In this document: piece after piece, positions 1-64,000 of the stretch
Numbering within the stretch: position 1 is the first letter of the stretch
Layout of the letters: every line of letters begins with the position of its first letter
Source of the DNA: a virus
Taxonomy: Duplodnaviria; Caudoviricetes
DNA: 64,000 nt
Direction: 5' to 3' (one strand)
Virus record (IMG/VR): IMGVR_UViG_3300044633_001982
Notes under the pieces: model-generated
Databases searched by the model: none
What the model was told of the DNA's origin: nothing
What the model saw: the letters and a program-made list of their open reading frames with translations, nothing else
Made by a program: the position numbers and the translations under genes

Positions 1-12
1 TTTAAATCTACG

Positions 13-38
13 ATAAAGGTGACGAGAGTCACCTTTAT
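13..38. terminator. Intrinsic terminator-like hairpin downstream of the HNH gene
   Basis: ATAAAGGTGAC-GAGA-GTCACCTTTAT perfect 11-bp stem with A/T-rich ends. Confidence 0.7.
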
Positions 39-43
39 TGTTT

Positions 44-532
44 TTAAAAACTTTGTAAAAATTCTTCGTAAATTCTTTTTAATTTTTCAGTCGACGAATC
101 ATAAAAGATATTAGGTTCAGAAGGGAGTGTTATCATTTTTAATCCTGATTCATGAAGTAGTTTGTCACCTTTTTTTAAATTACACGGACTACAACAAGTT
201 ACAAGATTTGACCAAGTATTTCCTCCACCTTTACTTTTTGGTAAAATGTGGTCAATTGTTAAATTTTTTTTACTTCCACAATAAACGCAAGTGTGACCAT
301 CTCGTCTCATAATTCTATGACGGTTAACTCTCATTTTTCTGAATTTATACTTAACGTAATTATTTAAACGAATTATAATTGGTTTATTGATAACATATAA
401 ACCACAATAAATTAACTCATCAGAACTTTTAACCGCTTCAGCTTTACCTTTATATAATAAATTAAAACCTCTTTTAAAAGAAGTTACATTTATTGGGGAA
501 TAATCTGAGTTTAAAACTAAAACTGAATTCAT
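44..532 (-). CDS. HNH endonuclease (McrA-like family)
   Basis: CVYCG...LTIDHILPKSKGGGNTWSNLVTCCSPCNLKKG HNH/Zn motif. Start moved from 577 to ATG 532 (MNSVLVLN) because a host-type promoter lies at 541-571. Confidence 0.9.
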   Translation of the reverse strand: MNSVLVLNSDYSPINVTSFKRGFNLLYKGKAEAVKSSDELIYCGLYVINKPIIIRLNNYVKYKFRKMRVNRHRIMRRDGHTCVYCGSKKNLTIDHILPKSKGGGNTWSNLVTCCSPCNLKKGDKLLHESGLKMITLPSEPNIFYDSSTEKLKRIYEEFLQSF

Positions 533-540
533 AATTGATA

Positions 541-571
541 CAAATATAAAAACAATATTTGATTTTTCAAA
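541..571 (-). promoter_or_regulatory. Bacteroidota sigma-A type promoter (HNH gene)
   Basis: TTTG-N19-TATATTTG on the minus strand, 8 nt before the ATG. Confidence 0.7.
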
Positions 572-587
572 ATACACTTATCATTTA

Positions 588-594
588 TATTTAT
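588..594 (+). promoter_or_regulatory. Candidate late promoter TATTTAT
   Basis: 5 nt before ATG 600; same motif recurs before many late genes. Confidence 0.5.
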
Positions 595-599
595 TTGAT

Positions 600-1370
600 A
601 TGGATAAAAATAAATTAATTTCATTAGCAAATAGATTAGGAAAAACTATTCTAAAAAAATATTCAGGTAAAATGTTACCTGGTGATGCGTATAATCAACT
701 AAGAAAGGATGAACAATATAGTTTTTTATTTAGACAACCAAATGGCCACATTGTCATTATTTGTTTTTTAGTTTCAATACCTGAAAGTCAAAGAGAAACT
801 CAATTTGATAATATAATGTCAAGTTTATTCACATTTACGTATTATACAATTGAAAGTGACGAGGTTGATGAGGAGTGTTCTGACTGTTACGGTAATGGAA
901 CGGTCGATTGTAGTAATTGCGATGGTAATGGTAAGGTTGATTGTGATGAATGTGATGGTGATGGTGAAGATTCAGATGGTGATACTTGTGACAGATGTGA
1001 TGGTGAAGGTGATTTTCAATGTGACTATTGTGGTGGTAGTGGACAAGAGACTTGTGACAGATGTGAAGGCCAAGGATACATAAACATTGATGACACTTAT
1101 GAAATTGAACAGTATTATTGTGCATCATACGGCCCAAATACACTTGAAGTTTGTGAAATGTATGAGAAAGATGATGTTGTAACATCAGGAGATATTAATA
1201 CTATTGAGAATAGAAAAAAAACAATAGTATTATACACCGATACGAGAAATATTGTGGAAAACAGTGAGTTATATCGTAACGATATTCATTTTTATGAATA
1301 TAACAGGACTCCTGAATTTTATGGTAATGGTAACTATATTTCTGACACCCACATTAATGATAAAGATTAA
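600..1370 (+). CDS. Protein with DnaJ-type zinc-finger (CxxCxGxG) repeats, no J domain
   Basis: Six CxxCxGxG repeats (CSDCYGNG, CSNCDGNG, CDECDGDG, CDRCDGEG, CDYCGGSG, CDRCEGQG); no HPD motif. Confidence 0.75.
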   Translation: MDKNKLISLANRLGKTILKKYSGKMLPGDAYNQLRKDEQYSFLFRQPNGHIVIICFLVSIPESQRETQFDNIMSSLFTFTYYTIESDEVDEECSDCYGNGTVDCSNCDGNGKVDCDECDGDGEDSDGDTCDRCDGEGDFQCDYCGGSGQETCDRCEGQGYINIDDTYEIEQYYCASYGPNTLEVCEMYEKDDVVTSGDINTIENRKKTIVLYTDTRNIVENSELYRNDIHFYEYNRTPEFYGNGNYISDTHINDKD

Positions 1371-1396
1371 AAAAAGAGGACTTTGTCCTCTTTTTT
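1370..1396. terminator. Bidirectional intrinsic terminator
   Basis: AAAAAAGAGGAC-TTT-GTCCTCTTTTTT between a convergent CDS and tRNA. Confidence 0.75.
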
Positions 1397-1400
1397 GTTA

Positions 1401-1475
1401 TGGTACCCCCGTCTGGACTCGAACCAGAAATAACTGCTTAGAAGGCAGTGGGTATATCCCTTTACCTACAGGGGC
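1401..1475 (-). tRNA. tRNA-Arg (anticodon UCU), CCA encoded
   Basis: Cloverleaf: acceptor GCCCCTG/CGGGGGT, D stem GGTA/TACC, anticodon arm ACTGC-CTTCTAA-GCAGT, T arm TCTGG-TTCGAGT-CCAGA, 3' ACCA. Confidence 0.95.
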
Positions 1476-1488
1476 GATTTTATTAATA

Positions 1489-1519
1489 CAAATATAAATA
1501 AAAAAATAGAAGTATCAAA
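1489..1519 (-). promoter_or_regulatory. Bacteroidota sigma-A type promoter (tRNA)
   Basis: TTTG-N19-TATATTTG; an overlapping TATTTAT lies at 1494-1500. Confidence 0.65.
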
Positions 1520-1688
1520 TTTTTTTAATAGTATACCTATGTCCCGAATCTGAATTCATCTGAAGAATGTTTTTAAAATCTTCAGCTTGTTCACTTGAGT
1601 CAAATTCAAGAACTTCATCCTGAGAATTTAAAATTATTACAGGTAATTCTTTTTTATCAACTTTGATATATTTTACTATACAATACAT
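1515..1688 (-). CDS. Small hypothetical protein (57 aa, not in ORF track)
   Basis: Manual translation MYCIVKYIKVDKKELPVIILNSQDEVLEFDSSEQAEDFKNILQMNSDSGHRYTIKKI*; packed 2 nt behind the upstream ORF. Confidence 0.65.
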   Translation of the reverse strand: MYCIVKYIKVDKKELPVIILNSQDEVLEFDSSEQAEDFKNILQMNSDSGHRYTIKKI

Positions 1689-1690
1689 AT

Positions 1691-1882
1691 TTAAAAATGT
1701 GTTCCACTATAATTGTCCCATGGACAAGGGTCCACAGATATTTTTAATTTAGATTTTTTAATAATTTGAATATCTTTATCTTTTAAAAAATCAGAATCGT
1801 TTTTAAAATCTTTCCAAGTGTCAAAATCTTTTAAAGATTCTAACACCTCAACAGGTAAAATAACATATTCAGTACTATTCAT
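1691..1882 (-). CDS. Small hypothetical protein
   Basis: 63-aa ORF tightly packed in a minus-strand operon. Confidence 0.65.
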   Translation of the reverse strand: MNSTEYVILPVEVLESLKDFDTWKDFKNDSDFLKDKDIQIIKKSKLKISVDPCPWDNYSGTHF

Positions 1883-1886
1883 AATT

Positions 1887-2060
1887 CTATCTTGATGGTA
1901 GCATTATCCACATCACAATATAAATAGTAACAACTGGAATACTTGTAGAAAATAACAAATATAAAAAAATTAATCTAACAATAAATGAGGGTATTCCAAA
2001 TTTCTCAGAAATCCCTGAGCAAATCCCTCCTAATATTTTTCCATATGATGAACGATACAT
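1887..2060 (-). CDS. pspC: PspC-domain membrane mini-protein (57 aa, not in ORF track)
   Basis: Manual translation MYRSSYGKILGGICSGISEKFGIPSFIVRLIFLYLLFSTSIPVVTIYIVMWIMLPSR* fits the PspC pattern YRS...I.GVC.G.AE.FG.....VRL.F......Y...W...P. Confidence 0.8.
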   Translation of the reverse strand: MYRSSYGKILGGICSGISEKFGIPSFIVRLIFLYLLFSTSIPVVTIYIVMWIMLPSR

Positions 2061-2064
2061 ATTA

Positions 2065-2096
2065 CAAAGTTACAAAAAAAAAATGAAATACACAAC
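2065..2096 (-). promoter_or_regulatory. Bacteroidota sigma-A type promoter (pspC operon)
   Basis: GTTG-N20-TAACTTTG, only 4 nt before the ATG. Confidence 0.65.
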
Positions 2097-2113
2097 ATTT
2101 ATAATGAATAATA

Positions 2114-2120
2114 TATTTAT
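2114..2120 (+). promoter_or_regulatory. Candidate late promoter TATTTAT
   Basis: 5 nt before ATG 2126. Confidence 0.55.
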
Positions 2121-2125
2121 AATAT

Positions 2126-3358
2126 ATGAAATTCAACCAAGTTACAAATGCGGGTGAGAAAAAAATTACCAGAGGATATGGTATGAAAATGCACCCTATT
2201 CATAAAAGAATGAAAATGCACCATGGAATTGACATTCCAGTATCGACAGGTCATGACATTTATTCAATTGCGGATGGTATAATTATCGATAGTGAAATTA
2301 GAAGCGACGCTTGTGGAGGTACTATAAAAGTTTCTCACGGAGTTGTAAATGGTAAAAAATTATACACTAGATTTTGTCACTGTAGTAAACTTTTAAAGAA
2401 AAAAGGTGACATTGTCAAACAAGGTGATGTTATCGCAAAATCAGGTGGAGGTAAAGGTGACCCAGGACGAGGTGGGTCCACGGGTCCACATATTCATTTT
2501 GAAGTTTACGAAAATGGAAGTACTGTTGACCCAATGCCTTATTATAAAAATTCTGTAGGTGGGGAACAAACTGAGTTACCGAGTGAAGTTGATTTGGACA
2601 AATATAAAGATGAGTTAGAAAAGGATGGTGATTTAGATATGGACACAGGTGATACAAAGAAAACATCAAGACAAGTTGCTAAAGATTTAATAAAAAAATT
2701 ATTTGGAATAGATAAAAATTCGTCTATTGAAAATGAGGTTGTAAATGAAATATTTAGAGTTAGAGAAATTATAGAAGAACTAATTCCGACTTTTAAAATT
2801 GACACAGGTAGTAATAATGATAATAATGACGGTAAAACTTGCGGACCGTATGACCCTAATTCACTACCCGTTAAACCATGTACCTCAAGAGTTGCAAATG
2901 GTAACGTGATTACATATACAGGGTCAGATGTTATTGCTCAAGACACTGGTACTATCACGGGTGTCACTAAAGGAAGTTATACTCAGGCAATAAAAATTGG
3001 TAATACCGCTTATTATTGGAATGGTAGCTTAGATAAACAAATGGGTGTTAATATAAATAAGGGTGATAAATTAGGTATGACAGGGTCAGATAAAAAATTA
3101 ATTACCCAACCTTATAGTTCACAAACTCCAAATAAGACTCAAACTTCTACTCCTTCTAAAAATGATGGAAAGACAGTAAATCCTTTAGCTCAAACCTCAA
3201 GTGACTCTAGAAATCAGGCTAAAAATTACGTTAAAAATATTATTAACACATTAACAGGTACCCAAACACAAGCTCCAACTACAAAAAAGGAATCAATTGA
3301 AAAATTAAAACCTTTAATTGAAAACGAATTAAAAAGTTTTAAAAAATTTATAAAATGA
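2126..3358 (+). CDS. M23 family peptidoglycan endopeptidase with a degenerate second M23-like domain
   Basis: HHGID (HxxxD) and HIH (HxH) zinc ligands, VKQGDVIAKSG and VDPMPY; the C-terminal half has M23-like strands without these ligands. Confidence 0.85.
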   Translation: MKFNQVTNAGEKKITRGYGMKMHPIHKRMKMHHGIDIPVSTGHDIYSIADGIIIDSEIRSDACGGTIKVSHGVVNGKKLYTRFCHCSKLLKKKGDIVKQGDVIAKSGGGKGDPGRGGSTGPHIHFEVYENGSTVDPMPYYKNSVGGEQTELPSEVDLDKYKDELEKDGDLDMDTGDTKKTSRQVAKDLIKKLFGIDKNSSIENEVVNEIFRVREIIEELIPTFKIDTGSNNDNNDGKTCGPYDPNSLPVKPCTSRVANGNVITYTGSDVIAQDTGTITGVTKGSYTQAIKIGNTAYYWNGSLDKQMGVNINKGDKLGMTGSDKKLITQPYSSQTPNKTQTSTPSKNDGKTVNPLAQTSSDSRNQAKNYVKNIINTLTGTQTQAPTTKKESIEKLKPLIENELKSFKKFIK

Positions 3359-4098
3359 CAGGTAATTACAAAGTTAAAGCCCCGATAGGAGGTGTGGGAA
3401 TTAGACAAAAGGATACTTCAGATAAAGGAATTTTATTTGAGGTTACGGATGGTAATGATTATTCAGTGTACCCATGTTTACCTGGTATTGTGTCAAAAAT
3501 TGACGATGAGGAAGTAACAATTAAACATAAAGATTATGTTGGTAAAGACTTTATTTCAATATATGAGATTGACGGTAAAATTAAAGTAAAAGAAAAACAA
3601 GAAGTTACTCAGTCAACTGTAATTGGTAAAACCGATGAAGAAGTAATTTTTAAAGTTAAAGATGGTGGTTCATATACTAGCGCTAAAGATTTTATAGGTA
3701 AAGAATTTGGTAAGACAAAAGAAACTACATTATCATCAAAACAAAAAGCTAGATGTATTGCTAGAAGTATTGTTGGATTACCAGCTAAAGCCTTTGGTGT
3801 TGACGAATACGACCCATGTGCCGAGTTTTACGGAGAAAAATCTAAGGAACCATCTGAACCAGTTGATACTGAAATAAAAAAAGATGGGAAAAATAATAAT
3901 GTGGACAATAATGGGGGGAAAAAATCTAAAGATATTGACATTGACCCAAATAAATCATTACCTGACTCGACAGGTGGAGAAGAGGAAGAAGATGAACCAA
4001 GTTTACTGGGCACTGGAGTTAAAATGATTGGTGCAGTTACGGAGTCTAAAAAATTAAATGAAGAGATATTAAGGATAAAAGAATTATTAAGACTATAG
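3355..4098 (+). CDS. Degenerate M23-fold protein
   Basis: VYPCLPGIVSKI...VTIKH...KVKEKQEVTQSTVIGKT resembles the M23 barrel but lacks HxxxD and HxH. Confidence 0.5.
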   Translation: MTGNYKVKAPIGGVGIRQKDTSDKGILFEVTDGNDYSVYPCLPGIVSKIDDEEVTIKHKDYVGKDFISIYEIDGKIKVKEKQEVTQSTVIGKTDEEVIFKVKDGGSYTSAKDFIGKEFGKTKETTLSSKQKARCIARSIVGLPAKAFGVDEYDPCAEFYGEKSKEPSEPVDTEIKKDGKNNNVDNNGGKKSKDIDIDPNKSLPDSTGGEEEEDEPSLLGTGVKMIGAVTESKKLNEEILRIKELLRL

Positions 4099-4104
4099 TT
4101 TGTT

Positions 4105-4509
4105 ATGTTTGATAAAGAACAAATAAAAAGACTTAAAGAATTATTGTCTCAAATGGGATTTAGTAATGAAGATATTAAATCAGAGATGAGATATTTAAAA
4201 AAACATTTAGAAAATTTACCTGAAGAAATTATATTATATAGAATTATAAGTGTTGATAACAAAGAAGATATTAATACTAAATTACCTGGTTCTCACTACA
4301 GTCATTCTAAAAAAGATTTAATGAGTTCTCATAATTTTACCACAGGGTATGGTGAAAAAAAATTCTTAATAACTGTAAAGGCTAAAAGAAATCAGATTGA
4401 TTTTTTTTCAACACTTGAAAATAATATATTGTATCCTAACGAACAAGAAATTACCTTAAAAAATAAAGGTAAGGGTGTTGAGATAACGTCTATAAAAGAA
4501 ATAAAATAA
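4105..4509 (+). CDS. Putative ADP-ribosyltransferase (R-S-E clade)
   Basis: ILYR, HYSHS and NEQEITL in the order and spacing of the R, S-x-S and E-x-E ART motifs. Confidence 0.55.
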   Translation: MFDKEQIKRLKELLSQMGFSNEDIKSEMRYLKKHLENLPEEIILYRIISVDNKEDINTKLPGSHYSHSKKDLMSSHNFTTGYGEKKFLITVKAKRNQIDFFSTLENNILYPNEQEITLKNKGKGVEITSIKEIK

Positions 4510-4530
4510 AGGGACCGAAGTCCCTTTATT
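4505..4530. terminator. Bidirectional terminator after the tmRNA
   Basis: Minus strand AATAAAGGGAC-TTCG-GTCCCTTTATT, a C(UUCG)G tetraloop. Confidence 0.85.
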
Positions 4531-4533
4531 ATT

Positions 4534-4926
4534 TGGTGGAGATGCCGGGGGTCGAACCCGGGTCCAAATAAGTAAGACATAAAACACTACACGTTTAGGT
4601 CATTGTTTTTCTAAACAATCCGAAACTTCACAATTCCCTTATTTTATAGTGGTTCGGTTTACTGAGAACTAATCCTCCACTTTGTTTCTTTTTGGGTAGA
4701 AACCACACCACAACTACGACTTCTGTTGCAAGGTTGTATGTCTGCCGACCCCTAGTAGGTTAATTTTAAATTAAGCTACAGATACTTCTTCAGTACGGAT
4801 TAAACCGATTGTAGAAAGTTTGTTGATAACGTTGCCGTTTATAATTTGAATCAGTTTAACGGAGTTAACTCAGCTCCGACGTGCGTTTTATGGCGTATCA
4901 TACCTGTCAAAGCCAAAAACATCCCC
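4534..4926 (-). ncRNA. ssrA: tmRNA (393 nt)
   Basis: 5' GGGGATG...TTTGACAGG pairs with 3' CATCTCC-ACCA including the G3.U alanine identity pair; T arm CCGGGTTCGACCCCCGG; TAAACGTGTAG segment; internal tag ORF after ATAAAC. Confidence 0.95.
4771..4836 (-). other. tmRNA tag reading frame (A)GNVINKLSTIGLIRTEEVSVA*
   Basis: GGC resume codon after ATAAAC, 21 codons to TAA; resume codon assigned by analogy with Bacteroidota tmRNAs. Confidence 0.75.
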
Positions 4927-4979
4927 ATAAATCAAAGAACTATTGTGTAAAGATATAAATATATTCTTACTTATACAAG

Positions 4980-4986
4980 TATTTAT
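4980..4986 (+). promoter_or_regulatory. Candidate late promoter TATTTAT
   Basis: 9 nt before ATG 4996; a divergent copy at 4955-4961 faces the tmRNA. Confidence 0.55.
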
Positions 4987-4995
4987 TAAAAAAAT

Positions 4996-6078
4996 ATGAA
5001 ACTTTACGAAGCGTTAAAAAAATTTATTCAGGGTACGGCCGATGAATGGGACGTAAGGAGGAGTGATGATAACACTAGAATAGGTAGAGTGAATCAAAAT
5101 AGTTTAGGTAAATCGTTAGTTACATTAACATTTTATGAAGAGGAATTTGCAAAAATTTTCTTGGGGGACAATTCCGAATCTGATAATAACACCTATTATT
5201 TCAATGTAGCATTTAATAGAAGGGGATATTATGGAGGTTCAGTATTTGTCGACGCTCATTATTTTGGGGATGATGAGTGGAAATACGGTGCCTGTTGGTG
5301 GTATTTTAATGAAGACAACAGAAATTTATTTTTATCAATTTTAAAAATACTTAATCCGGGATTAGTTGAATTAGATGATAATGGAAAACCTGATGACGAG
5401 GCGTTTCAATTTTTACTAAGTAAATATACTGATGAAATTGAACAAATTAATTACGAATACGCTGAACTTTATGATGAGTCATTAGTTGTTGGTTTAAGGG
5501 AGTATATTTTAAAAAAAACTTGTGATGTATTTTCAGAATTTGGAATTTATGAGAAAGATTGTGCCCGTCAATACTTAACAACAGTTTCGGTATTAATGTC
5601 TTTATGGAAAATGACTAATACTGATGAAGACTCAAATGTTTTAGATTTATTACATAATTTAGCAATACAAAGAGATTTAATAATTGATGAAGATTTATAT
5701 GAAGATTATTACTCATATTTTGACGAAAAAAACTTTGACTCAGAATCATTTAATAGAACTGTAGAAAGACAATTAGAAAAAATAAAAGACAAAATTGATG
5801 AGGAAATAGATGAAGGTACATTACAAGATAGTATTAAAATACATAATCAATTATCAAAATTAGGTTATAATTTTGGTAGGTGGTATAGTTTACCTGACCA
5901 AAAACATTTTAATAAAATTGGAAAAAAGAACGAAAAATTTAAGTTACTTAACGTAATTGGGGGAAAAGTAGTATTCAATAGGTTAAATCCTGACAATGGA
6001 ATAGCACAGTCCGCAATGGGACCCGAAGATTTTTTTAATTATTTATACCATCCAGAATTGTTTGAATCAAAAAAATGA
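4996..6078 (+). CDS. Hypothetical protein
   Basis: 360-aa ORF, no motif recognised. Confidence 0.75.
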   Translation: MKLYEALKKFIQGTADEWDVRRSDDNTRIGRVNQNSLGKSLVTLTFYEEEFAKIFLGDNSESDNNTYYFNVAFNRRGYYGGSVFVDAHYFGDDEWKYGACWWYFNEDNRNLFLSILKILNPGLVELDDNGKPDDEAFQFLLSKYTDEIEQINYEYAELYDESLVVGLREYILKKTCDVFSEFGIYEKDCARQYLTTVSVLMSLWKMTNTDEDSNVLDLLHNLAIQRDLIIDEDLYEDYYSYFDEKNFDSESFNRTVERQLEKIKDKIDEEIDEGTLQDSIKIHNQLSKLGYNFGRWYSLPDQKHFNKIGKKNEKFKLLNVIGGKVVFNRLNPDNGIAQSAMGPEDFFNYLYHPELFESKK

Positions 6079-6087
6079 TTATCTTTG
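6057..6087 (+). promoter_or_regulatory. Bacteroidota sigma-A type promoter (peptidase)
   Basis: ATTG-N19-TATCTTTG, 5 nt before ATG 6093. Confidence 0.65.
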
Positions 6088-6092
6088 TCCTT

Positions 6093-6923
6093 ATGGATAA
6101 AAATATAGAATTTCTTAAAACAGTATTATCAATTCCAACTCACACTTATCATGAAGATAGGATGATTGATTTTTTAATTGATTATTTAAGTGAAAAAAAA
6201 TACCCTTTTAAAATTGATGAGTTGGGTAATATATACGTAACAAAAGGACTAATTTCAGAAAACGAATTTTATCCTTGTGTCGTTGCTCATACTGATACTG
6301 TACACCCTATTGACACTATCAATATTAGAGAAGAACAACGTAAAGATTCCAAAGGGAATTTAAATTTTAGTTTGAAAGCGTATAATGATGAAGGAGAACC
6401 TACAGGGATTGGGGGTGATGATAAATGTGGAGTATTTGCCTGTTTACAACTTTTAGAAGAATTTGAAGTTTTAAAAGTTGCATTTTTTGTGTCTGAGGAA
6501 GTTGGTTGTATTGGCTCAAAAGAGGCTGACCCTGTATTTTTTAATGATGTAGGGTACGCAATTCAATTTGATGCTCCTGATGATTATATGGTTACAGAAT
6601 ATTGTTTTGGTGTAAAAATGTTTGAAACTGATTCTCCGTTTCACACTACCGCTAAAACAGTATTAACTGAAAACATGTTATCAGAACCAAGATTTATGCA
6701 ACATCCTTATACAGATATTTGGCAATTAAAACAAAAATTTGATTTTTCATGTATCAATCTTTCTGTTGGTTATCACTCGTACCATACAAAACACGAATAT
6801 GTGGTTGTAGATGAAGTTTTTGCAGGTATTGAATCAGGTAAAAAATTAATTCAGGAGTTGGGAAATACAAAATATGTTTATAAACATATTCCTCGAGACT
6901 TAACAAAAGGATTTTTTAATTAA
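6093..6923 (+). CDS. M20/M28 family zinc peptidase
   Basis: AHTDTVH, GGDDKCG, SEEVG, FDAP and YHSYHT di-zinc motifs; start moved to ATG 6093, downstream of the promoter. Confidence 0.85.
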   Translation: MDKNIEFLKTVLSIPTHTYHEDRMIDFLIDYLSEKKYPFKIDELGNIYVTKGLISENEFYPCVVAHTDTVHPIDTINIREEQRKDSKGNLNFSLKAYNDEGEPTGIGGDDKCGVFACLQLLEEFEVLKVAFFVSEEVGCIGSKEADPVFFNDVGYAIQFDAPDDYMVTEYCFGVKMFETDSPFHTTAKTVLTENMLSEPRFMQHPYTDIWQLKQKFDFSCINLSVGYHSYHTKHEYVVVDEVFAGIESGKKLIQELGNTKYVYKHIPRDLTKGFFN

Positions 6924-6926
6924 AAT

Positions 6927-6953
6927 AAAAAAGGGGGTTTATTCCCCCTTTTT
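6927..6953. terminator. Bidirectional terminator overlapping the clpC 3' end
   Basis: AAAAAAGGGGG-TTTATT-CCCCCTTTTT at a convergent junction. Confidence 0.65.
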
Positions 6954-8981
6954 CTTTTTCCCTTTTTTAGTTGTTTTATTTTTTGTAAGGATAACATCTT
7001 CATCTTTAATTGAAATATTGTAGGATTCATTAATTTCAATATTATTCTTTAACACCTCATCCGACACAAAATCTTCAATTTTTTCTTGTATTGCTCTTTT
7101 TAATGGTCTTGCACCATATACCTCGTCAAATCCAACTTTAGAAATATATTCAATAACTGAATTATCAAATGTAATATCGTAACCAAGTTTAACTAACCTA
7201 TTTGTTAATTTTGATACCTCAACTAAAACAATTTTTTGAATGTCTTCGTCTTGTAATGTGTTGAATATTATAATTTCATCTAACCTATTAATAAACTCAG
7301 GGGCAAAATAGTTCTTTAACTCTTTAGTAAGAATTCCTTTTTTGGCTTCTTCATTTTTATAGACATTTTTTGATGAATCAAAACCAATTCCAGCACCAAA
7401 GTCTTGTAGTTTTTTAACTCCAATATTTGAAGTCATAATTATTAAACAATTCTTAAAATTAATCTTACGACCAAAACTATCAGTCATATATCCTTCGTCT
7501 AAAAGTTGAAGTAACGCTGAAAAAATATCTTTATGTGCTTTCTCAACTTCATCAAACAACACTACTGAATATGGTTTAGTTTTTACTTGTTCAGTTAATT
7601 GTCCTCCCTCGTCATAACCCACATATCCAGGAGGTGAACCAATCAATCGAGATACTGAGTGTTTTTCTTGGAATTCACTCATATCTACCCTTATCAGACT
7701 ATCTTCACTTCCAAATATTTGTTTTGCCAATTCTTTGGCCAATAAAGTTTTACCTACACCTGTTGACCCTAAAAATATAAATGAACCAATTGGTTTGTTT
7801 GGGTCTTTAATACCTAATCGATTTCTACGAATAGACTTTGCAATTTTGATAACCGCTTCTTTTTGACCTATTACAGACTTGTTAAGTTCTTCTTCTAAAT
7901 TAATTAAAACATTTTTATCGTCTAAACTTAATTTATTTAATGGGATTTTTGTCATGGTTGAAACCACATCATAAACTAATTCCTCAGGTACGTCTTTTCT
8001 ATTATGTAACAAATCCTCCTCAAATAACTTCTTTTCAATGTCTAAAAGATTTAAAACTTTTTTTTCTTTGTCCCTTAAACTAGCCGCTTCTTCATAATTT
8101 TGTTTTTTAACAACTAATAATTTTTGTTGTTTAATTTCCATCGCCTCTTTTTTTAATTCCTCAATAATCTCAGGGTTTTTAATATCAACTTGAGCTCTTG
8201 CTCCGACCTCGTCTAAAATGTCAAAAGCTTTATCTGGAAATTCTCTATCCGTAATATATCTCTCCGCCAAATCAACACATATTTGTAATATATTATCTGA
8301 AAATATTACTTTGTGGTAGTTTTCATATTTGTCTTTAACGTTTTTAAGAATTTGAAAAGTCTCCTCTTTAGTTGATGGACTAACTATTACTTTTTGAAAT
8401 CTTCTATCTAACGCCCCATCCTTCTCAATTTGTTTTTTGTATTCATCCAAAGTTGTAGCACCAATACATTGTATTTCACCACGAGATAACGCAGGTTTTA
8501 ATATGTTAGATGCGTCAAGGGAACCAGAAGCGTTACCTGCCCCGACAATTGTGTGGATTTCGTCAATGAATAGTATGACATTTGGATTCGCTTGAATTTC
8601 TTCTAAAATAACTTTTAACCTCTCTTCAAATTGACCACGATACTTGGTACCCGCAACAATTGAATTAATTTCTAAAGATAAAATTCGTTTATCTAAAAGA
8701 TTTCTTGGGCAGTCACCCTCAAATATTTTCATAGCTAAACCCTCAACTATTGCGGTCTTACCACATCCAGGTTCACCTATGATTATTGGGTTATTTTTTT
8801 TTCTTCGAGATAATATTTGGGCAATTCTAATAATTTCGTTTTCTCTACCAACAACGGGGTCTAATTTACCTTCCTCCGCTAATTTAATTAAGTCTCTACT
8901 AAAATTATCTAAAACAGGAGTATTGCTATTAGTCTCCACTTTTTTCGGATTTTTCATTCCGTCTTCAACTGAGTCTGTCAT
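6939..8981 (-). CDS. clpC: ClpC-type Hsp100 AAA+ unfoldase lacking the N-terminal domain
   Basis: GEPGCGKT and GSTGVGKT Walker A motifs, GTKYRGQFEERL, IDEIH, LFDEVEKAH, UVR-like M domain (QNYEEAASLRDKE), GAGIGF ClpP-docking loop, YGARPLKR; only ~20 aa precede LDNFSRDL. Confidence 0.9.
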   Translation of the reverse strand: MTDSVEDGMKNPKKVETNSNTPVLDNFSRDLIKLAEEGKLDPVVGRENEIIRIAQILSRRKKNNPIIIGEPGCGKTAIVEGLAMKIFEGDCPRNLLDKRILSLEINSIVAGTKYRGQFEERLKVILEEIQANPNVILFIDEIHTIVGAGNASGSLDASNILKPALSRGEIQCIGATTLDEYKKQIEKDGALDRRFQKVIVSPSTKEETFQILKNVKDKYENYHKVIFSDNILQICVDLAERYITDREFPDKAFDILDEVGARAQVDIKNPEIIEELKKEAMEIKQQKLLVVKKQNYEEAASLRDKEKKVLNLLDIEKKLFEEDLLHNRKDVPEELVYDVVSTMTKIPLNKLSLDDKNVLINLEEELNKSVIGQKEAVIKIAKSIRRNRLGIKDPNKPIGSFIFLGSTGVGKTLLAKELAKQIFGSEDSLIRVDMSEFQEKHSVSRLIGSPPGYVGYDEGGQLTEQVKTKPYSVVLFDEVEKAHKDIFSALLQLLDEGYMTDSFGRKINFKNCLIIMTSNIGVKKLQDFGAGIGFDSSKNVYKNEEAKKGILTKELKNYFAPEFINRLDEIIIFNTLQDEDIQKIVLVEVSKLTNRLVKLGYDITFDNSVIEYISKVGFDEVYGARPLKRAIQEKIEDFVSDEVLKNNIEINESYNISIKDEDVILTKNKTTKKGKKKKGE

Positions 8982-9057
8982 AAGTTTTTTTATAAGATTA
9001 AGTCTATTTTATTTAAAATTCAATAATTTGATGTTATGATTTAAAAAAAACAATATT

Positions 9058-9300
9058 ATGGCAATTAAAAGTGAAAAAATTGAGGGTACTAAAATAATTT
9101 GTGAGATAGAATCATCTAATCTTTCTAAGACAGATTATGATACAATAAGTAAAAAATTAATTGTGGAATTTAAAAATGGGTCGTCATACGAATACGAAAA
9201 TGTTCCCCATGAATTATATACACAGTTCAGAATGTCAGAATCTCAAGGTAGTTTTTTTAGTAAAAGTATTTCAAAAAAATTTAAGTATAAAAAATTGTAA
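9058..9300 (+). CDS. KTSC domain protein
   Basis: ESSNLSKTDYD...LIVEFKNGSSYEYENVP..LY..F..SESQGSFF. Confidence 0.85.
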   Translation: MAIKSEKIEGTKIICEIESSNLSKTDYDTISKKLIVEFKNGSSYEYENVPHELYTQFRMSESQGSFFSKSISKKFKYKKL

Positions 9301-9309
9301 AATTTTAAG

Positions 9310-9316
9310 TATTTAT
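9310..9316 (+). promoter_or_regulatory. Candidate late promoter TATTTAT
   Basis: 5 nt before GTG 9322. Confidence 0.55.
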
Positions 9317-9321
9317 TATTT

Positions 9322-10071
9322 GTGAAATTAGATAAAGAAATACTTCAAAGTTTTAATGTGAAAGATGAATTATGTCCTGACATTTGGGAGGGACAAGGTG
9401 AATCTACAAAATTAAAACCTAACGTAAGAAAAAAACTACTTCAAATTGCTGAATTATTTAGAGAATTTGTTGGAGTCAATTTTTTTGTTGACGACATTGT
9501 TCTAATGGGTTCATTGGTTAATTATAATTGGTCTAAATTTTCAGATGCTGATTTACATATAATCGTCGACTTTAGTGAGTTTGACCAAGATAAATTAGAT
9601 GTTTATCAAGAATTATTTGAGGTTAAGAAAAAAATATTCGCACAAATTCATAATATAAAAATTTACGGTTACGATGTTGAATTATATATTCAGGATAAAT
9701 CTACTGAAGCTGTGAGTTCAGGAGTTTACTCAGTATTAAATGATGAATGGTTATCTTTTCCCGAAAAAGAAGGATTCAAACTTGATAAGAAATTATTAAA
9801 ACAAAAAATATCACAGTGGGTTAACATTATTGATGGTGTTGAAGATATTGTAAAAGATTTAGACGATGAAGAGGCAATTGAACTAGTTAAAAGTTACAAG
9901 AAAAAATTAAAAAAATTTAGAACTTGTGGTTTAGAAAAGGGTGGAGAGTATTCATATGAAAATATAGTATTTAAATATTTAAGACGTTCTGGACAAATCG
10001 GTAAATTACACAATTTACAAACAAAAATTGAAGACGAATCTCTGTCTTTAAAAGAAAATTTAAAATTTTAA
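9322..10071 (+). CDS. Pol-beta superfamily nucleotidyltransferase
   Basis: IVLMGSLVNYNWSKFSDADLHII (GS...DxD) plus a third acidic strand DVELY. Confidence 0.75.
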   Translation: MKLDKEILQSFNVKDELCPDIWEGQGESTKLKPNVRKKLLQIAELFREFVGVNFFVDDIVLMGSLVNYNWSKFSDADLHIIVDFSEFDQDKLDVYQELFEVKKKIFAQIHNIKIYGYDVELYIQDKSTEAVSSGVYSVLNDEWLSFPEKEGFKLDKKLLKQKISQWVNIIDGVEDIVKDLDDEEAIELVKSYKKKLKKFRTCGLEKGGEYSYENIVFKYLRRSGQIGKLHNLQTKIEDESLSLKENLKF

Positions 10072-10153
10072 TCAATTTACATAATTCAAAGTATTTATTT
10101 ATAAAACACTAAATAAAACAGCATTTTACTGCCTTATTAAAAAGTAAAAAAAT

Positions 10154-11359
10154 ATGAGTAAGTTAAAACCGGTTGGTAGCGAAAAATTACAAGGGTTGGA
10201 TAAAATTCAACGTATTATGGAAATCGCTAGATATAAAGAGGTTATCCCACAATCAATAAATGAAGTATCATCTCGTGAATACCAAATAGTATTGGCAGAT
10301 GGTCAAACGTATTCAATCGACAAAGAAAAATTGGGATACGTAATTAAGAAAAAAGTTAATGAGGATTTTGATTATGTTGAACCTATGAAAAATAGGTCTC
10401 ATTATAGGTCTTATTCTCAGGCCTTTAAAAAACTTAATCTGATAGCTCAGGAAGTTAACAGATTAACTGAGACTGAAGAAAATATTTCTTTATTTAATGA
10501 AGACAAAAAATATTTGCTAAAAACACCAAAACCAAAAATGGAGGATGAACCTCAAGGTCCAGCACCTATGGGTCCACCATCAGCCGCGGCTGAACCATCA
10601 CCTGCACCGTCACCTGAACCTGAAATGGGTGGAGAAGATATGGGTGGAGAAGACATGGGACCTGAAATGGGAGGAGAAGATATGGGACCTGAAATGGGAG
10701 GAGAAGAAGGGGAAGATATGGGGCCTGAAATGGGTAACGAAGGGGAAGAAGAAACTTCTTTTAAGGATATTCAAAAATTGACAGGAAAACTATCTCAAAA
10801 AATTAGAGAAATTGAAGACGAACAACCTTTAACAGGTAAAGATGTTAAGTACGTAATTAATTCAATTTTGTCGGCTTTAAATTTAGATGAGTTATCGAGT
10901 GATGATAAAGAAGAAATCGTATCTAGATTTGAAGAAGAAGATGAGGATAATATGACATCAGATGATATGGATTTTTCATCAAGTGAGGAAGATATGGGAC
11001 CTGAAATGGGGTCTGAGGATGAGGAAGAACAGACTCAACCTGAAATGGGTGAATCGGCTCCGGCTCACAAATCGTCAATAGCATCGGACAATTTTGAAAT
11101 GTACAATATGAATGAATCTAAAATTGAAAACATTCTTAAAGGTTATTTCTTTGAGTCTAAAGATGAAAAACAATACAAAAAAAATAGATTTTCATATGTT
11201 ACAGATTTTGCTGTGACAAAAAAACAAGCTAATGTTGCTAAAAATTTAATGGAGGCAGCACCAAGTTTACATTTTGTTGGTAGAACAACAAAGAAAAATT
11301 TAATATTTGAAAATAACGGACAACAAGTAAAAGTTACTCCTAACGGTAATATTTTATGA
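10154..11359 (+). CDS. Acidic hypothetical protein with EMGGEDMGP repeats (probable head-associated)
   Basis: 401-aa ORF; TATTTAT at 10092-10098; internal repeats. Confidence 0.75.
   Translation: MSKLKPVGSEKLQGLDKIQRIMEIARYKEVIPQSINEVSSREYQIVLADGQTYSIDKEKLGYVIKKKVNEDFDYVEPMKNRSHYRSYSQAFKKLNLIAQEVNRLTETEENISLFNEDKKYLLKTPKPKMEDEPQGPAPMGPPSAAAEPSPAPSPEPEMGGEDMGGEDMGPEMGGEDMGPEMGGEEGEDMGPEMGNEGEEETSFKDIQKLTGKLSQKIREIEDEQPLTGKDVKYVINSILSALNLDELSSDDKEEIVSRFEEEDEDNMTSDDMDFSSSEEDMGPEMGSEDEEEQTQPEMGESAPAHKSSIASDNFEMYNMNESKIENILKGYFFESKDEKQYKKNRFSYVTDFAVTKKQANVAKNLMEAAPSLHFVGRTTKKNLIFENNGQQVKVTPNGNIL
10620..10740 (+). repeat. In-frame imperfect tandem repeat (P-E-M-G-G-E-D-M-G)
   Basis: Repeated cctgaaatggg(t/a)ggagaaga(t/c)atggg units; a further copy near 10990-11010. 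Confidence 0.85.
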
Positions 11360-11736
11360 GTTATTTAGTTTTTATAAATGGTCTTGGACCAAATTATAAA
11401 GGGGAAATGAGATATGAATTCATTTTCTCAAAAAATTTAGAAGTGTGGGGAGAGGATTGGGAACACGAGCCGGCAAACTCATATCCAAAACCACCTGAAC
11501 TTGAAGATATAGAAAGTGTTGGGGTATTATCTGAAGGGGGAATAGAATTAGAATTGATACAAAATTCAGATTATTTCTCAATGAAAGATGCGGTAGATGG
11601 GGTTGTTTGTTTAGGTTGGGAAAGTGATAAAGAAAAGGACGAAAGATTGGTGTTTAGATTTGGTGAGAAAGAAGAGGAAACAAAAAATAAATTATACTCC
11701 CAAGACATAATTTTGGGTTTTGAAAAAGTATTGTAA
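11356..11736 (+). CDS. Hypothetical protein
   Basis: 126-aa ORF, ATGA overlap with the upstream gene. Confidence 0.75.
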   Translation: MSYLVFINGLGPNYKGEMRYEFIFSKNLEVWGEDWEHEPANSYPKPPELEDIESVGVLSEGGIELELIQNSDYFSMKDAVDGVVCLGWESDKEKDERLVFRFGEKEEETKNKLYSQDIILGFEKVL

Positions 11737-11737
11737 A

Positions 11738-12529
11738 ATGAGCTTAGTCAACAAAAAACAAGTATTAACAAAAATGGGATTCAGTCCAAAAACATTGTCT
11801 CTTATGACTGAGTCTGAAATATCAAAATTATTCAAGACTTTTTTAATTGAAACAAAAAAAGAAAATAAAGAAGCAGTTCAGGTAACTAAAATTGTGTTGG
11901 ATAAAAATAATCCTACGGACGTTAAAACTGCGAATTTTTGTTTACAAAATCCTTCAGACTCAAAATGTAAAAATGTTGAGATGAAAGAGGGTAAAAAAAC
12001 AAAGAAAAAAAATCCATGGGCTATTTGTACTTCTGTAATGGGTGCTGAATTCGGTACGAAAGAAAGAAGTGACTGGACAAAAAAACAAATGGATAAATAT
12101 GAAAAATGTGTGGTTGGTGTAAAAAAATCAATTAAAGAAGGAAAAAATCCTATAGAAGTTTTGTTAGAAGATAAATTTAGAGGTATTATTGTAGAAAATT
12201 TAAGACCAAAAATAACAAAATCTGATATAATGAAAATGATTTTTGAAAACGTAGAAATGGCCGACCCTGCGGTTAAACCAAAAACAAAACCTGGAGTTAA
12301 ACCCGATACAGATTATGACCCATTTATATCACCTGACCCCGATGACCAACCTGAGGCTAATACACCTGAACCAAAAACAAAACCAAAACCTGGTGTAAAA
12401 CCTGATGTTGATTATGACCCATTTATTTCACCCGACCCAGATGACCAACCTGAGGCAGGTGCTAGAGGTTTAGAGAGTTTTATGTCGGCAGTTAAAAAAA
12501 TGGGAATGTTAAAAAAAGGTAAGAGATGA
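11738..12529 (+). CDS. Hypothetical protein with NPWAIC motif and duplicated Pro/Asp segment
   Basis: Start moved to ATG 11738, 1 nt after the upstream stop; KPKTKPGVKPD(T/V)DYDPFISPDPDDQPEA occurs twice. Confidence 0.75.
   Translation: MSLVNKKQVLTKMGFSPKTLSLMTESEISKLFKTFLIETKKENKEAVQVTKIVLDKNNPTDVKTANFCLQNPSDSKCKNVEMKEGKKTKKKNPWAICTSVMGAEFGTKERSDWTKKQMDKYEKCVVGVKKSIKEGKNPIEVLLEDKFRGIIVENLRPKITKSDIMKMIFENVEMADPAVKPKTKPGVKPDTDYDPFISPDPDDQPEANTPEPKTKPKPGVKPDVDYDPFISPDPDDQPEAGARGLESFMSAVKKMGMLKKGKR
12275..12460 (+). repeat. Two-copy in-frame direct repeat (~85 nt unit)
   Basis: aaacctgg(a/t)gt(t/a)aaacc...gattatgacccatttat(a/t)tcacc...gatgaccaacctgaggc twice. Confidence 0.85.
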
Positions 12530-14061
12530 ACAACAAAAAAATTTTAATAGAACGAGTTAAAAAACTACTCAATGAGGCACCACCTATGAGTTTTGGTCCT
12601 GAATTAGGAGGGGCTAGACCAAGTAAAGATTTACAATCAAAGATTGAAGGTGGTAAATTACCATTAAGTCAATTTGGATTAACTCAAGCTCAAGTAGATT
12701 TTTTTACATCACAAGCATTTAAAGAATCTGTTTTGAATTTAGAAAGATTAATGGACAGAAGTTCAGGAGTTATTCCTCGACTAACAAGAGGTAATCAAAA
12801 TTTAAAGAAGGACGCTCAAACCGCCTTTAGAGAATTATACTCTTTAGTCAGTGACCTATTAGGTGAGTTAATCCAACTACAAGGAAGAAATCAAGAAGAA
12901 TTAGAACAAATCGCCAATGAGTCAGTTGAAAAGGCGATGGGTATTGACAGAAAGTTTTTTGACAATAAGTTAACACTAGATGGTAAGTTTACTCAGGGAG
13001 CATTACGTCAACTACAAGGAATGAAAGCAAAAGTTCAAAAAATTTCTGATGAAGAAATTATGAAAAAATTTGCAAGTGTTGATGAAGAGAAAAAAGAAAA
13101 ACTTGAACAAATGAGACAGGAGTTTGAAAGTATGGGTGTCGAGTTTGATGAGGAGCAAGCTAAAAAGGCGATAGATTCTACTTTTAAAATGTCCCCTGAA
13201 GCGATTCAGGCGGCTAAAAAATCATTCTCAGATGAAGTTTCTAGAAGAATGATTATTAACTTATTCAGACGTGGTATGTCACTTTATTATGTAAACGCTT
13301 ATGAAATATGTAAAGATAAGATAGAGAGTTTACCTGGTGGTGATAGAATTATCGAATTATCTAACGTGTTACAACCGATAATGTTACATATGTATTGGTT
13401 ATTCCCTGATATTGGTTCTATGGGAACGACAGGAGGAGGACAAATCGGTCAGATTGAGGTTGTACCACCTAAGAGCGGAAACCAAGGTCAAAATGACGAT
13501 GAAGAAGAGGATGAAGAAGAGGATGAAACACCAAAACCAACACAGCAACAATCATCATCACAACAACCGACAGGACCATTTATTATTAGAGCAAGGGCAA
13601 TGACTTTACCATTATTAGTTCATGAATTAGTAAAAGGTGTTGCAATGTTCTTCACGTCAGCAGGTGGTGAAAAAACTGAACAAGGTAGATTGGCAAAACA
13701 ACAAGCAAGTTCATTAGAAATTGAAGCATACGATTTAGTTTATGGTGAAAAATTCTTTATGGAATTTTACAAAGTTTTTAATAAATTAGTACCCGATAAA
13801 CAAGAACAAAGAGATTTAACACCATTTGTACTTAAATTTTTATCTGAAGAAAAATATGAAGTTTTGGTTGAATTAGCTAAATCATTATTCACTTTAGGAT
13901 TAACTGACCAAAATTTCGCTGAAAATTTTATAACACAGTTAGTTGAAAAATCTAAAAAATTAGTAAATAAAATGCAACAAAACCCATCGTATGTTGAAAA
14001 GAAAAAATACGGTGAAGAACAGTTTGACGATGAAGATTTTCTATCAGGATTAGGATTCTAA
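12526..14061 (+). CDS. Hypothetical protein upstream of the terminase
   Basis: 511-aa ORF, ATGA overlap. Confidence 0.8.
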   Translation: MNNKKILIERVKKLLNEAPPMSFGPELGGARPSKDLQSKIEGGKLPLSQFGLTQAQVDFFTSQAFKESVLNLERLMDRSSGVIPRLTRGNQNLKKDAQTAFRELYSLVSDLLGELIQLQGRNQEELEQIANESVEKAMGIDRKFFDNKLTLDGKFTQGALRQLQGMKAKVQKISDEEIMKKFASVDEEKKEKLEQMRQEFESMGVEFDEEQAKKAIDSTFKMSPEAIQAAKKSFSDEVSRRMIINLFRRGMSLYYVNAYEICKDKIESLPGGDRIIELSNVLQPIMLHMYWLFPDIGSMGTTGGGQIGQIEVVPPKSGNQGQNDDEEEDEEEDETPKPTQQQSSSQQPTGPFIIRARAMTLPLLVHELVKGVAMFFTSAGGEKTEQGRLAKQQASSLEIEAYDLVYGEKFFMEFYKVFNKLVPDKQEQRDLTPFVLKFLSEEKYEVLVELAKSLFTLGLTDQNFAENFITQLVEKSKKLVNKMQQNPSYVEKKKYGEEQFDDEDFLSGLGF

Positions 14062-14073
14062 AAAAATATTTAA

Positions 14074-14094
14074 AAACCCCTCATTGAGGGGTTT
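14074..14094 (+). terminator. Terminator-like hairpin
   Basis: AAACCCCTC-ATT-GAGGGGTTT. Confidence 0.65.
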
Positions 14095-14115
14095 CTTATT
14101 TAATATCATTTCAGA

Positions 14116-14122
14116 TATTTAT
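14116..14122 (+). promoter_or_regulatory. Candidate late promoter TATTTAT
   Basis: 4 nt before the terminase ATG. Confidence 0.6.
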
Positions 14123-14126
14123 TATT

Positions 14127-15875
14127 ATGAATTTAACTAAAGAACAAGTTATTTTGGAATATACCAAGTGTATGAAATCAACTCCATACGCTTTAAAAAC
14201 ATATTTACAAACTTACGACAATACTGTTCAAAAATATGTACCATTAGAATTATTTCCTGACCAAATAGGTTTAGTAAATGATTATGAGACGTATAATGAA
14301 AACATTGCTTTAAAATATAGACAGGCTGGGGTATCCACTGTAACCGCGGCATGGTCTTCAAAAAAATTAATATTTGCTTCTAAAAACAAACCTGAGAAAA
14401 TATTAATTATTGCCAATAAATTAGATACTGCCGTTGAAGTGGCAAATAAAATTAGAGGATTTACCGAACAATGGCCTTCTTGGGTTGGTGTTACCTTTTC
14501 CTCTGAAAAAAATTCACAAAGACACTTTAAATTAACTAATGGTTGTGAGGTTAAGGCGGTTGCGACATCTAAGGATGCCCTACGTGGATATACTCCGACT
14601 ATTTTAATATTTGATGAGGCGGCGTATATTGAGGCTGACGGGGATTTTTGGGCGGCTTGTATGGCGTCGTTATCTACGGGGGGTAAAGTTATTGTGGTTT
14701 CTACTCCTAATGGATTTGACCCAATTTATTATGAAATTTATGACCAAGCGTTAAAAGGTATGAATGAGTTTAAAATTTCAGAAATGGTTTGGTGGAAAGA
14801 CCCAAGGTACGCTAAAGATTTACAATTATTAAATGTTAAAGACATAATACATTACTATTTGAATCGTAATGAATATCAAGATGTTGAAATAATTGATTAC
14901 TCTAATAAAGAAAAAGACTTCGATGAAATACGTAGATTAGTTAATGACGGATATCGACCTAGTTCTTCTTGGTACGAATCAATGGTTAAAAAATTGAAGT
15001 ACGATAAAAGAAAAGTTAACCAAGAATTAGAGTGTGCGTTTTTAGGTTCGGGTGATAACGTAATTGATTCAAACATTATTGAAAATATTAAATCAACAAT
15101 GATTAAAGACCCTGTCAATAAGATGATTGGTGGTTCTTTATGGATATGGAAAGAACCTGAAATTGGACATAAATACATTATGGGTGTTGACGTTTCAAGG
15201 GGAGATAGTGAGGATTATTCGACATTTCAAATTTTGGATTTTACAACACGTGAACAAGTTGCGGAATATGTTGGTAAAATACCACCTGATATTCTTGCGG
15301 AAATCTGTTATAAATGGGCGATGATGTATTCGGCATTTATTGTTGTGGATATAACTGGGGGTATGGGTGTTACAACATCTCGTAAATTACAAGAGTTAGG
15401 GTACAAAGATTTATATATTGATGGATTAGACTCAACAAATAGATGGAAATGGGACCCAAAATCTCAAGATAAAATACCAGGTCTAAACTTTAACAATAAA
15501 AGAGTACAAATTATTGCCATGTTTGAAGAATATTTGAGACATGGATTAATTATAAGGTCTAATAGATTACTTAATGAAATGAATACGTTCATTTATATTA
15601 ATGGTAGACCTGACCACCAAAAAGGACAACATGATGATTTAATTATGTCAATTGCAATGGCGGTGTACATTGGAGAATCTTCATTTGCTTCAATAACAAA
15701 AGTTAGTGAGCAGGCAAAAGTCATGATTGAAGCTTGGCAAGTTAATAATAATGAACCAACTTATAGGTCACAATTTTTTGACCCAATGACAGATTCAAAC
15801 AAAAAACAAACAAATAATCAACCAAGTAAAAGTGATTATCAGAATTATGGATGGTTATTTGGGGGTATGAGATAA
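14127..15875 (+). CDS. terL: Terminase large subunit (T4 gp17-like)
   Basis: LKYRQAGVST Walker A, ILIFDEAA Walker B, VIVVSTPNG, QELECAFLGS, YIMGVDVSRG and HDDLIMS nuclease motifs. Confidence 0.95.
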   Translation: MNLTKEQVILEYTKCMKSTPYALKTYLQTYDNTVQKYVPLELFPDQIGLVNDYETYNENIALKYRQAGVSTVTAAWSSKKLIFASKNKPEKILIIANKLDTAVEVANKIRGFTEQWPSWVGVTFSSEKNSQRHFKLTNGCEVKAVATSKDALRGYTPTILIFDEAAYIEADGDFWAACMASLSTGGKVIVVSTPNGFDPIYYEIYDQALKGMNEFKISEMVWWKDPRYAKDLQLLNVKDIIHYYLNRNEYQDVEIIDYSNKEKDFDEIRRLVNDGYRPSSSWYESMVKKLKYDKRKVNQELECAFLGSGDNVIDSNIIENIKSTMIKDPVNKMIGGSLWIWKEPEIGHKYIMGVDVSRGDSEDYSTFQILDFTTREQVAEYVGKIPPDILAEICYKWAMMYSAFIVVDITGGMGVTTSRKLQELGYKDLYIDGLDSTNRWKWDPKSQDKIPGLNFNNKRVQIIAMFEEYLRHGLIIRSNRLLNEMNTFIYINGRPDHQKGQHDDLIMSIAMAVYIGESSFASITKVSEQAKVMIEAWQVNNNEPTYRSQFFDPMTDSNKKQTNNQPSKSDYQNYGWLFGGMR

Positions 15876-15884
15876 TTATTCAAT

Positions 15885-17447
15885 ATGGGAGTAGAAGAAT
15901 TACCAAATAACGGAAATAAATTTACAGGTTCAAGAATGATTGTACCTGGTGTTGGTTTAAATATTTATAAAGTTCAAAAAAACGATAAATTTGCAGTCAA
16001 AAGAAACCAATATGCGAATTCAATAAACGCATCCCCAACACCAACTCCTTCGTTTACCCCAACAAACACTCCTACACCAACTATTACTCCAACAAACACA
16101 ATGACCCCATCTGTTACTCCAACTCTAACGCCAACACCTTCAAGTACTCCCCCACTCCCTCCACAAACATTTGTTTTAAGTGGTAATTCAACAACTACTG
16201 TTGCTGGGACATTTTCAGTATCCTCAAGTGGTGGGTATATTGATTATGGTGATGGGGCGACAACTTCATTAACATTAGGTACAAATGTAATTAATCATAC
16301 ATATTCGTCACCATATACAGGAGTAATAACTATAAACTATTTTGGTAATATCACTTCATTAAATATTAATAATTGTGTACCTGATAATAGTACAGTGATA
16401 AATGTTAGTACATCTGAAATTGTTAATCTTACAAATATTACACAGTTAATATTATCTAGTGGAAGATTAACGGGACAATTTAGTGATTTTACACCATTAA
16501 CATTATTGACTAATTTAAATATTAAAAATGATTATACTGCAAGTGTAATTTCAGATATACCGCAAAATATTACACAGTTGATTTTAGGGGCTCAAGGGTA
16601 TACCACAATTAGTGGTAACATAAGTGCTTTGTCAGGTAATAATTTAACATTCCTTGGAATCTATGGTACAAATACCGTAAGTGGTAACATATCAACTTTA
16701 CAATCAACACTAAGTACTATTGCTATTTGGGGTTCTAATACAGTATCAGGAAATACATCTTCATTTAATTTCCCATCTTTAGATAATATAAATATACGTG
16801 GAAATAATACAATTGGTGGGGATGTTGTTAACCTACCTTCATCATTAACCAATCTTTATATTACAGGTAGTAATACATTATTTGGAAATATATCCGATAT
16901 CCCGATATTAATTAACAATTTGACTATAGATTCTTCCACTGGTGGAAATTTAACAGGTAATTTATCTGATTTACAACGAACTGGGTTTTATCTTATAACT
17001 TTGTCAGCACCTAATCATACATTTGGTCTTGATATTGACACGATGCCTGTTGTTTCAGGAACATCATTTTATGCGAGAGTTAATGGAGACTTAACTGGAG
17101 ACATATCAAATTTATTTGATTCAGGTTTAAGTTTCCCATTTTGTTCAATAACTATACAAAACGATAGTGGTACATCTTCAAGTATTTCATATACCCCAAG
17201 TACCTATCCATGGGGTTCTGTTAACCTTAAAACCTTTACAATTAATAGAAATGGAGGGTTATCAAGCACAATTGTAAATAATTTATTGATAGATATCGAT
17301 TCGTTTGGAGGTGGAATTACTTGGGGAACAAATCCTGCGTGTGCTGGAGGTAGTAGTATAAACCTAAAAGGTACCAGAACTTCAGCTTCTGACGCAGCGG
17401 TTACGAGTTTAAATGGTAAAGGAGTTACAGTTACAATTACCCCTTAA
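15885..17447 (+). CDS. Thr/Pro linker plus LRR-like beta-solenoid protein (probable virion appendage)
   Basis: ASPTPTPSFTPTNTPTP linker; ~22-aa repeats LxxLxIxGxNTVSGxIxxL; Asn/Thr/Ser/Gly-rich. Confidence 0.6.
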   Translation: MGVEELPNNGNKFTGSRMIVPGVGLNIYKVQKNDKFAVKRNQYANSINASPTPTPSFTPTNTPTPTITPTNTMTPSVTPTLTPTPSSTPPLPPQTFVLSGNSTTTVAGTFSVSSSGGYIDYGDGATTSLTLGTNVINHTYSSPYTGVITINYFGNITSLNINNCVPDNSTVINVSTSEIVNLTNITQLILSSGRLTGQFSDFTPLTLLTNLNIKNDYTASVISDIPQNITQLILGAQGYTTISGNISALSGNNLTFLGIYGTNTVSGNISTLQSTLSTIAIWGSNTVSGNTSSFNFPSLDNINIRGNNTIGGDVVNLPSSLTNLYITGSNTLFGNISDIPILINNLTIDSSTGGNLTGNLSDLQRTGFYLITLSAPNHTFGLDIDTMPVVSGTSFYARVNGDLTGDISNLFDSGLSFPFCSITIQNDSGTSSSISYTPSTYPWGSVNLKTFTINRNGGLSSTIVNNLLIDIDSFGGGITWGTNPACAGGSSINLKGTRTSASDAAVTSLNGKGVTVTITP

Positions 17448-17467
17448 TCTTTAATTTAATTTGAAAG

Positions 17468-17474
17468 TATTTAT
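17468..17474 (+). promoter_or_regulatory. Candidate late promoter TATTTAT
   Basis: 8 nt before the portal ATG. Confidence 0.6.
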
Positions 17475-17482
17475 ATTTAAGT

Positions 17483-19297
17483 ATGGCAGAAAAAAATTTT
17501 ACAGTTTGGCAAAGATTGACACAGGCGTTTGGTCCAAATTCTTTATTGAATCAAGATTATCCTAGTTTAAAATTTGACAAAAAAGAACTTCTAAAAACAA
17601 CTTCAAAAAGAGAGTATGAAAAAGAGTTGTTACAAGCTCAACAAACTTTTTATCTTTCGAATCAATGGACTAAAATTGAAAATAATTTATATACTCAAGC
17701 AACATATTATGAGCCAACAAGATTATCGGCTTTTTATGATTATGAGTCTATGGAATTTACTCCTGAAATATCGGCAGCGTTAGATATCTACGCTGAGGAG
17801 TCAACAACTGTAAATGAGGATGGTTTTATGTTACAAATTTATTCTGAATCAAATAGAATAAAATCAATATTGGCCGATTTATTTAATAATATTTTAGACA
17901 TCAATACAAACTTACCAATGTGGACAAGAAACACATGTAAGTATGGTGATAACTTTGTATATATCAAATTAGACCCTGAAAAAGGTGTAATTGGTTGTAT
18001 GCAATTACCAATCATCGAAATCGAAAGATTAGAAAGAGGTATGATGGCTAAAGGTAAGTCAATTGACGAGGACCCAACTAAAAAACATTTAAAATTCACA
18101 TGGAAACACAAAGACATGGAATTTAATACTTGGGAAATTGCTCACTTTAGATTATTGGGTGATGACAGAAGATTACCTTATGGTACGTCTATGTTGGAAA
18201 AGGCTCGTCGTATATGGAAACAATTGTTATTATCTGAAGATGCTATGTTAATCTATAGAACTTCAAGAGCCCCTGAAAGACGTGTGTTTAAAGTATTTGT
18301 TGGAAACATGGATGATAAGGACGTTGAACCATATATCCAAAGAGTCGCAAATAAGTTTAAAAGAGACCAAGTAGTTGATTCTAAAACAGGTAACGTTGAT
18401 ATGAGATTTAATCAAATGGCGGTTGACCAAGATTATTTTATTCCTGTACGTGACCCTGCACAAGCGTCTCCAATTGAAACACTACCTGGAGCTCAAAACT
18501 TATCTGAAATTGCGGACATTGAGTATATCCAAAAGAAATTATTAACTGCGTTACGTGTACCTAAAGCTTTCTTAGGATTTGAGGAAGTTGTTGGTGATGG
18601 TAAAAACTTAGCGTTACAAGATATTCGTTTTGCAAGAACAATCAACAGAATTCAAAAGAGTATGTTGCAAGAACTTAACAAAATTGGTATTATTCACTTG
18701 TTTATGTTAGGATTTGAAGATGAATTATCTAATTTTAGATTATCATTAACAAACCCATCTAAACAAGCCGACTTGTTAATGGTGGACATTTGGAAAGAAA
18801 AAATACTTCTTTACAAAGATATGGTTGCAGACCCTGGTTCAGGAATTGCTGCGGTATCACAGTCTTGGGCTAAAAAACATATCCTTGGATTTTCTGATGA
18901 AGAAATTAAACTCGATATTCAACAACAACGTATTGAAAAAGCAGTTGGTGAGGAGCTTAAGAAAACTGCTGAAGTCATAGTTAAAACAGGTTTATTTGAT
19001 AATATAGATAAACTATACGGTAAAAAAGAAGGTGAACCTGGCGGGGCTCCATCTGCACCGTCTGAGGGTGGTACACCTTCAGATTTAGGAGGAGGTGGTC
19101 CAATTGGAGGAGAAACCCCTCCACCACCCCCACCTGGAGGAGAAGCTCCCCCAACGGTACCTGAAAATTTAAATCCTAAGAATAAAGATTTAATTCTTGA
19201 AAAAGTTCTCAGAGAGGACGATGAGTTTGTGGACTTTGAAAAAAACAAAGATTCTATGAAAGAAATAAATGACACTTTAGAAAGATTACTAAAGTAA
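17483..19297 (+). CDS. Portal protein (T4 gp20-like)
   Basis: PEISAALDIYAEES, YGTSMLEKARRIWKQL, EDAMLIYRTSRAPERRVFKVFVGNM, DYFIPVR, IETLPGAQNL..IADIEY..KKL..ALRVP. Confidence 0.95.
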   Translation: MAEKNFTVWQRLTQAFGPNSLLNQDYPSLKFDKKELLKTTSKREYEKELLQAQQTFYLSNQWTKIENNLYTQATYYEPTRLSAFYDYESMEFTPEISAALDIYAEESTTVNEDGFMLQIYSESNRIKSILADLFNNILDINTNLPMWTRNTCKYGDNFVYIKLDPEKGVIGCMQLPIIEIERLERGMMAKGKSIDEDPTKKHLKFTWKHKDMEFNTWEIAHFRLLGDDRRLPYGTSMLEKARRIWKQLLLSEDAMLIYRTSRAPERRVFKVFVGNMDDKDVEPYIQRVANKFKRDQVVDSKTGNVDMRFNQMAVDQDYFIPVRDPAQASPIETLPGAQNLSEIADIEYIQKKLLTALRVPKAFLGFEEVVGDGKNLALQDIRFARTINRIQKSMLQELNKIGIIHLFMLGFEDELSNFRLSLTNPSKQADLLMVDIWKEKILLYKDMVADPGSGIAAVSQSWAKKHILGFSDEEIKLDIQQQRIEKAVGEELKKTAEVIVKTGLFDNIDKLYGKKEGEPGGAPSAPSEGGTPSDLGGGGPIGGETPPPPPPGGEAPPTVPENLNPKNKDLILEKVLREDDEFVDFEKNKDSMKEINDTLERLLK

Positions 19298-19300
19298 TAA

Positions 19301-19307
19301 TATTTAT
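19301..19307 (+). promoter_or_regulatory. Candidate late promoter TATTTAT
   Basis: 4 nt before ATG 19312. Confidence 0.6.
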
Positions 19308-19311
19308 AGTT

Positions 19312-20028
19312 ATGAAATTTGGACTTTATAAAACAGCAATAGAAAAAAAATTAGTTAACTCATTTGTTAGTGAGAATTTAACTAAAGACATGAAACAATT
19401 CAAAGATTTAGTTTTGAATTCTGAAGAAACTAAAACTTTATTTTTCATTTATGATAAATTAAATGAAAATTTAGGTTTAGATAAAGATAGTGCAAATATT
19501 CTTGTTGATGAAGTTATCAAAGAAACTAAAGACATTATTATTCCAAATAACCATTTAGAAAAATTAAATAAATGGTTAAAAAATGAATTATCTGAGTCAG
19601 AATATTCTCACATAGATAAAATTTTAAACACAAATATTAATAAAATTGAAGAAAGGATTGAAAGTAGAAAAATTGTTGTTGAAAATCTAATGAAAGAAAA
19701 ACAAACAAAAAAAACTACCCCTAAATTACCTATATCATCTTTAAAGAAAATTGCAAACTCAGTAGCTTCAAAATATCTATCTAACTTAGACGAATCAACT
19801 CAAAAAGAAGTCATTTCATTACTTAAAGAAAATGAAGACGTTTTAGAAATTAAATTTAATGAGGAAAAAGAACAAGTTATATCTAAATTAAATTCCCTTA
19901 TTGAGTCAGAAACAGAAGAAGAGACTAAGAAAAAAATAAATGAGACTAAAGAAAAAGTCACATCTACAATTTTTTCAGTTAACGAATTAATTAAAATTAA
20001 AGAACTAAATTCACATTTGGTTCTCTAA
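19312..20028 (+). CDS. Hypothetical protein of the head module
   Basis: 238-aa ORF between portal and protease. Confidence 0.75.
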   Translation: MKFGLYKTAIEKKLVNSFVSENLTKDMKQFKDLVLNSEETKTLFFIYDKLNENLGLDKDSANILVDEVIKETKDIIIPNNHLEKLNKWLKNELSESEYSHIDKILNTNINKIEERIESRKIVVENLMKEKQTKKTTPKLPISSLKKIANSVASKYLSNLDESTQKEVISLLKENEDVLEIKFNEEKEQVISKLNSLIESETEEETKKKINETKEKVTSTIFSVNELIKIKELNSHLVL

Positions 20029-20199
20029 TTTTGATTGTAGGTAAATAGCCTTTCTTTTTTCCTCTCTTTTAGTTGTACTTTTCTTAGCAAAATACTTTCT
20101 TTTAGTTAATTCTTTAACTTGTTTAACTTTGATAACTTTACTTTTAAGTTCTTTCAAAGCCTTTTCAATGTTTTGATTTTTTACTTTTACAATTAGCAT
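20011..20199 (-). CDS. rpsU: Ribosomal protein bS21
   Basis: MLIVKVKNQNIEKALKELKSKV...ELTKRKYFAKKSTTKREEKRKAIYLQ follows the Bacteroidota bS21 pattern (MLII.V....IE.ALK..K.K......EL..R..F.K.S..RR...KA.Y). Confidence 0.88.
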   Translation of the reverse strand: MLIVKVKNQNIEKALKELKSKVIKVKQVKELTKRKYFAKKSTTKREEKRKAIYLQSKLENQM

Positions 20200-20212
20200 T
20201 TTTTCTTTTTGA

Positions 20213-20244
20213 CAAAAATATTAAAGTTTATTATATTTTCCAAA
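20213..20244 (-). promoter_or_regulatory. Bacteroidota sigma-A type promoter (rpsU)
   Basis: TTTG-N20-TATTTTTG, 13 nt before the ATG; overlaps a divergent TTGACA-N17-TATATT at 20209-20237. Confidence 0.6.
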
Positions 20245-20270
20245 AATAAACGTATGAATTATGAACACAA

Positions 20271-20729
20271 ATGAAGAAGGGAAAATCGGTATCTGTCAAA
20301 GGGTACAAAAAATTCAAGGCAAATTATGGAACAGTAGATTCTAAAAATTTAAAATCTTTTTATATAAATATACAATCATGGTTAACACCAAAGAAAGATG
20401 AGGAAAATTGGGAAAGAATTGTCATGAATTTTAATAGGTCAATTAGACACACAATTTATGAAATACTAAATTTTGATTTTATTGACACTAATTTTATAGT
20501 TGATACGGATTTAAGAAGTAGTGGACTTTCAGTCAATAAAAGTTCTTTTATGAACTTAGAAATAACTTTCTATATTAAAAATATAAATGATTTCAAATCT
20601 CCAATAATTAAAGATTTTGTTAAAACAATTATTGATTTAATTGATTCAGAAAATTTTAAAAACAACAAAAATTTTGTTTTTAACTTAACTAAAACAAACA
20701 AAACAAAAGTGAATAATATTTATTTATAA
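20271..20729 (+). CDS. Hypothetical protein
   Basis: 152-aa ORF divergent from rpsU. Confidence 0.75.
   Translation: MKKGKSVSVKGYKKFKANYGTVDSKNLKSFYINIQSWLTPKKDEENWERIVMNFNRSIRHTIYEILNFDFIDTNFIVDTDLRSSGLSVNKSSFMNLEITFYIKNINDFKSPIIKDFVKTIIDLIDSENFKNNKNFVFNLTKTNKTKVNNIYL
20721..20727 (+). promoter_or_regulatory. Candidate late promoter TATTTAT
   Basis: 10 nt before the protease ATG; overlapping copy at 20717. Confidence 0.55.
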
Positions 20730-20737
20730 AATTCACA

Positions 20738-21457
20738 ATGCAAGATTTGAAAATTTTAGGTCCAAAAGATTCAGGTAAAGGAATACTGATAGAAATGGAT
20801 GCGGGATATATCTCACCGACAGAGTCTCGTAACTTGGCGGTAATACAAGAAAGTAAATCGGCTTTAGACTATTCAAAACCTTTTGAGTTCTATGCTGTTT
20901 TACAAAAATATAATACACCAAACAGAAATGGTAGAATTTATCCTGAAAAAATATTAAAAAGAGAAGTTGAAAATTATAAAAAAAATTATATATCAAAAGG
21001 AACCGCTCTTTCGGAATTAAACCATCCTGAATCATCATTAATTGATTTAGATAGAGTTTCTCACATAATCACTGAAATGTGGTGGGATGGTCATATATTA
21101 CTTGGTAAATTAAAACTTTTAACATCACCTGGGTTTCACGAAAGAGGAATTGTATCAACAAAAGGAGACCAAGCCGCAAATCTTTTAAGACAAGGTGTTA
21201 CATTAGGGATATCATCAAGAGGAGTCGGTTCGTTAGTTAAAAAGGGGGAACAAAATGAAGTACAAGAAGATTTTGAACTAATTTGTTTTGACTTAGTATC
21301 ATCACCATCTACTCCAGGAGCATATCTTTTCCAAGATATGGCTGATAAACACAAGTACGAAGAAAATTTGCAAGAAGAACAATTACAAAAAGCTGAAAGG
21401 TCAACAACAAAATCACTTGATTTAATGAAAAAACTTAACGATTATTTATCAAAATAA
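20738..21457 (+). CDS. Prohead core protease (T4 gp21-like)
   Basis: NRNGRIYP, ALSELNHP, DLDRVSH, LGISSRGVGS, DLVSSPSTPGA. Confidence 0.95.
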   Translation: MQDLKILGPKDSGKGILIEMDAGYISPTESRNLAVIQESKSALDYSKPFEFYAVLQKYNTPNRNGRIYPEKILKREVENYKKNYISKGTALSELNHPESSLIDLDRVSHIITEMWWDGHILLGKLKLLTSPGFHERGIVSTKGDQAANLLRQGVTLGISSRGVGSLVKKGEQNEVQEDFELICFDLVSSPSTPGAYLFQDMADKHKYEENLQEEQLQKAERSTTKSLDLMKKLNDYLSK

Positions 21458-21463
21458 TTTATT

Positions 21464-21679
21464 ATGGAAATGGACGAAAAATATTTTGTTGCAAAAATTC
21501 AGTACGATTTACCCGATGAAAATTCAGGTAAAATAAAAAAAGTAAGAGAAGAGAAATTAGTTAAAGGTTACAACGTCACAGATGTTGAGGCTAAAGTAAC
21601 TAAAGCCTATGAATCGTTCTCTTATGATTGGAGAATTACATCAGTCGCTGAAAGTAAGATTGATGAAATTTTCGAATAA
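21464..21679 (+). CDS. Small hypothetical protein
   Basis: 71-aa ORF after the protease. Confidence 0.75.
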   Translation: MEMDEKYFVAKIQYDLPDENSGKIKKVREEKLVKGYNVTDVEAKVTKAYESFSYDWRITSVAESKIDEIFE

Positions 21680-21701
21680 GTATTAATTTTTAAAGTTTAT
21701 G

Positions 21702-21727
21702 AAAAAGGAGGGATTACCCTCCTTTTT
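21702..21727 (+). terminator. Intrinsic terminator
   Basis: AAAAAGGAGGG-ATTA-CCCTCCTTTTT. Confidence 0.8.
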
Positions 21728-21770
21728 TATTTTATTTACATTATGTGGTGAATTTTTCTAAAGTACTGAA

Positions 21771-21777
21771 TATTTAT
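21771..21777 (+). promoter_or_regulatory. Candidate late promoter TATTTAT
   Basis: 6 nt before ATG 21784, directly after a terminator. Confidence 0.6.
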
Positions 21778-21783
21778 CAAAAA

Positions 21784-23400
21784 ATGCAAAAAATGGCAGA
21801 AAATAAAAACTTAGTTGAAGAAGCGGTAATCCAATTAAAAAATTTGGAAGAAGCTATCAATGAAAACGCAAAAGAAATACTTGAGTCAACAATGAAGCAA
21901 GAAATTAGCGAGCTTGTAAAGGAGTCTTTAAAAGAGGCTGAAGAAGAAGAGGAAACTGAAGATTTTGAAGAAGAATCTGATGAATCGGAAGAAGAAGAAT
22001 CTGATGAATTTGAAATGGAAGACGAAGAAGGTTCTGAAGAAGAATTTGATGAGTTTGAAATGGATGATGAAGAAGAGTCTGACGAAGAAGGTTTTGAAGA
22101 TGAAATGGGACAGGATGATGAAGTAATTGATTTTACACAAATGCCTGATTCTGATGAAACTCAAGATTTGTTATTAACAGTTTTCAAAAAAATGAAACCA
22201 GAAGATGAAGTCGAAATCCAAAAAGACGGGGAGTATGCACATTTGAAAGACGGTGACGATGAGTACCTTATTCCAATGAACGAATCTCGTGAGGATGATG
22301 ACGATGACAATGACGACGAAGAATTTGAGTCAGAGTTAGAAGAAACTATCTATGAAATTTCTATGGACGACGAAACAGGTGAAATGGAAGAACAATGGCA
22401 AGGTTTGGCCGCTGATATGGCAATTGCCGCAGCACCAGTTATTGCTGACAAAATGTTTGGAGACGATGAAGAAGAAGAATTAGAAGAAACTATTTACGAA
22501 CTTCACATGGATGGTGAAGATGGTGAAGATGATGATGAACTTCCTTCTCCTCCAAAAGAAGAAAGACCTGGTGGGATGTTTTATGAAAGAGACATGGATG
22601 TTGAGTATGAAGAAGATGAAGATGATGATATGGAAGACGGATACGAAGAATTTCCAATGGATGATTTAGAAGAAATGGATTATCAATCTGAAGAATATAC
22701 AGAAGAAATGATGCATGAGACTACTAAACCAAAAGTTGGTAAGGGTGGTAAAATCGGAAAACCTAAATTTTCATACAAGAAAACTACTGGTGGTTTTAAA
22801 GAAAAAATGACAGCCGCTAATCCTACAAAAGGTACAGGTAAACCAAAGTTTGAATACAAAGAATCAACTAAAAAAATGAAGAAAGGTGAATTTAAAGAAG
22901 CTTCTCGTACATTAGGTTCAGGTTCAAAATTTAGAAAAGGTGGTCTACCGAAACCAGCCGCTCATTCGGCATTCAATATTAATATTGAAGAACACTATTC
23001 TTTGATGGAAGAAGTAGAAATGTTGAGAGCTAAAAATGAAGAGTACAGAAAAGCTTTGAATATTTTCAGAGACAAACTTAACGAAGTTGCTGTATTCAAT
23101 TCAAATTTAGCGTACACTACAAGATTATTTACTGAACACACAACATCAAAGCAAGAAAAAATAAATGTTTTAAGAAGATTTGATTCTGTAGAAACACTTA
23201 AAGAATCTAAAAATCTATATAAAACTATTAAGGACGAACTTTCATCAACTACTAAAGGAAAAATCACTGAGTCAATCGAAAAAGTAATGGACAACGAACC
23301 AGTAATTACAGGTTCTGCTCAAAACTTAATTGAATCTAAGACTTACGAAAATCCTCAGTTTATGAGAATGAAGGACTTAATGACAAAAATAATAAAATAA
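21784..23400 (+). CDS. Prohead scaffold/core protein (T4 gp22-like)
   Basis: Very acidic coiled-coil protein between protease and MCP; LNEVAVFNSNLAYTTRLF; start likely 21784 or 21793 rather than 21745. Confidence 0.75.
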   Translation: MQKMAENKNLVEEAVIQLKNLEEAINENAKEILESTMKQEISELVKESLKEAEEEEETEDFEEESDESEEEESDEFEMEDEEGSEEEFDEFEMDDEEESDEEGFEDEMGQDDEVIDFTQMPDSDETQDLLLTVFKKMKPEDEVEIQKDGEYAHLKDGDDEYLIPMNESREDDDDDNDDEEFESELEETIYEISMDDETGEMEEQWQGLAADMAIAAAPVIADKMFGDDEEEELEETIYELHMDGEDGEDDDELPSPPKEERPGGMFYERDMDVEYEEDEDDDMEDGYEEFPMDDLEEMDYQSEEYTEEMMHETTKPKVGKGGKIGKPKFSYKKTTGGFKEKMTAANPTKGTGKPKFEYKESTKKMKKGEFKEASRTLGSGSKFRKGGLPKPAAHSAFNINIEEHYSLMEEVEMLRAKNEEYRKALNIFRDKLNEVAVFNSNLAYTTRLFTEHTTSKQEKINVLRRFDSVETLKESKNLYKTIKDELSSTTKGKITESIEKVMDNEPVITGSAQNLIESKTYENPQFMRMKDLMTKIIK

Positions 23401-23426
23401 ACAATTAATAAAAATCCAAAAATAAA

Positions 23427-25220
23427 ATGGGAGCATTATTAGAATCAGGTCTTGTTGGTAACATCGGTCTTAAGCACCTTAAAGTTATCAAAGAAGATAC
23501 TATTAACAAATGGGACAAATTAGGGTTCCTTGAAGGTCTTCGTGGCCACCTAAAAGAAAACGTAGCACAATTATATGAGAACCAAGCTTCTCACTTAATC
23601 AACGAAGCTACTTCAGACGGAAATTCAGGTTCATTTGAAACTGTTGTTTTCCCGATTATCAGACGTGTATTCTCTAAATTATTAGCGAATGAAATCGTTT
23701 CTGTACAAGCGATGAACTTACCAATCGGTAAATTGTTCTTCTTTGTACCAAAAATCCAAGGTTACACTGGTACAACTCAGTTAACTAATGATACTACATC
23801 TCCATGGGCTCACAGAGCACCTGTAGGAGCACCTGGTAACTATCCTGGTGACCCAAATGCAGGTTATAATGATGCTGCAGCTTTCACTAAGAATCTTTAT
23901 GATTTGTATTATGAAGGTAATGAGGCGGCTTTAGACCCACCTGGATTGTATGATTACTCAAAAGGACGTTGGTCAGCGACTACTGCGGCGACTTTCACTC
24001 AAGTATGGACAGGACAAAGATTAGTACAATCAGGTTATCCAAGTACTACTTACAGAAAAGTAATCGTTTCTTTATCTGGTTTCAGTACTTCAGGTGAAGG
24101 TAGATTAGTTGGTCCTGAAGGTAACCAAATGGATACTGAGGATTTCTTAGCAAGTTTACGTTTAGTTTCTTCAGCAAATACACAAAACCCATTATTGTTC
24201 AGAGTTGTTACTCAAGTATACGGTCAAGGTATTGTTAACTACGGTTCACAATCACAAGCTGCTTGGCCAACTCAAGGTAACGGTGGTTACTACAATAACA
24301 TTTGTAGTGCATCTGGTGTTATCTACTTAGAAGTTGATTTAAGTGTACCTTGTTCTGTAACTGATAACAGTTTAGATGGTTATTCAGGTTCTACATTCGC
24401 AGCTGACACAGCCACTGGTTCTATCATTGCGGTTTATAAAATCTATGAAGAACTTGAGTTTGAAGACGCTATCGGTGAAGTTTCTTTTGAATTAGATTCA
24501 GTAACTGTTACTGTAACTGAAAGAAAGTTAAGAGCTCAGTGGTCTCCTGAATTGGCTCAAGACGTTGCGGCATTCCACAACATCGATGCTGAGGCTGAAT
24601 TAACAGCTTTATTATCTGAACAAGTTGCGGCTGAAATCGACCGTGAAATCTTACGTGACTTACGTAAAGGTGCAGCTTGGCAATTACGTTGGGATTACAA
24701 CGGATGGAAGAGAGGAACTGCAGCTAACCCATTAACTCAGTACACTCAAAAAGACTGGAACCAAACATTGATTACTGCAATCAACCAATTGTCAGCACAA
24801 ATCCACAAGTCAACACTTCGTGGTGGAGCTAACTGGATTGTTGTATCTTCTGAGGTTTCTGCAATCTTCGATGACTTAGAATACTTCCACGTATCTAACG
24901 CTTCTCCTGAGCAAGACCAATACAACATGGGTATTGAGAGAGTTGGTACTTTAGCTGGTCGTTACCAAGTATACCGTGACCCTTACTTCCCGCCAAACCA
25001 AGTTTTGATTGGACACAAGGGTACTTCATTACTTGACACTGGTTACGTTTACGCACCATATGTACCTCTACAATTAACTCCAACTATGTACAATCCATTC
25101 AACTTCACACCTATCAAAGGTATCATGACACGTTACGCTAAGAAGATGGTTAACAACCGTTTCTACGGACGTATCACAGTTGACGGTGTACGTACATTTG
25201 ACTTGAGAGAGTTAAGATAA
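23427..25220 (+). CDS. Major capsid protein (T4 gp23-like)
   Basis: FPIIRRVFSKLLANEIVSVQAMNLPIGKLF, RKLRAQWSPELAQD..AFH.IDAEAEL...LSEQVAAEIDREI, YAPYVPL, GIMTRY. Confidence 0.97.
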   Translation: MGALLESGLVGNIGLKHLKVIKEDTINKWDKLGFLEGLRGHLKENVAQLYENQASHLINEATSDGNSGSFETVVFPIIRRVFSKLLANEIVSVQAMNLPIGKLFFFVPKIQGYTGTTQLTNDTTSPWAHRAPVGAPGNYPGDPNAGYNDAAAFTKNLYDLYYEGNEAALDPPGLYDYSKGRWSATTAATFTQVWTGQRLVQSGYPSTTYRKVIVSLSGFSTSGEGRLVGPEGNQMDTEDFLASLRLVSSANTQNPLLFRVVTQVYGQGIVNYGSQSQAAWPTQGNGGYYNNICSASGVIYLEVDLSVPCSVTDNSLDGYSGSTFAADTATGSIIAVYKIYEELEFEDAIGEVSFELDSVTVTVTERKLRAQWSPELAQDVAAFHNIDAEAELTALLSEQVAAEIDREILRDLRKGAAWQLRWDYNGWKRGTAANPLTQYTQKDWNQTLITAINQLSAQIHKSTLRGGANWIVVSSEVSAIFDDLEYFHVSNASPEQDQYNMGIERVGTLAGRYQVYRDPYFPPNQVLIGHKGTSLLDTGYVYAPYVPLQLTPTMYNPFNFTPIKGIMTRYAKKMVNNRFYGRITVDGVRTFDLRELR

Positions 25221-25239
25221 TCTATCTTAAACCAAATAT

Positions 25240-25267
25240 AAAAAGGTCAGAGAAATCTGACCTTTTT
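25240..25267 (+). terminator. Intrinsic terminator after the MCP gene
   Basis: AAAAAGGTCAGA-GAAA-TCTGACCTTTTT. Confidence 0.85.
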
Positions 25268-25318
25268 TATTTATTAAACTATTTATAAAATATTAAATAA
25301 AAATTAAGAAATACAATT

Positions 25319-25507
25319 ATGGCAATATTAAGTGCAAATACATTCTATAACTACACTAATGAAAAACAAGGAGCGTTTAATGGAGGTGTTTACTCAGGTA
25401 GTACACAAGTTCCACATCCTATTGCGGGTAGTCCGACAAACTCTAATGACATTATAGTTGATTATAGTGCGGTTACTTTAGGAGGATTTAATGGTTTAAA
25501 TAGTTAA
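25319..25507 (+). CDS. Small hypothetical protein (possible capsid decoration)
   Basis: 62-aa Gly/Asn/Ser-rich ORF after the MCP; TATTTAT at 25268 and 25280. Confidence 0.6.
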   Translation: MAILSANTFYNYTNEKQGAFNGGVYSGSTQVPHPIAGSPTNSNDIIVDYSAVTLGGFNGLNS

Positions 25508-25524
25508 CAATTATAATTTAATTG

Positions 25525-26292
25525 TTAAGATAAACTATTCATTATATTTTCAATCTTAGATGCACTTCCAGAAACTGCACTATTTCTTCTTGACTGAACC
25601 GCAACTTTTTTAAGTTCAGATACTGACGTATTACCTTTTTCCACCTCTTCATTAATTGCGTTTGCAAATTTTTGAAAAAATCCTGAGCCATTCCAAGAAG
25701 CGTATATAAAGTGGAATAATAACGCGTTACTTTTCATAACAATATTTTTAGCCTCAGGAGATAAGTATTTATCAGCAAGTTTATTAAAATGAGGTTCCAT
25801 TATTTTAACCACCAGGTCTATTAGTTTTTGTTCTAAATTACCACCTCTATAATAACGTTTCCAAACTCTTCTATTTTTATTCCCATCAATCAAATTCCAA
25901 AATTCAACACCGGCATTGCTTGTATTTAATGTTCCTCCGTGTTTCCTATCAATTCCAAACATAGTTTCACCTGAGTCACCCATTCCTGAAGATTTATGCC
26001 ATTGTGGGTTAAAATATCCACCTTCTAATTTATTAATAACTAATTCAGTCATTTTTTTAAAATCTCCTGATATTGTACCAAATGAATTGTCTGAACCATT
26101 ATTGGTAGATGTGTCAGATGTATTAGAAGAATCTTTATCATCTTTGTTAATTAATTTACCCCCAATTCTTTTTTTCACCCTATCAAGCATTGCTTGTATG
26201 AACGAATCACCAACAATATTACTATCATTTTGTTCAGTGATATTATAATTTACAATTTTTTTTAATTGTTCTTCAGTAACTTTAATTTTCAT
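25525..26292 (-). CDS. GH108-like lysozyme
   Basis: NKLEGGYFNP...GDSGETMFGIDR matches the GH108 EGGY...D.G.T..GI pattern. Confidence 0.7.
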   Translation of the reverse strand: MKIKVTEEQLKKIVNYNITEQNDSNIVGDSFIQAMLDRVKKRIGGKLINKDDKDSSNTSDTSTNNGSDNSFGTISGDFKKMTELVINKLEGGYFNPQWHKSSGMGDSGETMFGIDRKHGGTLNTSNAGVEFWNLIDGNKNRRVWKRYYRGGNLEQKLIDLVVKIMEPHFNKLADKYLSPEAKNIVMKSNALLFHFIYASWNGSGFFQKFANAINEEVEKGNTSVSELKKVAVQSRRNSAVSGSASKIENIMNSLS

Positions 26293-27872
26293 ATCTTATC
26301 TCCAAATTTTTCATAGAAATATTTAAGGATTGCAAAATTCATATGAGCGTACCCTTTAGTACAGAATACGTGTCCTGAATAAGAACCTTTATCTTTATTT
26401 GAACAGTACCATTCTAATCTTTTTCTTGTTTGTCCATAAAATCCAGTAGTTCCCCAATTTTTTGGGTCACAAACCAAATAAGTATTTGGTCCAAAAGATA
26501 TTCCTGTTTCGTATGTTGATGGGTCAATTAAACCGACTAATTTTAAACTACTATCTTGAGCATAATTCCATGTTTCTCGTCCACCTTGTGAAAATCCTGC
26601 AATAGATGATACCACTCCACCAAATTTTTCTTTTACGTATTTTTTAACGTTGTTTAAATTATTAAAATGGTGAGTAATTACAATTATTTTATTATTACTG
26701 TAAGGTCTCAAATAAGGTATGTATTTTTCCATTGCGGAACGATTTGCGGTACCCTTTGAGTATCCTGAAGTATGAGCTCCCCCAAAAAATACGTGTACTT
26801 GATTACCTTTATATGAATCAGATTTAATAATCACATATTCATTATCTCCTGTCACTTCTGAATTAGTTTCTGATGGTTTTGTTTGAACTTTTTTAGGGTC
26901 TTGAAGTCTCTCCAAAGTTTTTTTATCTACTGATGATGATACAGTTAATGATTGGTCTTCTTGAAAAGTTTCTAATGCCTTTTTAGTTTTAGGACCAAAT
27001 AAACCATCAACTCCACACTTACCTAAGTCATAGTTCAAACGGTTCAAGATGTTCTGAATTTCGGTAACTGGTGACCCCATATGACCAATTCTCATTACAA
27101 CATCCCCTTTTTTAATTTGTTCTAACGTTGGGGACTCTGAATATGACTTTGTTGGTTGACAACCAGACTTCTTAAATTGTTTTACGGTTTCTTTTTCAAG
27201 TTTAGGGTCTACTTTATCACTTTTATAATAATCATCAATTTTAGAATTCGGTATAACTTCTGTTTTACCCCCACTATTTAAAGACTCTCCCCCGACATAA
27301 AATAAATGCCAAGGTTCTGCTTTACGCAGTACACCATCTCTTAAATAAGATACTTTAAAACCAAATTTTCCACAATTATTTTCAACCCATTTTTTAACAT
27401 CTGAATTCTGATTCCACCAAGACGGTTCAACACTTATTATATCAAATGCCTTTCCTGTATGATGTTGAGAAAATCCGGGTAACGCAGAATACTTTTGTCT
27501 TTGTGACACACCACCATCCCTTTTTATTTTACCACCAAATGTATCGACTTGTTTGGAATAACTTCTATATGATGAGACCACGGTAGCTTTAGATGACACC
27601 TCAGGAAATTCTTTTTTTAATGATGATAACAATTTTGATATTTGGATTTTTGCCTTTGAAACCTCCCCACCATTGTCTTCATAGTACTGACCTTCTTGTT
27701 TCATCTCATCATCCACATGTTTATCATTAATTGTAGTATTGTACTTTGATTCAACACTTGATAAAGATGATTTAATATCAGAAGGTAAATCTCTATTAAC
27801 TTTTTCAGTTAATAAACCATATTTTTTTAAAATATCATTTTTTTCAGATTCAGAAATAATTAACTTTCCCAT
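26289..27872 (-). CDS. M15B (VanY-like) peptidase + PG-binding domain + alpha/beta-hydrolase fusion
   Basis: SSYRSY..Q, ALPGFSQHHTGKAFD and EPWH (M15B); VTEIQNIL..LNY....VDGLFGPKTKKALETFQ (PG_binding_1); AGFSQGG nucleophile elbow, LIDPS and a late His. Confidence 0.8.
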   Translation of the reverse strand: MGKLIISESEKNDILKKYGLLTEKVNRDLPSDIKSSLSSVESKYNTTINDKHVDDEMKQEGQYYEDNGGEVSKAKIQISKLLSSLKKEFPEVSSKATVVSSYRSYSKQVDTFGGKIKRDGGVSQRQKYSALPGFSQHHTGKAFDIISVEPSWWNQNSDVKKWVENNCGKFGFKVSYLRDGVLRKAEPWHLFYVGGESLNSGGKTEVIPNSKIDDYYKSDKVDPKLEKETVKQFKKSGCQPTKSYSESPTLEQIKKGDVVMRIGHMGSPVTEIQNILNRLNYDLGKCGVDGLFGPKTKKALETFQEDQSLTVSSSVDKKTLERLQDPKKVQTKPSETNSEVTGDNEYVIIKSDSYKGNQVHVFFGGAHTSGYSKGTANRSAMEKYIPYLRPYSNNKIIVITHHFNNLNNVKKYVKEKFGGVVSSIAGFSQGGRETWNYAQDSSLKLVGLIDPSTYETGISFGPNTYLVCDPKNWGTTGFYGQTRKRLEWYCSNKDKGSYSGHVFCTKGYAHMNFAILKYFYEKFGDKI

Positions 27873-27875
27873 TAT

Positions 27876-28088
27876 TTATAAATATCTAATAAGTACGGAA
27901 ATAAATTCCGCCTCCGATAAACTATAAATACCCTGTTTGTAAGAATAATTTAGAATTCTTCGGATTAAGTCTTTTTTTTGGGGGTCAGTTAAATTTTGTA
28001 TTAAAAAGGATAAATCTTCATTTGGATTATAATTTATTGTTTCAAAAATTGTTTGATTTGGTATTTTTTCTTCATGAGTATTATCCAT
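27876..28088 (-). CDS. Small hypothetical protein
   Basis: Start moved to ATG 28088 (MDNTHEEK); the track's longer version overlaps the divergent gene. Confidence 0.6.
   Translation of the reverse strand: MDNTHEEKIPNQTIFETINYNPNEDLSFLIQNLTDPQKKDLIRRILNYSYKQGIYSLSEAEFISVLIRYL
27878..27884 (-). promoter_or_regulatory. Candidate late promoter TATTTAT
   Basis: 5 nt before ATG 27872 on the minus strand. Confidence 0.55.
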
Positions 28089-28096
28089 AGGTGATA

Positions 28097-28110
28097 TATT
28101 TATATAAATA
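28097..28110. promoter_or_regulatory. Palindromic pair of TATTTAT motifs serving divergent genes
   Basis: TATTTATATAAATA perfect 14-bp palindrome between 28088(-) and 28127(+). Confidence 0.5.
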
Positions 28111-28126
28111 GTAATATTGATTAATA

Positions 28127-29428
28127 ATGAAAGAAACCCATTTAATAAAAAAAATAAGGGAGATAATAAAAGAAACCAACTCAAGTTCAGCAGCAGGATT
28201 TTATAACGTACCAATGAGACCCGGATTAAGATTGTGGAAGAAAAAAGAAATGGGTGCGTTTACTGAAAAACTTAATGGGTACGATAACGCAGAATTATAT
28301 GTTGACGCGTTAGATGGAAATATTGACACTAAAAATGCAAAGGAAAAAGAGAGAATCTCAAGAAAAATATCTAAATATTATGATAAACACCCAACTCAAA
28401 ACGATGATGATGGTAATGTTTTAAATGATGTCAATATTAAAGAAGCAACATATAATGATGGAGGTGAATATAGCGCACCATTAAGTTTTGAGCCAATTAA
28501 ATGGGATAAACATACTATGGCACCATATGTATATCATTCCACTCATGACCATAATGAAAAAGGTAAATTAGGTAACATTGGTGGTAAAGTATCATTCAAA
28601 CATGGATATATGGAAAAACCACACCCAAAAAAAGGTAAGTCAAAAAAAATAATAACACCTAAAGAAAATAAAGATGTAGTTAATGAGGATTTAGCAGTTT
28701 GGTTTGGTAAAAAAAAGAAACCAAAAGGTAGTAAACAACCTAAAGGTCCTTGGGTTAATATTTGTAAAAAAGTAGATGGTAAACATCCACCTTGCGGAAG
28801 ACCTCAGGCAACTGATAGAGCTTACCCAAAATGTAGAGCTGCGGGCGTTGCTGGGAAAATGTCAGATTCAGAAAAAAGAAACGCGTGTCAACAAAAAAGA
28901 AGAGCAGAAAAAACTCATTCAAAATCAGGTACAGGTAATAAACCTAAAATGGTTTCTCATAAAACAAATGAAAATATGTCAAAAAAAATTAAAATTACAG
29001 AATCACAATTAAAGAACTTGGTTTATTATCTTAATGAACAAAATACATTACCAATAACTTTATCATGTATAGAACCTGATAACCCAAGTTCTCCAGGAAT
29101 ACAATTTAAAAATTTAAAATTTGTGAATAAAGGTACACAAACTTTAAATGATAAAGAAGAGACAATTTATGTTTTTGAGAAGACTAGTCTTGAACCTTAT
29201 AAACAAGAATCCGTACAACAAAAATTTACAACAGTAAAAATTGAAAACCCTGAGTTGGTTAAAGTTTTAGAACAACGAGGATATAAGAACGTATCAAATT
29301 TTAGTTTTTTAAAAACCTACCATCTAAATAGAAAGTTTTATTGTGGAGTCTTCTTCACAAAAGATAACGATAATTCAGATAATTTTGCAAAAACAAATGA
29401 TATTGTTTCATTAAAACCAACAAAGTAA
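28127..29428 (+). CDS. Multi-segment hypothetical protein (probable internal head protein)
   Basis: Basic Cys-containing segment WFG...PWVNIC...HPPCGR...YPKCR; segments bounded by (I/L/V)xE sites. Confidence 0.7.
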   Translation: MKETHLIKKIREIIKETNSSSAAGFYNVPMRPGLRLWKKKEMGAFTEKLNGYDNAELYVDALDGNIDTKNAKEKERISRKISKYYDKHPTQNDDDGNVLNDVNIKEATYNDGGEYSAPLSFEPIKWDKHTMAPYVYHSTHDHNEKGKLGNIGGKVSFKHGYMEKPHPKKGKSKKIITPKENKDVVNEDLAVWFGKKKKPKGSKQPKGPWVNICKKVDGKHPPCGRPQATDRAYPKCRAAGVAGKMSDSEKRNACQQKRRAEKTHSKSGTGNKPKMVSHKTNENMSKKIKITESQLKNLVYYLNEQNTLPITLSCIEPDNPSSPGIQFKNLKFVNKGTQTLNDKEETIYVFEKTSLEPYKQESVQQKFTTVKIENPELVKVLEQRGYKNVSNFSFLKTYHLNRKFYCGVFFTKDNDNSDNFAKTNDIVSLKPTK

Positions 29429-29433
29429 TTTTA

Positions 29434-29685
29434 TTATTTTGTAGTTAAAGAATCTAATTTTTGTAAATCATCATTAGTTGTAAAATACAAACCAACAAAT
29501 TTGTCAAACTCACCTTTAGGTAATTTTTTAAGGTGTCTCGCTAAAGTTTGTTGTGAGTACCAATCATCAGAATGTTTTTCTTGATTTTCAATAACACAAG
29601 TTTTTGTTTGTTTACAACATTCTTTGTTTGATGTACAAGAGGACAATAGAAAAACAACTGATAATAAAAAAATAAAAGATTTCAT
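29434..29685 (-). CDS. Putative lipoprotein
   Basis: MKSFIFLLSVVFLLSSC signal peptide II with lipobox; TATTTAT at 29690-29696, 4 nt upstream. Confidence 0.65.
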   Translation of the reverse strand: MKSFIFLLSVVFLLSSCTSNKECCKQTKTCVIENQEKHSDDWYSQQTLARHLKKLPKGEFDKFVGLYFTTNDDLQKLDSLTTK

Positions 29686-29757
29686 ACTTATAAATATTTA
29701 ATTTTATATTGTAAAGTTACTTAAAAATTTTGATTATTCAAAATATTTATTAAAAAA

Positions 29758-30150
29758 ATGAAAGTTTGTTTAAAATACCCAAAAAACACTTTAACTAGTA
29801 AGGAACTAAAAGTACTTGGTAAATTTATTCAGTTATTACAAAAAATAATGCCACTTTCAAACAAGATAAAAATTGTCTTTTTAGATGAGAGAGTTGGTAA
29901 AATGACAACAGGTTCTTATAAAAAGAGTAAACACATTATTAAAGTCTTAATTAAAAATAGGTTACTTGCCGATTTGTTAAGAACGTTATCCCATGAATGG
30001 GGGCACGCTTTTGATAACGAACATATTAATTTTGAAGATAGGAGAGAAGTTGGGGGAGAATCTGAAAATTTTGCAAATGCAATATCAGGAGCTGTAACCA
30101 AACACTTCATCAAAAAAAATCCTCAAGTTGAGGATATTATTTTTGAGTAA
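29758..30150 (+). CDS. Small HExxH zincin-like metallopeptidase
   Basis: LRTLSHEWGHAF and a later E..AN; TATTTAT at 29744-29750. Confidence 0.65.
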   Translation: MKVCLKYPKNTLTSKELKVLGKFIQLLQKIMPLSNKIKIVFLDERVGKMTTGSYKKSKHIIKVLIKNRLLADLLRTLSHEWGHAFDNEHINFEDRREVGGESENFANAISGAVTKHFIKKNPQVEDIIFE

Positions 30151-30549
30151 TTAATTACAAATTTTAGAATAGATAGTTTCTAAAGAATGTTTGATTTGTA
30201 CATCTAAATCTTTTTCCATCTGTAAAGCCCTTTCTTCCATCTCTTTTTTGAAAAAGTCTTTTAATTTTGACCAATCAATATCAGGTAGTTTAATAAAATA
30301 ACTATAAGTATGGTTAGTAATTGTTACCTCACCATCTTCCATAGTAATAAAAATACCATATTGCTCGTTTTTAATGTATTTTTTACGAGAAATCGGGGCA
30401 ATTAACAACTCAGAATTAGGATTGTGAATCAATCTTCTACAAATTGCGGTACATTGATTTATACGTGTCCTTTGAAGTTTTCTAAGTTCACTTTCATTGA
30501 TACTTCTAACAAAAATTTTGTAACGGGCAATTAATCTTTTTAGTGACAT
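30151..30549 (-). CDS. Hypothetical protein
   Basis: 132-aa ORF with a host-type promoter. Confidence 0.7.
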   Translation of the reverse strand: MSLKRLIARYKIFVRSINESELRKLQRTRINQCTAICRRLIHNPNSELLIAPISRKKYIKNEQYGIFITMEDGEVTITNHTYSYFIKLPDIDWSKLKDFFKKEMEERALQMEKDLDVQIKHSLETIYSKICN

Positions 30550-30569
30550 TTTTTATTTATTTATGTCTA

Positions 30570-30601
30570 CAAAGATATTGCAAAAATTTTAATTTAACAA
30601 T
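30570..30601 (-). promoter_or_regulatory. Bacteroidota sigma-A type promoter
   Basis: ATTG-N20-TATCTTTG, 20 nt before ATG 30549. Confidence 0.6.
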
Positions 30602-31118
30602 AAGGTGATGAACATTTTTTCTTACCATCTAAACCTGGCATTCTTCCTTTACAAACCTGAACTGCGTATCCGTTAGCGTATGCACTAGGGTAAACTTTAA
30701 ACTTTGATTTTGCTGCGGATTTACCACGAGAACAAAGTTTTGTTCCTGACTTTTTACGACCTTCATTCATTTGATATAACGCCAAGGCTTCATCAGGGTT
30801 TTCATTATCCATCGCCATTGACATATCGTCTAAAACATTGTCATTTTCCATCATATCACCATCATCTACATTCATAGACAATTCCATACCATCTTTTTTT
30901 GTTTCATTCATTAGAAAGTCAAATACTTGGTCCATATTGTTTTTTGCCTCAGCAATATGGTCTTGAGCCCAATCATGTCCATTAGATAGAATCTCCTCAA
31001 CCATATTACGGTCTAAATCTAACAATAAACCACATTGTCTTCTCATTTGTTCTAAATTACTGAAAAACATATATCTTTCAGATTCTTCTTTTAAAATTTT
31101 TTTAATTAATTTTTCCAT
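30594..31118 (-). CDS. Hypothetical protein with a basic C-terminal YPSAYA/Cys segment
   Basis: LCSRGKSAAKSKFKVYPSAYANGYAVQVCKG. Confidence 0.7.
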   Translation of the reverse strand: MEKLIKKILKEESERYMFFSNLEQMRRQCGLLLDLDRNMVEEILSNGHDWAQDHIAEAKNNMDQVFDFLMNETKKDGMELSMNVDDGDMMENDNVLDDMSMAMDNENPDEALALYQMNEGRKKSGTKLCSRGKSAAKSKFKVYPSAYANGYAVQVCKGRMPGLDGKKKCSSPYC

Positions 31119-31119
31119 A

Positions 31120-31626
31120 TTATCCTTTTAATTCTTCTTTTAATTGGTCACAAATTATAGAAAGAAAAGATTCTATTTCTCTTTCTAAACCCTCATATTT
31201 TTCAAACAAATTTTCACCATCATTAGATTCAAAATTACAAACTGAATATTCACCATCAGAAGTACAATAAATCTCACCATAATATTCATCACCACTAATT
31301 GTAAAATAACCTGAATGAATAATTTCATCTAAATTTTGTTCAGTTACCTCATACTTAAATGACATTGACGGAATTCCGGGAGATTCGTCAAATCTCCAAG
31401 TTTCACCACTTTTAACCAATTCTTTTGAAGTTGTTAATTCTTCATCGTCTAAAAACTCATTATTTAATGAATAGTGGTCAAGATATTTTTTTTCTTTATC
31501 GGTTAAAGATTTCATACCTGATGAATTAATTTTGTCAAGTATTGCGTCAATTTCTCCCATCCCCTCAGATAAAAATGTATCTATTATAAATTTTAATTGA
31601 GATTCTTTAAGTATTAATTTTCTCAT
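31120..31626 (-). CDS. Hypothetical protein with a DUF6576-like motif
   Basis: EIDAILDKINSSGMKSLTDKEKKYL resembles the motif at the C-terminus of Bacteroidota rhomboid proteases. Confidence 0.55.
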   Translation of the reverse strand: MRKLILKESQLKFIIDTFLSEGMGEIDAILDKINSSGMKSLTDKEKKYLDHYSLNNEFLDDEELTTSKELVKSGETWRFDESPGIPSMSFKYEVTEQNLDEIIHSGYFTISGDEYYGEIYCTSDGEYSVCNFESNDGENLFEKYEGLEREIESFLSIICDQLKEELKG

Positions 31627-33116
31627 TTTTTATTAACTATTTGAAACTTTAATGTTCTTTTATAAGTATCTATTTCACCTGAAGTTAATACTTTTATATC
31701 TACAAAATATTCGTTTGGTATTTTATCTCTAGTGTCGAAAATAAAATAAAATTCATTTGAAGTCCGATTAATTTGAGTCCAATCTTGTACTTGAACTTCT
31801 GTTTGTCCTTCTCTAACATAAATTCTATAATATGATTTTACTTTTTGTAACGTCTCATTATTTGAATAAGCCTTTTTAATAATCACACCTACTTTCCTTA
31901 CGTCAGTATTTAATATTTTTTCGTCTTGTTTAATTCCGTAAAAATCAAATCCATATAGTTTAGGGTCCTTACTTTGTATACCAATTTGAAAAGATTGTGA
32001 AAATGGTAAAGCAATAAAATCATTTGTTATTGACGGTAAATTATTATTATTGTATTCCAAATTTTTCCATACATCATTATATGTACAAGGACTATTAATT
32101 GTAATAGGAGGAATTTCAACTTTGTATATCCCTTTAGTAACTAAACAAGTTGATAAATCTTGGAATAAAACCGACCCATTGTTACTAATTATATCAACTA
32201 AAGGAGTTGTATCTAAATTTGTGAAATCACCATTAATATAAGAATATAAATATAAATTATTTGTTGTGTTACCATAAAAAGAATTTCTATCATCATCAAT
32301 TAAATCATTATAATTAGTTTCTAAATATGGTTCATAAAAAGTTTGAGTATGTCTTGTAAAAAAACCAACAACATAGTTTTCGGTTAAACCTGTTAACGTT
32401 TCTAAGTCAGGTAAAAATGCAATTCCCCAACCCGCAACTTCCGCACCATTTAAAATTGCATTTACCTCTGAGGTCATATTGAATTCAATATCTTCATTAC
32501 CAAATTCAAAATGTTGGGTATCAACAATTGTTATTGCGGAGTAATTTATACCATTACCTGTAGCTGAGTTAGTATTGTCGTATATACCTGGTGTTCTCCA
32601 AGTGGTTGTTGTAGTTAAATTATACCAATTTGATGGTCTTTCTGAAAAAGATTTATCATTAATTTCTTCACTCGGTGTTAAAACTCCTGTTGGGGTATTA
32701 GAAGTTTTATTAGTTGGATAAAAGTCGTACCCAACACCTTCATCCCAAGTTACAAAATTGTTATTTTGATTATAAGTTGGGGGTATTCTAAATAATATTA
32801 AATCAAAAGAAGTTGCTCTTTTTACCCCTTCGGAATCTTTGGTGTTTAATAACTCTTCATCAAAAGATGAAGTATTTGTCATTCTTAATGTATGAGTTAT
32901 TTGACCATTACAGTCAGTTGAAATTACTCCATTATTATATTTTTGTATTAAATCACTTAAATCTAAATTAAAAATAAATCTTGAATAAGATGTATTTGTG
33001 AATGAATCCGAGGTCGGTCCAAAATAAAGTTGGGTAACAGGATTCCTACCTGTGTTAGTATAACTATTATATAATAATGTATTATTCTTGCTAAAATAAG
33101 ATTTATGAACTGACAT
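31623..33116 (-). CDS. Probable virion structural protein
   Basis: 497 aa, Asn/Thr-rich; TATTTAT at 33134-33140. Confidence 0.6.
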   Translation of the reverse strand: MSVHKSYFSKNNTLLYNSYTNTGRNPVTQLYFGPTSDSFTNTSYSRFIFNLDLSDLIQKYNNGVISTDCNGQITHTLRMTNTSSFDEELLNTKDSEGVKRATSFDLILFRIPPTYNQNNNFVTWDEGVGYDFYPTNKTSNTPTGVLTPSEEINDKSFSERPSNWYNLTTTTTWRTPGIYDNTNSATGNGINYSAITIVDTQHFEFGNEDIEFNMTSEVNAILNGAEVAGWGIAFLPDLETLTGLTENYVVGFFTRHTQTFYEPYLETNYNDLIDDDRNSFYGNTTNNLYLYSYINGDFTNLDTTPLVDIISNNGSVLFQDLSTCLVTKGIYKVEIPPITINSPCTYNDVWKNLEYNNNNLPSITNDFIALPFSQSFQIGIQSKDPKLYGFDFYGIKQDEKILNTDVRKVGVIIKKAYSNNETLQKVKSYYRIYVREGQTEVQVQDWTQINRTSNEFYFIFDTRDKIPNEYFVDIKVLTSGEIDTYKRTLKFQIVNKK

Positions 33117-33140
33117 TTATAAATGGTTTATTTATAAATA

Positions 33141-34676
33141 TCAATTAATACGAATATTTTGGTTTAAAACAGTATTTCTAGCATCTGCTAAGGCATCTCT
33201 TAACTTTTGTTTAGTTAATTTTCTAACACCGTATGGACCTTCATCGGGGGCTTCGTTTGGGTTGTGTATATGGTCAGTAACAAAATCAACTATTAAATCT
33301 AATAAATCTAATAATTTTTCTCCCCTAACTGAAGAATTAGTCTTATCAACAAAAGATTCTAAATCTTCAATACCTAATGTATCAATACTTTTTGATAAAT
33401 TTACCTGCTCAGTACCGATTGACTGTAAATGACTTAATAAAAATATTGTGTCGGCACCTATGGTTGTATAAGTTTCATCTATTTTTTCAACTTCTTTTTC
33501 ATAAACTTCTTCTTTTTTGGGTTTTGGTGGTTGTACAAGTAAATTTTTACCATAAACAATTGACGATTCTGAAGATGTAAAATATTTTACAAAATTTTTA
33601 AAATCATTTGAATTTTTACTTATAATCGCATTTGAATTTCTTAACCCATCTGAAATATTTGGACCAAAACAGAAGAAAGATGGATATCTTGGCTCTTTTA
33701 TTTGGTAATTTGGCATTGGTGGTATATTAATCAATCCCAAATCACCAAACGATTTTTCTAAAAATGTATTAATTAATGTGGTTGCAGATATTAATGTCAA
33801 CGAGTTAAAATCGTACTCAAATAATGTGCGACCTATACAGTCTGAAAAATCAGTATCTTGATTAATATTATTAGATAAAGTTTTTTCATTTTCTAATAAT
33901 TCATAAATTTTAATACTACCCGTAAAAGTACCGTTAACTGGAGGATTTGGGTTACTTTCTAAATTATCAACATCGTAAATTATTAATTTTTTAACAGGTA
34001 TAGAATCTGTTTGGTTATATAAAAAAATTGTAGGTTCGGGATTTGTAGTGATTTTTTCTTTAAAATGTGATAAATTTACAAATGCTCTATTAAAATTTCT
34101 TTTTGGGATTTGATTAGGTACAAATTCATAAACTTTACCTGCTCTTAATAATAAACTATCGTCACCTAAAACCATATCTGAGGTACCTCTTCCCATAACC
34201 GCAACTTCTGAATTTTTAGGAAAAACTCCTTCGATGTTTTGGTTAATTAATTTTGGAGACCCGTAATTAAACGGTTTACCCTTTGTATTTGATGATGGAC
34301 CAACTAAAGATTTTGGTTGAGATATATTATCTCCCTGTCCTGTATTTGCTAAAGTTTGTTCATATGTCTCACCTCCAATATTTAAAATGTTTGACGGAGA
34401 AAATTGTATCCAATATTGGTCCTGAAAAGTACTCTCAAATGGATTTGCGTAAAACAATAAAACAGTCTCACCTTCTTGAGGTGCTTGATTAAAAAAAATA
34501 GGTAATAATGAAACAAAAACGTATGGGTCATTATCCGACCATTTTGTAAATGATGTTTTATTTAATGCCGTCTCATCAATTCCTTGCGGGTATGCCCTTA
34601 TTTTAAGAGTACCCGGTTGAGATGCTCCATCAACGTCTAATACCTTACCTAATTTTATTATTTTTTTATTTACCAT
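33141..34676 (-). CDS. Baseplate central spike/hub protein (gp5/gpV-like)
   Basis: N-terminal OB-fold-like LGKVLDVD....GTLKIR; GRGTSDMVLG; C-terminal RGEKLLDLL...HIH metal-binding tip motif. Confidence 0.6.
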   Translation of the reverse strand: MVNKKIIKLGKVLDVDGASQPGTLKIRAYPQGIDETALNKTSFTKWSDNDPYVFVSLLPIFFNQAPQEGETVLLFYANPFESTFQDQYWIQFSPSNILNIGGETYEQTLANTGQGDNISQPKSLVGPSSNTKGKPFNYGSPKLINQNIEGVFPKNSEVAVMGRGTSDMVLGDDSLLLRAGKVYEFVPNQIPKRNFNRAFVNLSHFKEKITTNPEPTIFLYNQTDSIPVKKLIIYDVDNLESNPNPPVNGTFTGSIKIYELLENEKTLSNNINQDTDFSDCIGRTLFEYDFNSLTLISATTLINTFLEKSFGDLGLINIPPMPNYQIKEPRYPSFFCFGPNISDGLRNSNAIISKNSNDFKNFVKYFTSSESSIVYGKNLLVQPPKPKKEEVYEKEVEKIDETYTTIGADTIFLLSHLQSIGTEQVNLSKSIDTLGIEDLESFVDKTNSSVRGEKLLDLLDLIVDFVTDHIHNPNEAPDEGPYGVRKLTKQKLRDALADARNTVLNQNIRIN

Positions 34677-34881
34677 TTCTATTTTGATATTCTTCTAAAA
34701 TTCTATTGTATAAAGATTCAACTTCGTCAAAATGAGTTGTCATTTTTAAAATAATTTGTTTTGTAGTTTCAAAATTATCTTTTAAAAAATCCATCGCAGT
34801 TTCTAACTCTTTATTACTCTTATTTTTATAATCTTTGATTATATCTAAAATTTTTTCTGTGCTTTTATCTGTCTGTATCAT
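34666..34881 (-). CDS. Small hypothetical protein
   Basis: 71-aa ORF in the operon. Confidence 0.7.
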   Translation of the reverse strand: MIQTDKSTEKILDIIKDYKNKSNKELETAMDFLKDNFETTKQIILKMTTHFDEVESLYNRILEEYQNRNGK

Positions 34882-34883
34882 AT

Positions 34884-36845
34884 TTAAAACTTTTTACCGT
34901 ATGCTGAAGATGGGATAGTAGTTCCTCCACCAAATGCCGCTACAGCGAGTGCTGGTATCGCAATCTGTACTTTACCATTTGCGGCCTCTTCTTCCGCCAT
35001 AGATTTCATTTGTGCCAATTTTGCTAATACAAATTTATTTGGAGCACCACTTGGTAAAGAACCTGTGGGTATACCTAATTTTTGTAACTCTTCTAATGTA
35101 TTTAAAAAGGCTCTAGTGTAAGAATACCCGTCTAAAGCTTGAGATGCAAAAAGTAATGGTAATGGTATTGCATTACCTAAACCAGTTGTCGCAATTCTAA
35201 ATAGTTTTAATAGTTCATCTATCACTGATTTACATTGTCGGTAATCAGATATAAAACTTGCTACAACAATTAGTAATTGAACTAATTTAGTTATCATTAT
35301 AATTTTCATAGACGCCTTTTCTTTAGCTAAATCTTTTACAATGACTTGTAGTAATTCAAAAATATCTTTTTTAATTTGTTCAAATAATTCTTTTATAAAA
35401 ATCGAAATAATTTTTGAAATTAAATTAACCACCAATTTTTTAAATTTTTTGAAAAAATCACTAACATTATCAATTAAATAATCAATATTTTCACCAGCCC
35501 CTTGAGTTAGTGATTTAATCATTATCATTAATGGTAATATTACTTTAGGTGATAAAATAGACATCACCAAACCAATTGGTAAATTTTTTAAAAAATCAGT
35601 ATTCAAACTTAATTGGTACGCGGGTAAATTTGCGGATAAATTAACGTATTTATCTTTTTCAAGATTACTTAATATTGAATCTGTTAAATTTTGAACTAAC
35701 TCAAGTTCATCATTTTTAGTTGTACCACTTAAAATTTCTTCTAATCCTTGAAATATTAATTCACTATCAATTGGTAATTGAACATTATCACAATCAGTTA
35801 ATTCAATAATACCGTTTAAAAATTTAGTTCTTTCTTCCTCAATCTGACGTATATTCAAAGAAGTTAACTCAAAAAAATCTTCTTCAATCCCATCCAACTC
35901 TGGTATTTTTGATGAGCCCTGAACGTCAATTTCAGTTGCTGAGTCAAAACACAATCCTAAAATTCTTGTAATAAATTTATTCATTTTAAGACTCGCGTCC
36001 AAAGTATTTGTACCCGCTTGTACTGATAATGCTCCGGTAAGTAAATCTGTTATTTTACCAGCGTATAGATGAGTTTCAACAATATCTATACTTTGATAAT
36101 AATCGACAATAAAACTAGATACTTTGTTTGCAACAGGACCTGAATTGTCTAACATCCTATTTGATAACTCAACTTTGAAAAATTGACCACTGTTACCTTG
36201 TCCGTCAGTTTGAACAAAAGTAATATTAAATAAATCTTGACCTGATGCTCCTTTATATAATAACCCTTGGTTATCTGGTGAACTTTGATAAGACTCGTCA
36301 GGATTTTGAGTTCTTTTAAATAACTCTTTATTTAAACTTTTTTTTGTATCTGATGCGTTAAATGATTTTTTTTCGTAATAAATTTTACCCCTTTTAGTTG
36401 ATGGGTCTATTTGAAGTTGTTTAAAAAAATCAATTGAATTTATATTAATATAAATAGGTTGGTTTGAAATGAACTCTTGTTCTGAATCACAATTAATTGC
36501 ATTTATAATTTCCTGTACAATTAAATTACGAATTTCAGGTTTTTTCTTTTCAATAGTTTGAATAAATTTATTTTTCAAATAATTGATTGTATTTTTACCT
36601 TTACCTTTAGTTAAAGTATTAATATCAAATAACTGTGAAAACTGACTTTTAGTGTCTTGTCTAATTTTTTCAGCATTTTTTTTAAGTTCCTCTAAACCTA
36701 CTTGACCTTTAGATAATAATGATTCTAAATTATCTCCTTGGTTTTTTAAAACTTCTTGTAACGAAGTTTTCGCCTCAGTGTACGATTTAACGGAACTAAT
36801 TTCCGACTTTAAATTTTCATAACTATCATCTAAATCTATTACCAT
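34884..36845 (-). CDS. Large hypothetical protein (probable baseplate/structural)
   Basis: 653-aa ORF in a late operon. Confidence 0.7.
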   Translation of the reverse strand: MVIDLDDSYENLKSEISSVKSYTEAKTSLQEVLKNQGDNLESLLSKGQVGLEELKKNAEKIRQDTKSQFSQLFDINTLTKGKGKNTINYLKNKFIQTIEKKKPEIRNLIVQEIINAINCDSEQEFISNQPIYININSIDFFKQLQIDPSTKRGKIYYEKKSFNASDTKKSLNKELFKRTQNPDESYQSSPDNQGLLYKGASGQDLFNITFVQTDGQGNSGQFFKVELSNRMLDNSGPVANKVSSFIVDYYQSIDIVETHLYAGKITDLLTGALSVQAGTNTLDASLKMNKFITRILGLCFDSATEIDVQGSSKIPELDGIEEDFFELTSLNIRQIEEERTKFLNGIIELTDCDNVQLPIDSELIFQGLEEILSGTTKNDELELVQNLTDSILSNLEKDKYVNLSANLPAYQLSLNTDFLKNLPIGLVMSILSPKVILPLMIMIKSLTQGAGENIDYLIDNVSDFFKKFKKLVVNLISKIISIFIKELFEQIKKDIFELLQVIVKDLAKEKASMKIIMITKLVQLLIVVASFISDYRQCKSVIDELLKLFRIATTGLGNAIPLPLLFASQALDGYSYTRAFLNTLEELQKLGIPTGSLPSGAPNKFVLAKLAQMKSMAEEEAANGKVQIAIPALAVAAFGGGTTIPSSAYGKKF

Positions 36846-37207
36846 TATAATGTTAGATTAATATTTGTGTCAGAGTCAACATCTTTTTCTATTAATCCTT
36901 TTAAAACCTCATCATCAAATTCTAATAAACTAAAAGATTCAGTTTGAGAATTTTTTTCCCAAATATTTGCTTGTAATTTTGAAAGACTTAATTTTTTCTC
37001 GACACACTCGTTAATTATTTTTTGTTGTTTTTCGATAACTGGACCAATTAAAGTCATGTCTTCAGGTTCTTTCATCATAGAAATCATCTTATTTTGAATC
37101 CTGAGAGCTGTTGACCTTTGTTCAACTAACTCATTATAGATTTCCTGCATCAGTGCTTGTAACGATTCTTTAGTGAAATTAATTTCTTTTTTTCTTGGCT
37201 TAGTCAT
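36845..37207 (-). CDS. Coiled-coil hypothetical protein
   Basis: 120 aa; TATTTAT at 37212-37218, 4 nt upstream. Confidence 0.7.
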   Translation of the reverse strand: MTKPRKKEINFTKESLQALMQEIYNELVEQRSTALRIQNKMISMMKEPEDMTLIGPVIEKQQKIINECVEKKLSLSKLQANIWEKNSQTESFSLLEFDDEVLKGLIEKDVDSDTNINLTL

Positions 37208-37232
37208 ATTAATAAATATAAAATTAAGAGTT

Positions 37233-37982
37233 TTATGATTCTTGCTCCGTTTTGATTATGTTATCATAAAGTATTTTATATTTTTTCATACTTGTTCTTA
37301 TTTCTTTTGTTGACAGATTTGTCATCTCTCTTAATGATAATAAAATTAAATTTTTGTTAAATTTATTATTATCGGATGTTTGAAAAATTTGTTTATAGTT
37401 TTCCAAAATATCACATAACGCAACCCCAAGTTTGTATTCATTTGTACCCTCGTCAAATTCATTAGATTTTTCTTTAACATTTTGTAACAATTTAATTAAA
37501 ATGTTTTCTTTATCATCTTCCTCATCATCTATATAATATGACATATTTGGGTTATTTTCTAAATCACTTGATATATCTTCATACGAAATTTTTCTATTTT
37601 GTTCTTTTTGGTCTTTTAAAATTTGACCCATTAAATAGTTTTTACAAATAGTTCCAAAATATGAATATGCCTTTTTTTCTTTTGACGGACTAAATTTTTC
37701 AATTTTAGTCATTAAAAAAGAATGAGTGTCGGTATGGATTTCATAAAAATCCATGTCTTTTCGATATAATTTATATCTTCTAATAATGGAAGATATCATT
37801 TTATCTAAAGGATGTCTTAAATAATCATTATATATCTTATTCTTTTCATCAAAAGTAGAAGCAGTTAGGAACATCCTAACTGCTAATTCTTCTCTTTGGT
37901 CAAAATAGTTTTCATTTTCAGATTTACTTTTTTTACCCTTTTGAATGATTATTGTTGTTTGTCCTGAATAATCATTGACCAT
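37233..37982 (-). CDS. Putative late-transcription sigma factor (T4 gp55-like)
   Basis: Sigma region-2-like LMTKIEKFSPSKEKKAYSYFGTICKNYLMGQILKDQKE, comparable to gp55 KFDP....FAYFT.I...FL.RI.KE. Confidence 0.55.
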   Translation of the reverse strand: MVNDYSGQTTIIIQKGKKSKSENENYFDQREELAVRMFLTASTFDEKNKIYNDYLRHPLDKMISSIIRRYKLYRKDMDFYEIHTDTHSFLMTKIEKFSPSKEKKAYSYFGTICKNYLMGQILKDQKEQNRKISYEDISSDLENNPNMSYYIDDEEDDKENILIKLLQNVKEKSNEFDEGTNEYKLGVALCDILENYKQIFQTSDNNKFNKNLILLSLREMTNLSTKEIRTSMKKYKILYDNIIKTEQES

Positions 37983-38788
37983 TAAACTTCTTGTGGTTCG
38001 TATTTTATTTGTCTGTCATCATTGAAAAAATATTCTTTTTTCGCAGAATTAATCCAAAATTTAACCTCATCTTCAGATAAAACATTGTCACCATTTTTGT
38101 AATTCCAAAAAATACCTCCATGTCTTAAATTAATATGTTTGTAACCTAATTTTGGGATTGTCATAATTTTTGAAGAATTATATGTTAAACGTAAGAATAA
38201 CTCATAAACAAATGTTAATTTTATTGAAGGCTTAAACCCTCCAAAATCAAGAAATGTACTTTTCTTAATCACCATTCCTGATGTTTGGAAATTTTGATAT
38301 GAGTGTAAGGTATCATTAGTTAGATACCCCATTTCTTGACTAAAATTAGATGCAAAAGTTGCCTCATTTGTGAATCCGGCAAACACACCCTTATCGTCAA
38401 CGTCAACTACGATTGGTAAAAAACAATCAACATCGTCATAAATTTCAGAATATTTTTTAACATTTTTAAACCAAATTTTAGAATACTCGTCATCAAACTC
38501 AAGAATTGATACCCATTTTGTTTTAGATTCTTTAATACCTAAATTAACTTGACTACAAAAATTAGGTTCTTCTGTGTACTCAATAAGTCTGATATTTAAA
38601 TCACCAAAGTCAAATGAGTTTAAATATTTAACTAAATTGTCTTCAAGTGTGTGAACTATAATTAGTTCAGATGGTTTAACTTCTTGGTTTTGTACAGATT
38701 GTATTGATTTTTCAAAAAAATCAGTAAAAAAAGATGCGATTGCGGATTTAATTGGTAATACTACCGTTAAGTCAAAATTGTTCTCCAT
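37982..38788 (-). CDS. Glycosyltransferase family 2
   Basis: LTVVLPI, QVNLGI, WVSILEFDD (DxD-like), YELFLRL. Confidence 0.8.
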   Translation of the reverse strand: MENNFDLTVVLPIKSAIASFFTDFFEKSIQSVQNQEVKPSELIIVHTLEDNLVKYLNSFDFGDLNIRLIEYTEEPNFCSQVNLGIKESKTKWVSILEFDDEYSKIWFKNVKKYSEIYDDVDCFLPIVVDVDDKGVFAGFTNEATFASNFSQEMGYLTNDTLHSYQNFQTSGMVIKKSTFLDFGGFKPSIKLTFVYELFLRLTYNSSKIMTIPKLGYKHINLRHGGIFWNYKNGDNVLSEDEVKFWINSAKKEYFFNDDRQIKYEPQEV

Positions 38789-38789
38789 A

Positions 38790-39848
38790 TTATGCTTCTA
38801 CTTTAAATTTATTAATTTGTTGTGAAAAATATTCTTCTCTTGAAGACAAATATTTTTTAAATAAGTCAACTATTGAATTATTGAACTTTTCAGTTGAACT
38901 ATATTTTTCTGCGGTAATAGTACCATTCTCATATAATTTTTCAGATATATTATCTTCTATCCAATTTTGGATAAAGTCAGCTACATAATCAACCAACTTA
39001 TCACTTTCTTTCACCCAAATACCATTATCTTGATTTAACCAATCAGGTACAATGTTAGGTACTATACCAATAACTGGACAATTTGAAGACATAGATTCGA
39101 TAGGATATGTTCCAAAAGAACTTTGAGGGTCTATCCATACTGATAAACAAGATTCTTTTAATGTGTTTGAAAATTCTTCTTCAGACAATGCTCTCATATC
39201 TCTAAACGATACCCATCTAAATTGAGGAAATTTCAAATAAAATTTCTTAATAAAATTAATTCCATCTCTTTGTTCTCTAGAATGTACCGCAACAATTGGT
39301 TTAGAAGGATATTTTGATGGACTAAATTTTTCAGATATAACTGGTTCAATAATATCGTATGACACATTTTTCATTATTGGTGCCACATAATTTTTTAACC
39401 ACTCACTTGTGATAATACATTTAGGAAACCCTAATGATGACCAAGATTGACCAGGCGATAAAGTTTCTGTAATCCAATCAGCCGATTGACATAATACAAT
39501 TTTAGCACATGGTAATTTTGTAATTTGAGGCATAACGTACCCAAAAATTTCAGGTATAATAATAAAATCTTCAGGAGAAATTTCAAGTTGTTGACCCTCA
39601 ACAGATGTGTGTGGAAGTTCCATAAACTCAGGACCTAACCATTCTGACACTCCAATGTAATCATTTTGTTCATGCAAGATAATTGGGTTAAATCCATTAT
39701 TTTTTAAAGTCATTGCCATTCTGTAAGTGTGGGCAACAGACGCTTTAGCATTACCTTTAGTGTCTTGAACAAAAAAATAAATTCTTGCGGTTTTATTTTT
39801 TAAATTTTCAACAGAGGTTTGTAATTTTTGTAAATTTGTTTGTTCCAT
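38790..39848 (-). CDS. GT-B fold glycosyltransferase (GT4-like)
   Basis: DFIIIPE, SFGTYPIESMSSNCPVIG (E.FG...EAM..G.PVI-like). Confidence 0.7.
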   Translation of the reverse strand: MEQTNLQKLQTSVENLKNKTARIYFFVQDTKGNAKASVAHTYRMAMTLKNNGFNPIILHEQNDYIGVSEWLGPEFMELPHTSVEGQQLEISPEDFIIIPEIFGYVMPQITKLPCAKIVLCQSADWITETLSPGQSWSSLGFPKCIITSEWLKNYVAPIMKNVSYDIIEPVISEKFSPSKYPSKPIVAVHSREQRDGINFIKKFYLKFPQFRWVSFRDMRALSEEEFSNTLKESCLSVWIDPQSSFGTYPIESMSSNCPVIGIVPNIVPDWLNQDNGIWVKESDKLVDYVADFIQNWIEDNISEKLYENGTITAEKYSSTEKFNNSIVDLFKKYLSSREEYFSQQINKFKVEA

Positions 39849-39860
39849 ATTTGTTTATTA

Positions 39861-40127
39861 TTAATATTTTTTTAATACTCCGATGTTAAGTAGAGTATTC
39901 CATGCAAGTTTATAAGGTAGACTAACTGCGCTTTTAGGACCAAGGGCCTCATCCGCGTCTTCTCTTTCGGTGATTAATACATCAATCATTGTTTTAATCA
40001 TTTCATATTTTACAACAGAAATATGTTGTTCAGTTTTACCCGACTCATCAATAGTCGGAGATAAATTTACTTGTGACTCAATCGTAGTGATGTCCAAGTA
40101 ATAGTGTTCATTAAATAAGGTCAACAT
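39861..40127 (-). CDS. Hypothetical protein
   Basis: 88-aa ORF. Confidence 0.7.
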   Translation of the reverse strand: MLTLFNEHYYLDITTIESQVNLSPTIDESGKTEQHISVVKYEMIKTMIDVLITEREDADEALGPKSAVSLPYKLAWNTLLNIGVLKKY

Positions 40128-40779
40128 ATTTTATTTTTTCAATTTTTTTAATTAAATCTTTTATTGTGTCAATTTCACAGTTCGCAATTACATCTTTATT
40201 ATATGAAGTTTTAAATTTTATACATTTTTCAGGATATAATTTAATTAATTCAGGGTTTGAAGTAATAATTACATCATAATTAGAAAGTTTTTTTTGTAAA
40301 TTGTTGTTATTATAAAAAATAACAGAATCAATTAAACATCCAAATTTAGATATAAAAAATAAAGATGCGGGTTTAGATTTACCCACGCATTTTGAAAATA
40401 TTGAAAAATCATATTTATTTTTTGTCGATTCAATTATTTCGTTTAAAGACACGAAAGTATCCATTTCAGTTGATGGTGAGTGACCAAAAATTTGCATTAC
40501 AAAATCTTCGTAAATAAAATTATAATAATCTTCTTCACTTGGAAATTTAAAATGATTTTCTAAATCCAAAGAGTTAACTGGTAAAATCATTTCATAAATA
40601 AATGAATCTTGATGTTCGTTAAGAACTGTATTCCCCGATTCATCTAAAGTGTACGTTTTAATTGGTTCCGAGAATTCGTCAGTTTGAGTTTCTAAATAAT
40701 TTTTTTCATATAATTGACTAATTTTTAAAATATTATCTCTTAAAACTCCGTCTAAATCAATACCAATTTTAGTTATCAT
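40111..40779 (-). CDS. HAD-family 5'(3')-deoxyribonucleotidase-like protein
   Basis: KIGIDLDGVLRD motif I; C-terminal KTSYNK..I. Confidence 0.65.
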   Translation of the reverse strand: MITKIGIDLDGVLRDNILKISQLYEKNYLETQTDEFSEPIKTYTLDESGNTVLNEHQDSFIYEMILPVNSLDLENHFKFPSEEDYYNFIYEDFVMQIFGHSPSTEMDTFVSLNEIIESTKNKYDFSIFSKCVGKSKPASLFFISKFGCLIDSVIFYNNNNLQKKLSNYDVIITSNPELIKLYPEKCIKFKTSYNKDVIANCEIDTIKDLIKKIEKIKYVDLI

Positions 40780-41506
40780 ATTTTTTTAAAATTTTAGAAA
40801 TTATTGGGTTACGGACAATATCTTCGTCTCCAAAAACATGGATTGCAATGTCATTAACATCTTTAAATTTATCTAAAGCGTCAAATAACCCCGAATGTTT
40901 CTTATCTTTATATCTATCAGTTTGCTCAATGTCACCTGAAATAAAAAACTTACTATTAAACCCTATACGAGTTAATAATAATTTCATTTGACCTGGAGAA
41001 GAATTTTGAGCCTCCTCAAAAATTAATATAGAATTATCTATATTCATTCCTCTCATATATGCCAATGCAAATACTTCAATTACCTCAATTTGTTTTAATT
41101 TTTCTCTATTTTCTTTACCAATAATTTTATTTAATAAATAAAAAGATGGAAAAATATAAGGGTCCAATTTTTCTTCTAAATTTCCAGGTAACGAACCTAA
41201 TTTTTCCTCAGCTTCAACAGCAGGTCTTACTATGATTATTTTTTCATATGGTGTCTTTGGGTCTTGTAATAAATCAACCGCACATTTCATTGCAATAAAA
41301 CTTTTACCAACACCAGCAGGACCTGAACAAATTGTAATTTGATTGTTAACTAATTTATCATAGTACTCTTCTTGTCCTTGTGACAAAAATTTATTTTTAG
41401 TCTTACCTTTAATGATTTGACTAATTTGTTCTTTCTTACTAATCTTTGATTTTACCTCTGTTTGAAAAGTTTGAGGTTCTTTAGTGGGTGTTTTTTTTCT
41501 AGTCAT
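40769..41506 (-). CDS. phoH: PhoH family ATPase
   Basis: GPAGVGKS, IVRPAVEAEEKLGSLPG, YMRGMNI, FEEAQN, MKLLLTRIG, GDIEQTD, DIVRNP. Confidence 0.95.
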   Translation of the reverse strand: MTRKKTPTKEPQTFQTEVKSKISKKEQISQIIKGKTKNKFLSQGQEEYYDKLVNNQITICSGPAGVGKSFIAMKCAVDLLQDPKTPYEKIIIVRPAVEAEEKLGSLPGNLEEKLDPYIFPSFYLLNKIIGKENREKLKQIEVIEVFALAYMRGMNIDNSILIFEEAQNSSPGQMKLLLTRIGFNSKFFISGDIEQTDRYKDKKHSGLFDALDKFKDVNDIAIHVFGDEDIVRNPIISKILKKYDN

Positions 41507-41521
41507 ATTTTTAATTTTAAA

Positions 41522-42520
41522 TTAATGGTTAACATTACCATCACTGTAATAAACAAACCAATAATTAATCATTTCATCTAACATTGTCTCAAATGTGTAA
41601 TCGTGAGACCATCCTGTTGATTTAATTAATTTAGATGAGTCTCCTTTTAAATCGTGTAGTTCTTCAGGCCTTAAAAATTTTTCGTCTTGTGCCACATATT
41701 CTTTATAGTCTAAACCTAATGATGTGAAAACATAATCACAAAGTTCTCTAACTGAATGTGAGATACCTGTGGCACAAACAAAATCATCAGGTTTGTCTAA
41801 TTGTAAAATTTCCCACATTGCTTTAACATAATCTTTGGCGTGTCCCCAATCTCGTGTTGCATCAAGATTACCCAATTTTAACTCATTAGATAGTCCTAAT
41901 TTAATCTTAACAGCTTCTTTACATACTTTATTGGTAACAAAGTTTGTTCCTCTTCTCGGTGATTCATGATTAAATAAAATTCCGTTTGAAATAAACATTC
42001 CGTAAGAATTTCTATAATTACGACAAATATTATAACTAAATACTTTGGAACAACCGTATGGTGATACAGGATTTAAAGGAGTAGTTTCTCTTTGAAACCC
42101 ATCTGAATCTATAGTGTTACCAAACATCTCAGATGATGACGCTTGATATATTTTGGTATTTGGTTTAATTAATTTAACCGCTTCTAATAAATTTAAAGTA
42201 CCTATACCTGTAACATTAGCGGTGTAAATTGGTTGGTCAAAAGATATTCTTACGTGGGATTGTGCTGCAAGATTGTAAATTTCATCCGGCATTACTTTTT
42301 GGATAATACTAATTAATGATGAAAGGTCAGTCATATCGGCGTAATGTAAAATTATTTTATCATATACGTTTTGTAATCTTGATGTTTGATTTTCGGAAAC
42401 TGAATTACGTTTAAGTGTTCCATGTACCTCATACCCCTTTTCTAATAAAAGTTCAGAAAGATATGACCCATCTTGACCATTAATACCTGTAATTAATGCA
42501 ATTTTTTTATCCATTTTCAT
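41522..42520 (-). CDS. gmd: GDP-mannose 4,6-dehydratase
   Basis: ALITGINGQDGSYL, YNLAAQSHV..SF, QASSSEMFG, SPYGCSK, LFNHESPRRG.NFVT.K, RDWGHAKDYV. Confidence 0.95.
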   Translation of the reverse strand: MKMDKKIALITGINGQDGSYLSELLLEKGYEVHGTLKRNSVSENQTSRLQNVYDKIILHYADMTDLSSLISIIQKVMPDEIYNLAAQSHVRISFDQPIYTANVTGIGTLNLLEAVKLIKPNTKIYQASSSEMFGNTIDSDGFQRETTPLNPVSPYGCSKVFSYNICRNYRNSYGMFISNGILFNHESPRRGTNFVTNKVCKEAVKIKLGLSNELKLGNLDATRDWGHAKDYVKAMWEILQLDKPDDFVCATGISHSVRELCDYVFTSLGLDYKEYVAQDEKFLRPEELHDLKGDSSKLIKSTGWSHDYTFETMLDEMINYWFVYYSDGNVNH

Positions 42521-43661
42521 TTATAATTTTACTTATTTTTTGAATTTCATTAATCGTTAAATCTTGATGATTTGGAATGTAAAATCCGTATTTATCAATT
42601 AATTCGCAATTTTTTAAATCAATTTTTCCGTAGTTTTCATACCACATTGGTTTATTTGACATGTTACCTGCAATAAGTGGTCTAACTTCAATATTATTTT
42701 TAATTAATTCATTAACAATTTTTTCTTTATTTTTGTTAACAATTGGTAACGCAAAATTTGATATAAAATTATTATCATCAATTTTTATATTTAAATCATT
42801 CACATTAATTAAATCTAAATAATTTTTAAAATTTTGATTTCTAATTAAACAATATTTGTCTAATTTATCAATAGCTCTAAGACCAATAAACGCTTGTAAA
42901 TCTGTAGACCGTAGATTGAACCCAGGTACGTAAAAGTTATATAAAGACGTGAAGTCATCTACAGAATATTTTTCACGTAATGATTTTTGTTTTTCTAACG
43001 GTAAATCTCTATCCCAACCGTGACTTCTCATCATTAATAATAAATGATAAAAATCTTCATCATTAGTATTAATAAACCCGCCTTCAATTGTACTTAAATG
43101 GTGTCCAAAATACATTGAAAAAAATGACGCAAACCCAAAAGAACCTAAATAATCGTTTTTATATTTTGACCCCATACTCTCACACACATCTTCAAATAGT
43201 ACAACGTCATATTTTTCACATAAACTTATAATTTTTTCCATGTCAGGAACTAAACCTAATGGAGATACTAAAATAAATGATGATGGGGACTCGGTTTTAA
43301 AAATATGTTCTAAGTGTTCTAAGTCACAAGACAAATCTTCTAAATTACAATCACACATAATTGGTTCCATACCAAGTAATATTGGAGAACTAACGTCTGT
43401 TGCCCAACTTAATGATGGAATTACTATTTTTTTATTTTTAATTTTTTTTGAATATAAAAAAGCGGCTAATGAAAGTAATATTGACGAGGACCCTGAATTA
43501 ACAAAAACCGAATATTTTGTCCCAATTTTTTTCGCCCATTTTTTTTCTAATTCAATAGTTAAATCACCTTTAGTTAACCTAGGTATCTCATCTTGAGATA
43601 ACCATTCTACAAGATACTTAATATCTTCTTTATTTATCGTATCACTTACTAATTTTATCAT
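42507..43661 (-). CDS. colD: GDP-4-keto-6-deoxy-D-mannose 3-dehydratase (ColD-type PLP enzyme)
   Basis: DegT-fold with His in place of the Schiff-base Lys (FSMYFGHHLSTIEGG); lacks the Cys cluster of E1/RfbH; flanked by gmd and an fcl-like gene. Confidence 0.8.
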   Translation of the reverse strand: MIKLVSDTINKEDIKYLVEWLSQDEIPRLTKGDLTIELEKKWAKKIGTKYSVFVNSGSSSILLSLAAFLYSKKIKNKKIVIPSLSWATDVSSPILLGMEPIMCDCNLEDLSCDLEHLEHIFKTESPSSFILVSPLGLVPDMEKIISLCEKYDVVLFEDVCESMGSKYKNDYLGSFGFASFFSMYFGHHLSTIEGGFINTNDEDFYHLLLMMRSHGWDRDLPLEKQKSLREKYSVDDFTSLYNFYVPGFNLRSTDLQAFIGLRAIDKLDKYCLIRNQNFKNYLDLINVNDLNIKIDDNNFISNFALPIVNKNKEKIVNELIKNNIEVRPLIAGNMSNKPMWYENYGKIDLKNCELIDKYGFYIPNHQDLTINEIQKISKIINENG

Positions 43662-44550
43662 AAACTTGTTTTATACCTTTTTCAAAAGGTAATGGACTAA
43701 AATTGGGAAGTAAATTATTTAACTTGTCTATTGACACATCTTTTCGGTATTGTCCATCAGGTTTTGTAGAATCAAAATTAATTTTAATATGTCCTAAGTT
43801 TAAAGAGTTTAACGAAATTTCAGCAATTTCTCTGATTGATAAATTTTCTTTATTTGCCACATTAAAACTTTCATATATATTCTTTGTTAAACATTCATTA
43901 ATAACCCAAGCTAAATCATCGGAATGCATAAATTGTCTTAATGGATTTCCTGAACCAAATAAAGTGATTTCACTTTGTGATAGTTTATTGGCTTGAATAA
44001 TCTTTTCAAGTAAGGCTGCGACAAAATGACTGTTTTCTCCCATTTTATCATTTTCACCGTATAAATTACAAGGTATTAAATATTGATAATTAGTACCATA
44101 TTGTTTGTTTAAAGAATCTATTTGGACTGCCAAACATCTTTTTGAATAACCGTAGGAAAAGTTAGTAATTGTTGGGGGACCTAAATGTAAATCAGTTTCA
44201 TTCATTGGATATTTTTCTACTGAATCAGGATAAATACACGTTGATAAAATTCCAATAAATTGAGTAACCCCAAATTTATATGAATACTCGACCATGTAAG
44301 TATTCATCTTAATATTTTCAATAAAATAATCGTATGGTTTTTTTATGTTGTCAATAATGCCCCCAACCTTAGCTGCTAAATGAACTATTTTGGTTGGTTT
44401 ATGTGTTTCAAACATACGTTTAACATCGTCTTCTTTAGTTAAATCATAATCTTTTGATGAAACGTATATTGAATGAGGTAGTAATTTTAAAAGTGATTTT
44501 CCTACCATTCCTGAACCACCAGTTATTAAAATTATTTCCTTATCTTTCAT
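43642..44550 (-). CDS. fcl: GDP-L-fucose synthase / GDP-colitose synthase (ColC-like) epimerase-reductase
   Basis: TGGSGMVG, HLAAKVGGI, LSTCIYP, YGYSKR, PCNLYGEND, SHFV, LRQFMHSDD, PDGQYRK. Confidence 0.9.
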   Translation of the reverse strand: MKDKEIILITGGSGMVGKSLLKLLPHSIYVSSKDYDLTKEDDVKRMFETHKPTKIVHLAAKVGGIIDNIKKPYDYFIENIKMNTYMVEYSYKFGVTQFIGILSTCIYPDSVEKYPMNETDLHLGPPTITNFSYGYSKRCLAVQIDSLNKQYGTNYQYLIPCNLYGENDKMGENSHFVAALLEKIIQANKLSQSEITLFGSGNPLRQFMHSDDLAWVINECLTKNIYESFNVANKENLSIREIAEISLNSLNLGHIKINFDSTKPDGQYRKDVSIDKLNNLLPNFSPLPFEKGIKQVYDKISK

Positions 44551-45211
44551 TTAAATAATCTATAATTTTATGCCTATCAATATCCATTAATCCCCTTTTG
44601 GTGTCAAATTCCCACTCAGTCTCCTCAAATCGTTTTAAAGTTTCTAATTTGTCCGATGTTAATTCATCATGTAATCTTATGTGATTAATAGATAAATCTA
44701 TTTGTTTAAATAAACTTAAACCATCTAACATAAAATATAAATAACCGTCATAAAAAACTGATTTAGATACACACCCAATAATGTCTAAAATACTTTTCGA
44801 TATTATTGGGAAATACCAAGTCTCGTTATGTGGGAATGCCGGATTATGATGTAAACAAATGAATTCACCCGAATACGGTTTAACTAAAGTATCCCATTTA
44901 TCAGTAATTATTGTCATATCGTCATTGGCACAAAATATAAATTCCCCTGAAGATTTTTCATAAAGTTCATTATAGAATTCATTAAGAGATGCGTACCCAT
45001 TTTTTCGCCCCGAAACAACTATAGTTATAAAATTAAATTTATCATATGATTTTAAACCATTAATTGTTTCAGTATCATCGTCGTCTACTTTAACTAATAT
45101 TTCAATATTATTTATATCATCACATTTATCAATTAAAGAATTTAATGTTTGTAATAAAAATTCGATTCTACCCCTACTTGGTAGAATTACACTAATTAAT
45201 TTTTTATTCAT
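44540..45211 (-). CDS. Glycosyltransferase family 2-like
   Basis: ISVILPSRGR, ILVKVDDDD, FCANDD. Confidence 0.75.
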   Translation of the reverse strand: MNKKLISVILPSRGRIEFLLQTLNSLIDKCDDINNIEILVKVDDDDTETINGLKSYDKFNFITIVVSGRKNGYASLNEFYNELYEKSSGEFIFCANDDMTIITDKWDTLVKPYSGEFICLHHNPAFPHNETWYFPIISKSILDIIGCVSKSVFYDGYLYFMLDGLSLFKQIDLSINHIRLHDELTSDKLETLKRFEETEWEFDTKRGLMDIDRHKIIDYLNER

Positions 45212-45510
45212 TTTTTATCAAAAAAAATATTGTCGTTTATTGCTTTATCGTCAATAAAAATATCGGCATTTAATTTAATTCCAACTCTTAATTTATGATA
45301 GTTAACTCCCCAATCTTTTAATTGGGAAGATGTAATATCCTCCCAATTAATTCCGGTTGTTGAACCTCTTGCAGTGTCTATAAGAATGGTATTTCCATCA
45401 TTATAAAGTTTATTTACTAAATTAATTCTTTCATGAAATGGTTTTGCGTTTAAATAATCACCGTCTGTATTGGTACAAAGAGTACCATCTAAATCAAAAC
45501 AATAAATCAT
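45208..45510 (-). CDS. Minimal HAD phosphatase (capsule-biosynthesis type)
   Basis: YCFDLDGTLC, TARG, K..ADIFIDDKA. Confidence 0.85.
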   Translation of the reverse strand: MIYCFDLDGTLCTNTDGDYLNAKPFHERINLVNKLYNDGNTILIDTARGSTTGINWEDITSSQLKDWGVNYHKLRVGIKLNADIFIDDKAINDNIFFDKK

Positions 45511-46347
45511 TTATTTTAAAATATTATTAACTTTTCTTAGTTTTTTTGCAATTGGTTTTTCAGTTTCGTATACCACTTTAACACCATCTCCCATAATTGA
45601 CTCAATTTTTCTAATTCCTGAAACTAATTCCTCAGAGTGTTCAATTGACGCCGCTTGGTCTGAACCATACATAGTTCTATCTTTTGTAATATGATACTCA
45701 ATACATTCAGAGCCTATTGATACTGCCGCAAAACAAGGAATTAATCCACTTGCGTGATTTGAAAAACCTATTTTATAATTTGGGTATTTTTGTTTTAAAG
45801 TTTTAATATAGTTAATATTAAGTTCTTCATCTTTAGTTGGATAGGTACTTGTACACGCCAATACGTACTCAACATTTTTTAAAATGGAAAGTGCCATATT
45901 AATTTCTTCTTCAGTTGACATCCCTGTTGAAACAATTACAGGTTTTCCTGTCTCATTAATACCATTTAAAAATTCTCTGTCGGTTAATAAGGCGGACGCT
46001 ATTTTATGGTACTTAACGTTACAATTTTCATTTATCAATTTTAAACTATTTAAATCCCAACATGAGACAATAAAATCCAAACCTAAATTATTAGAAAACG
46101 ATTCTAAAATTTTGTATTGTTCAATACTAAATTCTAAACCCATTTTTTGTTCACGATTAGTTGTCCCCCAAGGAGATTCTCTATATGCATCTAATTCTTC
46201 TTTAGTATATACTGAGTCAATATCTCTTTTTTGAAATTTGACTGCATCACATCCTGATGATTGTGCTTTAATAATTAATTCTTTGGCCAAATCTAAATCA
46301 CCATTATGATTAATTCCGATTTCTGCAATAATGTACGTTTTTTTCAT
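45511..46347 (-). CDS. neuB: N-acetylneuraminate synthase family protein (short, no AFP-like domain)
   Basis: IIAEIGINHNGD, DAVKFQKR, KIASA, STGM, CTSTYP, GFSNH, IEYHIT; start moved to ATG 46347. Confidence 0.9.
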   Translation of the reverse strand: MKKTYIIAEIGINHNGDLDLAKELIIKAQSSGCDAVKFQKRDIDSVYTKEELDAYRESPWGTTNREQKMGLEFSIEQYKILESFSNNLGLDFIVSCWDLNSLKLINENCNVKYHKIASALLTDREFLNGINETGKPVIVSTGMSTEEEINMALSILKNVEYVLACTSTYPTKDEELNINYIKTLKQKYPNYKIGFSNHASGLIPCFAAVSIGSECIEYHITKDRTMYGSDQAASIEHSEELVSGIRKIESIMGDGVKVVYETEKPIAKKLRKVNNILK

Positions 46348-46370
46348 TTTATTTGTTTTTTTTATTTTTA

Positions 46371-46949
46371 TTATTTTTTGAAAATTTGAGATTCGACTAA
46401 TTCTAATATTGTATGACCTAAAATCATATGACACTCTTGTATTCTTGCGGTATCATTTGAAGGAATGATAATTGATATATCTGAAATATCTTTAATTTCT
46501 CCCCCATCATTACCCAAAAAAGAAATAACGTGACCAAGTTCATTTTCAATAGATTTAATTGCCTTTATTACATTTTTAGATTTACCTGAAGTTGAGAATG
46601 ATATTAACACATCACCTTCATTAAAAGATGATTTAATCTCTCTTGAAAAGATTTCATCATATGAGTAGTCATTTGCTACTGCAGTTAAATATGAAAAATT
46701 AGAACCTAATAAAACAACTTCTAAAGGGTTCCTATCAAAATAGAATCGACCACTTAATTCCGCAGATAAATGTTGTGCATCTGAAAAACTACCACCATTA
46801 CCACAAAAATAAACTTTGTTACCTCTACCGTAACATTCGATTATTTTATTTGCAACTAACTCAATATTTTTTAACATGTTAACATCGTTTAAAATATTTT
46901 GTTTAAGTTCAATAGATTTTTTAATATTTTTAATAATTTTTTCTACCAT
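46371..46949 (-). CDS. gmhA: Sedoheptulose-7-phosphate isomerase (SIS)
   Basis: CGNGGSFSDAQHLSAEL.GRF, TAVANDY, FSTSGKSKNV, TARIQECH. Confidence 0.9.
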   Translation of the reverse strand: MVEKIIKNIKKSIELKQNILNDVNMLKNIELVANKIIECYGRGNKVYFCGNGGSFSDAQHLSAELSGRFYFDRNPLEVVLLGSNFSYLTAVANDYSYDEIFSREIKSSFNEGDVLISFSTSGKSKNVIKAIKSIENELGHVISFLGNDGGEIKDISDISIIIPSNDTARIQECHMILGHTILELVESQIFKK

Positions 46950-46953
46950 TTTT

Positions 46954-47841
46954 TTATTTTTGACAAATTGAAATTATTGTATCTGTTAAATTATTTTTAT
47001 TTAAAATTTTAAAATACTCTCGGTCAATTGACCCCCCATTAATCTCTTTAAAAATATTTTGACCACCTGGTTTACCGTCCTTTAACCAATATAAATGATT
47101 TGATAACCCATATCTTTGTAAACCATTTATTTTTATATTTTTAAATCCTGAGATTTTTAAATATTTTTTTAAACTGTTCTTTGTGTGAAGAATTAAATGT
47201 TCACTCCAAAAAGTATATTCTTTAAATGATTCCAAATTATACAATGTAATCAAAGCGTCATTTGCATTTGGTACTTCAATTATCAAATACCCATCAGGAT
47301 TAAGTATTGTATGTATTTTTTCTAAAATTTCAAGTGGGTTAGGAACATGTTCAAAAACATGAAATAAAGTAATTACGTCAAATTTTATATTATTATTAAT
47401 AATTTCTTCAATTGATTCAAATATGGTATAATTTAATTTTCTTAAATTATCTGCGATATTTTTTTGTGGCTCTAAACCACTAACATTGGTTGTCACTTGT
47501 TTTGCCATATCTAATACTCCACCTAAACCACACCCAAAATCTAAATAAGATTTATTTTCAATAAGATGGGATATTGATTTAAATCTTCTAATATCATCTC
47601 CGTATGTCAGTTCTAAAGCTTCATCTCTAGTTTTAGATTCCCAATATGAAAAATTTTCCATTTCTGTATAATGCTCATTTGATACGTGGTCTAAATTTTT
47701 AAGAAAAATAACTCCTGATTTTTTACACCTCATTACAGGTATGTTTTTGTTATCCCTTACATATGGATAAAATTCCTCAATCTTATTTTTATCGATTATT
47801 TTAAGGTCTATTAATTCTAAATATAAATTATTGTTTACCAT
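46954..47841 (-). CDS. Class I SAM-dependent methyltransferase
   Basis: YLDFGCGLGG, FDVITLFHVFEHV, GYLIIEVPN. Confidence 0.85.
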   Translation of the reverse strand: MVNNNLYLELIDLKIIDKNKIEEFYPYVRDNKNIPVMRCKKSGVIFLKNLDHVSNEHYTEMENFSYWESKTRDEALELTYGDDIRRFKSISHLIENKSYLDFGCGLGGVLDMAKQVTTNVSGLEPQKNIADNLRKLNYTIFESIEEIINNNIKFDVITLFHVFEHVPNPLEILEKIHTILNPDGYLIIEVPNANDALITLYNLESFKEYTFWSEHLILHTKNSLKKYLKISGFKNIKINGLQRYGLSNHLYWLKDGKPGGQNIFKEINGGSIDREYFKILNKNNLTDTIISICQK

Positions 47842-48653
47842 ACTGTTTTACCTCCATCAATTATTAAATTAGTTCCTGTCATATAAGAACTCGCGTCAGA
47901 ACACATAAAAACAATTGCCCCTTTGTATTCGTCAATATGGGCCATTCTTCCCATTGGGATAATATTACTTAGTTTATTTACAAAATCAATAGGATGGTCA
48001 TTATACACACCTGTTGGGCTTAAACAATTGACTCTTATATTGTTTTTTGCGAAATAAGTTGATAAGTATTTTGTCATCCCGACTACCGCCCATTTAGCTG
48101 CGGAATATGTTATTGGTTTAACGTTCTGTTCTTCTTCTTTTTTTGACTCATCACGATATATTCTTTGGTCAGGAGCAATTACACCTAAATCTGATGAAAT
48201 ATTTAAAACAACTCCCCCTCCTGTTTTTAACATCTTATTACAAATAACTTGAGAAGTCATAAACGTTCCATTTATAATTGCATCAATCCCTTCTTTAAAG
48301 TAAGATTCACTCATAACCTCAAATCTTGTTTCAGGAGTTAAACTATTATCATCTTTTGTTACCTTTGGGTCTTTAGCCGCATTATTAATTAATATGTCAA
48401 TTCTATCATATTTTTCACTAACAACTTCAATAGTGTCTTTTTTAGTGACATCCATATATTCTATACTGATATTTTCTATACCATATTTTTCTGAAAGATA
48501 CTGATACTTTTCTTTTAAATTATCCATATTAACATCTGTCAAAATTACTTTTGCTCCATACTCTAAGAGAGCTTCGGCGTGTTTTGGACCCAATAAACCA
48601 CCAGCACCTGTTATAAGTGCAATTTTACCATCTAAATCAAATAAGTTTCTCAT
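47835..48653 (-). CDS. SDR oxidoreductase
   Basis: ALITGAGGLLG, LINNAA, NISS..G, YSAAK, RVNCLSP, TGTNLIIDGG. Confidence 0.9.
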   Translation of the reverse strand: MRNLFDLDGKIALITGAGGLLGPKHAEALLEYGAKVILTDVNMDNLKEKYQYLSEKYGIENISIEYMDVTKKDTIEVVSEKYDRIDILINNAAKDPKVTKDDNSLTPETRFEVMSESYFKEGIDAIINGTFMTSQVICNKMLKTGGGVVLNISSDLGVIAPDQRIYRDESKKEEEQNVKPITYSAAKWAVVGMTKYLSTYFAKNNIRVNCLSPTGVYNDHPIDFVNKLSNIIPMGRMAHIDEYKGAIVFMCSDASSYMTGTNLIIDGGKTVW

Positions 48654-49420
48654 ATAATTTTATTAATTTTTTTTAACGTTTCGGATATGTAATTTACTTC
48701 GTTACATTCAACTTCTCTCGCGAGTTGTAAAATTACATTTTCATTATAGTTAATTTTTTTTAATATTTCAAATATTACTTTAAAATTTGTATCCCCAAAT
48801 CCAAACAATTTTGTTTCTCCTTGATAATTTCTATCTTTAATGTGAATATTTTTAATTTTATTACCAAAATACTGTATTAATTCTTGGTGATTAATATTTT
48901 CTTTATAAAAAGATGTAAAATTACCAGTGTCGTAGGTAATAAAAAAATTATCCATTCTATTCACAATTTTCATAACAATTTCTTTTTTACATTCAAATTC
49001 AAAACAAAAATCTATGTTTGGATATTTTACTGAAATAGGTACAAAATTCTTTAAAAATTTATATCTAATTGATATATCAGTAACTGAACTATCCTCAAGT
49101 AAAGGAATGACAACTTTTTTAATTTTTAATTCAGTCATTCTATTTAAAACAGGAATTAAATTTTTATTTAAAAATTTTTTTTTATAAAAATTTGTGTTAA
49201 CCATAGTGTCGACACATACGGATAAAATATTTTTAGGAAGATTATTATTAGTAAAAAATGGATTGGTTAAATTATCTTTTGGGGTAATTAACCACTCAAT
49301 ACCTGATATACCAATATGTTTAATATGATTAAATTCATTTTCCCAAGTATCTATTGGAAACTCTTGCATTTTATTATCGATAGGTTTACTTAACCTACCC
49401 TGTAATATCCCAATTTTCAT
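48650..49420 (-). CDS. Sugar-phosphate isomerase/epimerase (xylose-isomerase-like TIM barrel)
   Basis: GILQGRLS, FEFE, YDTGN, IHIKDR, LQ; xylose-isomerase-like metal-ligand pattern. Confidence 0.75.
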   Translation of the reverse strand: MKIGILQGRLSKPIDNKMQEFPIDTWENEFNHIKHIGISGIEWLITPKDNLTNPFFTNNNLPKNILSVCVDTMVNTNFYKKKFLNKNLIPVLNRMTELKIKKVVIPLLEDSSVTDISIRYKFLKNFVPISVKYPNIDFCFEFECKKEIVMKIVNRMDNFFITYDTGNFTSFYKENINHQELIQYFGNKIKNIHIKDRNYQGETKLFGFGDTNFKVIFEILKKINYNENVILQLAREVECNEVNYISETLKKINKII

Positions 49421-49830
49421 AATAACTCAACAAATTCAATTATATTATTTTCAGGGTCTTTTGCGAAAAAAACTTTAACGGTTTTTTCATCTGAAATTAT
49501 TGGATTATTTATCACTGATAAACCATTGTCTATCATTATTTTGTGTAAATTTTCAGAATCTTTTACTGTTAGTGCGAAATGAGTATACCCATTAGAAAAC
49601 AAATTTTTTTCAATTAACTCACAATTTTTAAAAAATAAAAGTTCAACAATTGTAGAGTTATCTTTACCTAACTTAATAATTCTTGGGGACAATTCTTTAG
49701 AATTTAATATATGGTTTAAAAAGTGTCCACTTTCAATTTTATCATACATTATATCTAATCCTAAAATTTTATGATAGAACCAAATCATTCTATCGATATC
49801 ATTTACTACAATTCCAACGTGTCTAAACAT
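49417..49830 (-). CDS. VOC/glyoxalase family protein
   Basis: RHVGIVV.D, VELL, THFALTV, FFAKDPENNIIE. Confidence 0.85.
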   Translation of the reverse strand: MFRHVGIVVNDIDRMIWFYHKILGLDIMYDKIESGHFLNHILNSKELSPRIIKLGKDNSTIVELLFFKNCELIEKNLFSNGYTHFALTVKDSENLHKIMIDNGLSVINNPIISDEKTVKVFFAKDPENNIIEFVELL

Positions 49831-51143
49831 TCTATTAAACTTTCTTTTAATACGTTAATACCTTCAATTAGTGCGTCATCTGAAATAGTAAGTGGGGGAC
49901 CTATTTTTAATGTCCCTGATTGAGTTCTAATTGATAACAATCCTTTTCTCATTGCAATTTCAATTAGTCTATCAACAAAATCAATATTATTACCGTCAGG
50001 TGATTCTATAAAAACTCCAGCTAACAAACCTTGGCAATTTACTTTCTTAACGTATTTTGACATTTGATGTTTCCATTCTAATAACTCAGACTCCATTAAT
50101 TTGCCCTTCCTCATTGATTCATTAATTAAATCATTTTCAATAAGGAATTTAACAGAGGCCTCAGACGCCGCAACCGCAACTGGATTCCCACCGTGAGTAC
50201 TATTATAAGACATATCAGTATTAATAATTTTATTGTTTGTTATGACACAAGATAGTGGTAATGACGATGAAATGCCTTTAGCACAAACAATAATATCAGG
50301 AATAATTTCAAAATGTTCATATGCAAAAAGTTTACCAGTTCTACCAAATCCTGATTGAATTTCATCTATGATTAATAAAACTTCATTTTTGGTACACCAT
50401 TCTCTTAGTAATTGTATGTATTCTTTAGACGCAAATTCCGCGGACCATCCTTGATATGGTTCCATTATGACTGCGGAATACTCATTAGGGTTGAGGTCTT
50501 TAAAATATTTTTCAAATAATTCTTTAGGAGATAAATTTTCATTTTTTATTGTGATTGAGTCAGGGTATGGTAAATGTGTTACGTAAGTTTTAACAGGTAT
50601 CCATTCTTGTGATTTGAATTTTCCCCCAACCATTGCGGAACCCATTGTTTTACCGTGATAACCATTATTAAATGAAATAACTTTGTTCTTATGGTTATAC
50701 TTAATTGACATCTTAATTGCACATTCAACTGATTCAGAGCCAGTTGATAAAAATAAAACCTTATCAAATTTTTCAGGGGTTATTTCAACAAGTAGTTTTG
50801 AAAACTCAGACCTTTCTTTTGTTGGGTAGTAGTAGGCGTTCAATAAGTTCCTATTTGTTTTTGAGATAATCGCCTCTTTTACTTTAGGGTTTGAGTGACC
50901 AACATTTGTAACAAATATTGAAGATGTAAAATCAATCCATTTATTACCTGAAACATCATAAACCGAATAATCAAGTGCCGAATCCCAAACAATTGGTAAT
51001 TGGTCATTCATTGAATTAGGTTCGTAATTAATACAATCCTGTATTATTTTGATAGTTTCCGGTGATGGAATTTTAGTTTGAATACATCTATTTTTTGTTT
51101 TTATTTTTACACATTCTATTGGGGTTTTTGAAAACTCATACAT
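49806..51143 (-). CDS. Class III PLP aminotransferase
   Basis: DVSGNKWIDF, NVGHSNP, STGSESVE, MEPYQG, DEIQSGFGRTG, AKGISS, STHGGNP. Confidence 0.9.
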   Translation of the reverse strand: MYEFSKTPIECVKIKTKNRCIQTKIPSPETIKIIQDCINYEPNSMNDQLPIVWDSALDYSVYDVSGNKWIDFTSSIFVTNVGHSNPKVKEAIISKTNRNLLNAYYYPTKERSEFSKLLVEITPEKFDKVLFLSTGSESVECAIKMSIKYNHKNKVISFNNGYHGKTMGSAMVGGKFKSQEWIPVKTYVTHLPYPDSITIKNENLSPKELFEKYFKDLNPNEYSAVIMEPYQGWSAEFASKEYIQLLREWCTKNEVLLIIDEIQSGFGRTGKLFAYEHFEIIPDIIVCAKGISSSLPLSCVITNNKIINTDMSYNSTHGGNPVAVAASEASVKFLIENDLINESMRKGKLMESELLEWKHQMSKYVKKVNCQGLLAGVFIESPDGNNIDFVDRLIEIAMRKGLLSIRTQSGTLKIGPPLTISDDALIEGINVLKESLIECLDTLEL

Positions 51144-51822
51144 ATTTTTTATTTTTAATTAGATATTCAATATACTCAAAATCTTCTATTGTGTCAATTT
51201 CTTGAGTTAAATTTGTTACATAAGAATATATTTTTTTCCCGTATAAGTTATCCCCTTTCATAAAAATTTCTGGTTTTACAATATCAATATAACCATTAGG
51301 GACATATGTTTTTGGATACGATTGTCTAGGATTATTTTGGTCCATATTTTCTACTATTGGATACCATAGTCCTCTTTTTTTAATAAAAAATTTATACGCG
51401 GATTCAGACATTTCATGTCCTGACCTAAGACTTGTAACCAAATGTTTATTTTTTTCAAATTCAAAAATTGCATCATCTAAAATATGTGGTTTTATAAGAG
51501 GGGTTGTGGCTCTTAAATGAACAATTGGGGAATTTATATTGGTAACATTACAAAAATGTTTAAATGCATCAATATCTAAAGAATTATCTTGACATAGTTC
51601 TAAAGGTCTATCAATAATTTTTACTCCATATGATAAAGAAATTTTTTTAATATCCTGACAATCTGTTGAGACATAAATTTCATTAATGTTACTTGTTTTT
51701 TTGGCGGCTTCAATTACGTAACCAATTAGTGGAACTCCATTTAATTCTTTAATATTTTTTTGAGGGACACCCTTACTTCCGCCCCGAGCTAAAATTAAAC
51801 AAACCATATTATTTTTCCGCAA
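51136..51822 (-). CDS. neuA: CMP-nonulosonic acid synthetase (acylneuraminate cytidylyltransferase)
   Basis: ILARGGSKGVPQKNI, VSTD, RPLEL..D, LRATTP, EIDTIEDF. Confidence 0.9.
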   Translation of the reverse strand: MRKNNMVCLILARGGSKGVPQKNIKELNGVPLIGYVIEAAKKTSNINEIYVSTDCQDIKKISLSYGVKIIDRPLELCQDNSLDIDAFKHFCNVTNINSPIVHLRATTPLIKPHILDDAIFEFEKNKHLVTSLRSGHEMSESAYKFFIKKRGLWYPIVENMDQNNPRQSYPKTYVPNGYIDIVKPEIFMKGDNLYGKKIYSYVTNLTQEIDTIEDFEYIEYLIKNKKYV

Positions 51823-52603
51823 TTATAATAAATTCAGTACCATCACAATTAAATTCACCTAACTCCCAATCTTGAAAAAAGATAATATTTTTAAAACCAA
51901 CCGACAACAACAAATTTTTTATTTGTTCTTTATTATAAATTTTTAAAATTACCGACGAATTACTCTTTTTATTTTCATCCCTTGAAATAAATGTTTTATC
52001 CCACGTTAAAAAATTATTTGAGTCGTCAAATTTACAATCCCAAAGAGAATATTGCCATGGGTCAGGATAATCAAACTCATCCCAAATTTTACCACCCATT
52101 TTAATAGAATCTAAAATTTTTTTACACCCATCGAGTTCAATTATTATCTTACCATTTTTTTTCAAAGTTTCATAAACATCCTTTAATAATTTAATTTCAA
52201 AACCTTCGGATATTGGTTCACAAAACTGAAAAGATAAATCTGACATATAACATAAATCAATATTAGAAAAATTATATTTTTTTAAATTTAAAAAATTATC
52301 ACATATATTTTTAACATTTTCTATGTTTAAATCACGTCTCCAATTTTCCGCAAAATTAAATCTGTCTTCACTTATTTCAAATCCGTACCCAAAATTGAGT
52401 AAATTTTTTAAATTCAAATTATATAATAATTTTGAATTACCTGAACCCAATTCTAAAATATTAATTTTTTCTTTAAAAAAAGAATTTATAAATTTTAAAT
52501 TTTTTTCACAATCGTTTAATTTATTTTGACGATATTTTTCCATTTCGTTTTTATCGTAAAATATTTCATACCCATTATAAGCTGTTAAATTTTTGTGTGA
52601 CAT
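51809..52603 (-). CDS. Class I SAM-dependent methyltransferase
   Basis: ILELGSGNSK, GFEIS, LKKNGKIIIE. Confidence 0.75.
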   Translation of the reverse strand: MSHKNLTAYNGYEIFYDKNEMEKYRQNKLNDCEKNLKFINSFFKEKINILELGSGNSKLLYNLNLKNLLNFGYGFEISEDRFNFAENWRRDLNIENVKNICDNFLNLKKYNFSNIDLCYMSDLSFQFCEPISEGFEIKLLKDVYETLKKNGKIIIELDGCKKILDSIKMGGKIWDEFDYPDPWQYSLWDCKFDDSNNFLTWDKTFISRDENKKSNSSVILKIYNKEQIKNLLLSVGFKNIIFFQDWELGEFNCDGTEFIIIAEK

Positions 52604-52606
52604 TTT

Positions 52607-53344
52607 TTATAAGATATTAGAAGTATTAAAAATTTTCTTTAAATGAGACATATCACTTAGATTTTGAATCTCGACATTTATTTTTTCGGCACTTTGTTTA
52701 ATTATTTCAAAATCGGTTAATATCTCATCAAGATGAGGATTAAAACTTGAGTAGTTGGTAAAGTCTGGTGAAACATACCCTAATGAGTAGTTTAACTCAA
52801 CTCCACAAATATATATTTTTTTACACCCAAGTAATATCGCTAAAGCCAACATGTGTACCGCAACTGTACTACCTGTACTATATATTTTTTCGTAATTTGT
52901 ATAATTTTTTAATAATTCTTGTATTGTTAAAAATTTTGGATTTAAATTATGACATTTATTTGGACAATTAGTACAAGTTTCTCCATTAAAATGTCTTTGG
53001 TCATATCTAAAGTAGTTCGTGTCTACATTTTCAACTATCCATTCCCAAGGGGTGGTGTCAACAGAATCGGCATGTACAACAGTAGTATTTGGAAATTTTT
53101 TAAAAGTTTCTACCATTGAATGTATAGTTTGGTGGGAATTTGCAAAAACCCAATAATTAGGGACTATTTTTGTCATAATGTTAATTTCATTACAACAAAT
53201 TTTAATGTAATCATTATTACTTTCTAAAATGTTTAAATAATTCCCCAAAGAAGGTCCTGTACCACAGATTATTGCCGTTTTACCAACTTCTTTATTAATT
53301 AATTTTGAAATATCTTGATTAGTCATTGTAGTATAATAATCCAT
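52607..53344 (-). CDS. Maf/DUF115-like putative nonulosonic-acid transferase
   Basis: TAIICGTGPSL, CCNE, STVAVHMLALAILLGCKKIYICGVEL. Confidence 0.7.
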   Translation of the reverse strand: MDYYTTMTNQDISKLINKEVGKTAIICGTGPSLGNYLNILESNNDYIKICCNEINIMTKIVPNYWVFANSHQTIHSMVETFKKFPNTTVVHADSVDTTPWEWIVENVDTNYFRYDQRHFNGETCTNCPNKCHNLNPKFLTIQELLKNYTNYEKIYSTGSTVAVHMLALAILLGCKKIYICGVELNYSLGYVSPDFTNYSSFNPHLDEILTDFEIIKQSAEKINVEIQNLSDMSHLKKIFNTSNIL

Positions 53345-54149
53345 TATTAAATTTTACATTTATTTTTTTCCACTCATTTTCATACACATTATTAAATTCT
53401 TTTTCACCTCTTGGGCCAAACCAAATATTAGGGACAAAAACTTTGTTATCTTTATTTTGGTTTAAAAAAGACCCCCACCAAGAAAAAGATGAGTTTGACA
53501 TTATATTATTTTTACAAAGACTAATCATCCATAGGTCTTCATAATCGTCATTATCTTCAACAAATATAACTTTATCAGATTTAATATTATTTTTTACCCA
53601 AGTAAAATCATCTGAAAAAATAAAAAATGTTTCAGTTTCAGGTAAAAGACTCATACAGTGTTTAATATATGAAATATCTATAACTGGTAGTATATCAGAT
53701 ATTGTTAGATAATCACCTCTTCTAATATGAATTGATGTCGTATTATTAGATAATAATTGAGGGTATTTTTTAAATATTTTTTCTTTAAATTCTTCAGAAG
53801 GTAAGAATAAATCAATTATTTCTTTGTCATACCCTAAAAAATTTTTACTACTTTGAAAATACCCATTAAACCCAACTGACTCGTCCCAATTAAAATTCAA
53901 GTTAGGTTCATTCCAACTATACTCACTAACTATTTTTTTAACATTTATATTATTAACAAAATTAATTTTTTTAAAAATATTATTAATATAATGTGTGGGT
54001 TGTTTTGCTTTACCCATTGGGGTGTATGCTTGTGGTAAAAAAACCGATGGTATTTTATTTTTTAACCCCTGAGAATACGAATGTGCAATTTGAAACATTT
54101 GGTTACCTAAACCTCCTTGTAACAATGCGGTAGATATTATATTATCCAT
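53319..54149 (-). CDS. GT11 alpha-1,2-fucosyl/colitosyltransferase
   Basis: LQGGLGNQMFQ, GYFQS, SIHIRRGDY, FSDD, NSSFSWWG. Confidence 0.92.
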   Translation of the reverse strand: MDNIISTALLQGGLGNQMFQIAHSYSQGLKNKIPSVFLPQAYTPMGKAKQPTHYINNIFKKINFVNNINVKKIVSEYSWNEPNLNFNWDESVGFNGYFQSSKNFLGYDKEIIDLFLPSEEFKEKIFKKYPQLLSNNTTSIHIRRGDYLTISDILPVIDISYIKHCMSLLPETETFFIFSDDFTWVKNNIKSDKVIFVEDNDDYEDLWMISLCKNNIMSNSSFSWWGSFLNQNKDNKVFVPNIWFGPRGEKEFNNVYENEWKKINVKFNNGLLYYND

Positions 54150-54957
54150 TAGTTTTTAATTTATTATAAATTATTGAGTCAGGTAAAATGTAAGATTTAG
54201 ATTTTTCGTAATTTTCAATTACAAAAGGTAACATTTTTTCATATAAATCTTTATTACAACTTGTTAAAATATCTTCTATTTCTTCTATTTTGTCAAAACA
54301 AATCATTCCTTTAGTGTTAAAAAAATCACCAATCGATGGACACCCCCAATAAATCGGGATAGTCCCAGTTGTAAAACAGTCTATTAATTTTTCAGTAAAC
54401 CAGTAATCTCTTTTACAGTTTTCAATTACTATTGAAAATCTATAATCTTTTAAACCTTCTATTTTTCTATCAATTGGTGAATAACCTCTACCATAAACAT
54501 CCATTTTATCTTTATATCTATCTATAACCAAATGACGTAATTGATGTCCGTCAGTTTGTCTTTTATTTGAAGATATAATTGATATGTCTTTTGATTTTTT
54601 ATAAACTTTTTGTTGTTCAGGGTCAATCCAACAACATCCAAAAGGTACTAATTCAAAATTCTTATTTAAATCAAGTAATGATTTTTCATGTGTAAAAACT
54701 TTATTAAAATTTTGGTGATTATTTAAAATATAGTTGTAGGTATTTGAGTTAATACACATTGGTTCAATTAACCAAGCATAGTTTTTTTCATAATTATCTA
54801 TTTTTTCATGTCCTAACATGAAATCTGTATATACACATGGAATACTTGAGTCTAAATTTGACCTATCCCAAAAAAACCTATTGTCTTTTTGAAAATCGCT
54901 ACAATAACCCAATACGCTATGTGAAAAAGTAATATCTTTTAAATTTATTTTATCCAT
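54142..54957 (-). CDS. GT10-like fucosyltransferase
   Basis: YRFSIVIEN...WFTEKLIDCF..GTIPIYWG. Confidence 0.8.
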   Translation of the reverse strand: MDKINLKDITFSHSVLGYCSDFQKDNRFFWDRSNLDSSIPCVYTDFMLGHEKIDNYEKNYAWLIEPMCINSNTYNYILNNHQNFNKVFTHEKSLLDLNKNFELVPFGCCWIDPEQQKVYKKSKDISIISSNKRQTDGHQLRHLVIDRYKDKMDVYGRGYSPIDRKIEGLKDYRFSIVIENCKRDYWFTEKLIDCFTTGTIPIYWGCPSIGDFFNTKGMICFDKIEEIEDILTSCNKDLYEKMLPFVIENYEKSKSYILPDSIIYNKLKTNG

Positions 54958-54959
54958 AA

Positions 54960-55607
54960 TTATTTTTTTAACAAATAGTCATAATTTACAATGTGTTCTT
55001 GTATGTCAGAATAATCTTGAATTTGCCAAGTTAAATGAGGTCTAATACAATAACAATTTAATTTTGGTTGTAATAAAGATAAATAAAAATCGGCAGCTAC
55101 TGATGGTTTAAAAGATACTTTTTTATCTAATACCTTATTAACTTTATCTTCTAAAAAATCTATAATTGTGTCGTATGATTTTGAATTAACTGCATACATT
55201 TGTAATGCATAAGTGTGAGACAATTTAAAAATGTTTTCGGAAATTTGTTTAATTGGACCTTGGTGGTTTCCACCAAAATATATAAGGTCCCAATCTTCAG
55301 GAATCTGAGGAATAATTGATTCAAATTTTTCAGAAATATTTGAATCAAATTCAACGTCATCTTCGTATATTAAAACGTTCTTTAAATTTAACTCTTTCGC
55401 CATTTTAATCACATTTAAATGAGATATGGTACCCCCTAATTCAGATGAATGAGGATATGGTAATGTTAAAGTTTTACCATCAAATGCGGAATACCTTTCA
55501 GCAACAATTCCAAAATCATTAAATTTTTTAGTAATAGTCGTCCATCTGTCTTGTCTTCTGTCTAAATTTATACAAAAGGATTTGGAAAAAAAATTGTTTA
55601 AAATCAT
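54960..55607 (-). CDS. GT25 glycosyltransferase
   Basis: FCINLDRRQDRW, RYSAFDG, G...SH, VLIYEDD, WDLIYFG. Confidence 0.88.
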   Translation of the reverse strand: MILNNFFSKSFCINLDRRQDRWTTITKKFNDFGIVAERYSAFDGKTLTLPYPHSSELGGTISHLNVIKMAKELNLKNVLIYEDDVEFDSNISEKFESIIPQIPEDWDLIYFGGNHQGPIKQISENIFKLSHTYALQMYAVNSKSYDTIIDFLEDKVNKVLDKKVSFKPSVAADFYLSLLQPKLNCYCIRPHLTWQIQDYSDIQEHIVNYDYLLKK

Positions 55608-57241
55608 AAATTAATTATGTCTATATAATTTTGTTTTATTTTTTTAGTAACATTTAATGAATCAAATCTTTCCACATCTAAAGGTGGCTCATGTAATTTT
55701 TTATCGATTATGTTACCTAAATTATCAATGTTGTATATCCAACCACTTTTACCGCACATCCAACCTTCAATTGTAGTTCTACCTAATAAAATACCAGCAG
55801 TTTCGGAACAATCTTTAACATATTTTTGTACATCAATCGTACTGTCAAAATATTTTACATGAGACTCATTTAAAATTGAATTTAAATAGTTTGATTGATT
55901 TTTACCTACAATATATAATGTTTTATTATTTTCTTTAGTGGTTTTAATTAAATCAAAAATGGTTTGTTTTCGTATCTCGTCAATTGTCCCAACAAATAAA
56001 GTGTAACCTAAATCTTTTGTATTTTTAATATTAAATTTTTCAGAATTAATTGGGTTGTAAATAACTTCAACAAGGTTTTCGGGTACGTTAAAATTTTTAA
56101 CAATACACTCTTTAATCTCAGGTCGAATTGCTATGTATTTTTTAACACTCTCATTAATTATTGGATTTTCTAAAGAAATGACTTCAGAATGTATAGTATA
56201 TATTTTTTTAATATCGGGATATAAATTATTTAACGTATTTACAACAGGTTGGTGTTGGTAATGAATAATATCAAACGTTTCATTTGAGATTCTATAATAT
56301 TTGTTTTTTTCAGTTGTTATTATCCCATTTGGTGTAGACATCCTCCAAATTCCGTCCCCCATTTTAAACCCTGGAGGTTCTGTAATATTATAAACTTTAA
56401 TCCCTTCTTTTTTAGCAATTTCAGATAATCTACCGACAGTTTCATAAGCAACAATAGAAACATCTACATTCATTTTTAGTAAATTTTTGGATAGTTCGTA
56501 AACGTACATTTCAGAACCTGTAAATTCTCTAAAAAATAAACAACCAATTAAAACTTTTAATTTGTCATTTTCGGTTACTTTTATTTTTGAAGGTAAGTTG
56601 TTTTTATACTTTTCAGAAAAAATTTTCCTATTTTCTTCCCATTTTTCATTTGTCATTCCTATTGACTTATGGGTGATTCTAATATTTGTAATTACTCCAA
56701 TCTTACACCCACTTAAATAATTTTTAAAACAAAAATTGACATCATAAAAATGGAATCCATCAACTGATTCATCAAAAGAGTCTTTAATTTTTTGTTTATT
56801 TAAACACATAAACAAACCGTCAACAAGTACAACTTCTTTAACATTGTTTTGTAAAGAATCCGAATACCTTGATTCCCATTTTTTACCATCATGTTCATGA
56901 TTCACAATACCAAACATTTTAGACCTATCTTCCCACCACATACCACTAATAGGTAAACTTGTTGTTCCTGCAACTCCTAAAATTGAAAACTCATTATTTC
57001 TATCAAAAACTTTTTTAAGTTTTTCCCCCCAATTTTTTGTATCAAAATAAATGTCATCATGACACAATACTACAATATCATTAGTTGACTCAGATAATAT
57101 TTCGTTATAAACAACTGAAAGATTTTTTTCACCATTGTTAACTTTTTCAATAATCTGTATTTTTGGGTTACCACATGATTTTTTTAAATATTCCTGAAAT
57201 TCAGGATTTGATTTTCTTGTACTATATCCAATTGTTATCAT
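55604..57241 (-). CDS. Two-domain glycosyltransferase (GT2-like + GT-B)
   Basis: YNE...DIVVLCHDD, LVDGLFM, FHFYDV (N-terminal); GSEMYVYELS, VIYNPIN, GRTTIEGWMCG (C-terminal). Confidence 0.8.
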   Translation of the reverse strand: MITIGYSTRKSNPEFQEYLKKSCGNPKIQIIEKVNNGEKNLSVVYNEILSESTNDIVVLCHDDIYFDTKNWGEKLKKVFDRNNEFSILGVAGTTSLPISGMWWEDRSKMFGIVNHEHDGKKWESRYSDSLQNNVKEVVLVDGLFMCLNKQKIKDSFDESVDGFHFYDVNFCFKNYLSGCKIGVITNIRITHKSIGMTNEKWEENRKIFSEKYKNNLPSKIKVTENDKLKVLIGCLFFREFTGSEMYVYELSKNLLKMNVDVSIVAYETVGRLSEIAKKEGIKVYNITEPPGFKMGDGIWRMSTPNGIITTEKNKYYRISNETFDIIHYQHQPVVNTLNNLYPDIKKIYTIHSEVISLENPIINESVKKYIAIRPEIKECIVKNFNVPENLVEVIYNPINSEKFNIKNTKDLGYTLFVGTIDEIRKQTIFDLIKTTKENNKTLYIVGKNQSNYLNSILNESHVKYFDSTIDVQKYVKDCSETAGILLGRTTIEGWMCGKSGWIYNIDNLGNIIDKKLHEPPLDVERFDSLNVTKKIKQNYIDIINL

Positions 57242-57837
57242 ATTCCTGTACTTCCAAATCCGTTTTCACCACGGTCTTTATTTTCAACTTTACTTACTTT
57301 AACCAAATTAACATTTCTACCGGGATAACATTTGGATAAAACCGCTTGAGCAATTTTCATACCTTTAGTAATTTTAAATGATTCTTTATTTGTATTAAAC
57401 ACTATTACTTGTACCTCACCAGTGTACCCCTCATCAACAGTACCTGGACTATTAAGAACCATTAACCCTTGTTTAAGAGCTAATCCACTTTTTGACCTAA
57501 CCTGAATTTCAAAACCTTCAGGTATCTCAAATCTAATGCCCGTAGGTATTAAAGCTCTTCCAAAAGCTTCAATTGAAATTTCCTCTGTTGAGTATAAATC
57601 AAACCCACTGTCGGATACGTAATTATACTTTAAATCTAAATCAGTTTCCGATGAATAAGGTAAGTCAAGTTTTTTCATAGACTCTATCATTTTGTCTTCA
57701 AAGTCTTTTAAATCAATACCATAATCATCCGAAATTTGTTTATATAAATTCAAATTAGATTCTTTATCTAAAGATTCTTGAATTTTTTTCATTTCCTCAT
57801 ATAAATCAAAATCCTCGTCGTTAATATCTAAATTCAT
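57238..57837 (-). CDS. dut: dUTPase
   Basis: SGFDL, IPTGI, RSKSG, NSPGTVDEGYTGE, KIAQ, RGENGFGSTG. Confidence 0.95.
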   Translation of the reverse strand: MNLDINDEDFDLYEEMKKIQESLDKESNLNLYKQISDDYGIDLKDFEDKMIESMKKLDLPYSSETDLDLKYNYVSDSGFDLYSTEEISIEAFGRALIPTGIRFEIPEGFEIQVRSKSGLALKQGLMVLNSPGTVDEGYTGEVQVIVFNTNKESFKITKGMKIAQAVLSKCYPGRNVNLVKVSKVENKDRGENGFGSTGI

Positions 57838-58535
57838 TTTAAATTTTTAATTTTTTTAACAACATTTATTAAAACCTCAACGTCTTTTTCACAGTAATCT
57901 TGTATCTCTTGGTATTTGTTTTCATTCCAAAAATAATAGTGTACTTTATTACCCGTAACTTCCATATTTTTAGATGATTCAATTCCTAAAGATATACACA
58001 TCAATTCTAAAGAACTGATTGCTCCAAATTGACCAAATTGCCAAATATCTTTAGTGTCAACCGCTTTAACTTCCCAAGGTTTTGTGTCGGGAGTTGGTAA
58101 AATTGATGATGGTAATATACCATTAATTATCATTCTTTTTCCTAACACAGGAATATCAAAATTCTTAATATTATGTCCACAAAGCACAAACCCTAATTTA
58201 TCAACACGATTTAATAGTGTGTTGACATCTTTTAATAATTGAGTTTCATCTGAATTAAAAAAAGTTTGTTTTTTAACTGTATTATCAGGTCCAATAAACC
58301 CTACTGAGACACAAATTATTTTACAAAATTCAGGTACTAAAGCGGCTCGGTTAACAAATATATCTTCTTTTGATTTATCTGAATCTTCAGTAAATCTTTT
58401 TTGAAACCAATCTAAATAATTATCAAATTGATAACAAAGAGACGGGTAGTCTCTTTTGAAAGTATCGTAATTACTTGAAACCCCAACAGTCTCAATATCT
58501 ATAAATAATAGTTTGTTTAATGGGTACTGTATCAT
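57834..58535 (-). CDS. DnaQ-like 3'-5' exonuclease (PolB-exo-related)
   Basis: LFIDIET, GHNIKNFDIP, YCEKDV. Confidence 0.85.
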   Translation of the reverse strand: MIQYPLNKLLFIDIETVGVSSNYDTFKRDYPSLCYQFDNYLDWFQKRFTEDSDKSKEDIFVNRAALVPEFCKIICVSVGFIGPDNTVKKQTFFNSDETQLLKDVNTLLNRVDKLGFVLCGHNIKNFDIPVLGKRMIINGILPSSILPTPDTKPWEVKAVDTKDIWQFGQFGAISSLELMCISLGIESSKNMEVTGNKVHYYFWNENKYQEIQDYCEKDVEVLINVVKKIKNLK

Positions 58536-58538
58536 AAA

Positions 58539-59756
58539 TTATTTTAATAAACTGAAATAAAGTTCTTTTCTATCTTTGGTTACGTTATTTAAATCGTATT
58601 TTTTTGAGACTGTTTCATACAATCTTTCACCTAAATCAACAATCATATTTGGATTATTGACTAATTTTTTAATGTTTTTTGACCAATCGGAGTGATTACG
58701 AGTTTCCTCAATTAATAAAGCGTTTCCGTCAACAAACTCACCATGATTAAGAGCGTGTTTTAAATCAACAGTGTAAGGTCCAACATTAGATGCAATTAAC
58801 GCTCTTTTGTAAAACCCCGCTTCAATAACTTTTAACTGTGATTTAACTTTATTAAAAATATGGTTTTTAATTGGGGCTAATGATATATCAAATTTTGAAT
58901 AATTTTTGGCGTAAGATGTTGTAGGTAATGTCCAAACTCTTCGGTACCCTTCATTTAATTCATTAAAGTAAGGTTCATCTTTAAATTTCATTAAATGTGA
59001 TTTATACTCAGGACTAATAATTTTATAATTATTTGTGAATATTTCTTCGTACTTTACCCATACTGTTTCTTCAGGTTTAATTGGTCGAACTTTCTTTTCA
59101 CCAGTCTCTTTGTTATACTCAGTCATTGACCCTCTAGTGTCAAATCCACATAAAACATATTGTAGTTTATCATTTAAAGAACCTAACTTATTTATCATCC
59201 CATCAAGTAAATTAAGGTCATGTAAATGTGAAGAACCCCCTAACCACCCAACTCTAATTCTGTCAGACTCAATTGATGGTTCCTTAAATTGAGGTTCATT
59301 AGGGTCAATTGCATTTGGTAATACTGACACATTTTTATTTATTTTAGACACCTCGTGTGCAAATATTGGGGTTGTAGTAGTGACATGTGACGCCACCTTT
59401 ATTTGTGCAATAATTCTCTCATTTATTTTTTCTTCAACAATGATTGAATGTAATGGATGTTCTTTGGTAGGTAACCAATAGTCATCTATGTCACAAATTG
59501 TAACCACCCCATCAGAATTTAGTTTATTAATTAATTCTAATGATTTATCATAATCAGTTCCTATTAATCTGTGAAAATGAACAATATCGTATTTTTTCCA
59601 AAATCTATCGTCATTGTAATCCACATCAAATTCAATGTCAACGTGTACTTCGTTTGGATATAATTTTTGTAAACATACGTGTGGGTCAACCGACCTAAAT
59701 TTACCAACACCACTTCTATCTGAAGGTAAAACTAAAATATTAATTTTTTTACTCAT
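58539..59756 (-). CDS. GT-B fold glycosyltransferase
   Basis: CDIDDYW, VLPNAID, RVGWLGG, DISLAP, KSQLKVIEAG; start moved to ATG 59756. Confidence 0.8.
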   Translation of the reverse strand: MSKKINILVLPSDRSGVGKFRSVDPHVCLQKLYPNEVHVDIEFDVDYNDDRFWKKYDIVHFHRLIGTDYDKSLELINKLNSDGVVTICDIDDYWLPTKEHPLHSIIVEEKINERIIAQIKVASHVTTTTPIFAHEVSKINKNVSVLPNAIDPNEPQFKEPSIESDRIRVGWLGGSSHLHDLNLLDGMINKLGSLNDKLQYVLCGFDTRGSMTEYNKETGEKKVRPIKPEETVWVKYEEIFTNNYKIISPEYKSHLMKFKDEPYFNELNEGYRRVWTLPTTSYAKNYSKFDISLAPIKNHIFNKVKSQLKVIEAGFYKRALIASNVGPYTVDLKHALNHGEFVDGNALLIEETRNHSDWSKNIKKLVNNPNMIVDLGERLYETVSKKYDLNNVTKDRKELYFSLLK

Positions 59757-59763
59757 AGAAATA

Positions 59764-59792
59764 ATTATAGTACTTAATCTACAATATTTCAA
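59764..59792 (-). promoter_or_regulatory. Candidate promoter of the glycosylation island
   Basis: TTGAAA-N17-TATAAT, 7 nt before ATG 59756 and immediately after a terminator. Confidence 0.45.
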
Positions 59793-59807
59793 CACATATG
59801 AATAAAA

Positions 59808-59826
59808 AACCCCCTAAGTGGGGGTT
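59808..59826. terminator. Terminator-like hairpin separating the late unit from the glycosylation island
   Basis: AACCCCC-TAAGT-GGGGGTT followed by a T run on the minus strand. Confidence 0.7.
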
Positions 59827-59829
59827 CAT

Positions 59830-60408
59830 TTATTTTAATTTTTTTATTTTAGTTATTTTACCTTCAAAAATGTGGTCGCCAACTTTAATTTGGACTACTT
59901 GTTGTGACTTTTGTTCTGATTCGTGTATTATTCCTTTTTCTGTCAAAACTTCGGTAACTACTTCTTTAAGCATTTTTCGTAAATCAGAATTGTTTGAAGT
60001 TTGAGGAACTGTGGATTTTTTGTTAGTAGATGTCTCAACAATAGACTCTTTATTTTGATTCATTAATCTGGCAGCTCTTTCAATAATGTCGTCTGAAATT
60101 GTAGGTGATGATGGTTGTGGTGATTGTATTGGGTGTTCAATCATTAATTGTTTAATTGCGTCAGGTAATTTAGAACTTAAAATTCTATCTTTTGTATTTG
60201 TAAATTGTTTTGATTGTACGGGTTTAGACTCAGTCATAAATTCCTGTGGAATATTATAACTAGCCTGGGGAATATTAAAATCTTGAATTTCAGGACTACT
60301 ATTAAAATTTGATTCTGAAATATTTCTAACATCTCCTCTTTTGATGTTATCACTTTTATCCATGATTTTTTTTGAAATCATGAGTTTTTGTATTAAATCT
60401 TCTGTCAT
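59830..60408 (-). CDS. Hypothetical protein
   Basis: 192-aa ORF. Confidence 0.75.
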   Translation of the reverse strand: MTEDLIQKLMISKKIMDKSDNIKRGDVRNISESNFNSSPEIQDFNIPQASYNIPQEFMTESKPVQSKQFTNTKDRILSSKLPDAIKQLMIEHPIQSPQPSSPTISDDIIERAARLMNQNKESIVETSTNKKSTVPQTSNNSDLRKMLKEVVTEVLTEKGIIHESEQKSQQVVQIKVGDHIFEGKITKIKKLK

Positions 60409-60418
60409 ATTCTTTATA

Positions 60419-60802
60419 TTAAATAAACTTTGCTAAAATGTCAATTGATATCATTCTTTTGTCTCCATTTGGATTAAAACCTGGTCTGACTTCAGAAAAC
60501 TCGATATCTGTTGGAGTCACACTTAAAATGTCTCTAACTTTAAAATATCTCCATCCTGGCATAGGACGTTGTCTTAAATATCCTCTATGAGACGCTCCTT
60601 CTCTTTCCCACGCACACAATACTTGATTACCTTTTTTATTAACTCCTAAGCACACTGGCTCAATAACACGAATACCTTTACCTCCGGGTTCATCACCATT
60701 ATATGTTATATAAATAACTTTGCGTTGGGATATGGCATCTCGTATATCACGAAAAGTAACAGTCTCAACCAATAGTGATTTTAATGAGTTTATTAATTTC
60801 AT
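60419..60802 (-). CDS. Stand-alone WYL-domain protein
   Basis: AISQRKVIYITY....GIRVIEPVCLG...VLCAW...GWRYFKVRDILSV follows the WYL pattern AI..r.v...Y...R.vEP..l....l.a....R.F...rI..v. Confidence 0.7.
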   Translation of the reverse strand: MKLINSLKSLLVETVTFRDIRDAISQRKVIYITYNGDEPGGKGIRVIEPVCLGVNKKGNQVLCAWEREGASHRGYLRQRPMPGWRYFKVRDILSVTPTDIEFSEVRPGFNPNGDKRMISIDILAKFI

Positions 60803-61104
60803 TATACTGATGGGGTAGTGTAAGGTACTTGAGCTTTATAGTAATTAATTGCAACTTCTGACGCTCTTTCTTGTACGTCTCTATTGTTACCTGCAACAAA
60901 ATCATAAGCGTTTAATAAACCATCGTTTCCTGTACCCTTACCTTGAGCATCGCCAGTTGCTAATGCGTCAGGATTTGTTGCACTGTATTGATTCGTTTGA
61001 AAATAATCATTAGTTGGAATTAATGTTCCTCTTTGTTGAACACCAATTTGACCTAGTTGGTTTAATTGTTGTTGCTCAAAATTAATTGGAATGTAACTTG
61101 GCAT
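60802..61104 (-). CDS. Hypothetical protein (possibly structural)
   Basis: 100 aa, Gln/Asn/Gly-rich. Confidence 0.7.
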   Translation of the reverse strand: MPSYIPINFEQQQLNQLGQIGVQQRGTLIPTNDYFQTNQYSATNPDALATGDAQGKGTGNDGLLNAYDFVAGNNRDVQERASEVAINYYKAQVPYTTPSV

Positions 61105-61108
61105 AATT

Positions 61109-61573
61109 TTAAATTATTATTTTTATTATTTCGTTTATTCTTTCTATATCTTCAAATATAGAAGATGCGTGTCTAAAGCTTGTTTTTTTGTGACTCAAAG
61201 ATGGTCTAACACCATTCAATGGGTTTTTAGTATGAGTTTTTATAAAAGAATTTGACAAACCTGAATCCATTCTATGTTTTTTAGAAGTTTTAAGTGTTTG
61301 TCTATCTTGGTTTAATAACATATTAACCCAATTTTTCATCCTATCTCCACCCATTAATTCATATCTTTCTTTACTTAAATTTCCACTTTCAAATTTGTTT
61401 TTATAATTTTTTAAAAGTTGATATGATATTTTTTTATTATCTCTTAAATTTATATTTTTTTTATAACCTGAAGTATTATAAAACCTAGTACTATGTTCAT
61501 CAAACCCTTTTTGTAAAGATTCAATAACATCACTTGGGATATCGTACTCTTTATTATATAAATCTTTATTCAT
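61109..61573 (-). CDS. Hypothetical protein
   Basis: 154 aa; ends IFEDIERINEIIKIII. Confidence 0.7.
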   Translation of the reverse strand: MNKDLYNKEYDIPSDVIESLQKGFDEHSTRFYNTSGYKKNINLRDNKKISYQLLKNYKNKFESGNLSKERYELMGGDRMKNWVNMLLNQDRQTLKTSKKHRMDSGLSNSFIKTHTKNPLNGVRPSLSHKKTSFRHASSIFEDIERINEIIKIII

Positions 61574-62426
61574 CCTTTTTTATCATTTTAACTAACTCAC
61601 CTAAACTAATACCTTCTTTGTCAGCCATCTTTTTTAAAGATTTTAGATTATTTAAAAAAGTTTTAGAAATTTTAGTTTCTTTTTTTGTGATATCTGAATC
61701 TTTTTTATTTTTTTGTACCAAAATATCCTCAATTAATTTCCTAGCGTCCTCATTCTTTTTTTCTTCAATTTTCCTTTTTTCAAAAAGATTAAAAGTCCCA
61801 ATAAAAGATTTTTTATTTTTAATTTTTTTGGGAGTATTTTTTTCTTTTTTATCTTTTATATCTTTACCAAATTTTTCAGTCCTGTCTTTTGCATCTTCAG
61901 GTTCCATCCCCATGTTTTTTACAAGATATTTGAATGTTTTTTTACCATCCATATTTTTGGTTTCATCCCAACCAAACGCACCATCCATATCAATTTCAAG
62001 TACAGGACCGTCCTCAATAGATTCTCCATAATAAACTCGATAACCTCTTGTTACGGGATTATTGGTTTGTCTTGTTGCAACAACTTCTTGGTCAGTAGTT
62101 TTAATTGGTGAAAGTTTTGGATTAATAATTGGTATTTTTGAACTTAAAAATGTTCCATCGTAATCAACTAATTCTCCAATCTCTCCTTTAAAATTTTTTA
62201 AATGAGATTTCATCTCATCAGTATTTTTTATTTTTTTTACTTTTTGTATTTTTTTAATTTCTTGTTTTACTTTTGGTAAATTTTTCTTTTCAAACAATAT
62301 AACTTTATCGTTTTTTCGTGCTTCACTTAAAGTATTTGAAACTGAATAATATAACGCAATATCATCTTCTCTTTCTTTTAAAAAGAAATAATAATTGTTA
62401 GAAAAAGTTTCAATTTTATTATTCAT
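61566..62426 (-). CDS. Hypothetical protein
   Basis: Start moved to ATG 62426, downstream of TATTTAT at 62440-62446. Confidence 0.7.
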   Translation of the reverse strand: MNNKIETFSNNYYFFLKEREDDIALYYSVSNTLSEARKNDKVILFEKKNLPKVKQEIKKIQKVKKIKNTDEMKSHLKNFKGEIGELVDYDGTFLSSKIPIINPKLSPIKTTDQEVVATRQTNNPVTRGYRVYYGESIEDGPVLEIDMDGAFGWDETKNMDGKKTFKYLVKNMGMEPEDAKDRTEKFGKDIKDKKEKNTPKKIKNKKSFIGTFNLFEKRKIEEKKNEDARKLIEDILVQKNKKDSDITKKETKISKTFLNNLKSLKKMADKEGISLGELVKMIKKDE

Positions 62427-62439
62427 AATGTTTTTACCT

Positions 62440-62465
62440 ATAAATACTTTGATTATTGTATTTAT
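62440..62465. promoter_or_regulatory. Back-to-back candidate late promoters
   Basis: TATTTAT on the minus strand (62440-62446) and plus strand (62459-62465, 6 nt before ATG 62472). Confidence 0.55.
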
Positions 62466-62471
62466 TAAAAG

Positions 62472-64000
62472 ATGAGTCAACAGAATATTAATCAATATGT
62501 CTTTAATAAGTGGAAATTAAATCCAAGTTGGAACAATTTGGACATGTCCTTAGCTTCTGATGAAAGAGATTTTAATGAAGAAGTTGTTTTTTCAACTCAA
62601 TTAATTGGAATAAACGATGGTAATAGATTACCAATTTATTTCGATTTAAATAACCCTAATTCTTCACAACAACCAACTTTAAATTATGGGGATTTCATGT
62701 CCGGAAATACTTTGGTTTCATTAAATTATTATAACCCAAATAATGAAAATATATCTTGTTTTACAGGTGATAGTTTATGTGATATTGGATTAGTTGGTAC
62801 CGATAATGGGTTAGTCCCTGAAATGTCAGGTGAAACAATATATTTTAGTATGGGATTATATAGTGGAACTACAAAATGGGATAGATATCATTTTGATAGA
62901 AGAACTAAATTAATTCCAATTACTGCATATACAACTGAAGATATTACTATAACACTTGAATCTATTATAGAACCAGGTTCTATTGTTGCGATATATAATT
63001 TAATATCTGAAGAAAATTTAGTTAATGATGTCACAATTAATTTTACAAATGTTTTAGGATATACTGGTGGGACTATTTTAGTTCAAACAGGTGTAACAAT
63101 ATCTTTAGGTAACTCTAGCGGGCAAACAATAGTAACTATTAATGAAAATTTCGATTCTTTAAATAGGACTTCATTGATAACAGGCGTGACCTCATCAGAA
63201 TCAGGAGGTGCGTACCAAATACAAGTAACCCCAAATCAAACGTTCGCCCCTGTCACTCCAACACCATTAATTACCCCAACAATTACTCCAACACCTAGCC
63301 AAACCCCAACACAAACTCCTAGTCAAACTGAAACCCCAACACAAACCCCAACACAAACTCCTAGTCAAACTGAAACTCCAACACAAACTCCAACACAAAC
63401 TCCTACACAAACCTCAACTCAGACTCCCACACAAACCTCAACTCAGACTCCCACACAAACTCCAACACAAACCTCAACTCAGACTCCTACACAAACCTCA
63501 ACTCAGACTCCTACACAGACACCAACACAAACTGAGACACCAACACAGACTCCTACACAGACACCAACACCTACACAGACACCAACACCTAGTATTACAC
63601 CAAGTATTACGCCTACAACTTATATAACTTATCATCTATTGGCACAAGATGGTTCAACAATCAGTATTCAAAACGGGGACAATATTACTTTATATAATTC
63701 GGCAATTACCCCAACACCGACTCAGACTCCAACTCAAACTCCAAGTCAAACTGCAACTCAAACTCAGACCCCAACTCAAACTCCAAGTCAAACTGCAACT
63801 CAAACTGCAACTCAAACCCCTACACAGACACAAACTCCTAGTCAAACTGCAACTCAAACCCCTACACAGACACAAACATCTACACCTACACAAACATTAG
63901 ACCTGTCTTCGACTCCAACACAAACTCCAACAACTACCCCAACTCCTACACCTGTTTATAATCGTATTTTGGTACAGGATGGGTCAACGTTAGCCGCACA
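62472..64000 (+). CDS. Large virion-type protein with mucin-like Thr/Pro/Gln repeats (3'-partial, not in ORF track)
   Basis: Manual translation MSQQNINQYVFNKWKLNP... stays open for 509 codons to the window edge. Confidence 0.85.
   Translation, partial: MSQQNINQYVFNKWKLNPSWNNLDMSLASDERDFNEEVVFSTQLIGINDGNRLPIYFDLNNPNSSQQPTLNYGDFMSGNTLVSLNYYNPNNENISCFTGDSLCDIGLVGTDNGLVPEMSGETIYFSMGLYSGTTKWDRYHFDRRTKLIPITAYTTEDITITLESIIEPGSIVAIYNLISEENLVNDVTINFTNVLGYTGGTILVQTGVTISLGNSSGQTIVTINENFDSLNRTSLITGVTSSESGGAYQIQVTPNQTFAPVTPTPLITPTITPTPSQTPTQTPSQTETPTQTPTQTPSQTETPTQTPTQTPTQTSTQTPTQTSTQTPTQTPTQTSTQTPTQTSTQTPTQTPTQTETPTQTPTQTPTPTQTPTPSITPSITPTTYITYHLLAQDGSTISIQNGDNITLYNSAITPTPTQTPTQTPSQTATQTQTPTQTPSQTATQTATQTPTQTQTPSQTATQTPTQTQTSTPTQTLDLSSTPTQTPTTTPTPTPVYNRILVQDGSTLAA
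63255..63955 (+). repeat. Two low-complexity in-frame (TPTQ)n arrays separated by a short spacer domain
   Basis: acacaaactcc/actcagactcc units; YHLLAQDGSTISIQNG after array 1 and NRILVQDGSTLAA after array 2. Confidence 0.9.

Follow-up and report, generated by a model that had tools for sequence, protein, structure and literature searches.

Organization of the locus

The DNA analysed here (hereafter the window) is a 64-kb stretch of a phage genome of roughly 300 kb, which comes from a lake and belongs to a phage infecting Bacteroidota. It carries a tmRNA gene with putative transcription signals on both sides, a gene for a 360-residue protein (designated ORF360), a peptidase gene, and a clpC-type gene (Table 1). 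The surrounding genes encode TerL (about 9 kb from the tmRNA gene), a T4-type portal protein, an S77 prohead protease, and, on the reverse strand, bS21, in a genome of lytic, T4-like type. The same arrangement has been described for the Bacteroidetes-infecting bS21 phages (PMC9723584), and the lineage is that of these ~290–330-kb T4-like freshwater phages of Bacteroidota. In the related loci, the block from TerL to the tmRNA gene, at least 10 kb long, is conserved as one unit with the tmRNA gene at its edge, and the DNA immediately past the tmRNA gene is rearranged. The genes under study fall into three transcription units that alternate in strand, namely the tmRNA gene, ORF360 with the peptidase gene, and clpC. 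A small gene divergent from clpC was considered as encoding a coiled-coil ClpC-like adaptor and was rejected, as its product is a KTSC-domain protein.

Table 1 Features of the tmRNA–clpC region, with positions in the window
Feature	Position	Strand	Basis or detail
Intrinsic terminator, hairpin and T-run	4505..4530	-	11-bp stem, beginning 4 nt past the CCA end
One-piece tmRNA: tRNA-like domain, pseudoknot region and tag ORF, no intron	4534..4926	-	Rfam RF00023, ARAGORN
Tag ORF: resume codon GGC, 21 codons GNVINKLSTIGLIRTEEVSVA, then TAA	4771..4836	-	ARAGORN, Rfam alignment
Conserved promoter-like element	4948..4980	-	Window sequence and upstream alignment of 20 relatives
ORF360, 360-aa protein of no known family	4996..6078	+	AF2, homologues in loci
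Putative di-metal exopeptidase of clan MH (M20/M42/M28-like), 282 aa, consisting of the catalytic domain	6075..6923	+	phrog_4191, motifs
ClpC-type class I Hsp100, D1, M-domain and D2, without Clp_N	6939..8981	-	Pfam and S. aureus ClpC alignment

The tmRNA gene and its transcription signals

The phage tmRNA had been described as intact from its letters alone, and both ARAGORN and the Rfam covariance model RF00023 bear this out, agreeing on one uninterrupted gene. The match to RF00023 spans the full model (1–374) with a score of 129.9 bits (E 1.6e-50; gathering score, 47 bits), and the consensus resume codon falls on the GGC of the window. The acceptor stem contains the G3·U alanine identity pair, and the 3′ CCA is encoded. 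The tmRNAs of relatives score 66–130 bits with the same model. Among 21 relatives, compensatory changes were found at 29 of the 69 predicted base pairs, including pairs in the acceptor and T stems, and the acceptor G3·U pair was kept in all 21 sequences. In a blastn search of GenBank phages with the region, matches were confined to the clpC part and no similar tmRNA was found. The 32-nt 3′ end recurs without change in L011, which was considered as a host-like relative, but it was rejected because its tmRNA is of the two-piece, beta-proteobacterial type.

The tmRNA genes of nine relatives are interrupted by a group I intron of 228 nt, inserted after the second T-loop base (T-loop subsite 3), with boundaries that obey the −1 U/terminal G rule. 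According to the tmRNA database paper, an intron at subsite 3 is known only from the class Bacteroidia (PMC11915505), which links the phage lineage to that host class.

The hairpin with a T-run past the CCA end is the sole terminator-like site within positions 4300–5200, and most of 20 relatives likewise have a hairpin and T-run after the CCA, although the sequences of the stems differ. The promoter-like element lies 22–54 nt upstream of the mature 5′ end and consists of ACTTG followed, after 20 nt, by TATCTTTA, in place of which most relatives have TATCTTTG; it overlaps a TATTTAT motif recurring in the lineage. It matches the Bacteroidota consensus (−33 TTTG/−7 TAnnTTTG), and is a putative promoter with a presumed timing class.

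The tag reading frame

Together with the charged Ala, the 21 codons of the tag ORF would append a 22-residue tag. In the Rfam alignment, the coding part contains a 35-nt insertion relative to the RF00023 consensus, showing that the tag is truly long, as had been stated in the preliminary description; such a tag is presumably atypical for the host. Among 41 distinct relatives, all have a frame of 21–22 codons with indels of 3 nt only. The pN/pS ratio is 0.36 in the tag frame, as against 0.90 and 1.33 in the other two frames, indicating purifying selection, and the most variable codon position is the third. Residues N2, G11, L12, R14, and the C-terminal V-A are invariant in the 41 distinct sequences, giving the lineage pattern (A)GN..K....GL.R......VA; the end is always VA and never AA. 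Thus the middle segment, to which the preliminary description had drawn attention, proved to be conserved across related phages at the peptide level. Conservation of the whole tag as a peptide, its middle included, indicates that something reads it. Collectively, it may be concluded that the tmRNA is real, and that both its RNA structure and its tag peptide are under selection.

When the window was translated in all six frames, the GL[IV]R..-type motif of the tag had no other occurrence. The papers and supplements searched for typical Bacteroidota tag strings yielded nothing usable, and a ClpC scan of genome contigs gave ClpC matches of 44–50% identity only, mostly from Actinomycetota and none from Bacteroidota.

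An N-domain-less ClpC with conserved pore and docking loops

The ClpC-type ATPase that had been noted near the tmRNA is indeed a double AAA+ protein, which aligns with residues 150–785 of S. aureus ClpC with a score of 711 bits and contains the Pfam domains AAA, AAA_lid_9, AAA_2, and ClpB_D2-small. It is about 52–58% identical to known ClpCs and to the ClpC-like genes of other phages. A Pfam search gave no match to Clp_N, and the absence of the N-domain follows from the start of the protein, which corresponds to residue ~150 of S. aureus ClpC; the domain is also missing in all 58 unique full-length relatives (676–687 aa). Judged by its sequence, the protein is thus a ClpC-derived, N-domain-less variant, not a canonical ClpC. 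In these 58 relatives, Walker A, the D1 pore loop KYRG, and Tyr296 are invariant, and Walker B, the D2 pore loop GY[VI]G, and the [IV]GF loop show conservative variation only. The ClpP-docking loop of the phage protein reads GAGIGF at residues 529–534, and its [IV]GF is present in 58 of 58 relatives. The M-domain is of ClpC length, aligning without gaps with residues 404–470 of S. aureus ClpC, and Tyr296 occupies the position of F436.

With the SmpB and ClpP sequences of relatives as queries, tblastn gave no match in the 64-kb window, in agreement with the earlier observation that smpB is not seen there. Two of the three complete relatives encode SmpB (138 and 113 bits), and SmpB is absent from the third, the tag of which is near-identical to that of the window. 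Accordingly, the earlier statement that host SmpB would be needed agrees with the window, but does not extend to the lineage as a whole. None of the three complete relatives encodes ClpP, which implies host ClpP as the partner of the phage ClpC.

Linkage of the tmRNA gene to clpC

Co-occurrence of the two genes was compared in 80 related loci. In 67 related IMG/VR phage loci, the tmRNA gene lies 2.1–5.2 kb downstream of clpC on the same strand, and the 13 loci lacking a tmRNA match run out of contig: 12 of them stop at most 1.8 kb from clpC, and the thirteenth stops just past the gene preceding the tmRNA gene. The tmRNA gene therefore adjoins clpC in every related locus with sufficient flank, so that the lack of co-occurrence named in the preliminary description as a refutation is not seen inside this lineage. 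Relatives sharing the tmRNA site have ClpC diverged to 72%. Since the conserved block extends to TerL, this linkage may, however, be plain inheritance. Neither independent lineages nor co-transcription revealed an association beyond shared descent. ClpC-like genes also occur in four unrelated huge phages, two of which lack a tmRNA; in the remaining two, the distance to the tmRNA is at least 40 kb in LR756508 and about 255 kb in LR756504.

ORF360 and the clan MH peptidase

ORF360, which is absent from the preliminary description, is located between the peptidase and tmRNA genes, divergent from the latter. Its stop overlaps the start of the peptidase gene by 4 nt, and the two genes therefore probably form one operon. 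ORF360 occurs in 70 of the 80 loci and the peptidase gene in 75; the former evolves fast, with 24–70% identity. ORF360 gave no match in Pfam, PHROGs, or NCBIfam, and neither did the longer homologues of relatives in Pfam. Its AF2 model (pLDDT 88) gave an unconvincing best hit with Foldseek on PDB (E 0.28), TM values below 0.2 in AFDB clusters, and generic helical bundles only in VIA-align wide (Z at most 6), and an ESM Atlas feature search returned no usable match. A complex prediction of ClpC residues 1–350 with ORF360 scored 0.00, which gives no verdict and counts as evidence neither way.

The neighbouring enzyme had been called an M20/M28 peptidase. Its sequence is consistent with a clan MH (M20/M42-like) peptidase: it matches phrog_4191 ('peptidase', 1.4e-35), but its Pfam scores for M20 (22.9 bits; cut-off, 24.6) and M42 (20.8 bits; cut-off, 23.2) lie just below threshold. 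A profile built from 18 relatives weakly matches PepT, PepD, and FrvX/TET chains. H72-x-D74, D115, E141-E142, and H237 are invariant in these 18 relatives, D115 and E141-E142 aligning with the corresponding motifs of PepT; presumably, H72, D74, D115, E141, E142, and H237 are co-catalytic metal ligands.

Discussion

The locus as a whole is best explained, with a probability that we put at roughly 0.6, by a trans-translation RNA that the phage encodes, that works, that has been inherited vertically, and that has a lineage-specific tag. The tmRNA would be transcribed from its own promoter to its own terminator, trimmed by RNase P of the host, aminoacylated with alanine by the host AlaRS via the G3·U pair, and delivered by SmpB, which would be that of the host in the source phage (compatibility being assumed) and phage-encoded in a sub-clade. 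During infection, it would release ribosomes stalled on broken mRNAs and add the lineage-specific 22-residue tag to the stalled chains, and some protein would then read the non-polar VA end and the conserved middle. Given the non-polar C-terminus, and by analogy, the tag would most likely serve as a degron, recognised by an AAA+ protease of the pore type. Rescue activity, reliance on the host for these factors, and a degron role for the tag are inferences. The N-domain-less ClpC would probably pair with host ClpP, and the products of the ORF360–peptidase operon would probably trim peptides. ClpC and the ORF360–peptidase pair are true proteostasis genes within one conserved block, and may be coupled to the tag.

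A closer coupling had been proposed in the preliminary description as a private rescue-and-degrade circuit. In its full form, the tag would be a private degron recognised in the pore of the phage ClpC, this ClpC would dock on host ClpP via its IGF loop, and ORF360 and the peptidase would free amino acids for phage protein synthesis. We regard such a dedicated circuit as unlikely, though it is the foremost of the alternatives. Conservation of the tag middle and of the ClpC pore and docking loops fits it, as does the absence of ClpP from the three complete relatives with its implied host partner; in being conserved, the middle is moreover comparable to the part of the E. coli tag that binds SspB. 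The tmRNA gene keeps its place and strand relative to clpC where the DNA beyond it is rearranged, but the adjacency is unspecific, as the conserved block reaches TerL and the linkage may be mere inheritance, and the genes are in three transcription units on alternating strands. Absence or remoteness of the tmRNA in the four unrelated phages named above also speaks against the circuit. The properties of an engineered S. aureus ΔN-ClpC cut both ways: this protein needs no adaptor to bind ClpP, recognition of the SsrA degron takes place in the ClpC pore and not in the N-domain, and the F436A variant of ΔN-ClpC degrades GFP-SsrA adaptor-free, whereas ΔN-ClpC with the M-domain aromatic intact is repressed and shows no proteolytic activity (PMC12583610). 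In the phage lineage, the repressing aromatic is invariant (Tyr296), and no adaptor was found.

A still bolder version is a natural orthogonal pair of degron and unfoldase, in which the phage would re-tag all rescued nascent chains, its own always-ClpP-competent ClpC would read the tag via the pore, host ClpP would cut, and the MH peptidase would finish the peptides. If so, the phage would privately control the products of stalled ribosomes and recycle their amino acids; we consider this improbable.

It is more doubtful still that the tmRNA mainly competes with or replaces that of the host, the tag being poorly read by host ClpXP while ribosomes are recycled, or that titration of SmpB blunts stress or defence responses dependent on trans-translation. 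Such a role would suit a tag that differs from the commonest form of 10 aa and ends in VA throughout, and a lineage in which one sub-clade only has its own SmpB; it also has a precedent, and the main reading a counterpoint, in the CDS-less tmRNA form of phage DS6A, which inhibits the endogenous system when expressed in E. coli (PMC11915505). However, purifying selection on the whole tag peptide argues for a specific reader, whereas a mere 'non-degron' would need little constraint. In addition, variants of the E. coli tag ending in LVA are still degraded. Finally, although tmRNA genes are frequent integration sites of mobile elements (PMC11915505), the full length of the gene in a lytic-type, T4-like genome near TerL, its single conserved site across relatives with diverged ClpC, its compensatory base changes, and its selected tag frame make it highly implausible that the tmRNA is a passenger, be it a piece of a host gene, a remnant of attP, or a recent functionless capture.

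Phage tmRNAs as such are already known: tmRNA and SmpB have been reported in huge phages (Al-Shayeb et al. 2020, PMC7162821), and mycobacteriophage forms are listed in the tmRNA database (PMC11915505). They have been catalogued in genome surveys and scarcely analysed, and the text and part of the tables of the paper on the present lineage (PMC9723584) make no mention of tmRNA. Like the tmRNAs of huge phages (PMC7162821), the present one is of the standard one-piece form, is carried by a large phage together with tRNAs and bS21, and is accompanied by SmpB in some relatives; unlike those and the mycobacteriophage tmRNAs, it is fixed at one locus throughout the lineage, with a 21–22-codon tag under peptide-level selection. 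This lineage consists of abundant and transcriptionally active lake phages. With dozens of natural variants in which the RNA fold and the whole tag are under selection, the reader of the tag becomes a testable question. If the adjacent N-domain-less ClpC reads the tag, the engineered ΔN-ClpC would have its first counterpart in nature, and a ready-made orthogonal degradation tag system would be at hand; if host ClpXP reads it, the tmRNA would be an ordinary auxiliary translation gene.

As in the bacterial tmRNA–SmpB/ClpXP/SspB system, the phage tmRNA has a tRNA-like domain with G3·U and a resume codon after a conserved UAAAC-type element, and its tag, like the bacterial SsrA tag, ends in non-polar residues and has a conserved segment further upstream that is a potential adaptor site. 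The phage tag differs from the bacterial one in that its length is roughly double the most frequent one of 10 aa (PMC11915505) and in ending in VA instead of AA, and the window lacks SmpB. The phage ClpC resembles the engineered S. aureus ΔN-ClpC (Jenne et al. 2025, PMC12583610) in lacking the N-domain, in keeping the M-domain and the ClpP loop, and in starting at about residue 150; unlike the engineered form, it is a natural protein, with Tyr as the repressing aromatic. The 228-nt group I intron of the nine relatives is at the same T-loop subsite 3 as in the intron-form tmRNA genes of Bacteroidia (PMC11915505), although these nine genes are phage-borne and the tmRNA of the window is intron-free.

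Genomic setting of the tmRNA

The tmRNA that the preliminary description called intact was confirmed by a covariance-model search, in which it scored 129.9 bits (E 1.6e-50; Rfam gathering score, 47) with the full model covered, and by ARAGORN, which agreed with Rfam. Its acceptor stem carries G3.U, and the CCA is encoded; a hairpin and T-run begin 4 nt past it. The long tag likewise proved genuine: it comprises 21 codons and a stop, and its length does not stem from a mis-called start but is built into the gene, since the Rfam alignment places GGC at the position of the consensus resume codon and shows 35 nt inserted in the coding part as compared with the family consensus. In a curated tmRNA database, tags of 10 aa are the commonest (PMC11915505). 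An upstream alignment of relatives revealed a conserved AT-rich element 5' of the tmRNA, namely ACTTG, 20 nt, then TATCTTTG (window version, TATCTTTA), overlapping a TATTTAT motif. We take this element to be similar to the Bacteroidota -33/-7 promoter consensus and, because it is promoter-like and conserved, the tmRNA is likely transcribed independently.

The ClpC-type ATPase and the peptidase claimed close by were both found. The former contains both AAA+ modules, AAA_lid_9 and the D2-small domain (Pfam), an M-domain of ClpC length and a GAGIGF loop, and no Clp_N domain was detected by Pfam or by alignment to S. aureus ClpC. The peptidase, of clan MH, scored slightly below the Pfam M20 and M42 cut-offs; a profile built from its relatives weakly matched PepT, PepD and FrvX chains, and no change occurs at the HxD, DD, EE and distal His positions among the aligned relatives. 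For ORF360, family-profile and structure searches gave neither a family nor a fold match. Because its stop overlaps the peptidase start, the two probably form an operon, and the alternating strands of tmRNA, ORF360-peptidase and clpC therefore define three transcription units.

The arrangement of TerL, portal, prohead protease and reverse-strand bS21 is that described for 'bS21 phages', a group of freshwater myophages with genomes reaching 331 kb, predicted Bacteroidetes hosts, one CRISPR spacer match to Flavobacterium, and chaperone and Clp protease genes (PMC9723584). The text and part of the tables of that study do not mention tmRNA; in the tables, as far as covered, the phage ClpC has its best database matches among proteins of Flavobacteriales and Bacteroides, and one genome has an entry for an SsrA-binding protein.

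Features of the window and of compared phage loci (L) and genomes (G)
Feature	Source	Position	Strand	Remarks
M23-peptidase-domain protein	window	2126-3358	+	11/80 loci
M23-peptidase-domain protein	window	3355-4098	+	3/80 loci
11-bp hairpin + T-run	window	4505-4530	-	
tmRNA	window	4534-4926	-	
Tag frame	window	4771-4836	-	GNVINKLSTIGLIRTEEVSVA then stop (ARAGORN, Rfam)
ORF360, 360 aa	window	4996-6078	+	between peptidase and tmRNA
Peptidase, 282 aa	window	6075-6923	+	phrog_4191, 1.4e-35
ClpC-type ORF	window	6939-8981	-	711 bits to S. aureus ClpC residues 150-785, no large gaps
KTSC-domain protein, 80 aa	window	9058-9300	+	60 bits; divergent from adjoining clpC
249-aa protein	window	9322-10071	+	weak nucleotidyltransferase (Pol-beta-fold) likeness; phrog_36119, 5e-40
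TerL	window	14127-15875		
T4-type portal	window	17483-19297		
bS21	window	20011-20199	reverse	37 bits
S77 prohead protease	window	20738-21457		
tmRNA intron	L019	13813-14040		
tmRNA intron	L020	10610-10837		
tmRNA intron	L051	14404-14631		
tmRNA intron	L045	12113-12340		
tmRNA intron	L041	8381-8608		
GOLLD	L059	16465-16858	- (locus orientation)	
GOLLD	L066	16425-16818	- (locus orientation)	
GOLLD	L091	11056-11461	- (locus orientation)	
GOLLD	L089	18060-18281	- (locus orientation)	
SmpB	L098	1447-1905		G002, 321-kb genome with terminal repeats
SmpB	L099			G001, 322 kb
ClpP-family gene	L100	1432-2151		G005, 209 kb, 71% complete; 183 bits
Two-piece tmRNA	L011	1884-2294		small viral contig
112-nt tmRNA-model match	L193 (LR756508.1)	414804-414915		484-kb huge phage; 58 bits

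Conservation of the tmRNA and its tag

A search of IMG/VR with the window ClpC gave 462 related contigs, and the best 80 loci, with ClpC 72-92% identical to that of the window, were analysed. Co-occurrence with clpC and the tag, both of which the preliminary description had proposed to compare among relatives, were examined in this set. In 67/80 loci, clpC has a tmRNA homologue downstream, 2.1-5.2 kb away and on its own strand; the other 13 run out of contig, 12 ending ≤1.8 kb from clpC and one just past the ORF360 homologue. A tmRNA above the Rfam threshold was also found in each of five large relatives, of which three, 294-322 kb in size, are estimated to be complete. The tmRNA structure is under selection, with compensatory double changes at 29 of 69 predicted pairs and an invariant G3.U among 21 diverse copies. 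The 21-22-codon tag frame is kept in all 41 distinct relative sequences, the sole indel being one codon, and selection acts on the tag peptide: no sequence departs from N2, G11, L12, R14 or the final V-A, variation is highest at the third codon position, and pN/pS, pooled over pairs, is 0.36 for the tag frame versus 0.90 and 1.33 for the other frames. The shorter tags (A-KLST...) that ARAGORN calls in some relatives are artefacts, arising because the program favours GCN as resume codon; when aligned, these sequences show the same in-frame GGC-AAC start.

Beside clpC, the KTSC-domain gene and, within the same conserved block, the nucleotidyltransferase-like gene are each kept in 79/80 loci. Just beyond the tmRNA, the two M23-peptidase-domain genes lie in a region of broken synteny with relatives.

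Whereas tmRNA and SmpB of huge phages were reported in 2020 (PMC7162821) and phage entries are present in the tmRNA database (PMC11915505), what is new here is that an entire, abundant lineage of lake phages has fixed a tmRNA at a single site, where it encodes a long, selected tag and adjoins a natural deltaN-ClpC.

SmpB and ClpP

As described preliminarily, no smpB was found in the 64-kb window, and the window phage most likely uses host SmpB. The need for host SmpB does not extend to the whole lineage, since two complete relatives encode their own (138 and 113 bits), ~95 kb from their tmRNA; none was found in the third (G003, 294 kb), which has nearly the same tag as the window, or in five partial relatives. 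Because SmpB occurs in those two and not in the other genomes checked, the tmRNA is ancestral to the lineage and SmpB an extra of one sub-clade. Searches for ClpP in the window, the three complete relatives and five partial relatives found none, and only one relative, G005, has a bona fide ClpP-family gene; the window head protease is of the S77 type, not ClpP-like. Thus, if the phage ClpC works with a peptidase, its partner would be host ClpP.

Relation of the tmRNA to the phage ClpC

We consider it reasonably probable (about 0.6) that the locus encodes a trans-translation RNA of the phage, the tag of which is under selection and probably acts as a degron for some protein. The circuit proposed earlier, in which tag, phage ClpC and peptidase are dedicated to one another, is unlikely, although part of its basis stood. 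Throughout the lineage, tmRNA and clpC stay neighbours, whereas the DNA immediately past the tmRNA has been rearranged: genes located below window position 4500 occur in only 2-26 of 80 loci. However, the conserved block, which extends from tmRNA to TerL and occurs in 47-80 of 80 loci, is far larger than the three genes, so that the linkage can be explained by descent; moreover, tmRNA, clpC and ORF360-peptidase are not co-transcribed. Nor is there linkage in the four unrelated huge phages examined, whose ClpC-like genes are 44-58% identical: two lack a tmRNA above threshold, clpC lies ~255 kb from tmRNA in LR756504, and in LR756508 clpC is at 455 kb and the tmRNA matches are at 92 kb and 415 kb. 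All four have their own ClpP.

The ClpC itself argues both ways. The N-domain is missing in 58/58 unique full-length relatives. Walker A and the D1 pore loop are identical throughout this set, and only conservative substitutions occur in Walker B, in the D2 pore loop and in the [IV]GF loop. In S. aureus ClpC, it is the pore rather than the N-domain that recognizes the SsrA degron, and the engineered deltaN-ClpC forms planar hexamers and binds ClpP without an adaptor, its F436A variant degrading GFP-SsrA, also without an adaptor (PMC12583610). With the M-domain aromatic intact, however, deltaN-ClpC is proteolytically inactive and locked in head-to-head ring dimers (PMC12583610), and the phage ClpC, which resembles it in lacking the N-domain, retains this aromatic as the invariant Tyr296. 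Because of this, together with the larger block, separate transcription and unlinked huge phages, the circuit is rated below the plainer trans-translation reading.

Variant tmRNAs and other RNAs in relatives

In nine relatives (the five loci tabulated, L040, L046, L047 and L056), a 228-nt group I intron (RF00028, 71-73 bits in L045 and L051) splits the tmRNA T-loop past the second loop base, GGGTT^CGA, that is, at subsite 3, reported only from class Bacteroidia (PMC11915505). The intron obeys the -1 U/terminal G boundary rule; it is present in the window's closest relatives (ClpC 92% identical) and missing from the window tmRNA. ARAGORN missed the split genes.

Downstream of their tmRNA, at a distance of 1.6-3.5 kb and beside tRNA-Met, several more distant lineage members carry a GOLLD RNA (RF02032, 184-317 bits), and the phage group is therefore a natural GOLLD carrier; the window has none at the Rfam gathering threshold. 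The L011 contig encodes a two-piece (permuted, beta-proteobacterial-type) tmRNA with a predicted 27-residue tag and a 32-nt 3' end identical to that of the window tmRNA. Finally, the above-threshold 112-nt match in LR756508, ~40 kb from the ClpC-like gene of a phage whose full tmRNA lies at 92 kb, may be a minimal or CDS-less tmRNA form.

Follow-up and report, generated by a model that had tools for sequence, protein, structure and literature searches.

Antisense bS21 genes within a phage head-gene block have been known since 2022, when Chen et al. (ISME Commun 2:31, PMC9723584) described five clades of freshwater phages with genomes of 293-331 kb, 31-34% GC and predicted Bacteroidetes hosts. 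In these phages a reverse-strand bS21 gene lies in the head block; in its product the Tyr54 position is held by a conserved aromatic residue, and the N-terminal helix is divergent. The gene order given in the supplement is fam656, bS21, fam498, portal (PMC9723584); the word 'promoter' does not occur in the paper, and the phage rpsU leader is not analysed there. In the Flavobacterium host system, a strong Shine-Dalgarno (SD) sequence causes bS21-free ribosomes to favour host rpsU, which results in autoregulation, and bS21-free ribosomes are less active on SD-less mRNAs (McNutt et al. 2023, PMC9976891). The background on which a preliminary description of the present locus had drawn, namely bS21 genes beside head genes and anti-SD occlusion and rpsU autoregulation in Flavobacterium, agrees with these reports (PMC9723584, PMC7797042, PMC9976891). 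Among other systems, Pelagibacter phage HTVC008M is, like the phage analysed here, T4-like and equipped with bS21, and incorporation of this bS21 into E. coli ribosomes is reported (Mizuno et al. 2019, PMC6375957; as cited in PMC9976891). Its host belongs to a different phylum, and therefore the logic of anti-SD occlusion does not extend to it. In Francisella tularensis, bS21 paralogues give ribosomes different mRNA preferences and are a precedent for specialised ribosomes via bS21; these copies are cellular, not viral, and have no reported link to SD blindness (PMC9578407, PMC13374519).

The stretch of DNA analysed here (the window; 64,000 nucleotides, IMG/VR record IMGVR_UViG_3300044633_001982) carries the same kind of block. 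Its plus strand encodes, in order, the large terminase TerL (14127-15875), a 520-aa gene to which no function is assigned, a T4-type (gp20) portal (17483-19297; PF07230, 259.8 bits), a 238-aa gene (19312-20028), a 152-aa gene whose product has a basic N-terminus (20271-20729), a T4-type (gp21) prohead protease (20738-21457), a DUF4494 protein, a 551-aa gene, and a gp23-type MCP (23427-25220). The bS21 (rpsU) coding sequence (20011-20199) lies on the minus strand between portal and protease, as had been proposed, with one hypothetical gene separating it from each. Its 3' end overlaps the convergent 238-aa gene by exactly 18 nt (20011-20028), again in agreement with the preliminary description. 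Because the 3' ends overlap, there is no room for a terminator between the two genes, and no terminator-like site was found between or near them. The order bS21, fam498, portal in the supplement of Chen et al. identifies the convergent 238-aa gene as the 'bS21_CN' (fam498) of those authors.

Like the phages of Chen et al., the window is low in GC (26-34%) and has a reverse-strand bS21 between two conserved hypothetical families in a TerL-portal-protease-MCP block. Its bS21 protein is likewise aromatic at the Tyr54 position and diverges in its first helix; no structural difference from that group was found. On its sequence, the window can be placed within this published clade of roughly 300-kb freshwater T4-like phages with Flavobacteriia-like hosts. 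Indirect pointers to a Bacteroidetes host are the nearest cultured relative by DNA, Flavobacterium phage vB_FspM_immuto, the F. johnsoniae ribosome among the best structure matches, the SD-less genes, and the host-type boxes described below. Immuto shares the order of the head genes, but carries them all on one strand and has no bS21.

A pattern scan of IMG/VR with the window bS21 protein returned 80 loci. In 79 of these, bS21 is antisense, with a homologue of the 238-aa gene on one side, one of the 152-aa gene on the other, and portal and protease as further flanks, at portal identities of 52-99% and 238-aa protein identities down to about 30%. Wherever both genes were located (80 loci), bS21 and the 238-aa gene overlap at their 3' ends (by 4 nt in 64, 12 nt in 8, and 18 nt in 8), and the divergent intergenic region between bS21 and the 152-aa gene measures 69-92 nt across related loci. 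The preliminary description had bS21 'inserted' antisense in the head operon; the antisense position in the head module stands, but the near-universal layout among loci whose neighbouring proteins have diverged this far argues that it is ancestral to a deep clade and not a recent insertion.

The identity of the gene is supported from several directions. Its product matches Ribosomal_S21 (Pfam PF01165) with 37.2 bits against a cut-off of 27 (E 2.4e-9), residues 4-53 aligning to profile positions 2-52 of 55, and it also matches phrog_21469, 'ribosomal protein S21'. The protein has 62 aa and is strongly basic (20 K/R vs 6 D/E; net charge +14). It is 42% identical to Flavobacterium bS21, and among solved structures it is matched best by bS21 chains, those of 9i5v (E 1.6e-7) and of the F. 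johnsoniae ribosome 7JIL (E 7e-7). Tyr53, within KAIY, aligns to Tyr54 of F. johnsoniae bS21 (7JIL chain z). The motif had been called C-terminal; the tyrosine is where it was said to be in KAIY, but nine residues follow it, so that it is near the C-terminus rather than at it. Among phage bS21 proteins a tyrosine at the Tyr54 position is nearly invariant, with F in one subclade. The K-A-(A/I)-Y of the second helix is common to 34 distinct phage and 55 Flavobacterium sequences, whereas helix 1 reads IEKALKELKSKVIKTRQ in the former and IDRALKRYKRKFDKTGT in the latter. A scan of 185,579 prokaryote genomes for the phage-type helix word found no relative of the window protein, and tblastn against 50,697 phage records gave one weak match (50% identity), in an unannotated metagenomic phage record. 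Overall, these comparisons support the window gene as a true Bacteroidia-type bS21. Given the distinct helix 1 and the absence of the phage-type word from the prokaryote genomes, the phage proteins appear to form an old, separate lineage under purifying selection and not to be recent captures.

The SD potential of bS21 and host genes was compared through the most stable pairing that the 30 nt upstream of each start codon can form with a 15-nt anti-SD tail, whose CCUCC core is certain; 80 Flavobacterium rpsU loci served as the host set. The 80 host leaders, typically GAGAGGAGGTGT, have a median of -21.5 kcal/mol, and the 30 distinct phage bS21 leaders have a median of -0.3 kcal/mol, the strongest being -6.4 kcal/mol. 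The window leader gives -2.5 kcal/mol, the 74 ORFs called in the window a median of -1.8 kcal/mol, and random 30-mers from the window a median of -3.1 kcal/mol. Neither the window leader nor the strongest phage leader comes below -13 kcal/mol, the published threshold for an exceptionally strong rpsU SD. The absence of an SD before bS21, as noted in the preliminary description, is thus found clade-wide. It is also the default of all genes of this phage, and is notable only against host rpsU. The host gene of F. johnsoniae and other Flavobacteriales is otherwise similar, belonging to the same family and having the same tyrosine and a TAnnTTTG-type box (PMC9976891; Jha et al. 2021, PMC7797042).

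Between the nearest upstream box and the start codon, the window has an A-rich 13-nt leader, TCAAAAAGAAAAA (20200-20212, minus strand), which opens with TCAA (20212-20209), a tetranucleotide conserved in every related locus. No RNA structure is predicted for the bS21 leader (z -0.26). A GTTTATT/AATAAAC hairpin seen in the window is absent from sister clades and was discarded. An A occurs at position -3 in 65% of window genes, and A enrichment at -3 has been described for Bacteroidia initiation (PMC13000457).

A message without an SD cannot be under SD-based control, so the phage gene would be expected to escape host autoregulation. That phage bS21 would maintain SD-blind ribosomes is likewise a reasonable expectation from the findings of McNutt et al. 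2023 (PMC9976891). The explanation that we favour, and hold with somewhat more confidence than doubt when taken as a whole, is that the locus encodes a working Bacteroidia-type phage bS21, SD-less and outside host feedback, with transcription most likely from a host-type TAnnTTTG box. The gene would form a one-gene transcription unit pointing against the head genes, and the motifs suggest a start of the host-sigma type as most likely, not one at the TATTTAT of its neighbours. Its short, unstructured, SD-less leader would be translated, like other phage messages, by ordinary host ribosomes that hide their anti-SD. The protein keeps the C-terminal helix and the anti-SD-stacking tyrosine, with a first helix systematically unlike that of the host, and would be expected in the bS21 site, leaving ribosomes SD-blind and fully active on SD-less phage mRNAs. 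Host rpsU, with its very strong SD, is best translated by ribosomes that lack bS21; phage bS21 filling vacant sites would then reduce host rpsU translation, while the phage copy would itself remain outside this loop.

The promoter region of bS21 contains two copies of TATTTTTG on the minus strand. The proximal copy (20213-20220) is an exact match to the Bacteroidota -7 consensus TAnnTTTG and also agrees, in register, with 7/9 positions of the late consensus ATATTTATA. The last four bases of the distal copy (20241-20248), TTTG (20244-20241), would form the -33 element, 20 nt upstream of the proximal box; the TTTG-N20-TATTTTTG arrangement of the preliminary description, in place of TATTTAT, is therefore present as proposed. 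The distal box has its own TTG at 20270-20268, so that two tandem matches to the Bacteroidota sigma-A pattern TTG-N17-21-TAnnTTTG precede bS21, with spacers of N20 and N19. On the coding strand, no exact TATTTAT occurs within 40 nt of the bS21 start in the window. In Markov simulations of the whole window, 13.4 matches to the bipartite host-type pattern were expected and 14 were observed; because this count equals chance, a single match says little by itself, and the weight is carried by the comparative enrichment at bS21 described below. Other well-placed bipartite matches in the window are before a tRNA-Arg gene and a few small genes. TATTTAT, in turn, is a real phage box: 20 of its 57 copies in the window (both strands) lie within 45 nt upstream of a same-strand start, where position alone predicts 2.7% and the reverse complement gives 12%, and it also precedes late genes of the cultured phage immuto. 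To our knowledge, Bacteroidia do not use the sigma-70 consensus TTGACA/TATATT; the best match of a sigma-70 scan, TTGACA-17-TATATT at 20209-20237 (plus strand), points at the 152-aa gene and was not relied on.

The two boxes were counted over distinct upstream sequences of related loci, within 40 nt for TATTTAT and within 60 nt for TAnnTTTG. The 238-aa gene, which in the window has TATTTAT 4 nt before its ATG, is preceded by this box in 31/31 sequences and by TAnnTTTG in 0/31. Similarly, the protease (boxes at 20717 and 20721 in the window) has TATTTAT in 26/26 and TAnnTTTG in 0/26, and TerL has them in 17/19 and 0/19. The portal has TATTTAT in 18/30 and TAnnTTTG in 3/30, and bS21 has TATTTAT in 8/31 and TAnnTTTG in 18/31. 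The 152-aa gene has neither (0/27 for each), and neither is found upstream of it in the window. TAnnTTTG is thus present at 18/31 bS21 upstreams vs 3/206 in nine other head-module families (Fisher p 5e-16, a value that counts related sequences), those three all being at the portal. The full TTG-N17-21-TAnnTTTG pattern precedes bS21 in 9/31 sequences and occurs in none of the other families counted. As a positive control, 76 of the 78 distinct host rpsU upstreams contain TAnnTTTG, with 28-31 nt between its end and the ATG; an upstream TTG accompanies it in only 18/78.

Two elements of the divergent region are near-fixed in all clades: GTTTATTTT (20251-20243, minus strand; AAAATAAAC on the plus strand) and the TCAA at the head of the leader, 29-31 nt downstream. 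Because of the AAAATAAAC reading on the other strand, and because the same word is also found upstream of MCP in most clades, GTTTATTTT probably serves the divergent 152-aa gene rather than bS21. The conserved TCAA is TTGA on the other strand, and together with GTTTATTTT/AAAATAAAC it may belong to the promoter of the divergent gene. The boxes themselves vary between clades. In the window's clade (6 distinct sequences, one a near match), a TAnnTTTG-type box directly adjoins TCAA. In the largest group (52 loci, 13 distinct sequences) the TAnnTTTG box is displaced 9 nt upstream and an invariant TATATA comes after it; the TA and TT of the box never vary, its G is conserved to at least 75%, and one 'n' position is variable. 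In the third group (12 loci, 7 distinct sequences) the element just upstream of TCAA is mostly the late-like TATATTTATA. In the window only 13 nt separate the box from the ATG, for an implied leader of about 8 nt, compared with a box-to-ATG distance of 28-31 nt in host rpsU, and the position of the box shifts between clades; both observations count against a host-type start.

The strongest alternative, which we regard as possible at clearly less than even probability, is that bS21 is a late gene. The box at TCAA would then be a slightly degenerate TATTTAT(A) recognised by a phage late sigma, and its likeness to host promoters a by-product. The window sequence ATATTTTTG differs from ATATTTATA at 2/9 positions and is in register with the perfect late box of sister clades, TATATTTATA occupying this register in 7/26 distinct sister sequences. 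An exact TATTTAT precedes bS21 in the 8/31 distinct relatives counted above, and the stand-alone antisense bS21 cassette of an unrelated phage lineage, L016, has its own terminator and a TATTTAT that lies 4 nt ahead of the bS21 ATG. Additionally, bS21 RNA co-occurs with late RNAs in lake metatranscriptomes (PMC9723584). However, the two differing positions are precisely the ones by which the window box becomes a TAnnTTTG instead of a late box, the largest group conserves a separate TAnnTTTG with its variable 'n' position, and among head families this box is nearly confined to bS21. The published co-expression also rests on counts that, as described, ignore strand, and antisense read-through could explain it. 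The host-type promoter claimed in the preliminary description is thus upheld in part: the exact TAnnTTTG box and the TATTTAT of the neighbours favour it, but the case is one of motifs, and the late-like sister sequences pull the other way. Outright, host-type transcription of bS21 has about an even chance, and on these motifs it appears likelier than a late-type start.

The expression data deserve separate consideration. In the Lake Rotsee metatranscriptomes, levels of bS21 RNA follow those of bS21_CN and of late genes, and joint transcription was suggested (the two "may be transcribed together"); the Methods describe per-gene counts of mapped bases and do not mention strand (PMC9723584). The convergent overlap, the TATTTAT that is always present on the 238-aa gene, and the lack of a terminator-like site make antisense read-through possible, and from this description of the counting, read-through from the 238-aa gene could produce the same co-expression picture. 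Therefore the only expression evidence so far, as described, does not separate sense from antisense bS21 RNA. A further and bolder proposal, which we consider unlikely, is that antisense bS21 acts as a timed switch subverting the bS21 homeostat of the host. Early on, host RNA polymerase would transcribe bS21 from TAnnTTTG, and normal ribosomes would translate the SD-less message. Phage bS21 would fill all vacant sites, the strong-SD host rpsU would be shut off, and host bS21 would be progressively replaced. Later, read-through from the TATTTAT promoter of the 238-aa gene would silence bS21 by antisense transcription. If this were so, most of the RNA behind the published 'late expression' of bS21 would be antisense.

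The flanking genes bear on another alternative, in which the main role of bS21 lies outside host ribosomes in late translation, the protein being either packaged in the capsid alongside head-core proteins and delivered at infection or acting with the flanking head-module proteins. The fixed place of bS21 between two conserved hypothetical genes, themselves between portal and protease, is consistent with such a role; packaging was raised as a possibility by Chen et al., and the convergent neighbour is absent from outgroup phages without bS21 (PMC9723584). No Pfam or PHROG family was matched by the 238-aa or the 152-aa protein. The AlphaFold model of the 152-aa protein is an alpha/beta fold (pLDDT 84.7) for which no solved structure is a convincing match (Foldseek E at least 0.027; VIA Z up to 7.4); type III secretion chaperones, several of which score Z 5.9-7.2, are within the noise range and were not accepted as relatives. 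The model of the 238-aa protein is all-helical (pLDDT 78.6), and the BFVD matches of both proteins are uncharacterised phage proteins only. A head-assembly role is plausible for both, since their genes sit between those of portal and protease. Neither protein, however, showed a link to translation or to bS21 in Pfam, PHROG or the structure comparisons, linkage alone is expected to make overlapping adjacent genes co-evolve with bS21, and bS21 keeps all of its ribosome-binding features. The T4 head protease cleaves at L/I-x-E. Candidate T4-type head-protease or capsid-targeting sites in the N-terminal ..IE (invariant) of the 238-aa protein and in IEK of bS21 misfit this motif in register, and the E of IEK is also present in at least one cellular bS21; they were rejected. 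A packaging or head role as the main function thus appears improbable. Finally, that bS21 is a decaying or neutral passenger from the host, for which its small size speaks and nothing more, is refuted by conservation and retains almost no probability: the frame is intact in 81/81 copies examined, 18 residues do not vary among 22 sampled database relatives, a deep clade keeps the gene in one position, and the phage sequences differ from all cellular bS21 proteins searched.

Returning to the favoured explanation of an SD-less, working bS21 outside host feedback, what is new here is the measurement showing that the autoregulatory SD is missing throughout the clade, the association of a host-type promoter box, variable between clades, specifically with bS21, the fixed architecture of the divergent control region, and the strand caveat on published expression. 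The commonest ribosomal protein gene in viruses is bS21. In Bacteroidia, control of host bS21 works through a unique strong SD, read by ribosomes without bS21, and the phages have dropped this signal across a deep clade; their bS21 also seems to use another promoter type than the surrounding head genes. The general idea that phage bS21 hijacks ribosomes can in this way be put to specific experimental use in F. johnsoniae, where reporters and depletion strains are at hand.

The heptamer TATTTAT, the late-type box of this phage, stands on the coding strand 4-14 nt ahead of many start codons throughout the window, for instance at 14116, 17468, 19301, 20717, 27884, 29696 and 37218. Of its 57 copies in the window, 20 have a start codon on the same strand no more than 45 nt downstream, where 2.7% would be expected by position. 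In the cultured Flavobacterium phage immuto, TATTTAT likewise precedes late genes, but it is located farther from the ATG than in the window. The box also accompanies bS21 in an unrelated phage lineage: the L016 locus (IMGVR_UViG_3300032282_005473) encodes an antisense bS21 of 64 aa (4993-5187; about 67% identical) as a stand-alone cassette in a phage context different from that of the window. There, TATTTAT stands 4 nt ahead of the bS21 ATG, and the gene is directly followed by a terminator hairpin.

Among the Flavobacterium rpsU loci used as host controls (L081-L160), the leaders are almost invariant, with TAnnTTTG followed after about 10 nt by GAGAGGAGGTGT, 8 nt ahead of the ATG. The exception is L100, which is without an SD at the start chosen by the script; this start may have been mis-picked. 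In the window, a promoter-like TTG-N17-21-TAnnTTTG match begins at 1518, upstream of a tRNA-Arg gene (anticodon TCT; 1401-1475, - strand), with TATATTTG as its -7 box, and is one of the few properly placed host-type matches there. In the window, bS21 is joined by a second gene related to translation, a phage-borne tmRNA gene (4534-4926, - strand), which covers the full-length Rfam model RF00023 at 129.9 bits and for which ARAGORN predicts the tag peptide GNVINKLSTIGLIRTEEVSVA.

The head module is split into at least two transcription units by a strong terminator-like hairpin (21699-21730, + strand; 14 pairs followed by a T run), which separates the DUF4494 gene from the 551-aa gene. The divergent neighbor of bS21 (20271-20729, + strand) encodes a 152-aa protein whose basic N-terminus, MKKGK, is invariant and which is modeled with confidence as an alpha/beta fold. 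No known fold relative was found for this model, and its best BFVD match is an uncharacterized protein of Myoviridae sp. ctPuP5 (TM 0.68-0.70). Directed towards this gene is the best sigma-70-like match of the 5-kb region (20209-20237, + strand; TTGACA-17-TATATT, 11/12); read on the opposite strand, its TTGA is the TCAA that all clades conserve in the bS21 leader. Across clades of the related loci (L001-L080), the 152-aa gene and the major capsid gene are each preceded, at a distance of about 20-30 nt, by the conserved word AAAATAAAC (in the window, 20243-20251 and about 23395-23402, + strand). TATTTAT is usually absent from these two genes, and AAAATAAAC may be a separate expression signal.

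Follow-up and report, generated by a model that had tools for sequence, protein, structure and literature searches.

Between positions 37,982 and 59,756 of the 64,000-nt stretch of phage DNA analyzed here (the window), 27 minus-strand open reading frames follow one another with overlaps or gaps of no more than 35 nt (Table 1). Nine of their products resemble glycosyltransferases (GTs): two GT2 enzymes, a GT-B, a GT4-like GT-B, single GT10, GT11 and GT25 members, an MptE/CstI-like protein and a GT-A+GT-B fusion. This agrees with a previous sequence-only reading, which had described a tightly packed, one-strand island with nine GT-like genes. Three genes inside the stretch, those for PhoH, a dUTPase and a PolB-exo-like exonuclease, are non-sugar genes. 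Across the whole 64 kb, none of the ORFs of at least 50 aa encodes a polytopic membrane protein, and the products of the island are all soluble.

The source genome is that of a phage, as TerL, portal, major capsid protein (MCP) and PhoH genes are all found; the island lies 13 kb from the MCP gene, and TerL is <30% identical to that of any GenBank phage. The phage is uncultured and belongs to a lineage of freshwater jumbo phages with genomes of about 290-320 kb, which probably corresponds to the published moraphages (Perez-Hernandez et al. 2025, Arch Virol, PMC12619734). Moraphages are freshwater jumbo phages with genomes of 200-307 kb, and their shared core contains PhoH, a ClpA-like ATPase, T4-like structural genes and four orthogroups of glycosyltransferases. 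By published description rather than by sequence, these resemble the window and its relatives, whose genomes measure 294-321 kb and which have four conserved GTs. In PMC12619734 the moraphage GTs are simply listed in the core with their function left undecided, and a variable cassette, sugar pathways, a GT60-family gene or Thr/Pro proteins are not described.

Table 1. Predicted features of the window, with strand and basis of assignment
Feature	Position	Strand	Basis
Second candidate acceptor, 520 aa, between terminase and portal	15885..17447	+	sequence + STP scan
GT2-family glycosyltransferase, left frame	37982..38788	-	PF00535 E 1.2e-7, 32 bits
GT-B glycosyltransferase, 352 aa, lineage-conserved	38790..39848	-	PF00534 weak, 19.6 bits, below cut-off
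88-aa conserved ORF	39861..40127	-	no family match; 49% identity in relatives
HAD-like protein, conserved	40111..40779	-	weak NT5C match, PF06941 E 0.003, below cut-off
PhoH-like ATPase, conserved, left anchor of variable cassette	40769..41506	-	PF02562 E 1.5e-62
GDP-mannose 4,6-dehydratase (Gmd)	41522..42520	-	PF16363 E 2.6e-118; TIGR01472 396 bits
ColD-like GDP-4-keto-6-deoxymannose 3-dehydratase	42507..43661	-	PDB ColD 2gms E 1.5e-58
GDP-fucose synthase / ColC-like epimerase-reductase	43642..44550	-	PDB GDP-L-fucose synthase E 8e-61
GT2 glycosyltransferase	44540..45211	-	PF00535 E 3e-8, 34 bits
Small HAD phosphatase (EcbF/BcbF capsule-phosphatase family)	45208..45510	-	TIGR01689 E 8e-6; PDB 9iqw E 5e-9
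NeuB-family ulosonate synthase without SAF domain	45511..46350	-	PF03102 E 1e-59; PDB 6ncs E 2e-30
GmhA-like SIS sugar-phosphate isomerase	46371..46949	-	NF010546/TIGR00441 E 1e-50 to 2e-51, below cut-offs
SAM methyltransferase	46954..47841	-	PF13489 E 2e-26
Short-chain dehydrogenase/reductase (SDR)	47835..48653	-	PF13561 E 2e-36
Xylose-isomerase-like TIM-barrel (sugar isomerase/epimerase type)	48650..49420	-	PF01261 E 2e-9
Glyoxalase/VOC-fold protein	49417..49830	-	PF00903 E 1.4e-8
Class-III PLP aminotransferase	49806..51143	-	PF00202 E 9e-88
CMP-ulosonate cytidylyltransferase (PseF/KdsB-like)	51136..51822	-	PF02348 E 4e-23; TIGR03584 E 4e-29
SAM methyltransferase	51809..52603	-	PF13847 E 1e-7
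MptE-like / CST-I-like putative CMP-ulosonate transferase, core domain only	52607..53344	-	PF01973 E 3e-16, 60 bits
GT11 (alpha-1,2-fucosyl/colitosyl-transferase family)	53319..54149	-	PF01531 E 2e-26, 93 bits
GT10 (alpha-1,3/4-fucosyltransferase family)	54142..54957	-	PF00852 E 1.5e-6, 28 bits vs cut-off 23.9
GT25 glycosyltransferase	54960..55607	-	PF01755 E 4e-13, 50 bits
Two-domain GT: GT-A Glyco_tranf_2_5 + GT4-type GT-B (Glyco_transf_4)	55604..57241	-	PF13712 E 2.5e-27; PF13439 E 9e-12
dUTPase, right anchor of variable cassette	57238..57837	-	PF00692 E 4e-25; in 77/80 relatives
PolB-exo-like 3'-5' exonuclease	57834..58535	-	PF10108 E 2e-11; in 72/80 relatives
GT4-like GT-B glycosyltransferase (ATG start 59756; longest frame begins at GTG 59795)	58539..59756	-	phrog_7162 E 3e-44; in 80/80 relatives
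Candidate acceptor, 519 aa, two long (TPTQ)n tracts (extends 31 nt beyond window)	62472..64000	+	sequence

Donor-sugar pathways and glycosyltransferases

Both donor-sugar pathways of the sequence-only reading were identified, one of them in a more specific form than it had proposed. It had named GDP-deoxyhexose synthesis in general; the genes found are a Gmd-ColD-Fcl/ColC trio, predicted to make GDP-colitose and/or GDP-fucose. The best PDB match of the DegT-family member is ColD (2gms), and a perosamine-synthase identity was rejected, its match (7e-27) lying far behind. The catalytic His aligns as well (GHHLSTIEGG here, SHHIATMEGG in ColD), at the site altered in the H188N entry 3b8x. The third gene also matches NF047922 (189 bits, below cut-off). 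The trio and the His signature recall the E. coli O55/O111 colitose loci (gmd-colD-colC; ColD structures 2gms/3gr9), and here, as in those loci, the trio shares its cassette with a GT11-family transferase. Unlike them, the island is in a phage, lacks wzx, wzy, wzz and a primer transferase, and has soluble products.

CMP-ulosonate synthesis, the other proposed pathway, is represented by a NeuB-family synthase (ATG start at 46350 probable; longest frame to 46434) and a PseF/KdsB-like cytidylyltransferase, in what is predicted to be a non-canonical, nine-gene ulosonate cassette. The NeuB-HAD adjacency is shared with marine virus AG-345-L05, in which a 50% identical homologue of the SDR adjoins NeuB. 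The nine-gene cassette was present in 0 of 80 relatives, which yielded one distant match each (28-53% identity) for the HAD, SDR and cytidylyltransferase genes and no others.

The MptE-like protein had been called Maf-like and used as an argument for Ser/Thr glycosylation. We reject this assignment: the protein has 245 aa, with the core domain only, and does not have the ~600-aa multi-domain architecture of Maf, and its sole solved match is the CST-I sialyltransferase motif (PDB 2p2v; also PF06002, E 3e-4, and WaaZ/PseD fragments). Capping of a glycan with ulosonate is the more likely activity. Homologues were absent from GenBank phages and from the 80 relatives. The 352-aa GT-B matches the AmGGT glucoside-glucosyltransferase (PDB 8xsg, E 1e-10). 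For the GT4-like enzyme, an AF2 model (pLDDT 92) has GlgM, MshA, BshA and PglA as its top folds, with T4 alpha-glucosyltransferase at rank 44; this conserved fold, as modelled, carries no information on the acceptor.

Conserved frame and hypervariable cassette

Comparison with relatives shows that the stretch is composite, a conserved frame around a hypervariable cassette of ~13-16 kb, a division that the earlier reading had missed. The left frame (GT2, GT-B, HAD, PhoH) is lineage-conserved throughout, with identities in relatives G001 and G002 of 63-69% for the GT2 and 58-60% for the GT-B, and of 45-50% in relatives for the HAD-like protein. The right frame comprises a portion of the two-domain GT (covered to at least 50% in 38/80 relatives), the dUTPase, the exonuclease and the GT4-like GT, the last three forming a near-universal trio that is kept even without the cassette.

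Between these anchors, the cassette of this phage holds the Gmd-ColD-Fcl/ColC trio, the extra GT2, the GT25, GT10, GT11 and MptE/CstI-like transferases and the ulosonate genes. In G001 and G002 the frame is retained and the middle is replaced by other sugar genes. The dUTPase-PhoH interval ranges across relatives from 186 bp, in one that has no cassette (L183), to about 15.7 kb. When 20 cassettes were compared, 50 of the 71 protein clusters were singletons, among them the GT2 confined to this phage's cassette; GT11, GT10, GT25 and ColD are patchy among the 80 relatives.

The GT60-family enzyme and Thr/Pro-rich proteins

The sugar system reaches past the 37982-59756 island. Beyond a Thr/Pro protein at the end of the window come, just outside it, a gene for a GT60-family polypeptide GlcNAc-transferase (PF11397, E 1.7e-64), a second GT10 among further GTs, and about three more unassigned ORFs. 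The GT60 gene lies on the opposite strand, about 2.5 kb outside the window and some 8 kb away from the last GT gene of the island. A contig (L191) that shares 5.7 kb with the window at 99.98% identity places it in the same genome. All five of the large relatives encode a member of the family, and none of the 14 control prokaryotes does. The proposed link between the island and the GT60 cluster is one of proximity and shared lineage conservation alone.

The protein beside the GT60 gene contains roughly 200 residues of (TPTQ)n. Its N-terminal ~155 aa are conserved (in at least 64 of 80 relatives; AF2 model pLDDT 38) and its C terminus is variable. A T4-type late-promoter motif, TATAAATA, is present 25 nt upstream of its gene and absent upstream of the island's own genes. 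In the second candidate acceptor, a T/P tract (aa 45-105) is followed by repeat-rich Ser/Thr/Asn/Gly sequence. These two are the proteins with (TPTx)n tracts in the window; relatives have four to five per genome, one of which adjoins the GT60 gene in G002. The Thr/Pro proteins have no PHROG or Pfam matches, and such tracts are also common as unglycosylated linkers.

Destination of the glycan

In the window, profile searches detected neither a primer transferase nor a flippase, polymerase or ligase; for the window's own genome they covered about 72 kb of sequence. Five large relatives, including two that are 100% complete, gave 0 matches to the Bac_transf, WecA/MraY-type, Wzx and Wzy/ligase families, and positive controls worked. 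Because export and priming genes are absent from the window and the complete relatives, we conclude that the island is not a captured O-antigen export locus. The sequence-only reading had leaned the same way on failing to recognize Wzx, Wzy, Wzz, an exporter or a priming transferase; these HMM searches for flippase and polymerase genes, and the solubility of the enzymes, bear it out. Most likely, the phage encodes its own cytoplasmic system for glycan assembly, and the stretch holds the main part of it.

We favor, at about even confidence, a glycan that is assembled in the cytoplasm and decorates the phage's own Thr/Pro-rich fibre-like proteins. The GT60-family enzyme would add the first sugar to Thr of the Thr/Pro stalks, lineage-conserved GTs would assemble the inner glycan, and cassette enzymes would attach strain-specific outer sugars, with GT11 and GT10 transferring colitose and/or fucose and the MptE-like transferase adding a KDN/Kdo-like ulosonic acid that is methylated or aminated. 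With such outer sugars, each phage would carry its own glycotype on its virion appendages. Cytoplasmic virion O-glycosylation, as proposed from sequence alone, is thus partly supported: the enzymes are soluble, candidate acceptors exist, the GT60 gene lies beside a (TPTQ)n protein, and its 48%-identical, full-length homologue (ORF334) occurs in XacN1, an isolated Xanthomonas jumbo phage with at least two glycoproteins in its virion proteome (PMC5852040). Placement on the virion is what we infer; there the glycan may coat the particle, as had been proposed, or decorate a few fibre-like proteins.

Megavirinae fibrils offer a parallel, with virus-encoded, rare bacterial-type sugars placed on virion proteins independently of ER/Golgi and export, and giant-virus glycosylation gene sets vary between clades; their hosts, unlike this phage's, are eukaryotic. 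Capsid glycans of chlorovirus PBCV-1 are likewise virus-encoded, as cited in PMC5852040. XacN1 differs from this phage in having two GTs only, with no donor-sugar pathways or variable cassette reported and no experimental link between its glycoproteins and ORF334 (PMC5852040). In mycobacteriophages, structural proteins of the phage are glycosylated in the cytoplasm by phage-encoded GTs, two to four of which sit beside the capsid and tail-tube genes and modify the C termini of the encoded proteins (Freeman et al. 2023, as cited in PMC12619734). The phage described here has 9+ GTs and donor pathways of its own, located 13 kb from the MCP gene, with mucin-like stalks on fibre-like proteins as candidate acceptors.

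A less probable reading, though the strongest competitor, is remodelling of the host envelope, in which phage enzymes would alter the host's undecaprenyl-linked LPS, capsule or general-O-glycan intermediates at the inner membrane face and the host's flippase and ligase would export them, for example blocking superinfection or progeny sticking to debris. Colitose is known from O-antigens, bacterial GT10, GT11 and GT25 enzymes act mostly on lipid-linked LPS/LOS glycans, and both are classically associated with LPS/LOS. O-antigen loci also have a hypervariable-cassette look, the sole solved relative of the 352-aa GT-B works on glycoside acceptors, and a marine kyanovirus related to the cyanophages named next has SDR-NeuB-HAD and distant GT11 and GT25 genes in common with the island. 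Cyanophages P-SSM2, S-SCSM1 and S-SCSM2R, which like this phage are aquatic and of myovirus type, have a matching set of families, about a dozen soluble GTs (GT2, GT10, GT11, GT25) with sugar-nucleotide enzymes and Kdo-type genes, and host-envelope remodelling is the usual interpretation of such "LPS / cell-wall" clusters (PMC12801897). The island, however, comes from another phage lineage, and its swappable middle in a conserved frame, ColD-type pathway and adjoining GT60 and (TPTQ)n proteins find no mention in the passages of PMC12801897 covered here. Moreover, with export and priming genes absent from the window and the complete relatives, host enzymes would have to accept foreign glycans, and characterized members of the lineage-conserved GT60 family, absent from the control prokaryotes, modify polypeptides; the numerous Thr/Pro tracts in phage proteins and the XacN1 glycoproteins also weigh against a host target.

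We consider it improbable that frame and cassette have different targets, for example with the GT4-like GT modifying a small molecule, nucleotides or DNA while the cassette and GT60 cluster make a protein glycan. The near-universal GT4-like GT/exonuclease/dUTPase trio, kept across the 186-bp gap, would fit such a split, T4 AGT and GTs for small molecules (MshA, BshA) are among the GT4-like folds, and distant homologues of the enzyme occur, with no assigned role, in phAPEC8-like coliphages. However, its gene is tightly packed in an operon with other GTs and no specific pointer to DNA was found. In relatives no hydroxymethylase was found, and their ThyA-family gene is a canonical thymidylate synthase (E 1e-76), so a hydroxymethyl-pyrimidine route to DNA glycosylation is not seen. 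That all these enzymes together assemble an oligosaccharide on the bases of phage DNA to evade restriction is very improbable: phage GTs attaching diverse glycans to DNA are known (cited in PMC12619734) and the stretch includes dUTPase and exonuclease genes, but no dCMP/dUMP hydroxymethylase accompanies the relatives' single ThyA-family gene, nine GTs with fucose/colitose and CMP-ulosonate pathways exceed known DNA glycans, and a GT60-family enzyme and mucin-like proteins adjoin.

The phage lineage and its sugar-gene island

The window has a G+C content of ∼28% and encodes a large terminase, a portal, a major head protein, endolysin-like proteins, a ClpA-like ATPase, and PhoH, from which we conclude that it belongs to a tailed phage. 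When its terminase was compared with 50,697 GenBank phage records, every match was <30% identical, and a megablast search of the island (37982-59756) against GenBank phages returned no match. IMG/VR contains hundreds of relatives (73-98% identity), including contigs of 223, 242, 294, and 321 kb, the last of which has terminal repeats and is rated 100% complete. The moraphages are freshwater jumbo phages of 200-307 kb with a core of PhoH, a ClpA-like ATPase, T4-like structural genes, and four glycosyltransferase orthogroups, the function of which was left undecided (PMC12619734, 2025). The window and its relatives likewise combine a freshwater jumbo genome with PhoH, a ClpA-like ATPase, T4-like structural genes, and four glycosyltransferases; this good fit in gene content and genome size indicates that they probably belong to this already named lineage.

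The cellular homologues nearest to the island's Gmd protein are split between Acidobacteriota and Bacteroidota MAGs (72-76% identity), and TerL and a 249-aa ORF have their closest matches among cultured phages, at only 25-29% identity, in phages that infect Flavobacterium and Microcystis. A late sigma factor (gp55-like) considered for 37233-37982 was unsupported by PHROGs, Pfam, PDB, and annotated phages. Just upstream of the major head protein gene is a 551-aa protein (21745-23400) that opens with ∼330 extremely acidic residues, including long runs of Asp/Glu, and continues with a basic stretch rich in Lys and Gly. Only its C-terminal ∼210 aa are conserved in relatives, and its features suggest a scaffold or internal head protein.

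The sequence-only reading had described the island as a tightly packed, single-strand run containing nine glycosyltransferase-like genes. Both points hold, as 37982-59756 contains 27 ORFs, all on the minus strand and either overlapping or separated by gaps of ≤35 nt, and nine such genes were found by profile, PDB, and AlphaFold2 evidence. The island thus stands as a gene run, but PhoH, dUTPase, and exonuclease genes are interspersed in it, and the sugar system reaches beyond 37982-59756.

Positions of phage marker genes and of the island glycosyltransferase-like genes in the window
Feature	Position	Strand	Remarks
ClpA-like ATPase	6939-8981		
Large terminase	14127-15875		
Portal	17483-19297		
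Major head protein	23427-25220		
Two GT2 genes	37982, 44540	-	
GT-B	38790	-	Weak Pfam match; solved glucoside-glucosyltransferase AmGGT, 8xsg, E 1e-10
MptE-like protein	52607	-	
GT11	53319	-	
GT10	54142	-	
GT25	54960	-	
GT-A+GT-B fusion	55604	-	
GT4-like GT-B	58539-59756	-	405 aa; AlphaFold2 model, pLDDT 92

The AlphaFold2 fold of the GT4-like glycosyltransferase is confident, yet uninformative on its acceptor. Homologues 27% identical to this protein occur, two per genome, in about 130 Phapecoctavirus/Justusliebigvirus-type (phAPEC8-like) coliphage records, and one of 35% identity is found in 735-kb megaphage records; in neither group does the annotation go beyond "glycosyltransferase."

A Maf-like step had also been proposed for the island. 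The 245-aa MptE-like transferase contains the PF01973 core (residues 5-187, E 2.7e-16), but it lacks the multi-domain architecture in which flagellin-binding domains flank this core, so the Maf assignment was not upheld. The PseD model (640 positions) gives only a fragment match to this protein (E 4e-6), and the only solved match is to the CST-I sialyltransferase motif. In kind, it appears to resemble a sialyltransferase or KDO-transferase core more closely than Maf.

The two donor-sugar pathways that had been claimed are both real but require refinement, the deoxyhexose set being of the ColD type and the ulosonate set non-canonical. The GDP-deoxyhexose set consists of Gmd (41522-42520) and a DegT-family gene, with an Fcl-like reductase (43642-44550) flanking the latter. 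The best PDB match of the DegT-family protein is ColD (2gms, E 1.5e-58, versus E 7e-27 for perosamine synthase). Its "GHHLSTIEGG" segment aligns with "SHHIATMEGG" of ColD and retains the active-site His that ColD has in place of the usual Schiff-base Lys, a position occupied by N in the H188N entry 3b8x. The Fcl-like reductase matches GDP-fucose synthase (E 8e-61), and ColC and Fcl look alike in these searches. The predicted product of the Gmd, ColD-like, and Fcl/ColC-like enzymes is GDP-L-colitose, possibly together with GDP-L-fucose. Among GenBank phages, the best homologue of the ColD-like gene is 36% identical, and the literature on phage colitose yielded nothing specific and no description of a ColD-type colitose pathway in a phage.

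The ulosonate set includes a NeuB-family synthase (PF03102, E 1e-59), which falls below both equivalog cut-offs and is without the C-terminal SAF part, and a PseF/KdsB-like cytidylyltransferase (PF02348, E 4e-23). The UDP-GlcNAc-processing enzymes of the Neu5Ac, Pse, and Leg routes (NeuC, PseB/C/H/G, and LegB/C/H/G) are absent from the island, which instead encodes a GmhA-like isomerase, a small HAD phosphatase (capsule-phosphatase family), an SDR, a TIM-barrel protein, a VOC protein, a class-III aminotransferase, and two methyltransferases. The Kdo and KDN routes employ an isomerase, a synthase acting on a sugar phosphate, a phosphatase, and a cytidylyltransferase. Because the kinds of enzyme in the island parallel these routes, we read the set as one that would produce a KDN/Kdo-like 3-deoxy-ulosonic acid that is further modified. 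Published work on phage nonulosonic acids contained nothing specific, and no description of such a non-canonical ulosonate cassette was found in it.

The longest version of the NeuB frame (45511-46434) begins at a GTG and overlaps the upstream SIS gene by 64 nt; an ATG at 46350 (MKKTYIIAEIG...), coinciding with the point where homology to NeuB structures begins, is the likelier start. The SDR, NeuB, and small HAD genes are present in the same order in Marine virus AG-345-L05 (MH319754.1, 9421-13130), at 50%, 59%, and 45% identity, respectively. On this comparison, an ulosonate sub-module is common to marine and freshwater phages, and part of the block circulates in other aquatic phages. Marine virus AG-345-L05 is an unannotated kyanovirus that also has distant GT11 and GT25 genes.

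A conserved frame around a variable cassette

Two relative phage genomes, G001 and G002, were compared whole against every window protein, and gene order is conserved between them and the window. On the left side, GT2, GT-B, an 88-aa ORF, HAD, PhoH, and Gmd have counterparts at 45-88% identity, with the linkage of Gmd to this left frame being seen in G001 and G002 and absent from most other relatives. On the right side, part of the two-domain glycosyltransferase, dUTPase, exonuclease, the GT4-like glycosyltransferase, and the small genes up to a Thr/Pro-rich protein have counterparts at 26-78%. The intervening 42.5-55.6 kb of the window has no counterpart in either genome except for a DegT-family gene (∼30% identity) and a GT11 gene (41% identity) in G001. 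The middle of G001 instead contains GT17, two GT11, GT92/GT2_4, DUF5672, GT2, methyltransferase, and DegT genes, and that of G002 a GT2_5+GT2 fusion, GT4, UDP-GlcNAc 2-epimerase, GT2s, a DegT fragment, and an epimerase.

We also compared 80 further loci centred on the GT4-like gene, a confirmed homologue of which is present on 181 contigs. In these loci, the frame genes are nearly constant (GT4-like gene in 80/80, dUTPase in 77/80, and exonuclease in 72/80), and cassette genes are found in a minority (GT11 in 21, GT10 in 16, GT25 in 11, ColD in 8, and a ColC-like gene in 5). The NeuB, GmhA-like, TIM-barrel, VOC, aminotransferase, and MptE-like genes and both methyltransferase genes were found in none of the 80 loci, and only one match, a distant one (28-53% identity), was obtained for each of the HAD, SDR, and cytidylyltransferase genes. 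By this comparison, the nine-gene ulosonate block is a private acquisition of the window phage.

The dUTPase-PhoH interval, which is ∼15.7 kb in the window, ranges from 186 bp to 8.2 kb in loci that reach both anchors, and the cassettes comprise 71 protein clusters, 50 of which were seen once. In one IMG/VR relative (L183), only 186 bp lie between the dUTPase and PhoH homologues, showing that the cassette can be wholly missing while the conserved glycosyltransferases stay. Because the flanks are conserved and the intervals and protein clusters vary among relatives, we conclude that the "22-kb island" consists of a hypervariable accessory cassette set in a frame that the lineage conserves. Like an O-antigen or capsule locus, the island joins nucleotide-sugar genes to several glycosyltransferase genes and varies between strains. 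We found no such organisation of conserved frame and swappable cassette described in the literature on jumbo phages.

A small stand-alone WYL-domain protein (60419-60802, 127 aa, PF13280, E 8e-6), found in 71/80 relatives, is encoded in the conserved block that separates the island from the Thr/Pro protein.

Export genes, candidate acceptors, and a GT60-family gene

The sequence-only reading had recognised no flippase, polymerase, or priming transferase, and profile searches of five large relatives, two of them 100% complete, bear this out: the initiating transferases PF02397 (Bac_transf) and PF00953 (WecA/MraY type), Wzx (PF01943), and Wzy/WaaL (PF04932) were found in 0/5. As positive controls, each of these four profiles matches 9-13 of 14 control genomes. 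The encoded system is also soluble, as a transmembrane scan of all window ORFs ≥50 aa detected no polytopic membrane ORF. Based on the negative results for these four families in the relatives and of the transmembrane scan of the window, the system is confirmed to be without lipid-carrier or export machinery of its own.

Long mucin-like tracts are present in two window proteins. One (15885-17447, 520 aa), encoded between the terminase and the portal, has a Thr/Pro tract at aa 45-105, no Pfam match, and no homologue at that position in G001 or G002; its tract is followed by many short, Ser/Thr/Asn/Gly-rich repeats of the "GN(I/L)S..L" type. The other, the Thr/Pro protein, starts at 62472 on the plus strand and runs beyond the window end. 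We read 7.5 kb past the right edge from public JGI contigs that are 99.97-100% identical to the window; in full, the Thr/Pro protein is 519 aa and includes ∼200 residues of (TPTQ)n in two blocks. Its N-terminal ∼155 aa are conserved at the same place in at least 64/80 relatives and the remainder is variable, a pattern as in tail-fibre-like proteins that is suggestive rather than proof. An AlphaFold2 model of the N-terminal 250 aa, built with 36 homologues, was unusable (pLDDT 38), and a protein atlas search with the N-terminal domain returned nothing.

The T4-type late-promoter motif TATAAATA has 29 matches in the window versus 15.7 expected, a number reached by 0/100 shuffles. Matches at 62439-62446, 4954-4961, 28103-28110, 33129-33136, and 27873-27880 are 0-34 nt upstream of the starts at 62472, 4996, 28127, 33116, and 27872, respectively; the start of the Thr/Pro protein gene is 25 nt downstream of its match. 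No match was found upstream of the sugar-island genes in the window.

Past the Thr/Pro protein, the order is a 195-aa ORF, a 551-aa ORF, a 414-aa GT60-family protein, a 280-aa ORF, a second GT10 with a FucT N-domain, and two more ORFs, of 225 and 246 aa. The GT60-family gene lies outside the window coordinates, on a contig 99.98% identical to the window (L191:3950-5194), and matches PF11397 with 218.9 bits against a cut-off of 21 (E 1.7e-64). PF11397 is present in 5/5 large relatives and 0/14 control prokaryotes. In G001, the GT60-family gene is accompanied by GT10, GT7-like, and HtrL genes, and the group is flanked by genes for very large fibre-like proteins rich in Ser, Thr, and Gly. Each relative genome encodes four or five (TPTx)n proteins, one of which is the neighbour of the GT60-family gene in G002. 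Characterised GT60-family members transfer GlcNAc onto Thr or hydroxyproline of polypeptides. Full-length homologues of the enzyme (46-48% identity) are found in four isolated jumbo phages, among them the Xanthomonas phage XacN1. XacN1 provides a precedent, as its virion proteome includes at least two glycoproteins that the authors suggest are made by the phage's own glycosyltransferases (PMC5852040). The literature on GT60 in phages held nothing specific, and no account of a GT60-family enzyme paired with mucin-like phage proteins was found.

The 551-aa neighbour (L191:5231-6886) has a weak ConA/LamG lead in the protein atlas (score 0.92, about 110 shared features). In G001, a single 735-aa protein (110692-112899) combines the conserved N-terminal ∼155-aa domain with a Cys-rich domain that has a weak ConA/LamG-like lead; in the window phage, the same N-terminal domain (62472-62940) is joined to (TPTQ)n tracts, with the ConA/LamG-like part encoded by the separate 551-aa ORF. 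Comparison of the two arrangements indicates module shuffling among fibre-like genes.

Proposed glycosylation of virion fibres and its alternatives

The likeliest reading, to which we give an even chance, is O-glycosylation of virion fibres by the GT60-family enzyme, the conserved glycosyltransferases, and the cassette. In the cytoplasm, the GT60-family enzyme would attach the first sugars of O-glycans to the Thr/Pro stalks of fibre-like proteins of the phage, the conserved glycosyltransferases would lengthen the inner glycan, and cassette enzymes would add strain-specific outer sugars, which here may be colitose or fucose via GT11 and GT10 and an ulosonic acid via the MptE-like enzyme. Three elements of this scheme are inferred: a common pathway fed by the island and the GT60 cluster, a place for the Thr/Pro proteins in the virion, and any glycosylation of these proteins.

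A more specific version, which we offer tentatively, is mucin-type O-glycosylation in a bacterial virus. A eukaryote-like GT60-family enzyme would start on (TPTQ)n fibre stalks, conserved glycosyltransferases would extend the chains, and a horizontally exchangeable cassette would cap them with strain-specific epitopes (in this phage, Lewis/H-like colitose or fucose together with a modified ulosonic acid that has not been described before). If so, "glycotype" would distinguish related phages in much the same way as O-serotype distinguishes bacteria.

Mycobacteriophages are known to encode virion glycosylation, and giant viruses have clade-specific glycosylation clusters. To our knowledge, experiments have established that phage enzymes glycosylate the virion in mycobacteriophages only, with hints from XacN1, and the large sugar-gene clusters of aquatic phages have stood unassigned for about twenty years. 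The lineage described here lends itself unusually well to testing, as it combines a putative protein-directed initiating enzyme, mucin-like candidate acceptors, self-sufficient donor pathways, a lack of export machinery, and relatives with differing or absent cassettes. Should the fibres carry the glycan, differences in glycotype between phages would matter for the recognition of hosts, for the grazing and aggregation of virus particles in lakes, and for the way in which phages gain rare-sugar pathways. The cassette genes additionally supply candidate enzymes of colitose chemistry and of a non-canonical ulosonic acid.

The main rival to fibre glycosylation is remodelling of host-envelope glycans, which would proceed via the carrier lipid, flippase, and ligase of the host and which we consider unlikely. 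Large cyanophages have clusters of GT2, GT10, GT11, GT25, and sugar-nucleotide genes, as in the island, and envelope remodelling is the usual proposal for these very similar clusters (PMC12801897). A split function of frame and cassette is more doubtful still.

DNA glycosylation usually takes hydroxymethyl-pyrimidines as its point of attachment. In the relatives, the only gene of the ThyA family encodes a canonical thymidylate synthase (E 1e-76), so no route to hydroxymethyl-pyrimidines is seen in them, and DNA hypermodification is highly improbable.

The thymidylate synthase frames of three relatives are 369-385 aa long (G001 3879-4964, G006 269134-270246, and G007 157188-158261), and the profile matches them in two or three stretches, suggesting that some 50-100 residues have been inserted into an enzyme that is canonical in other respects.
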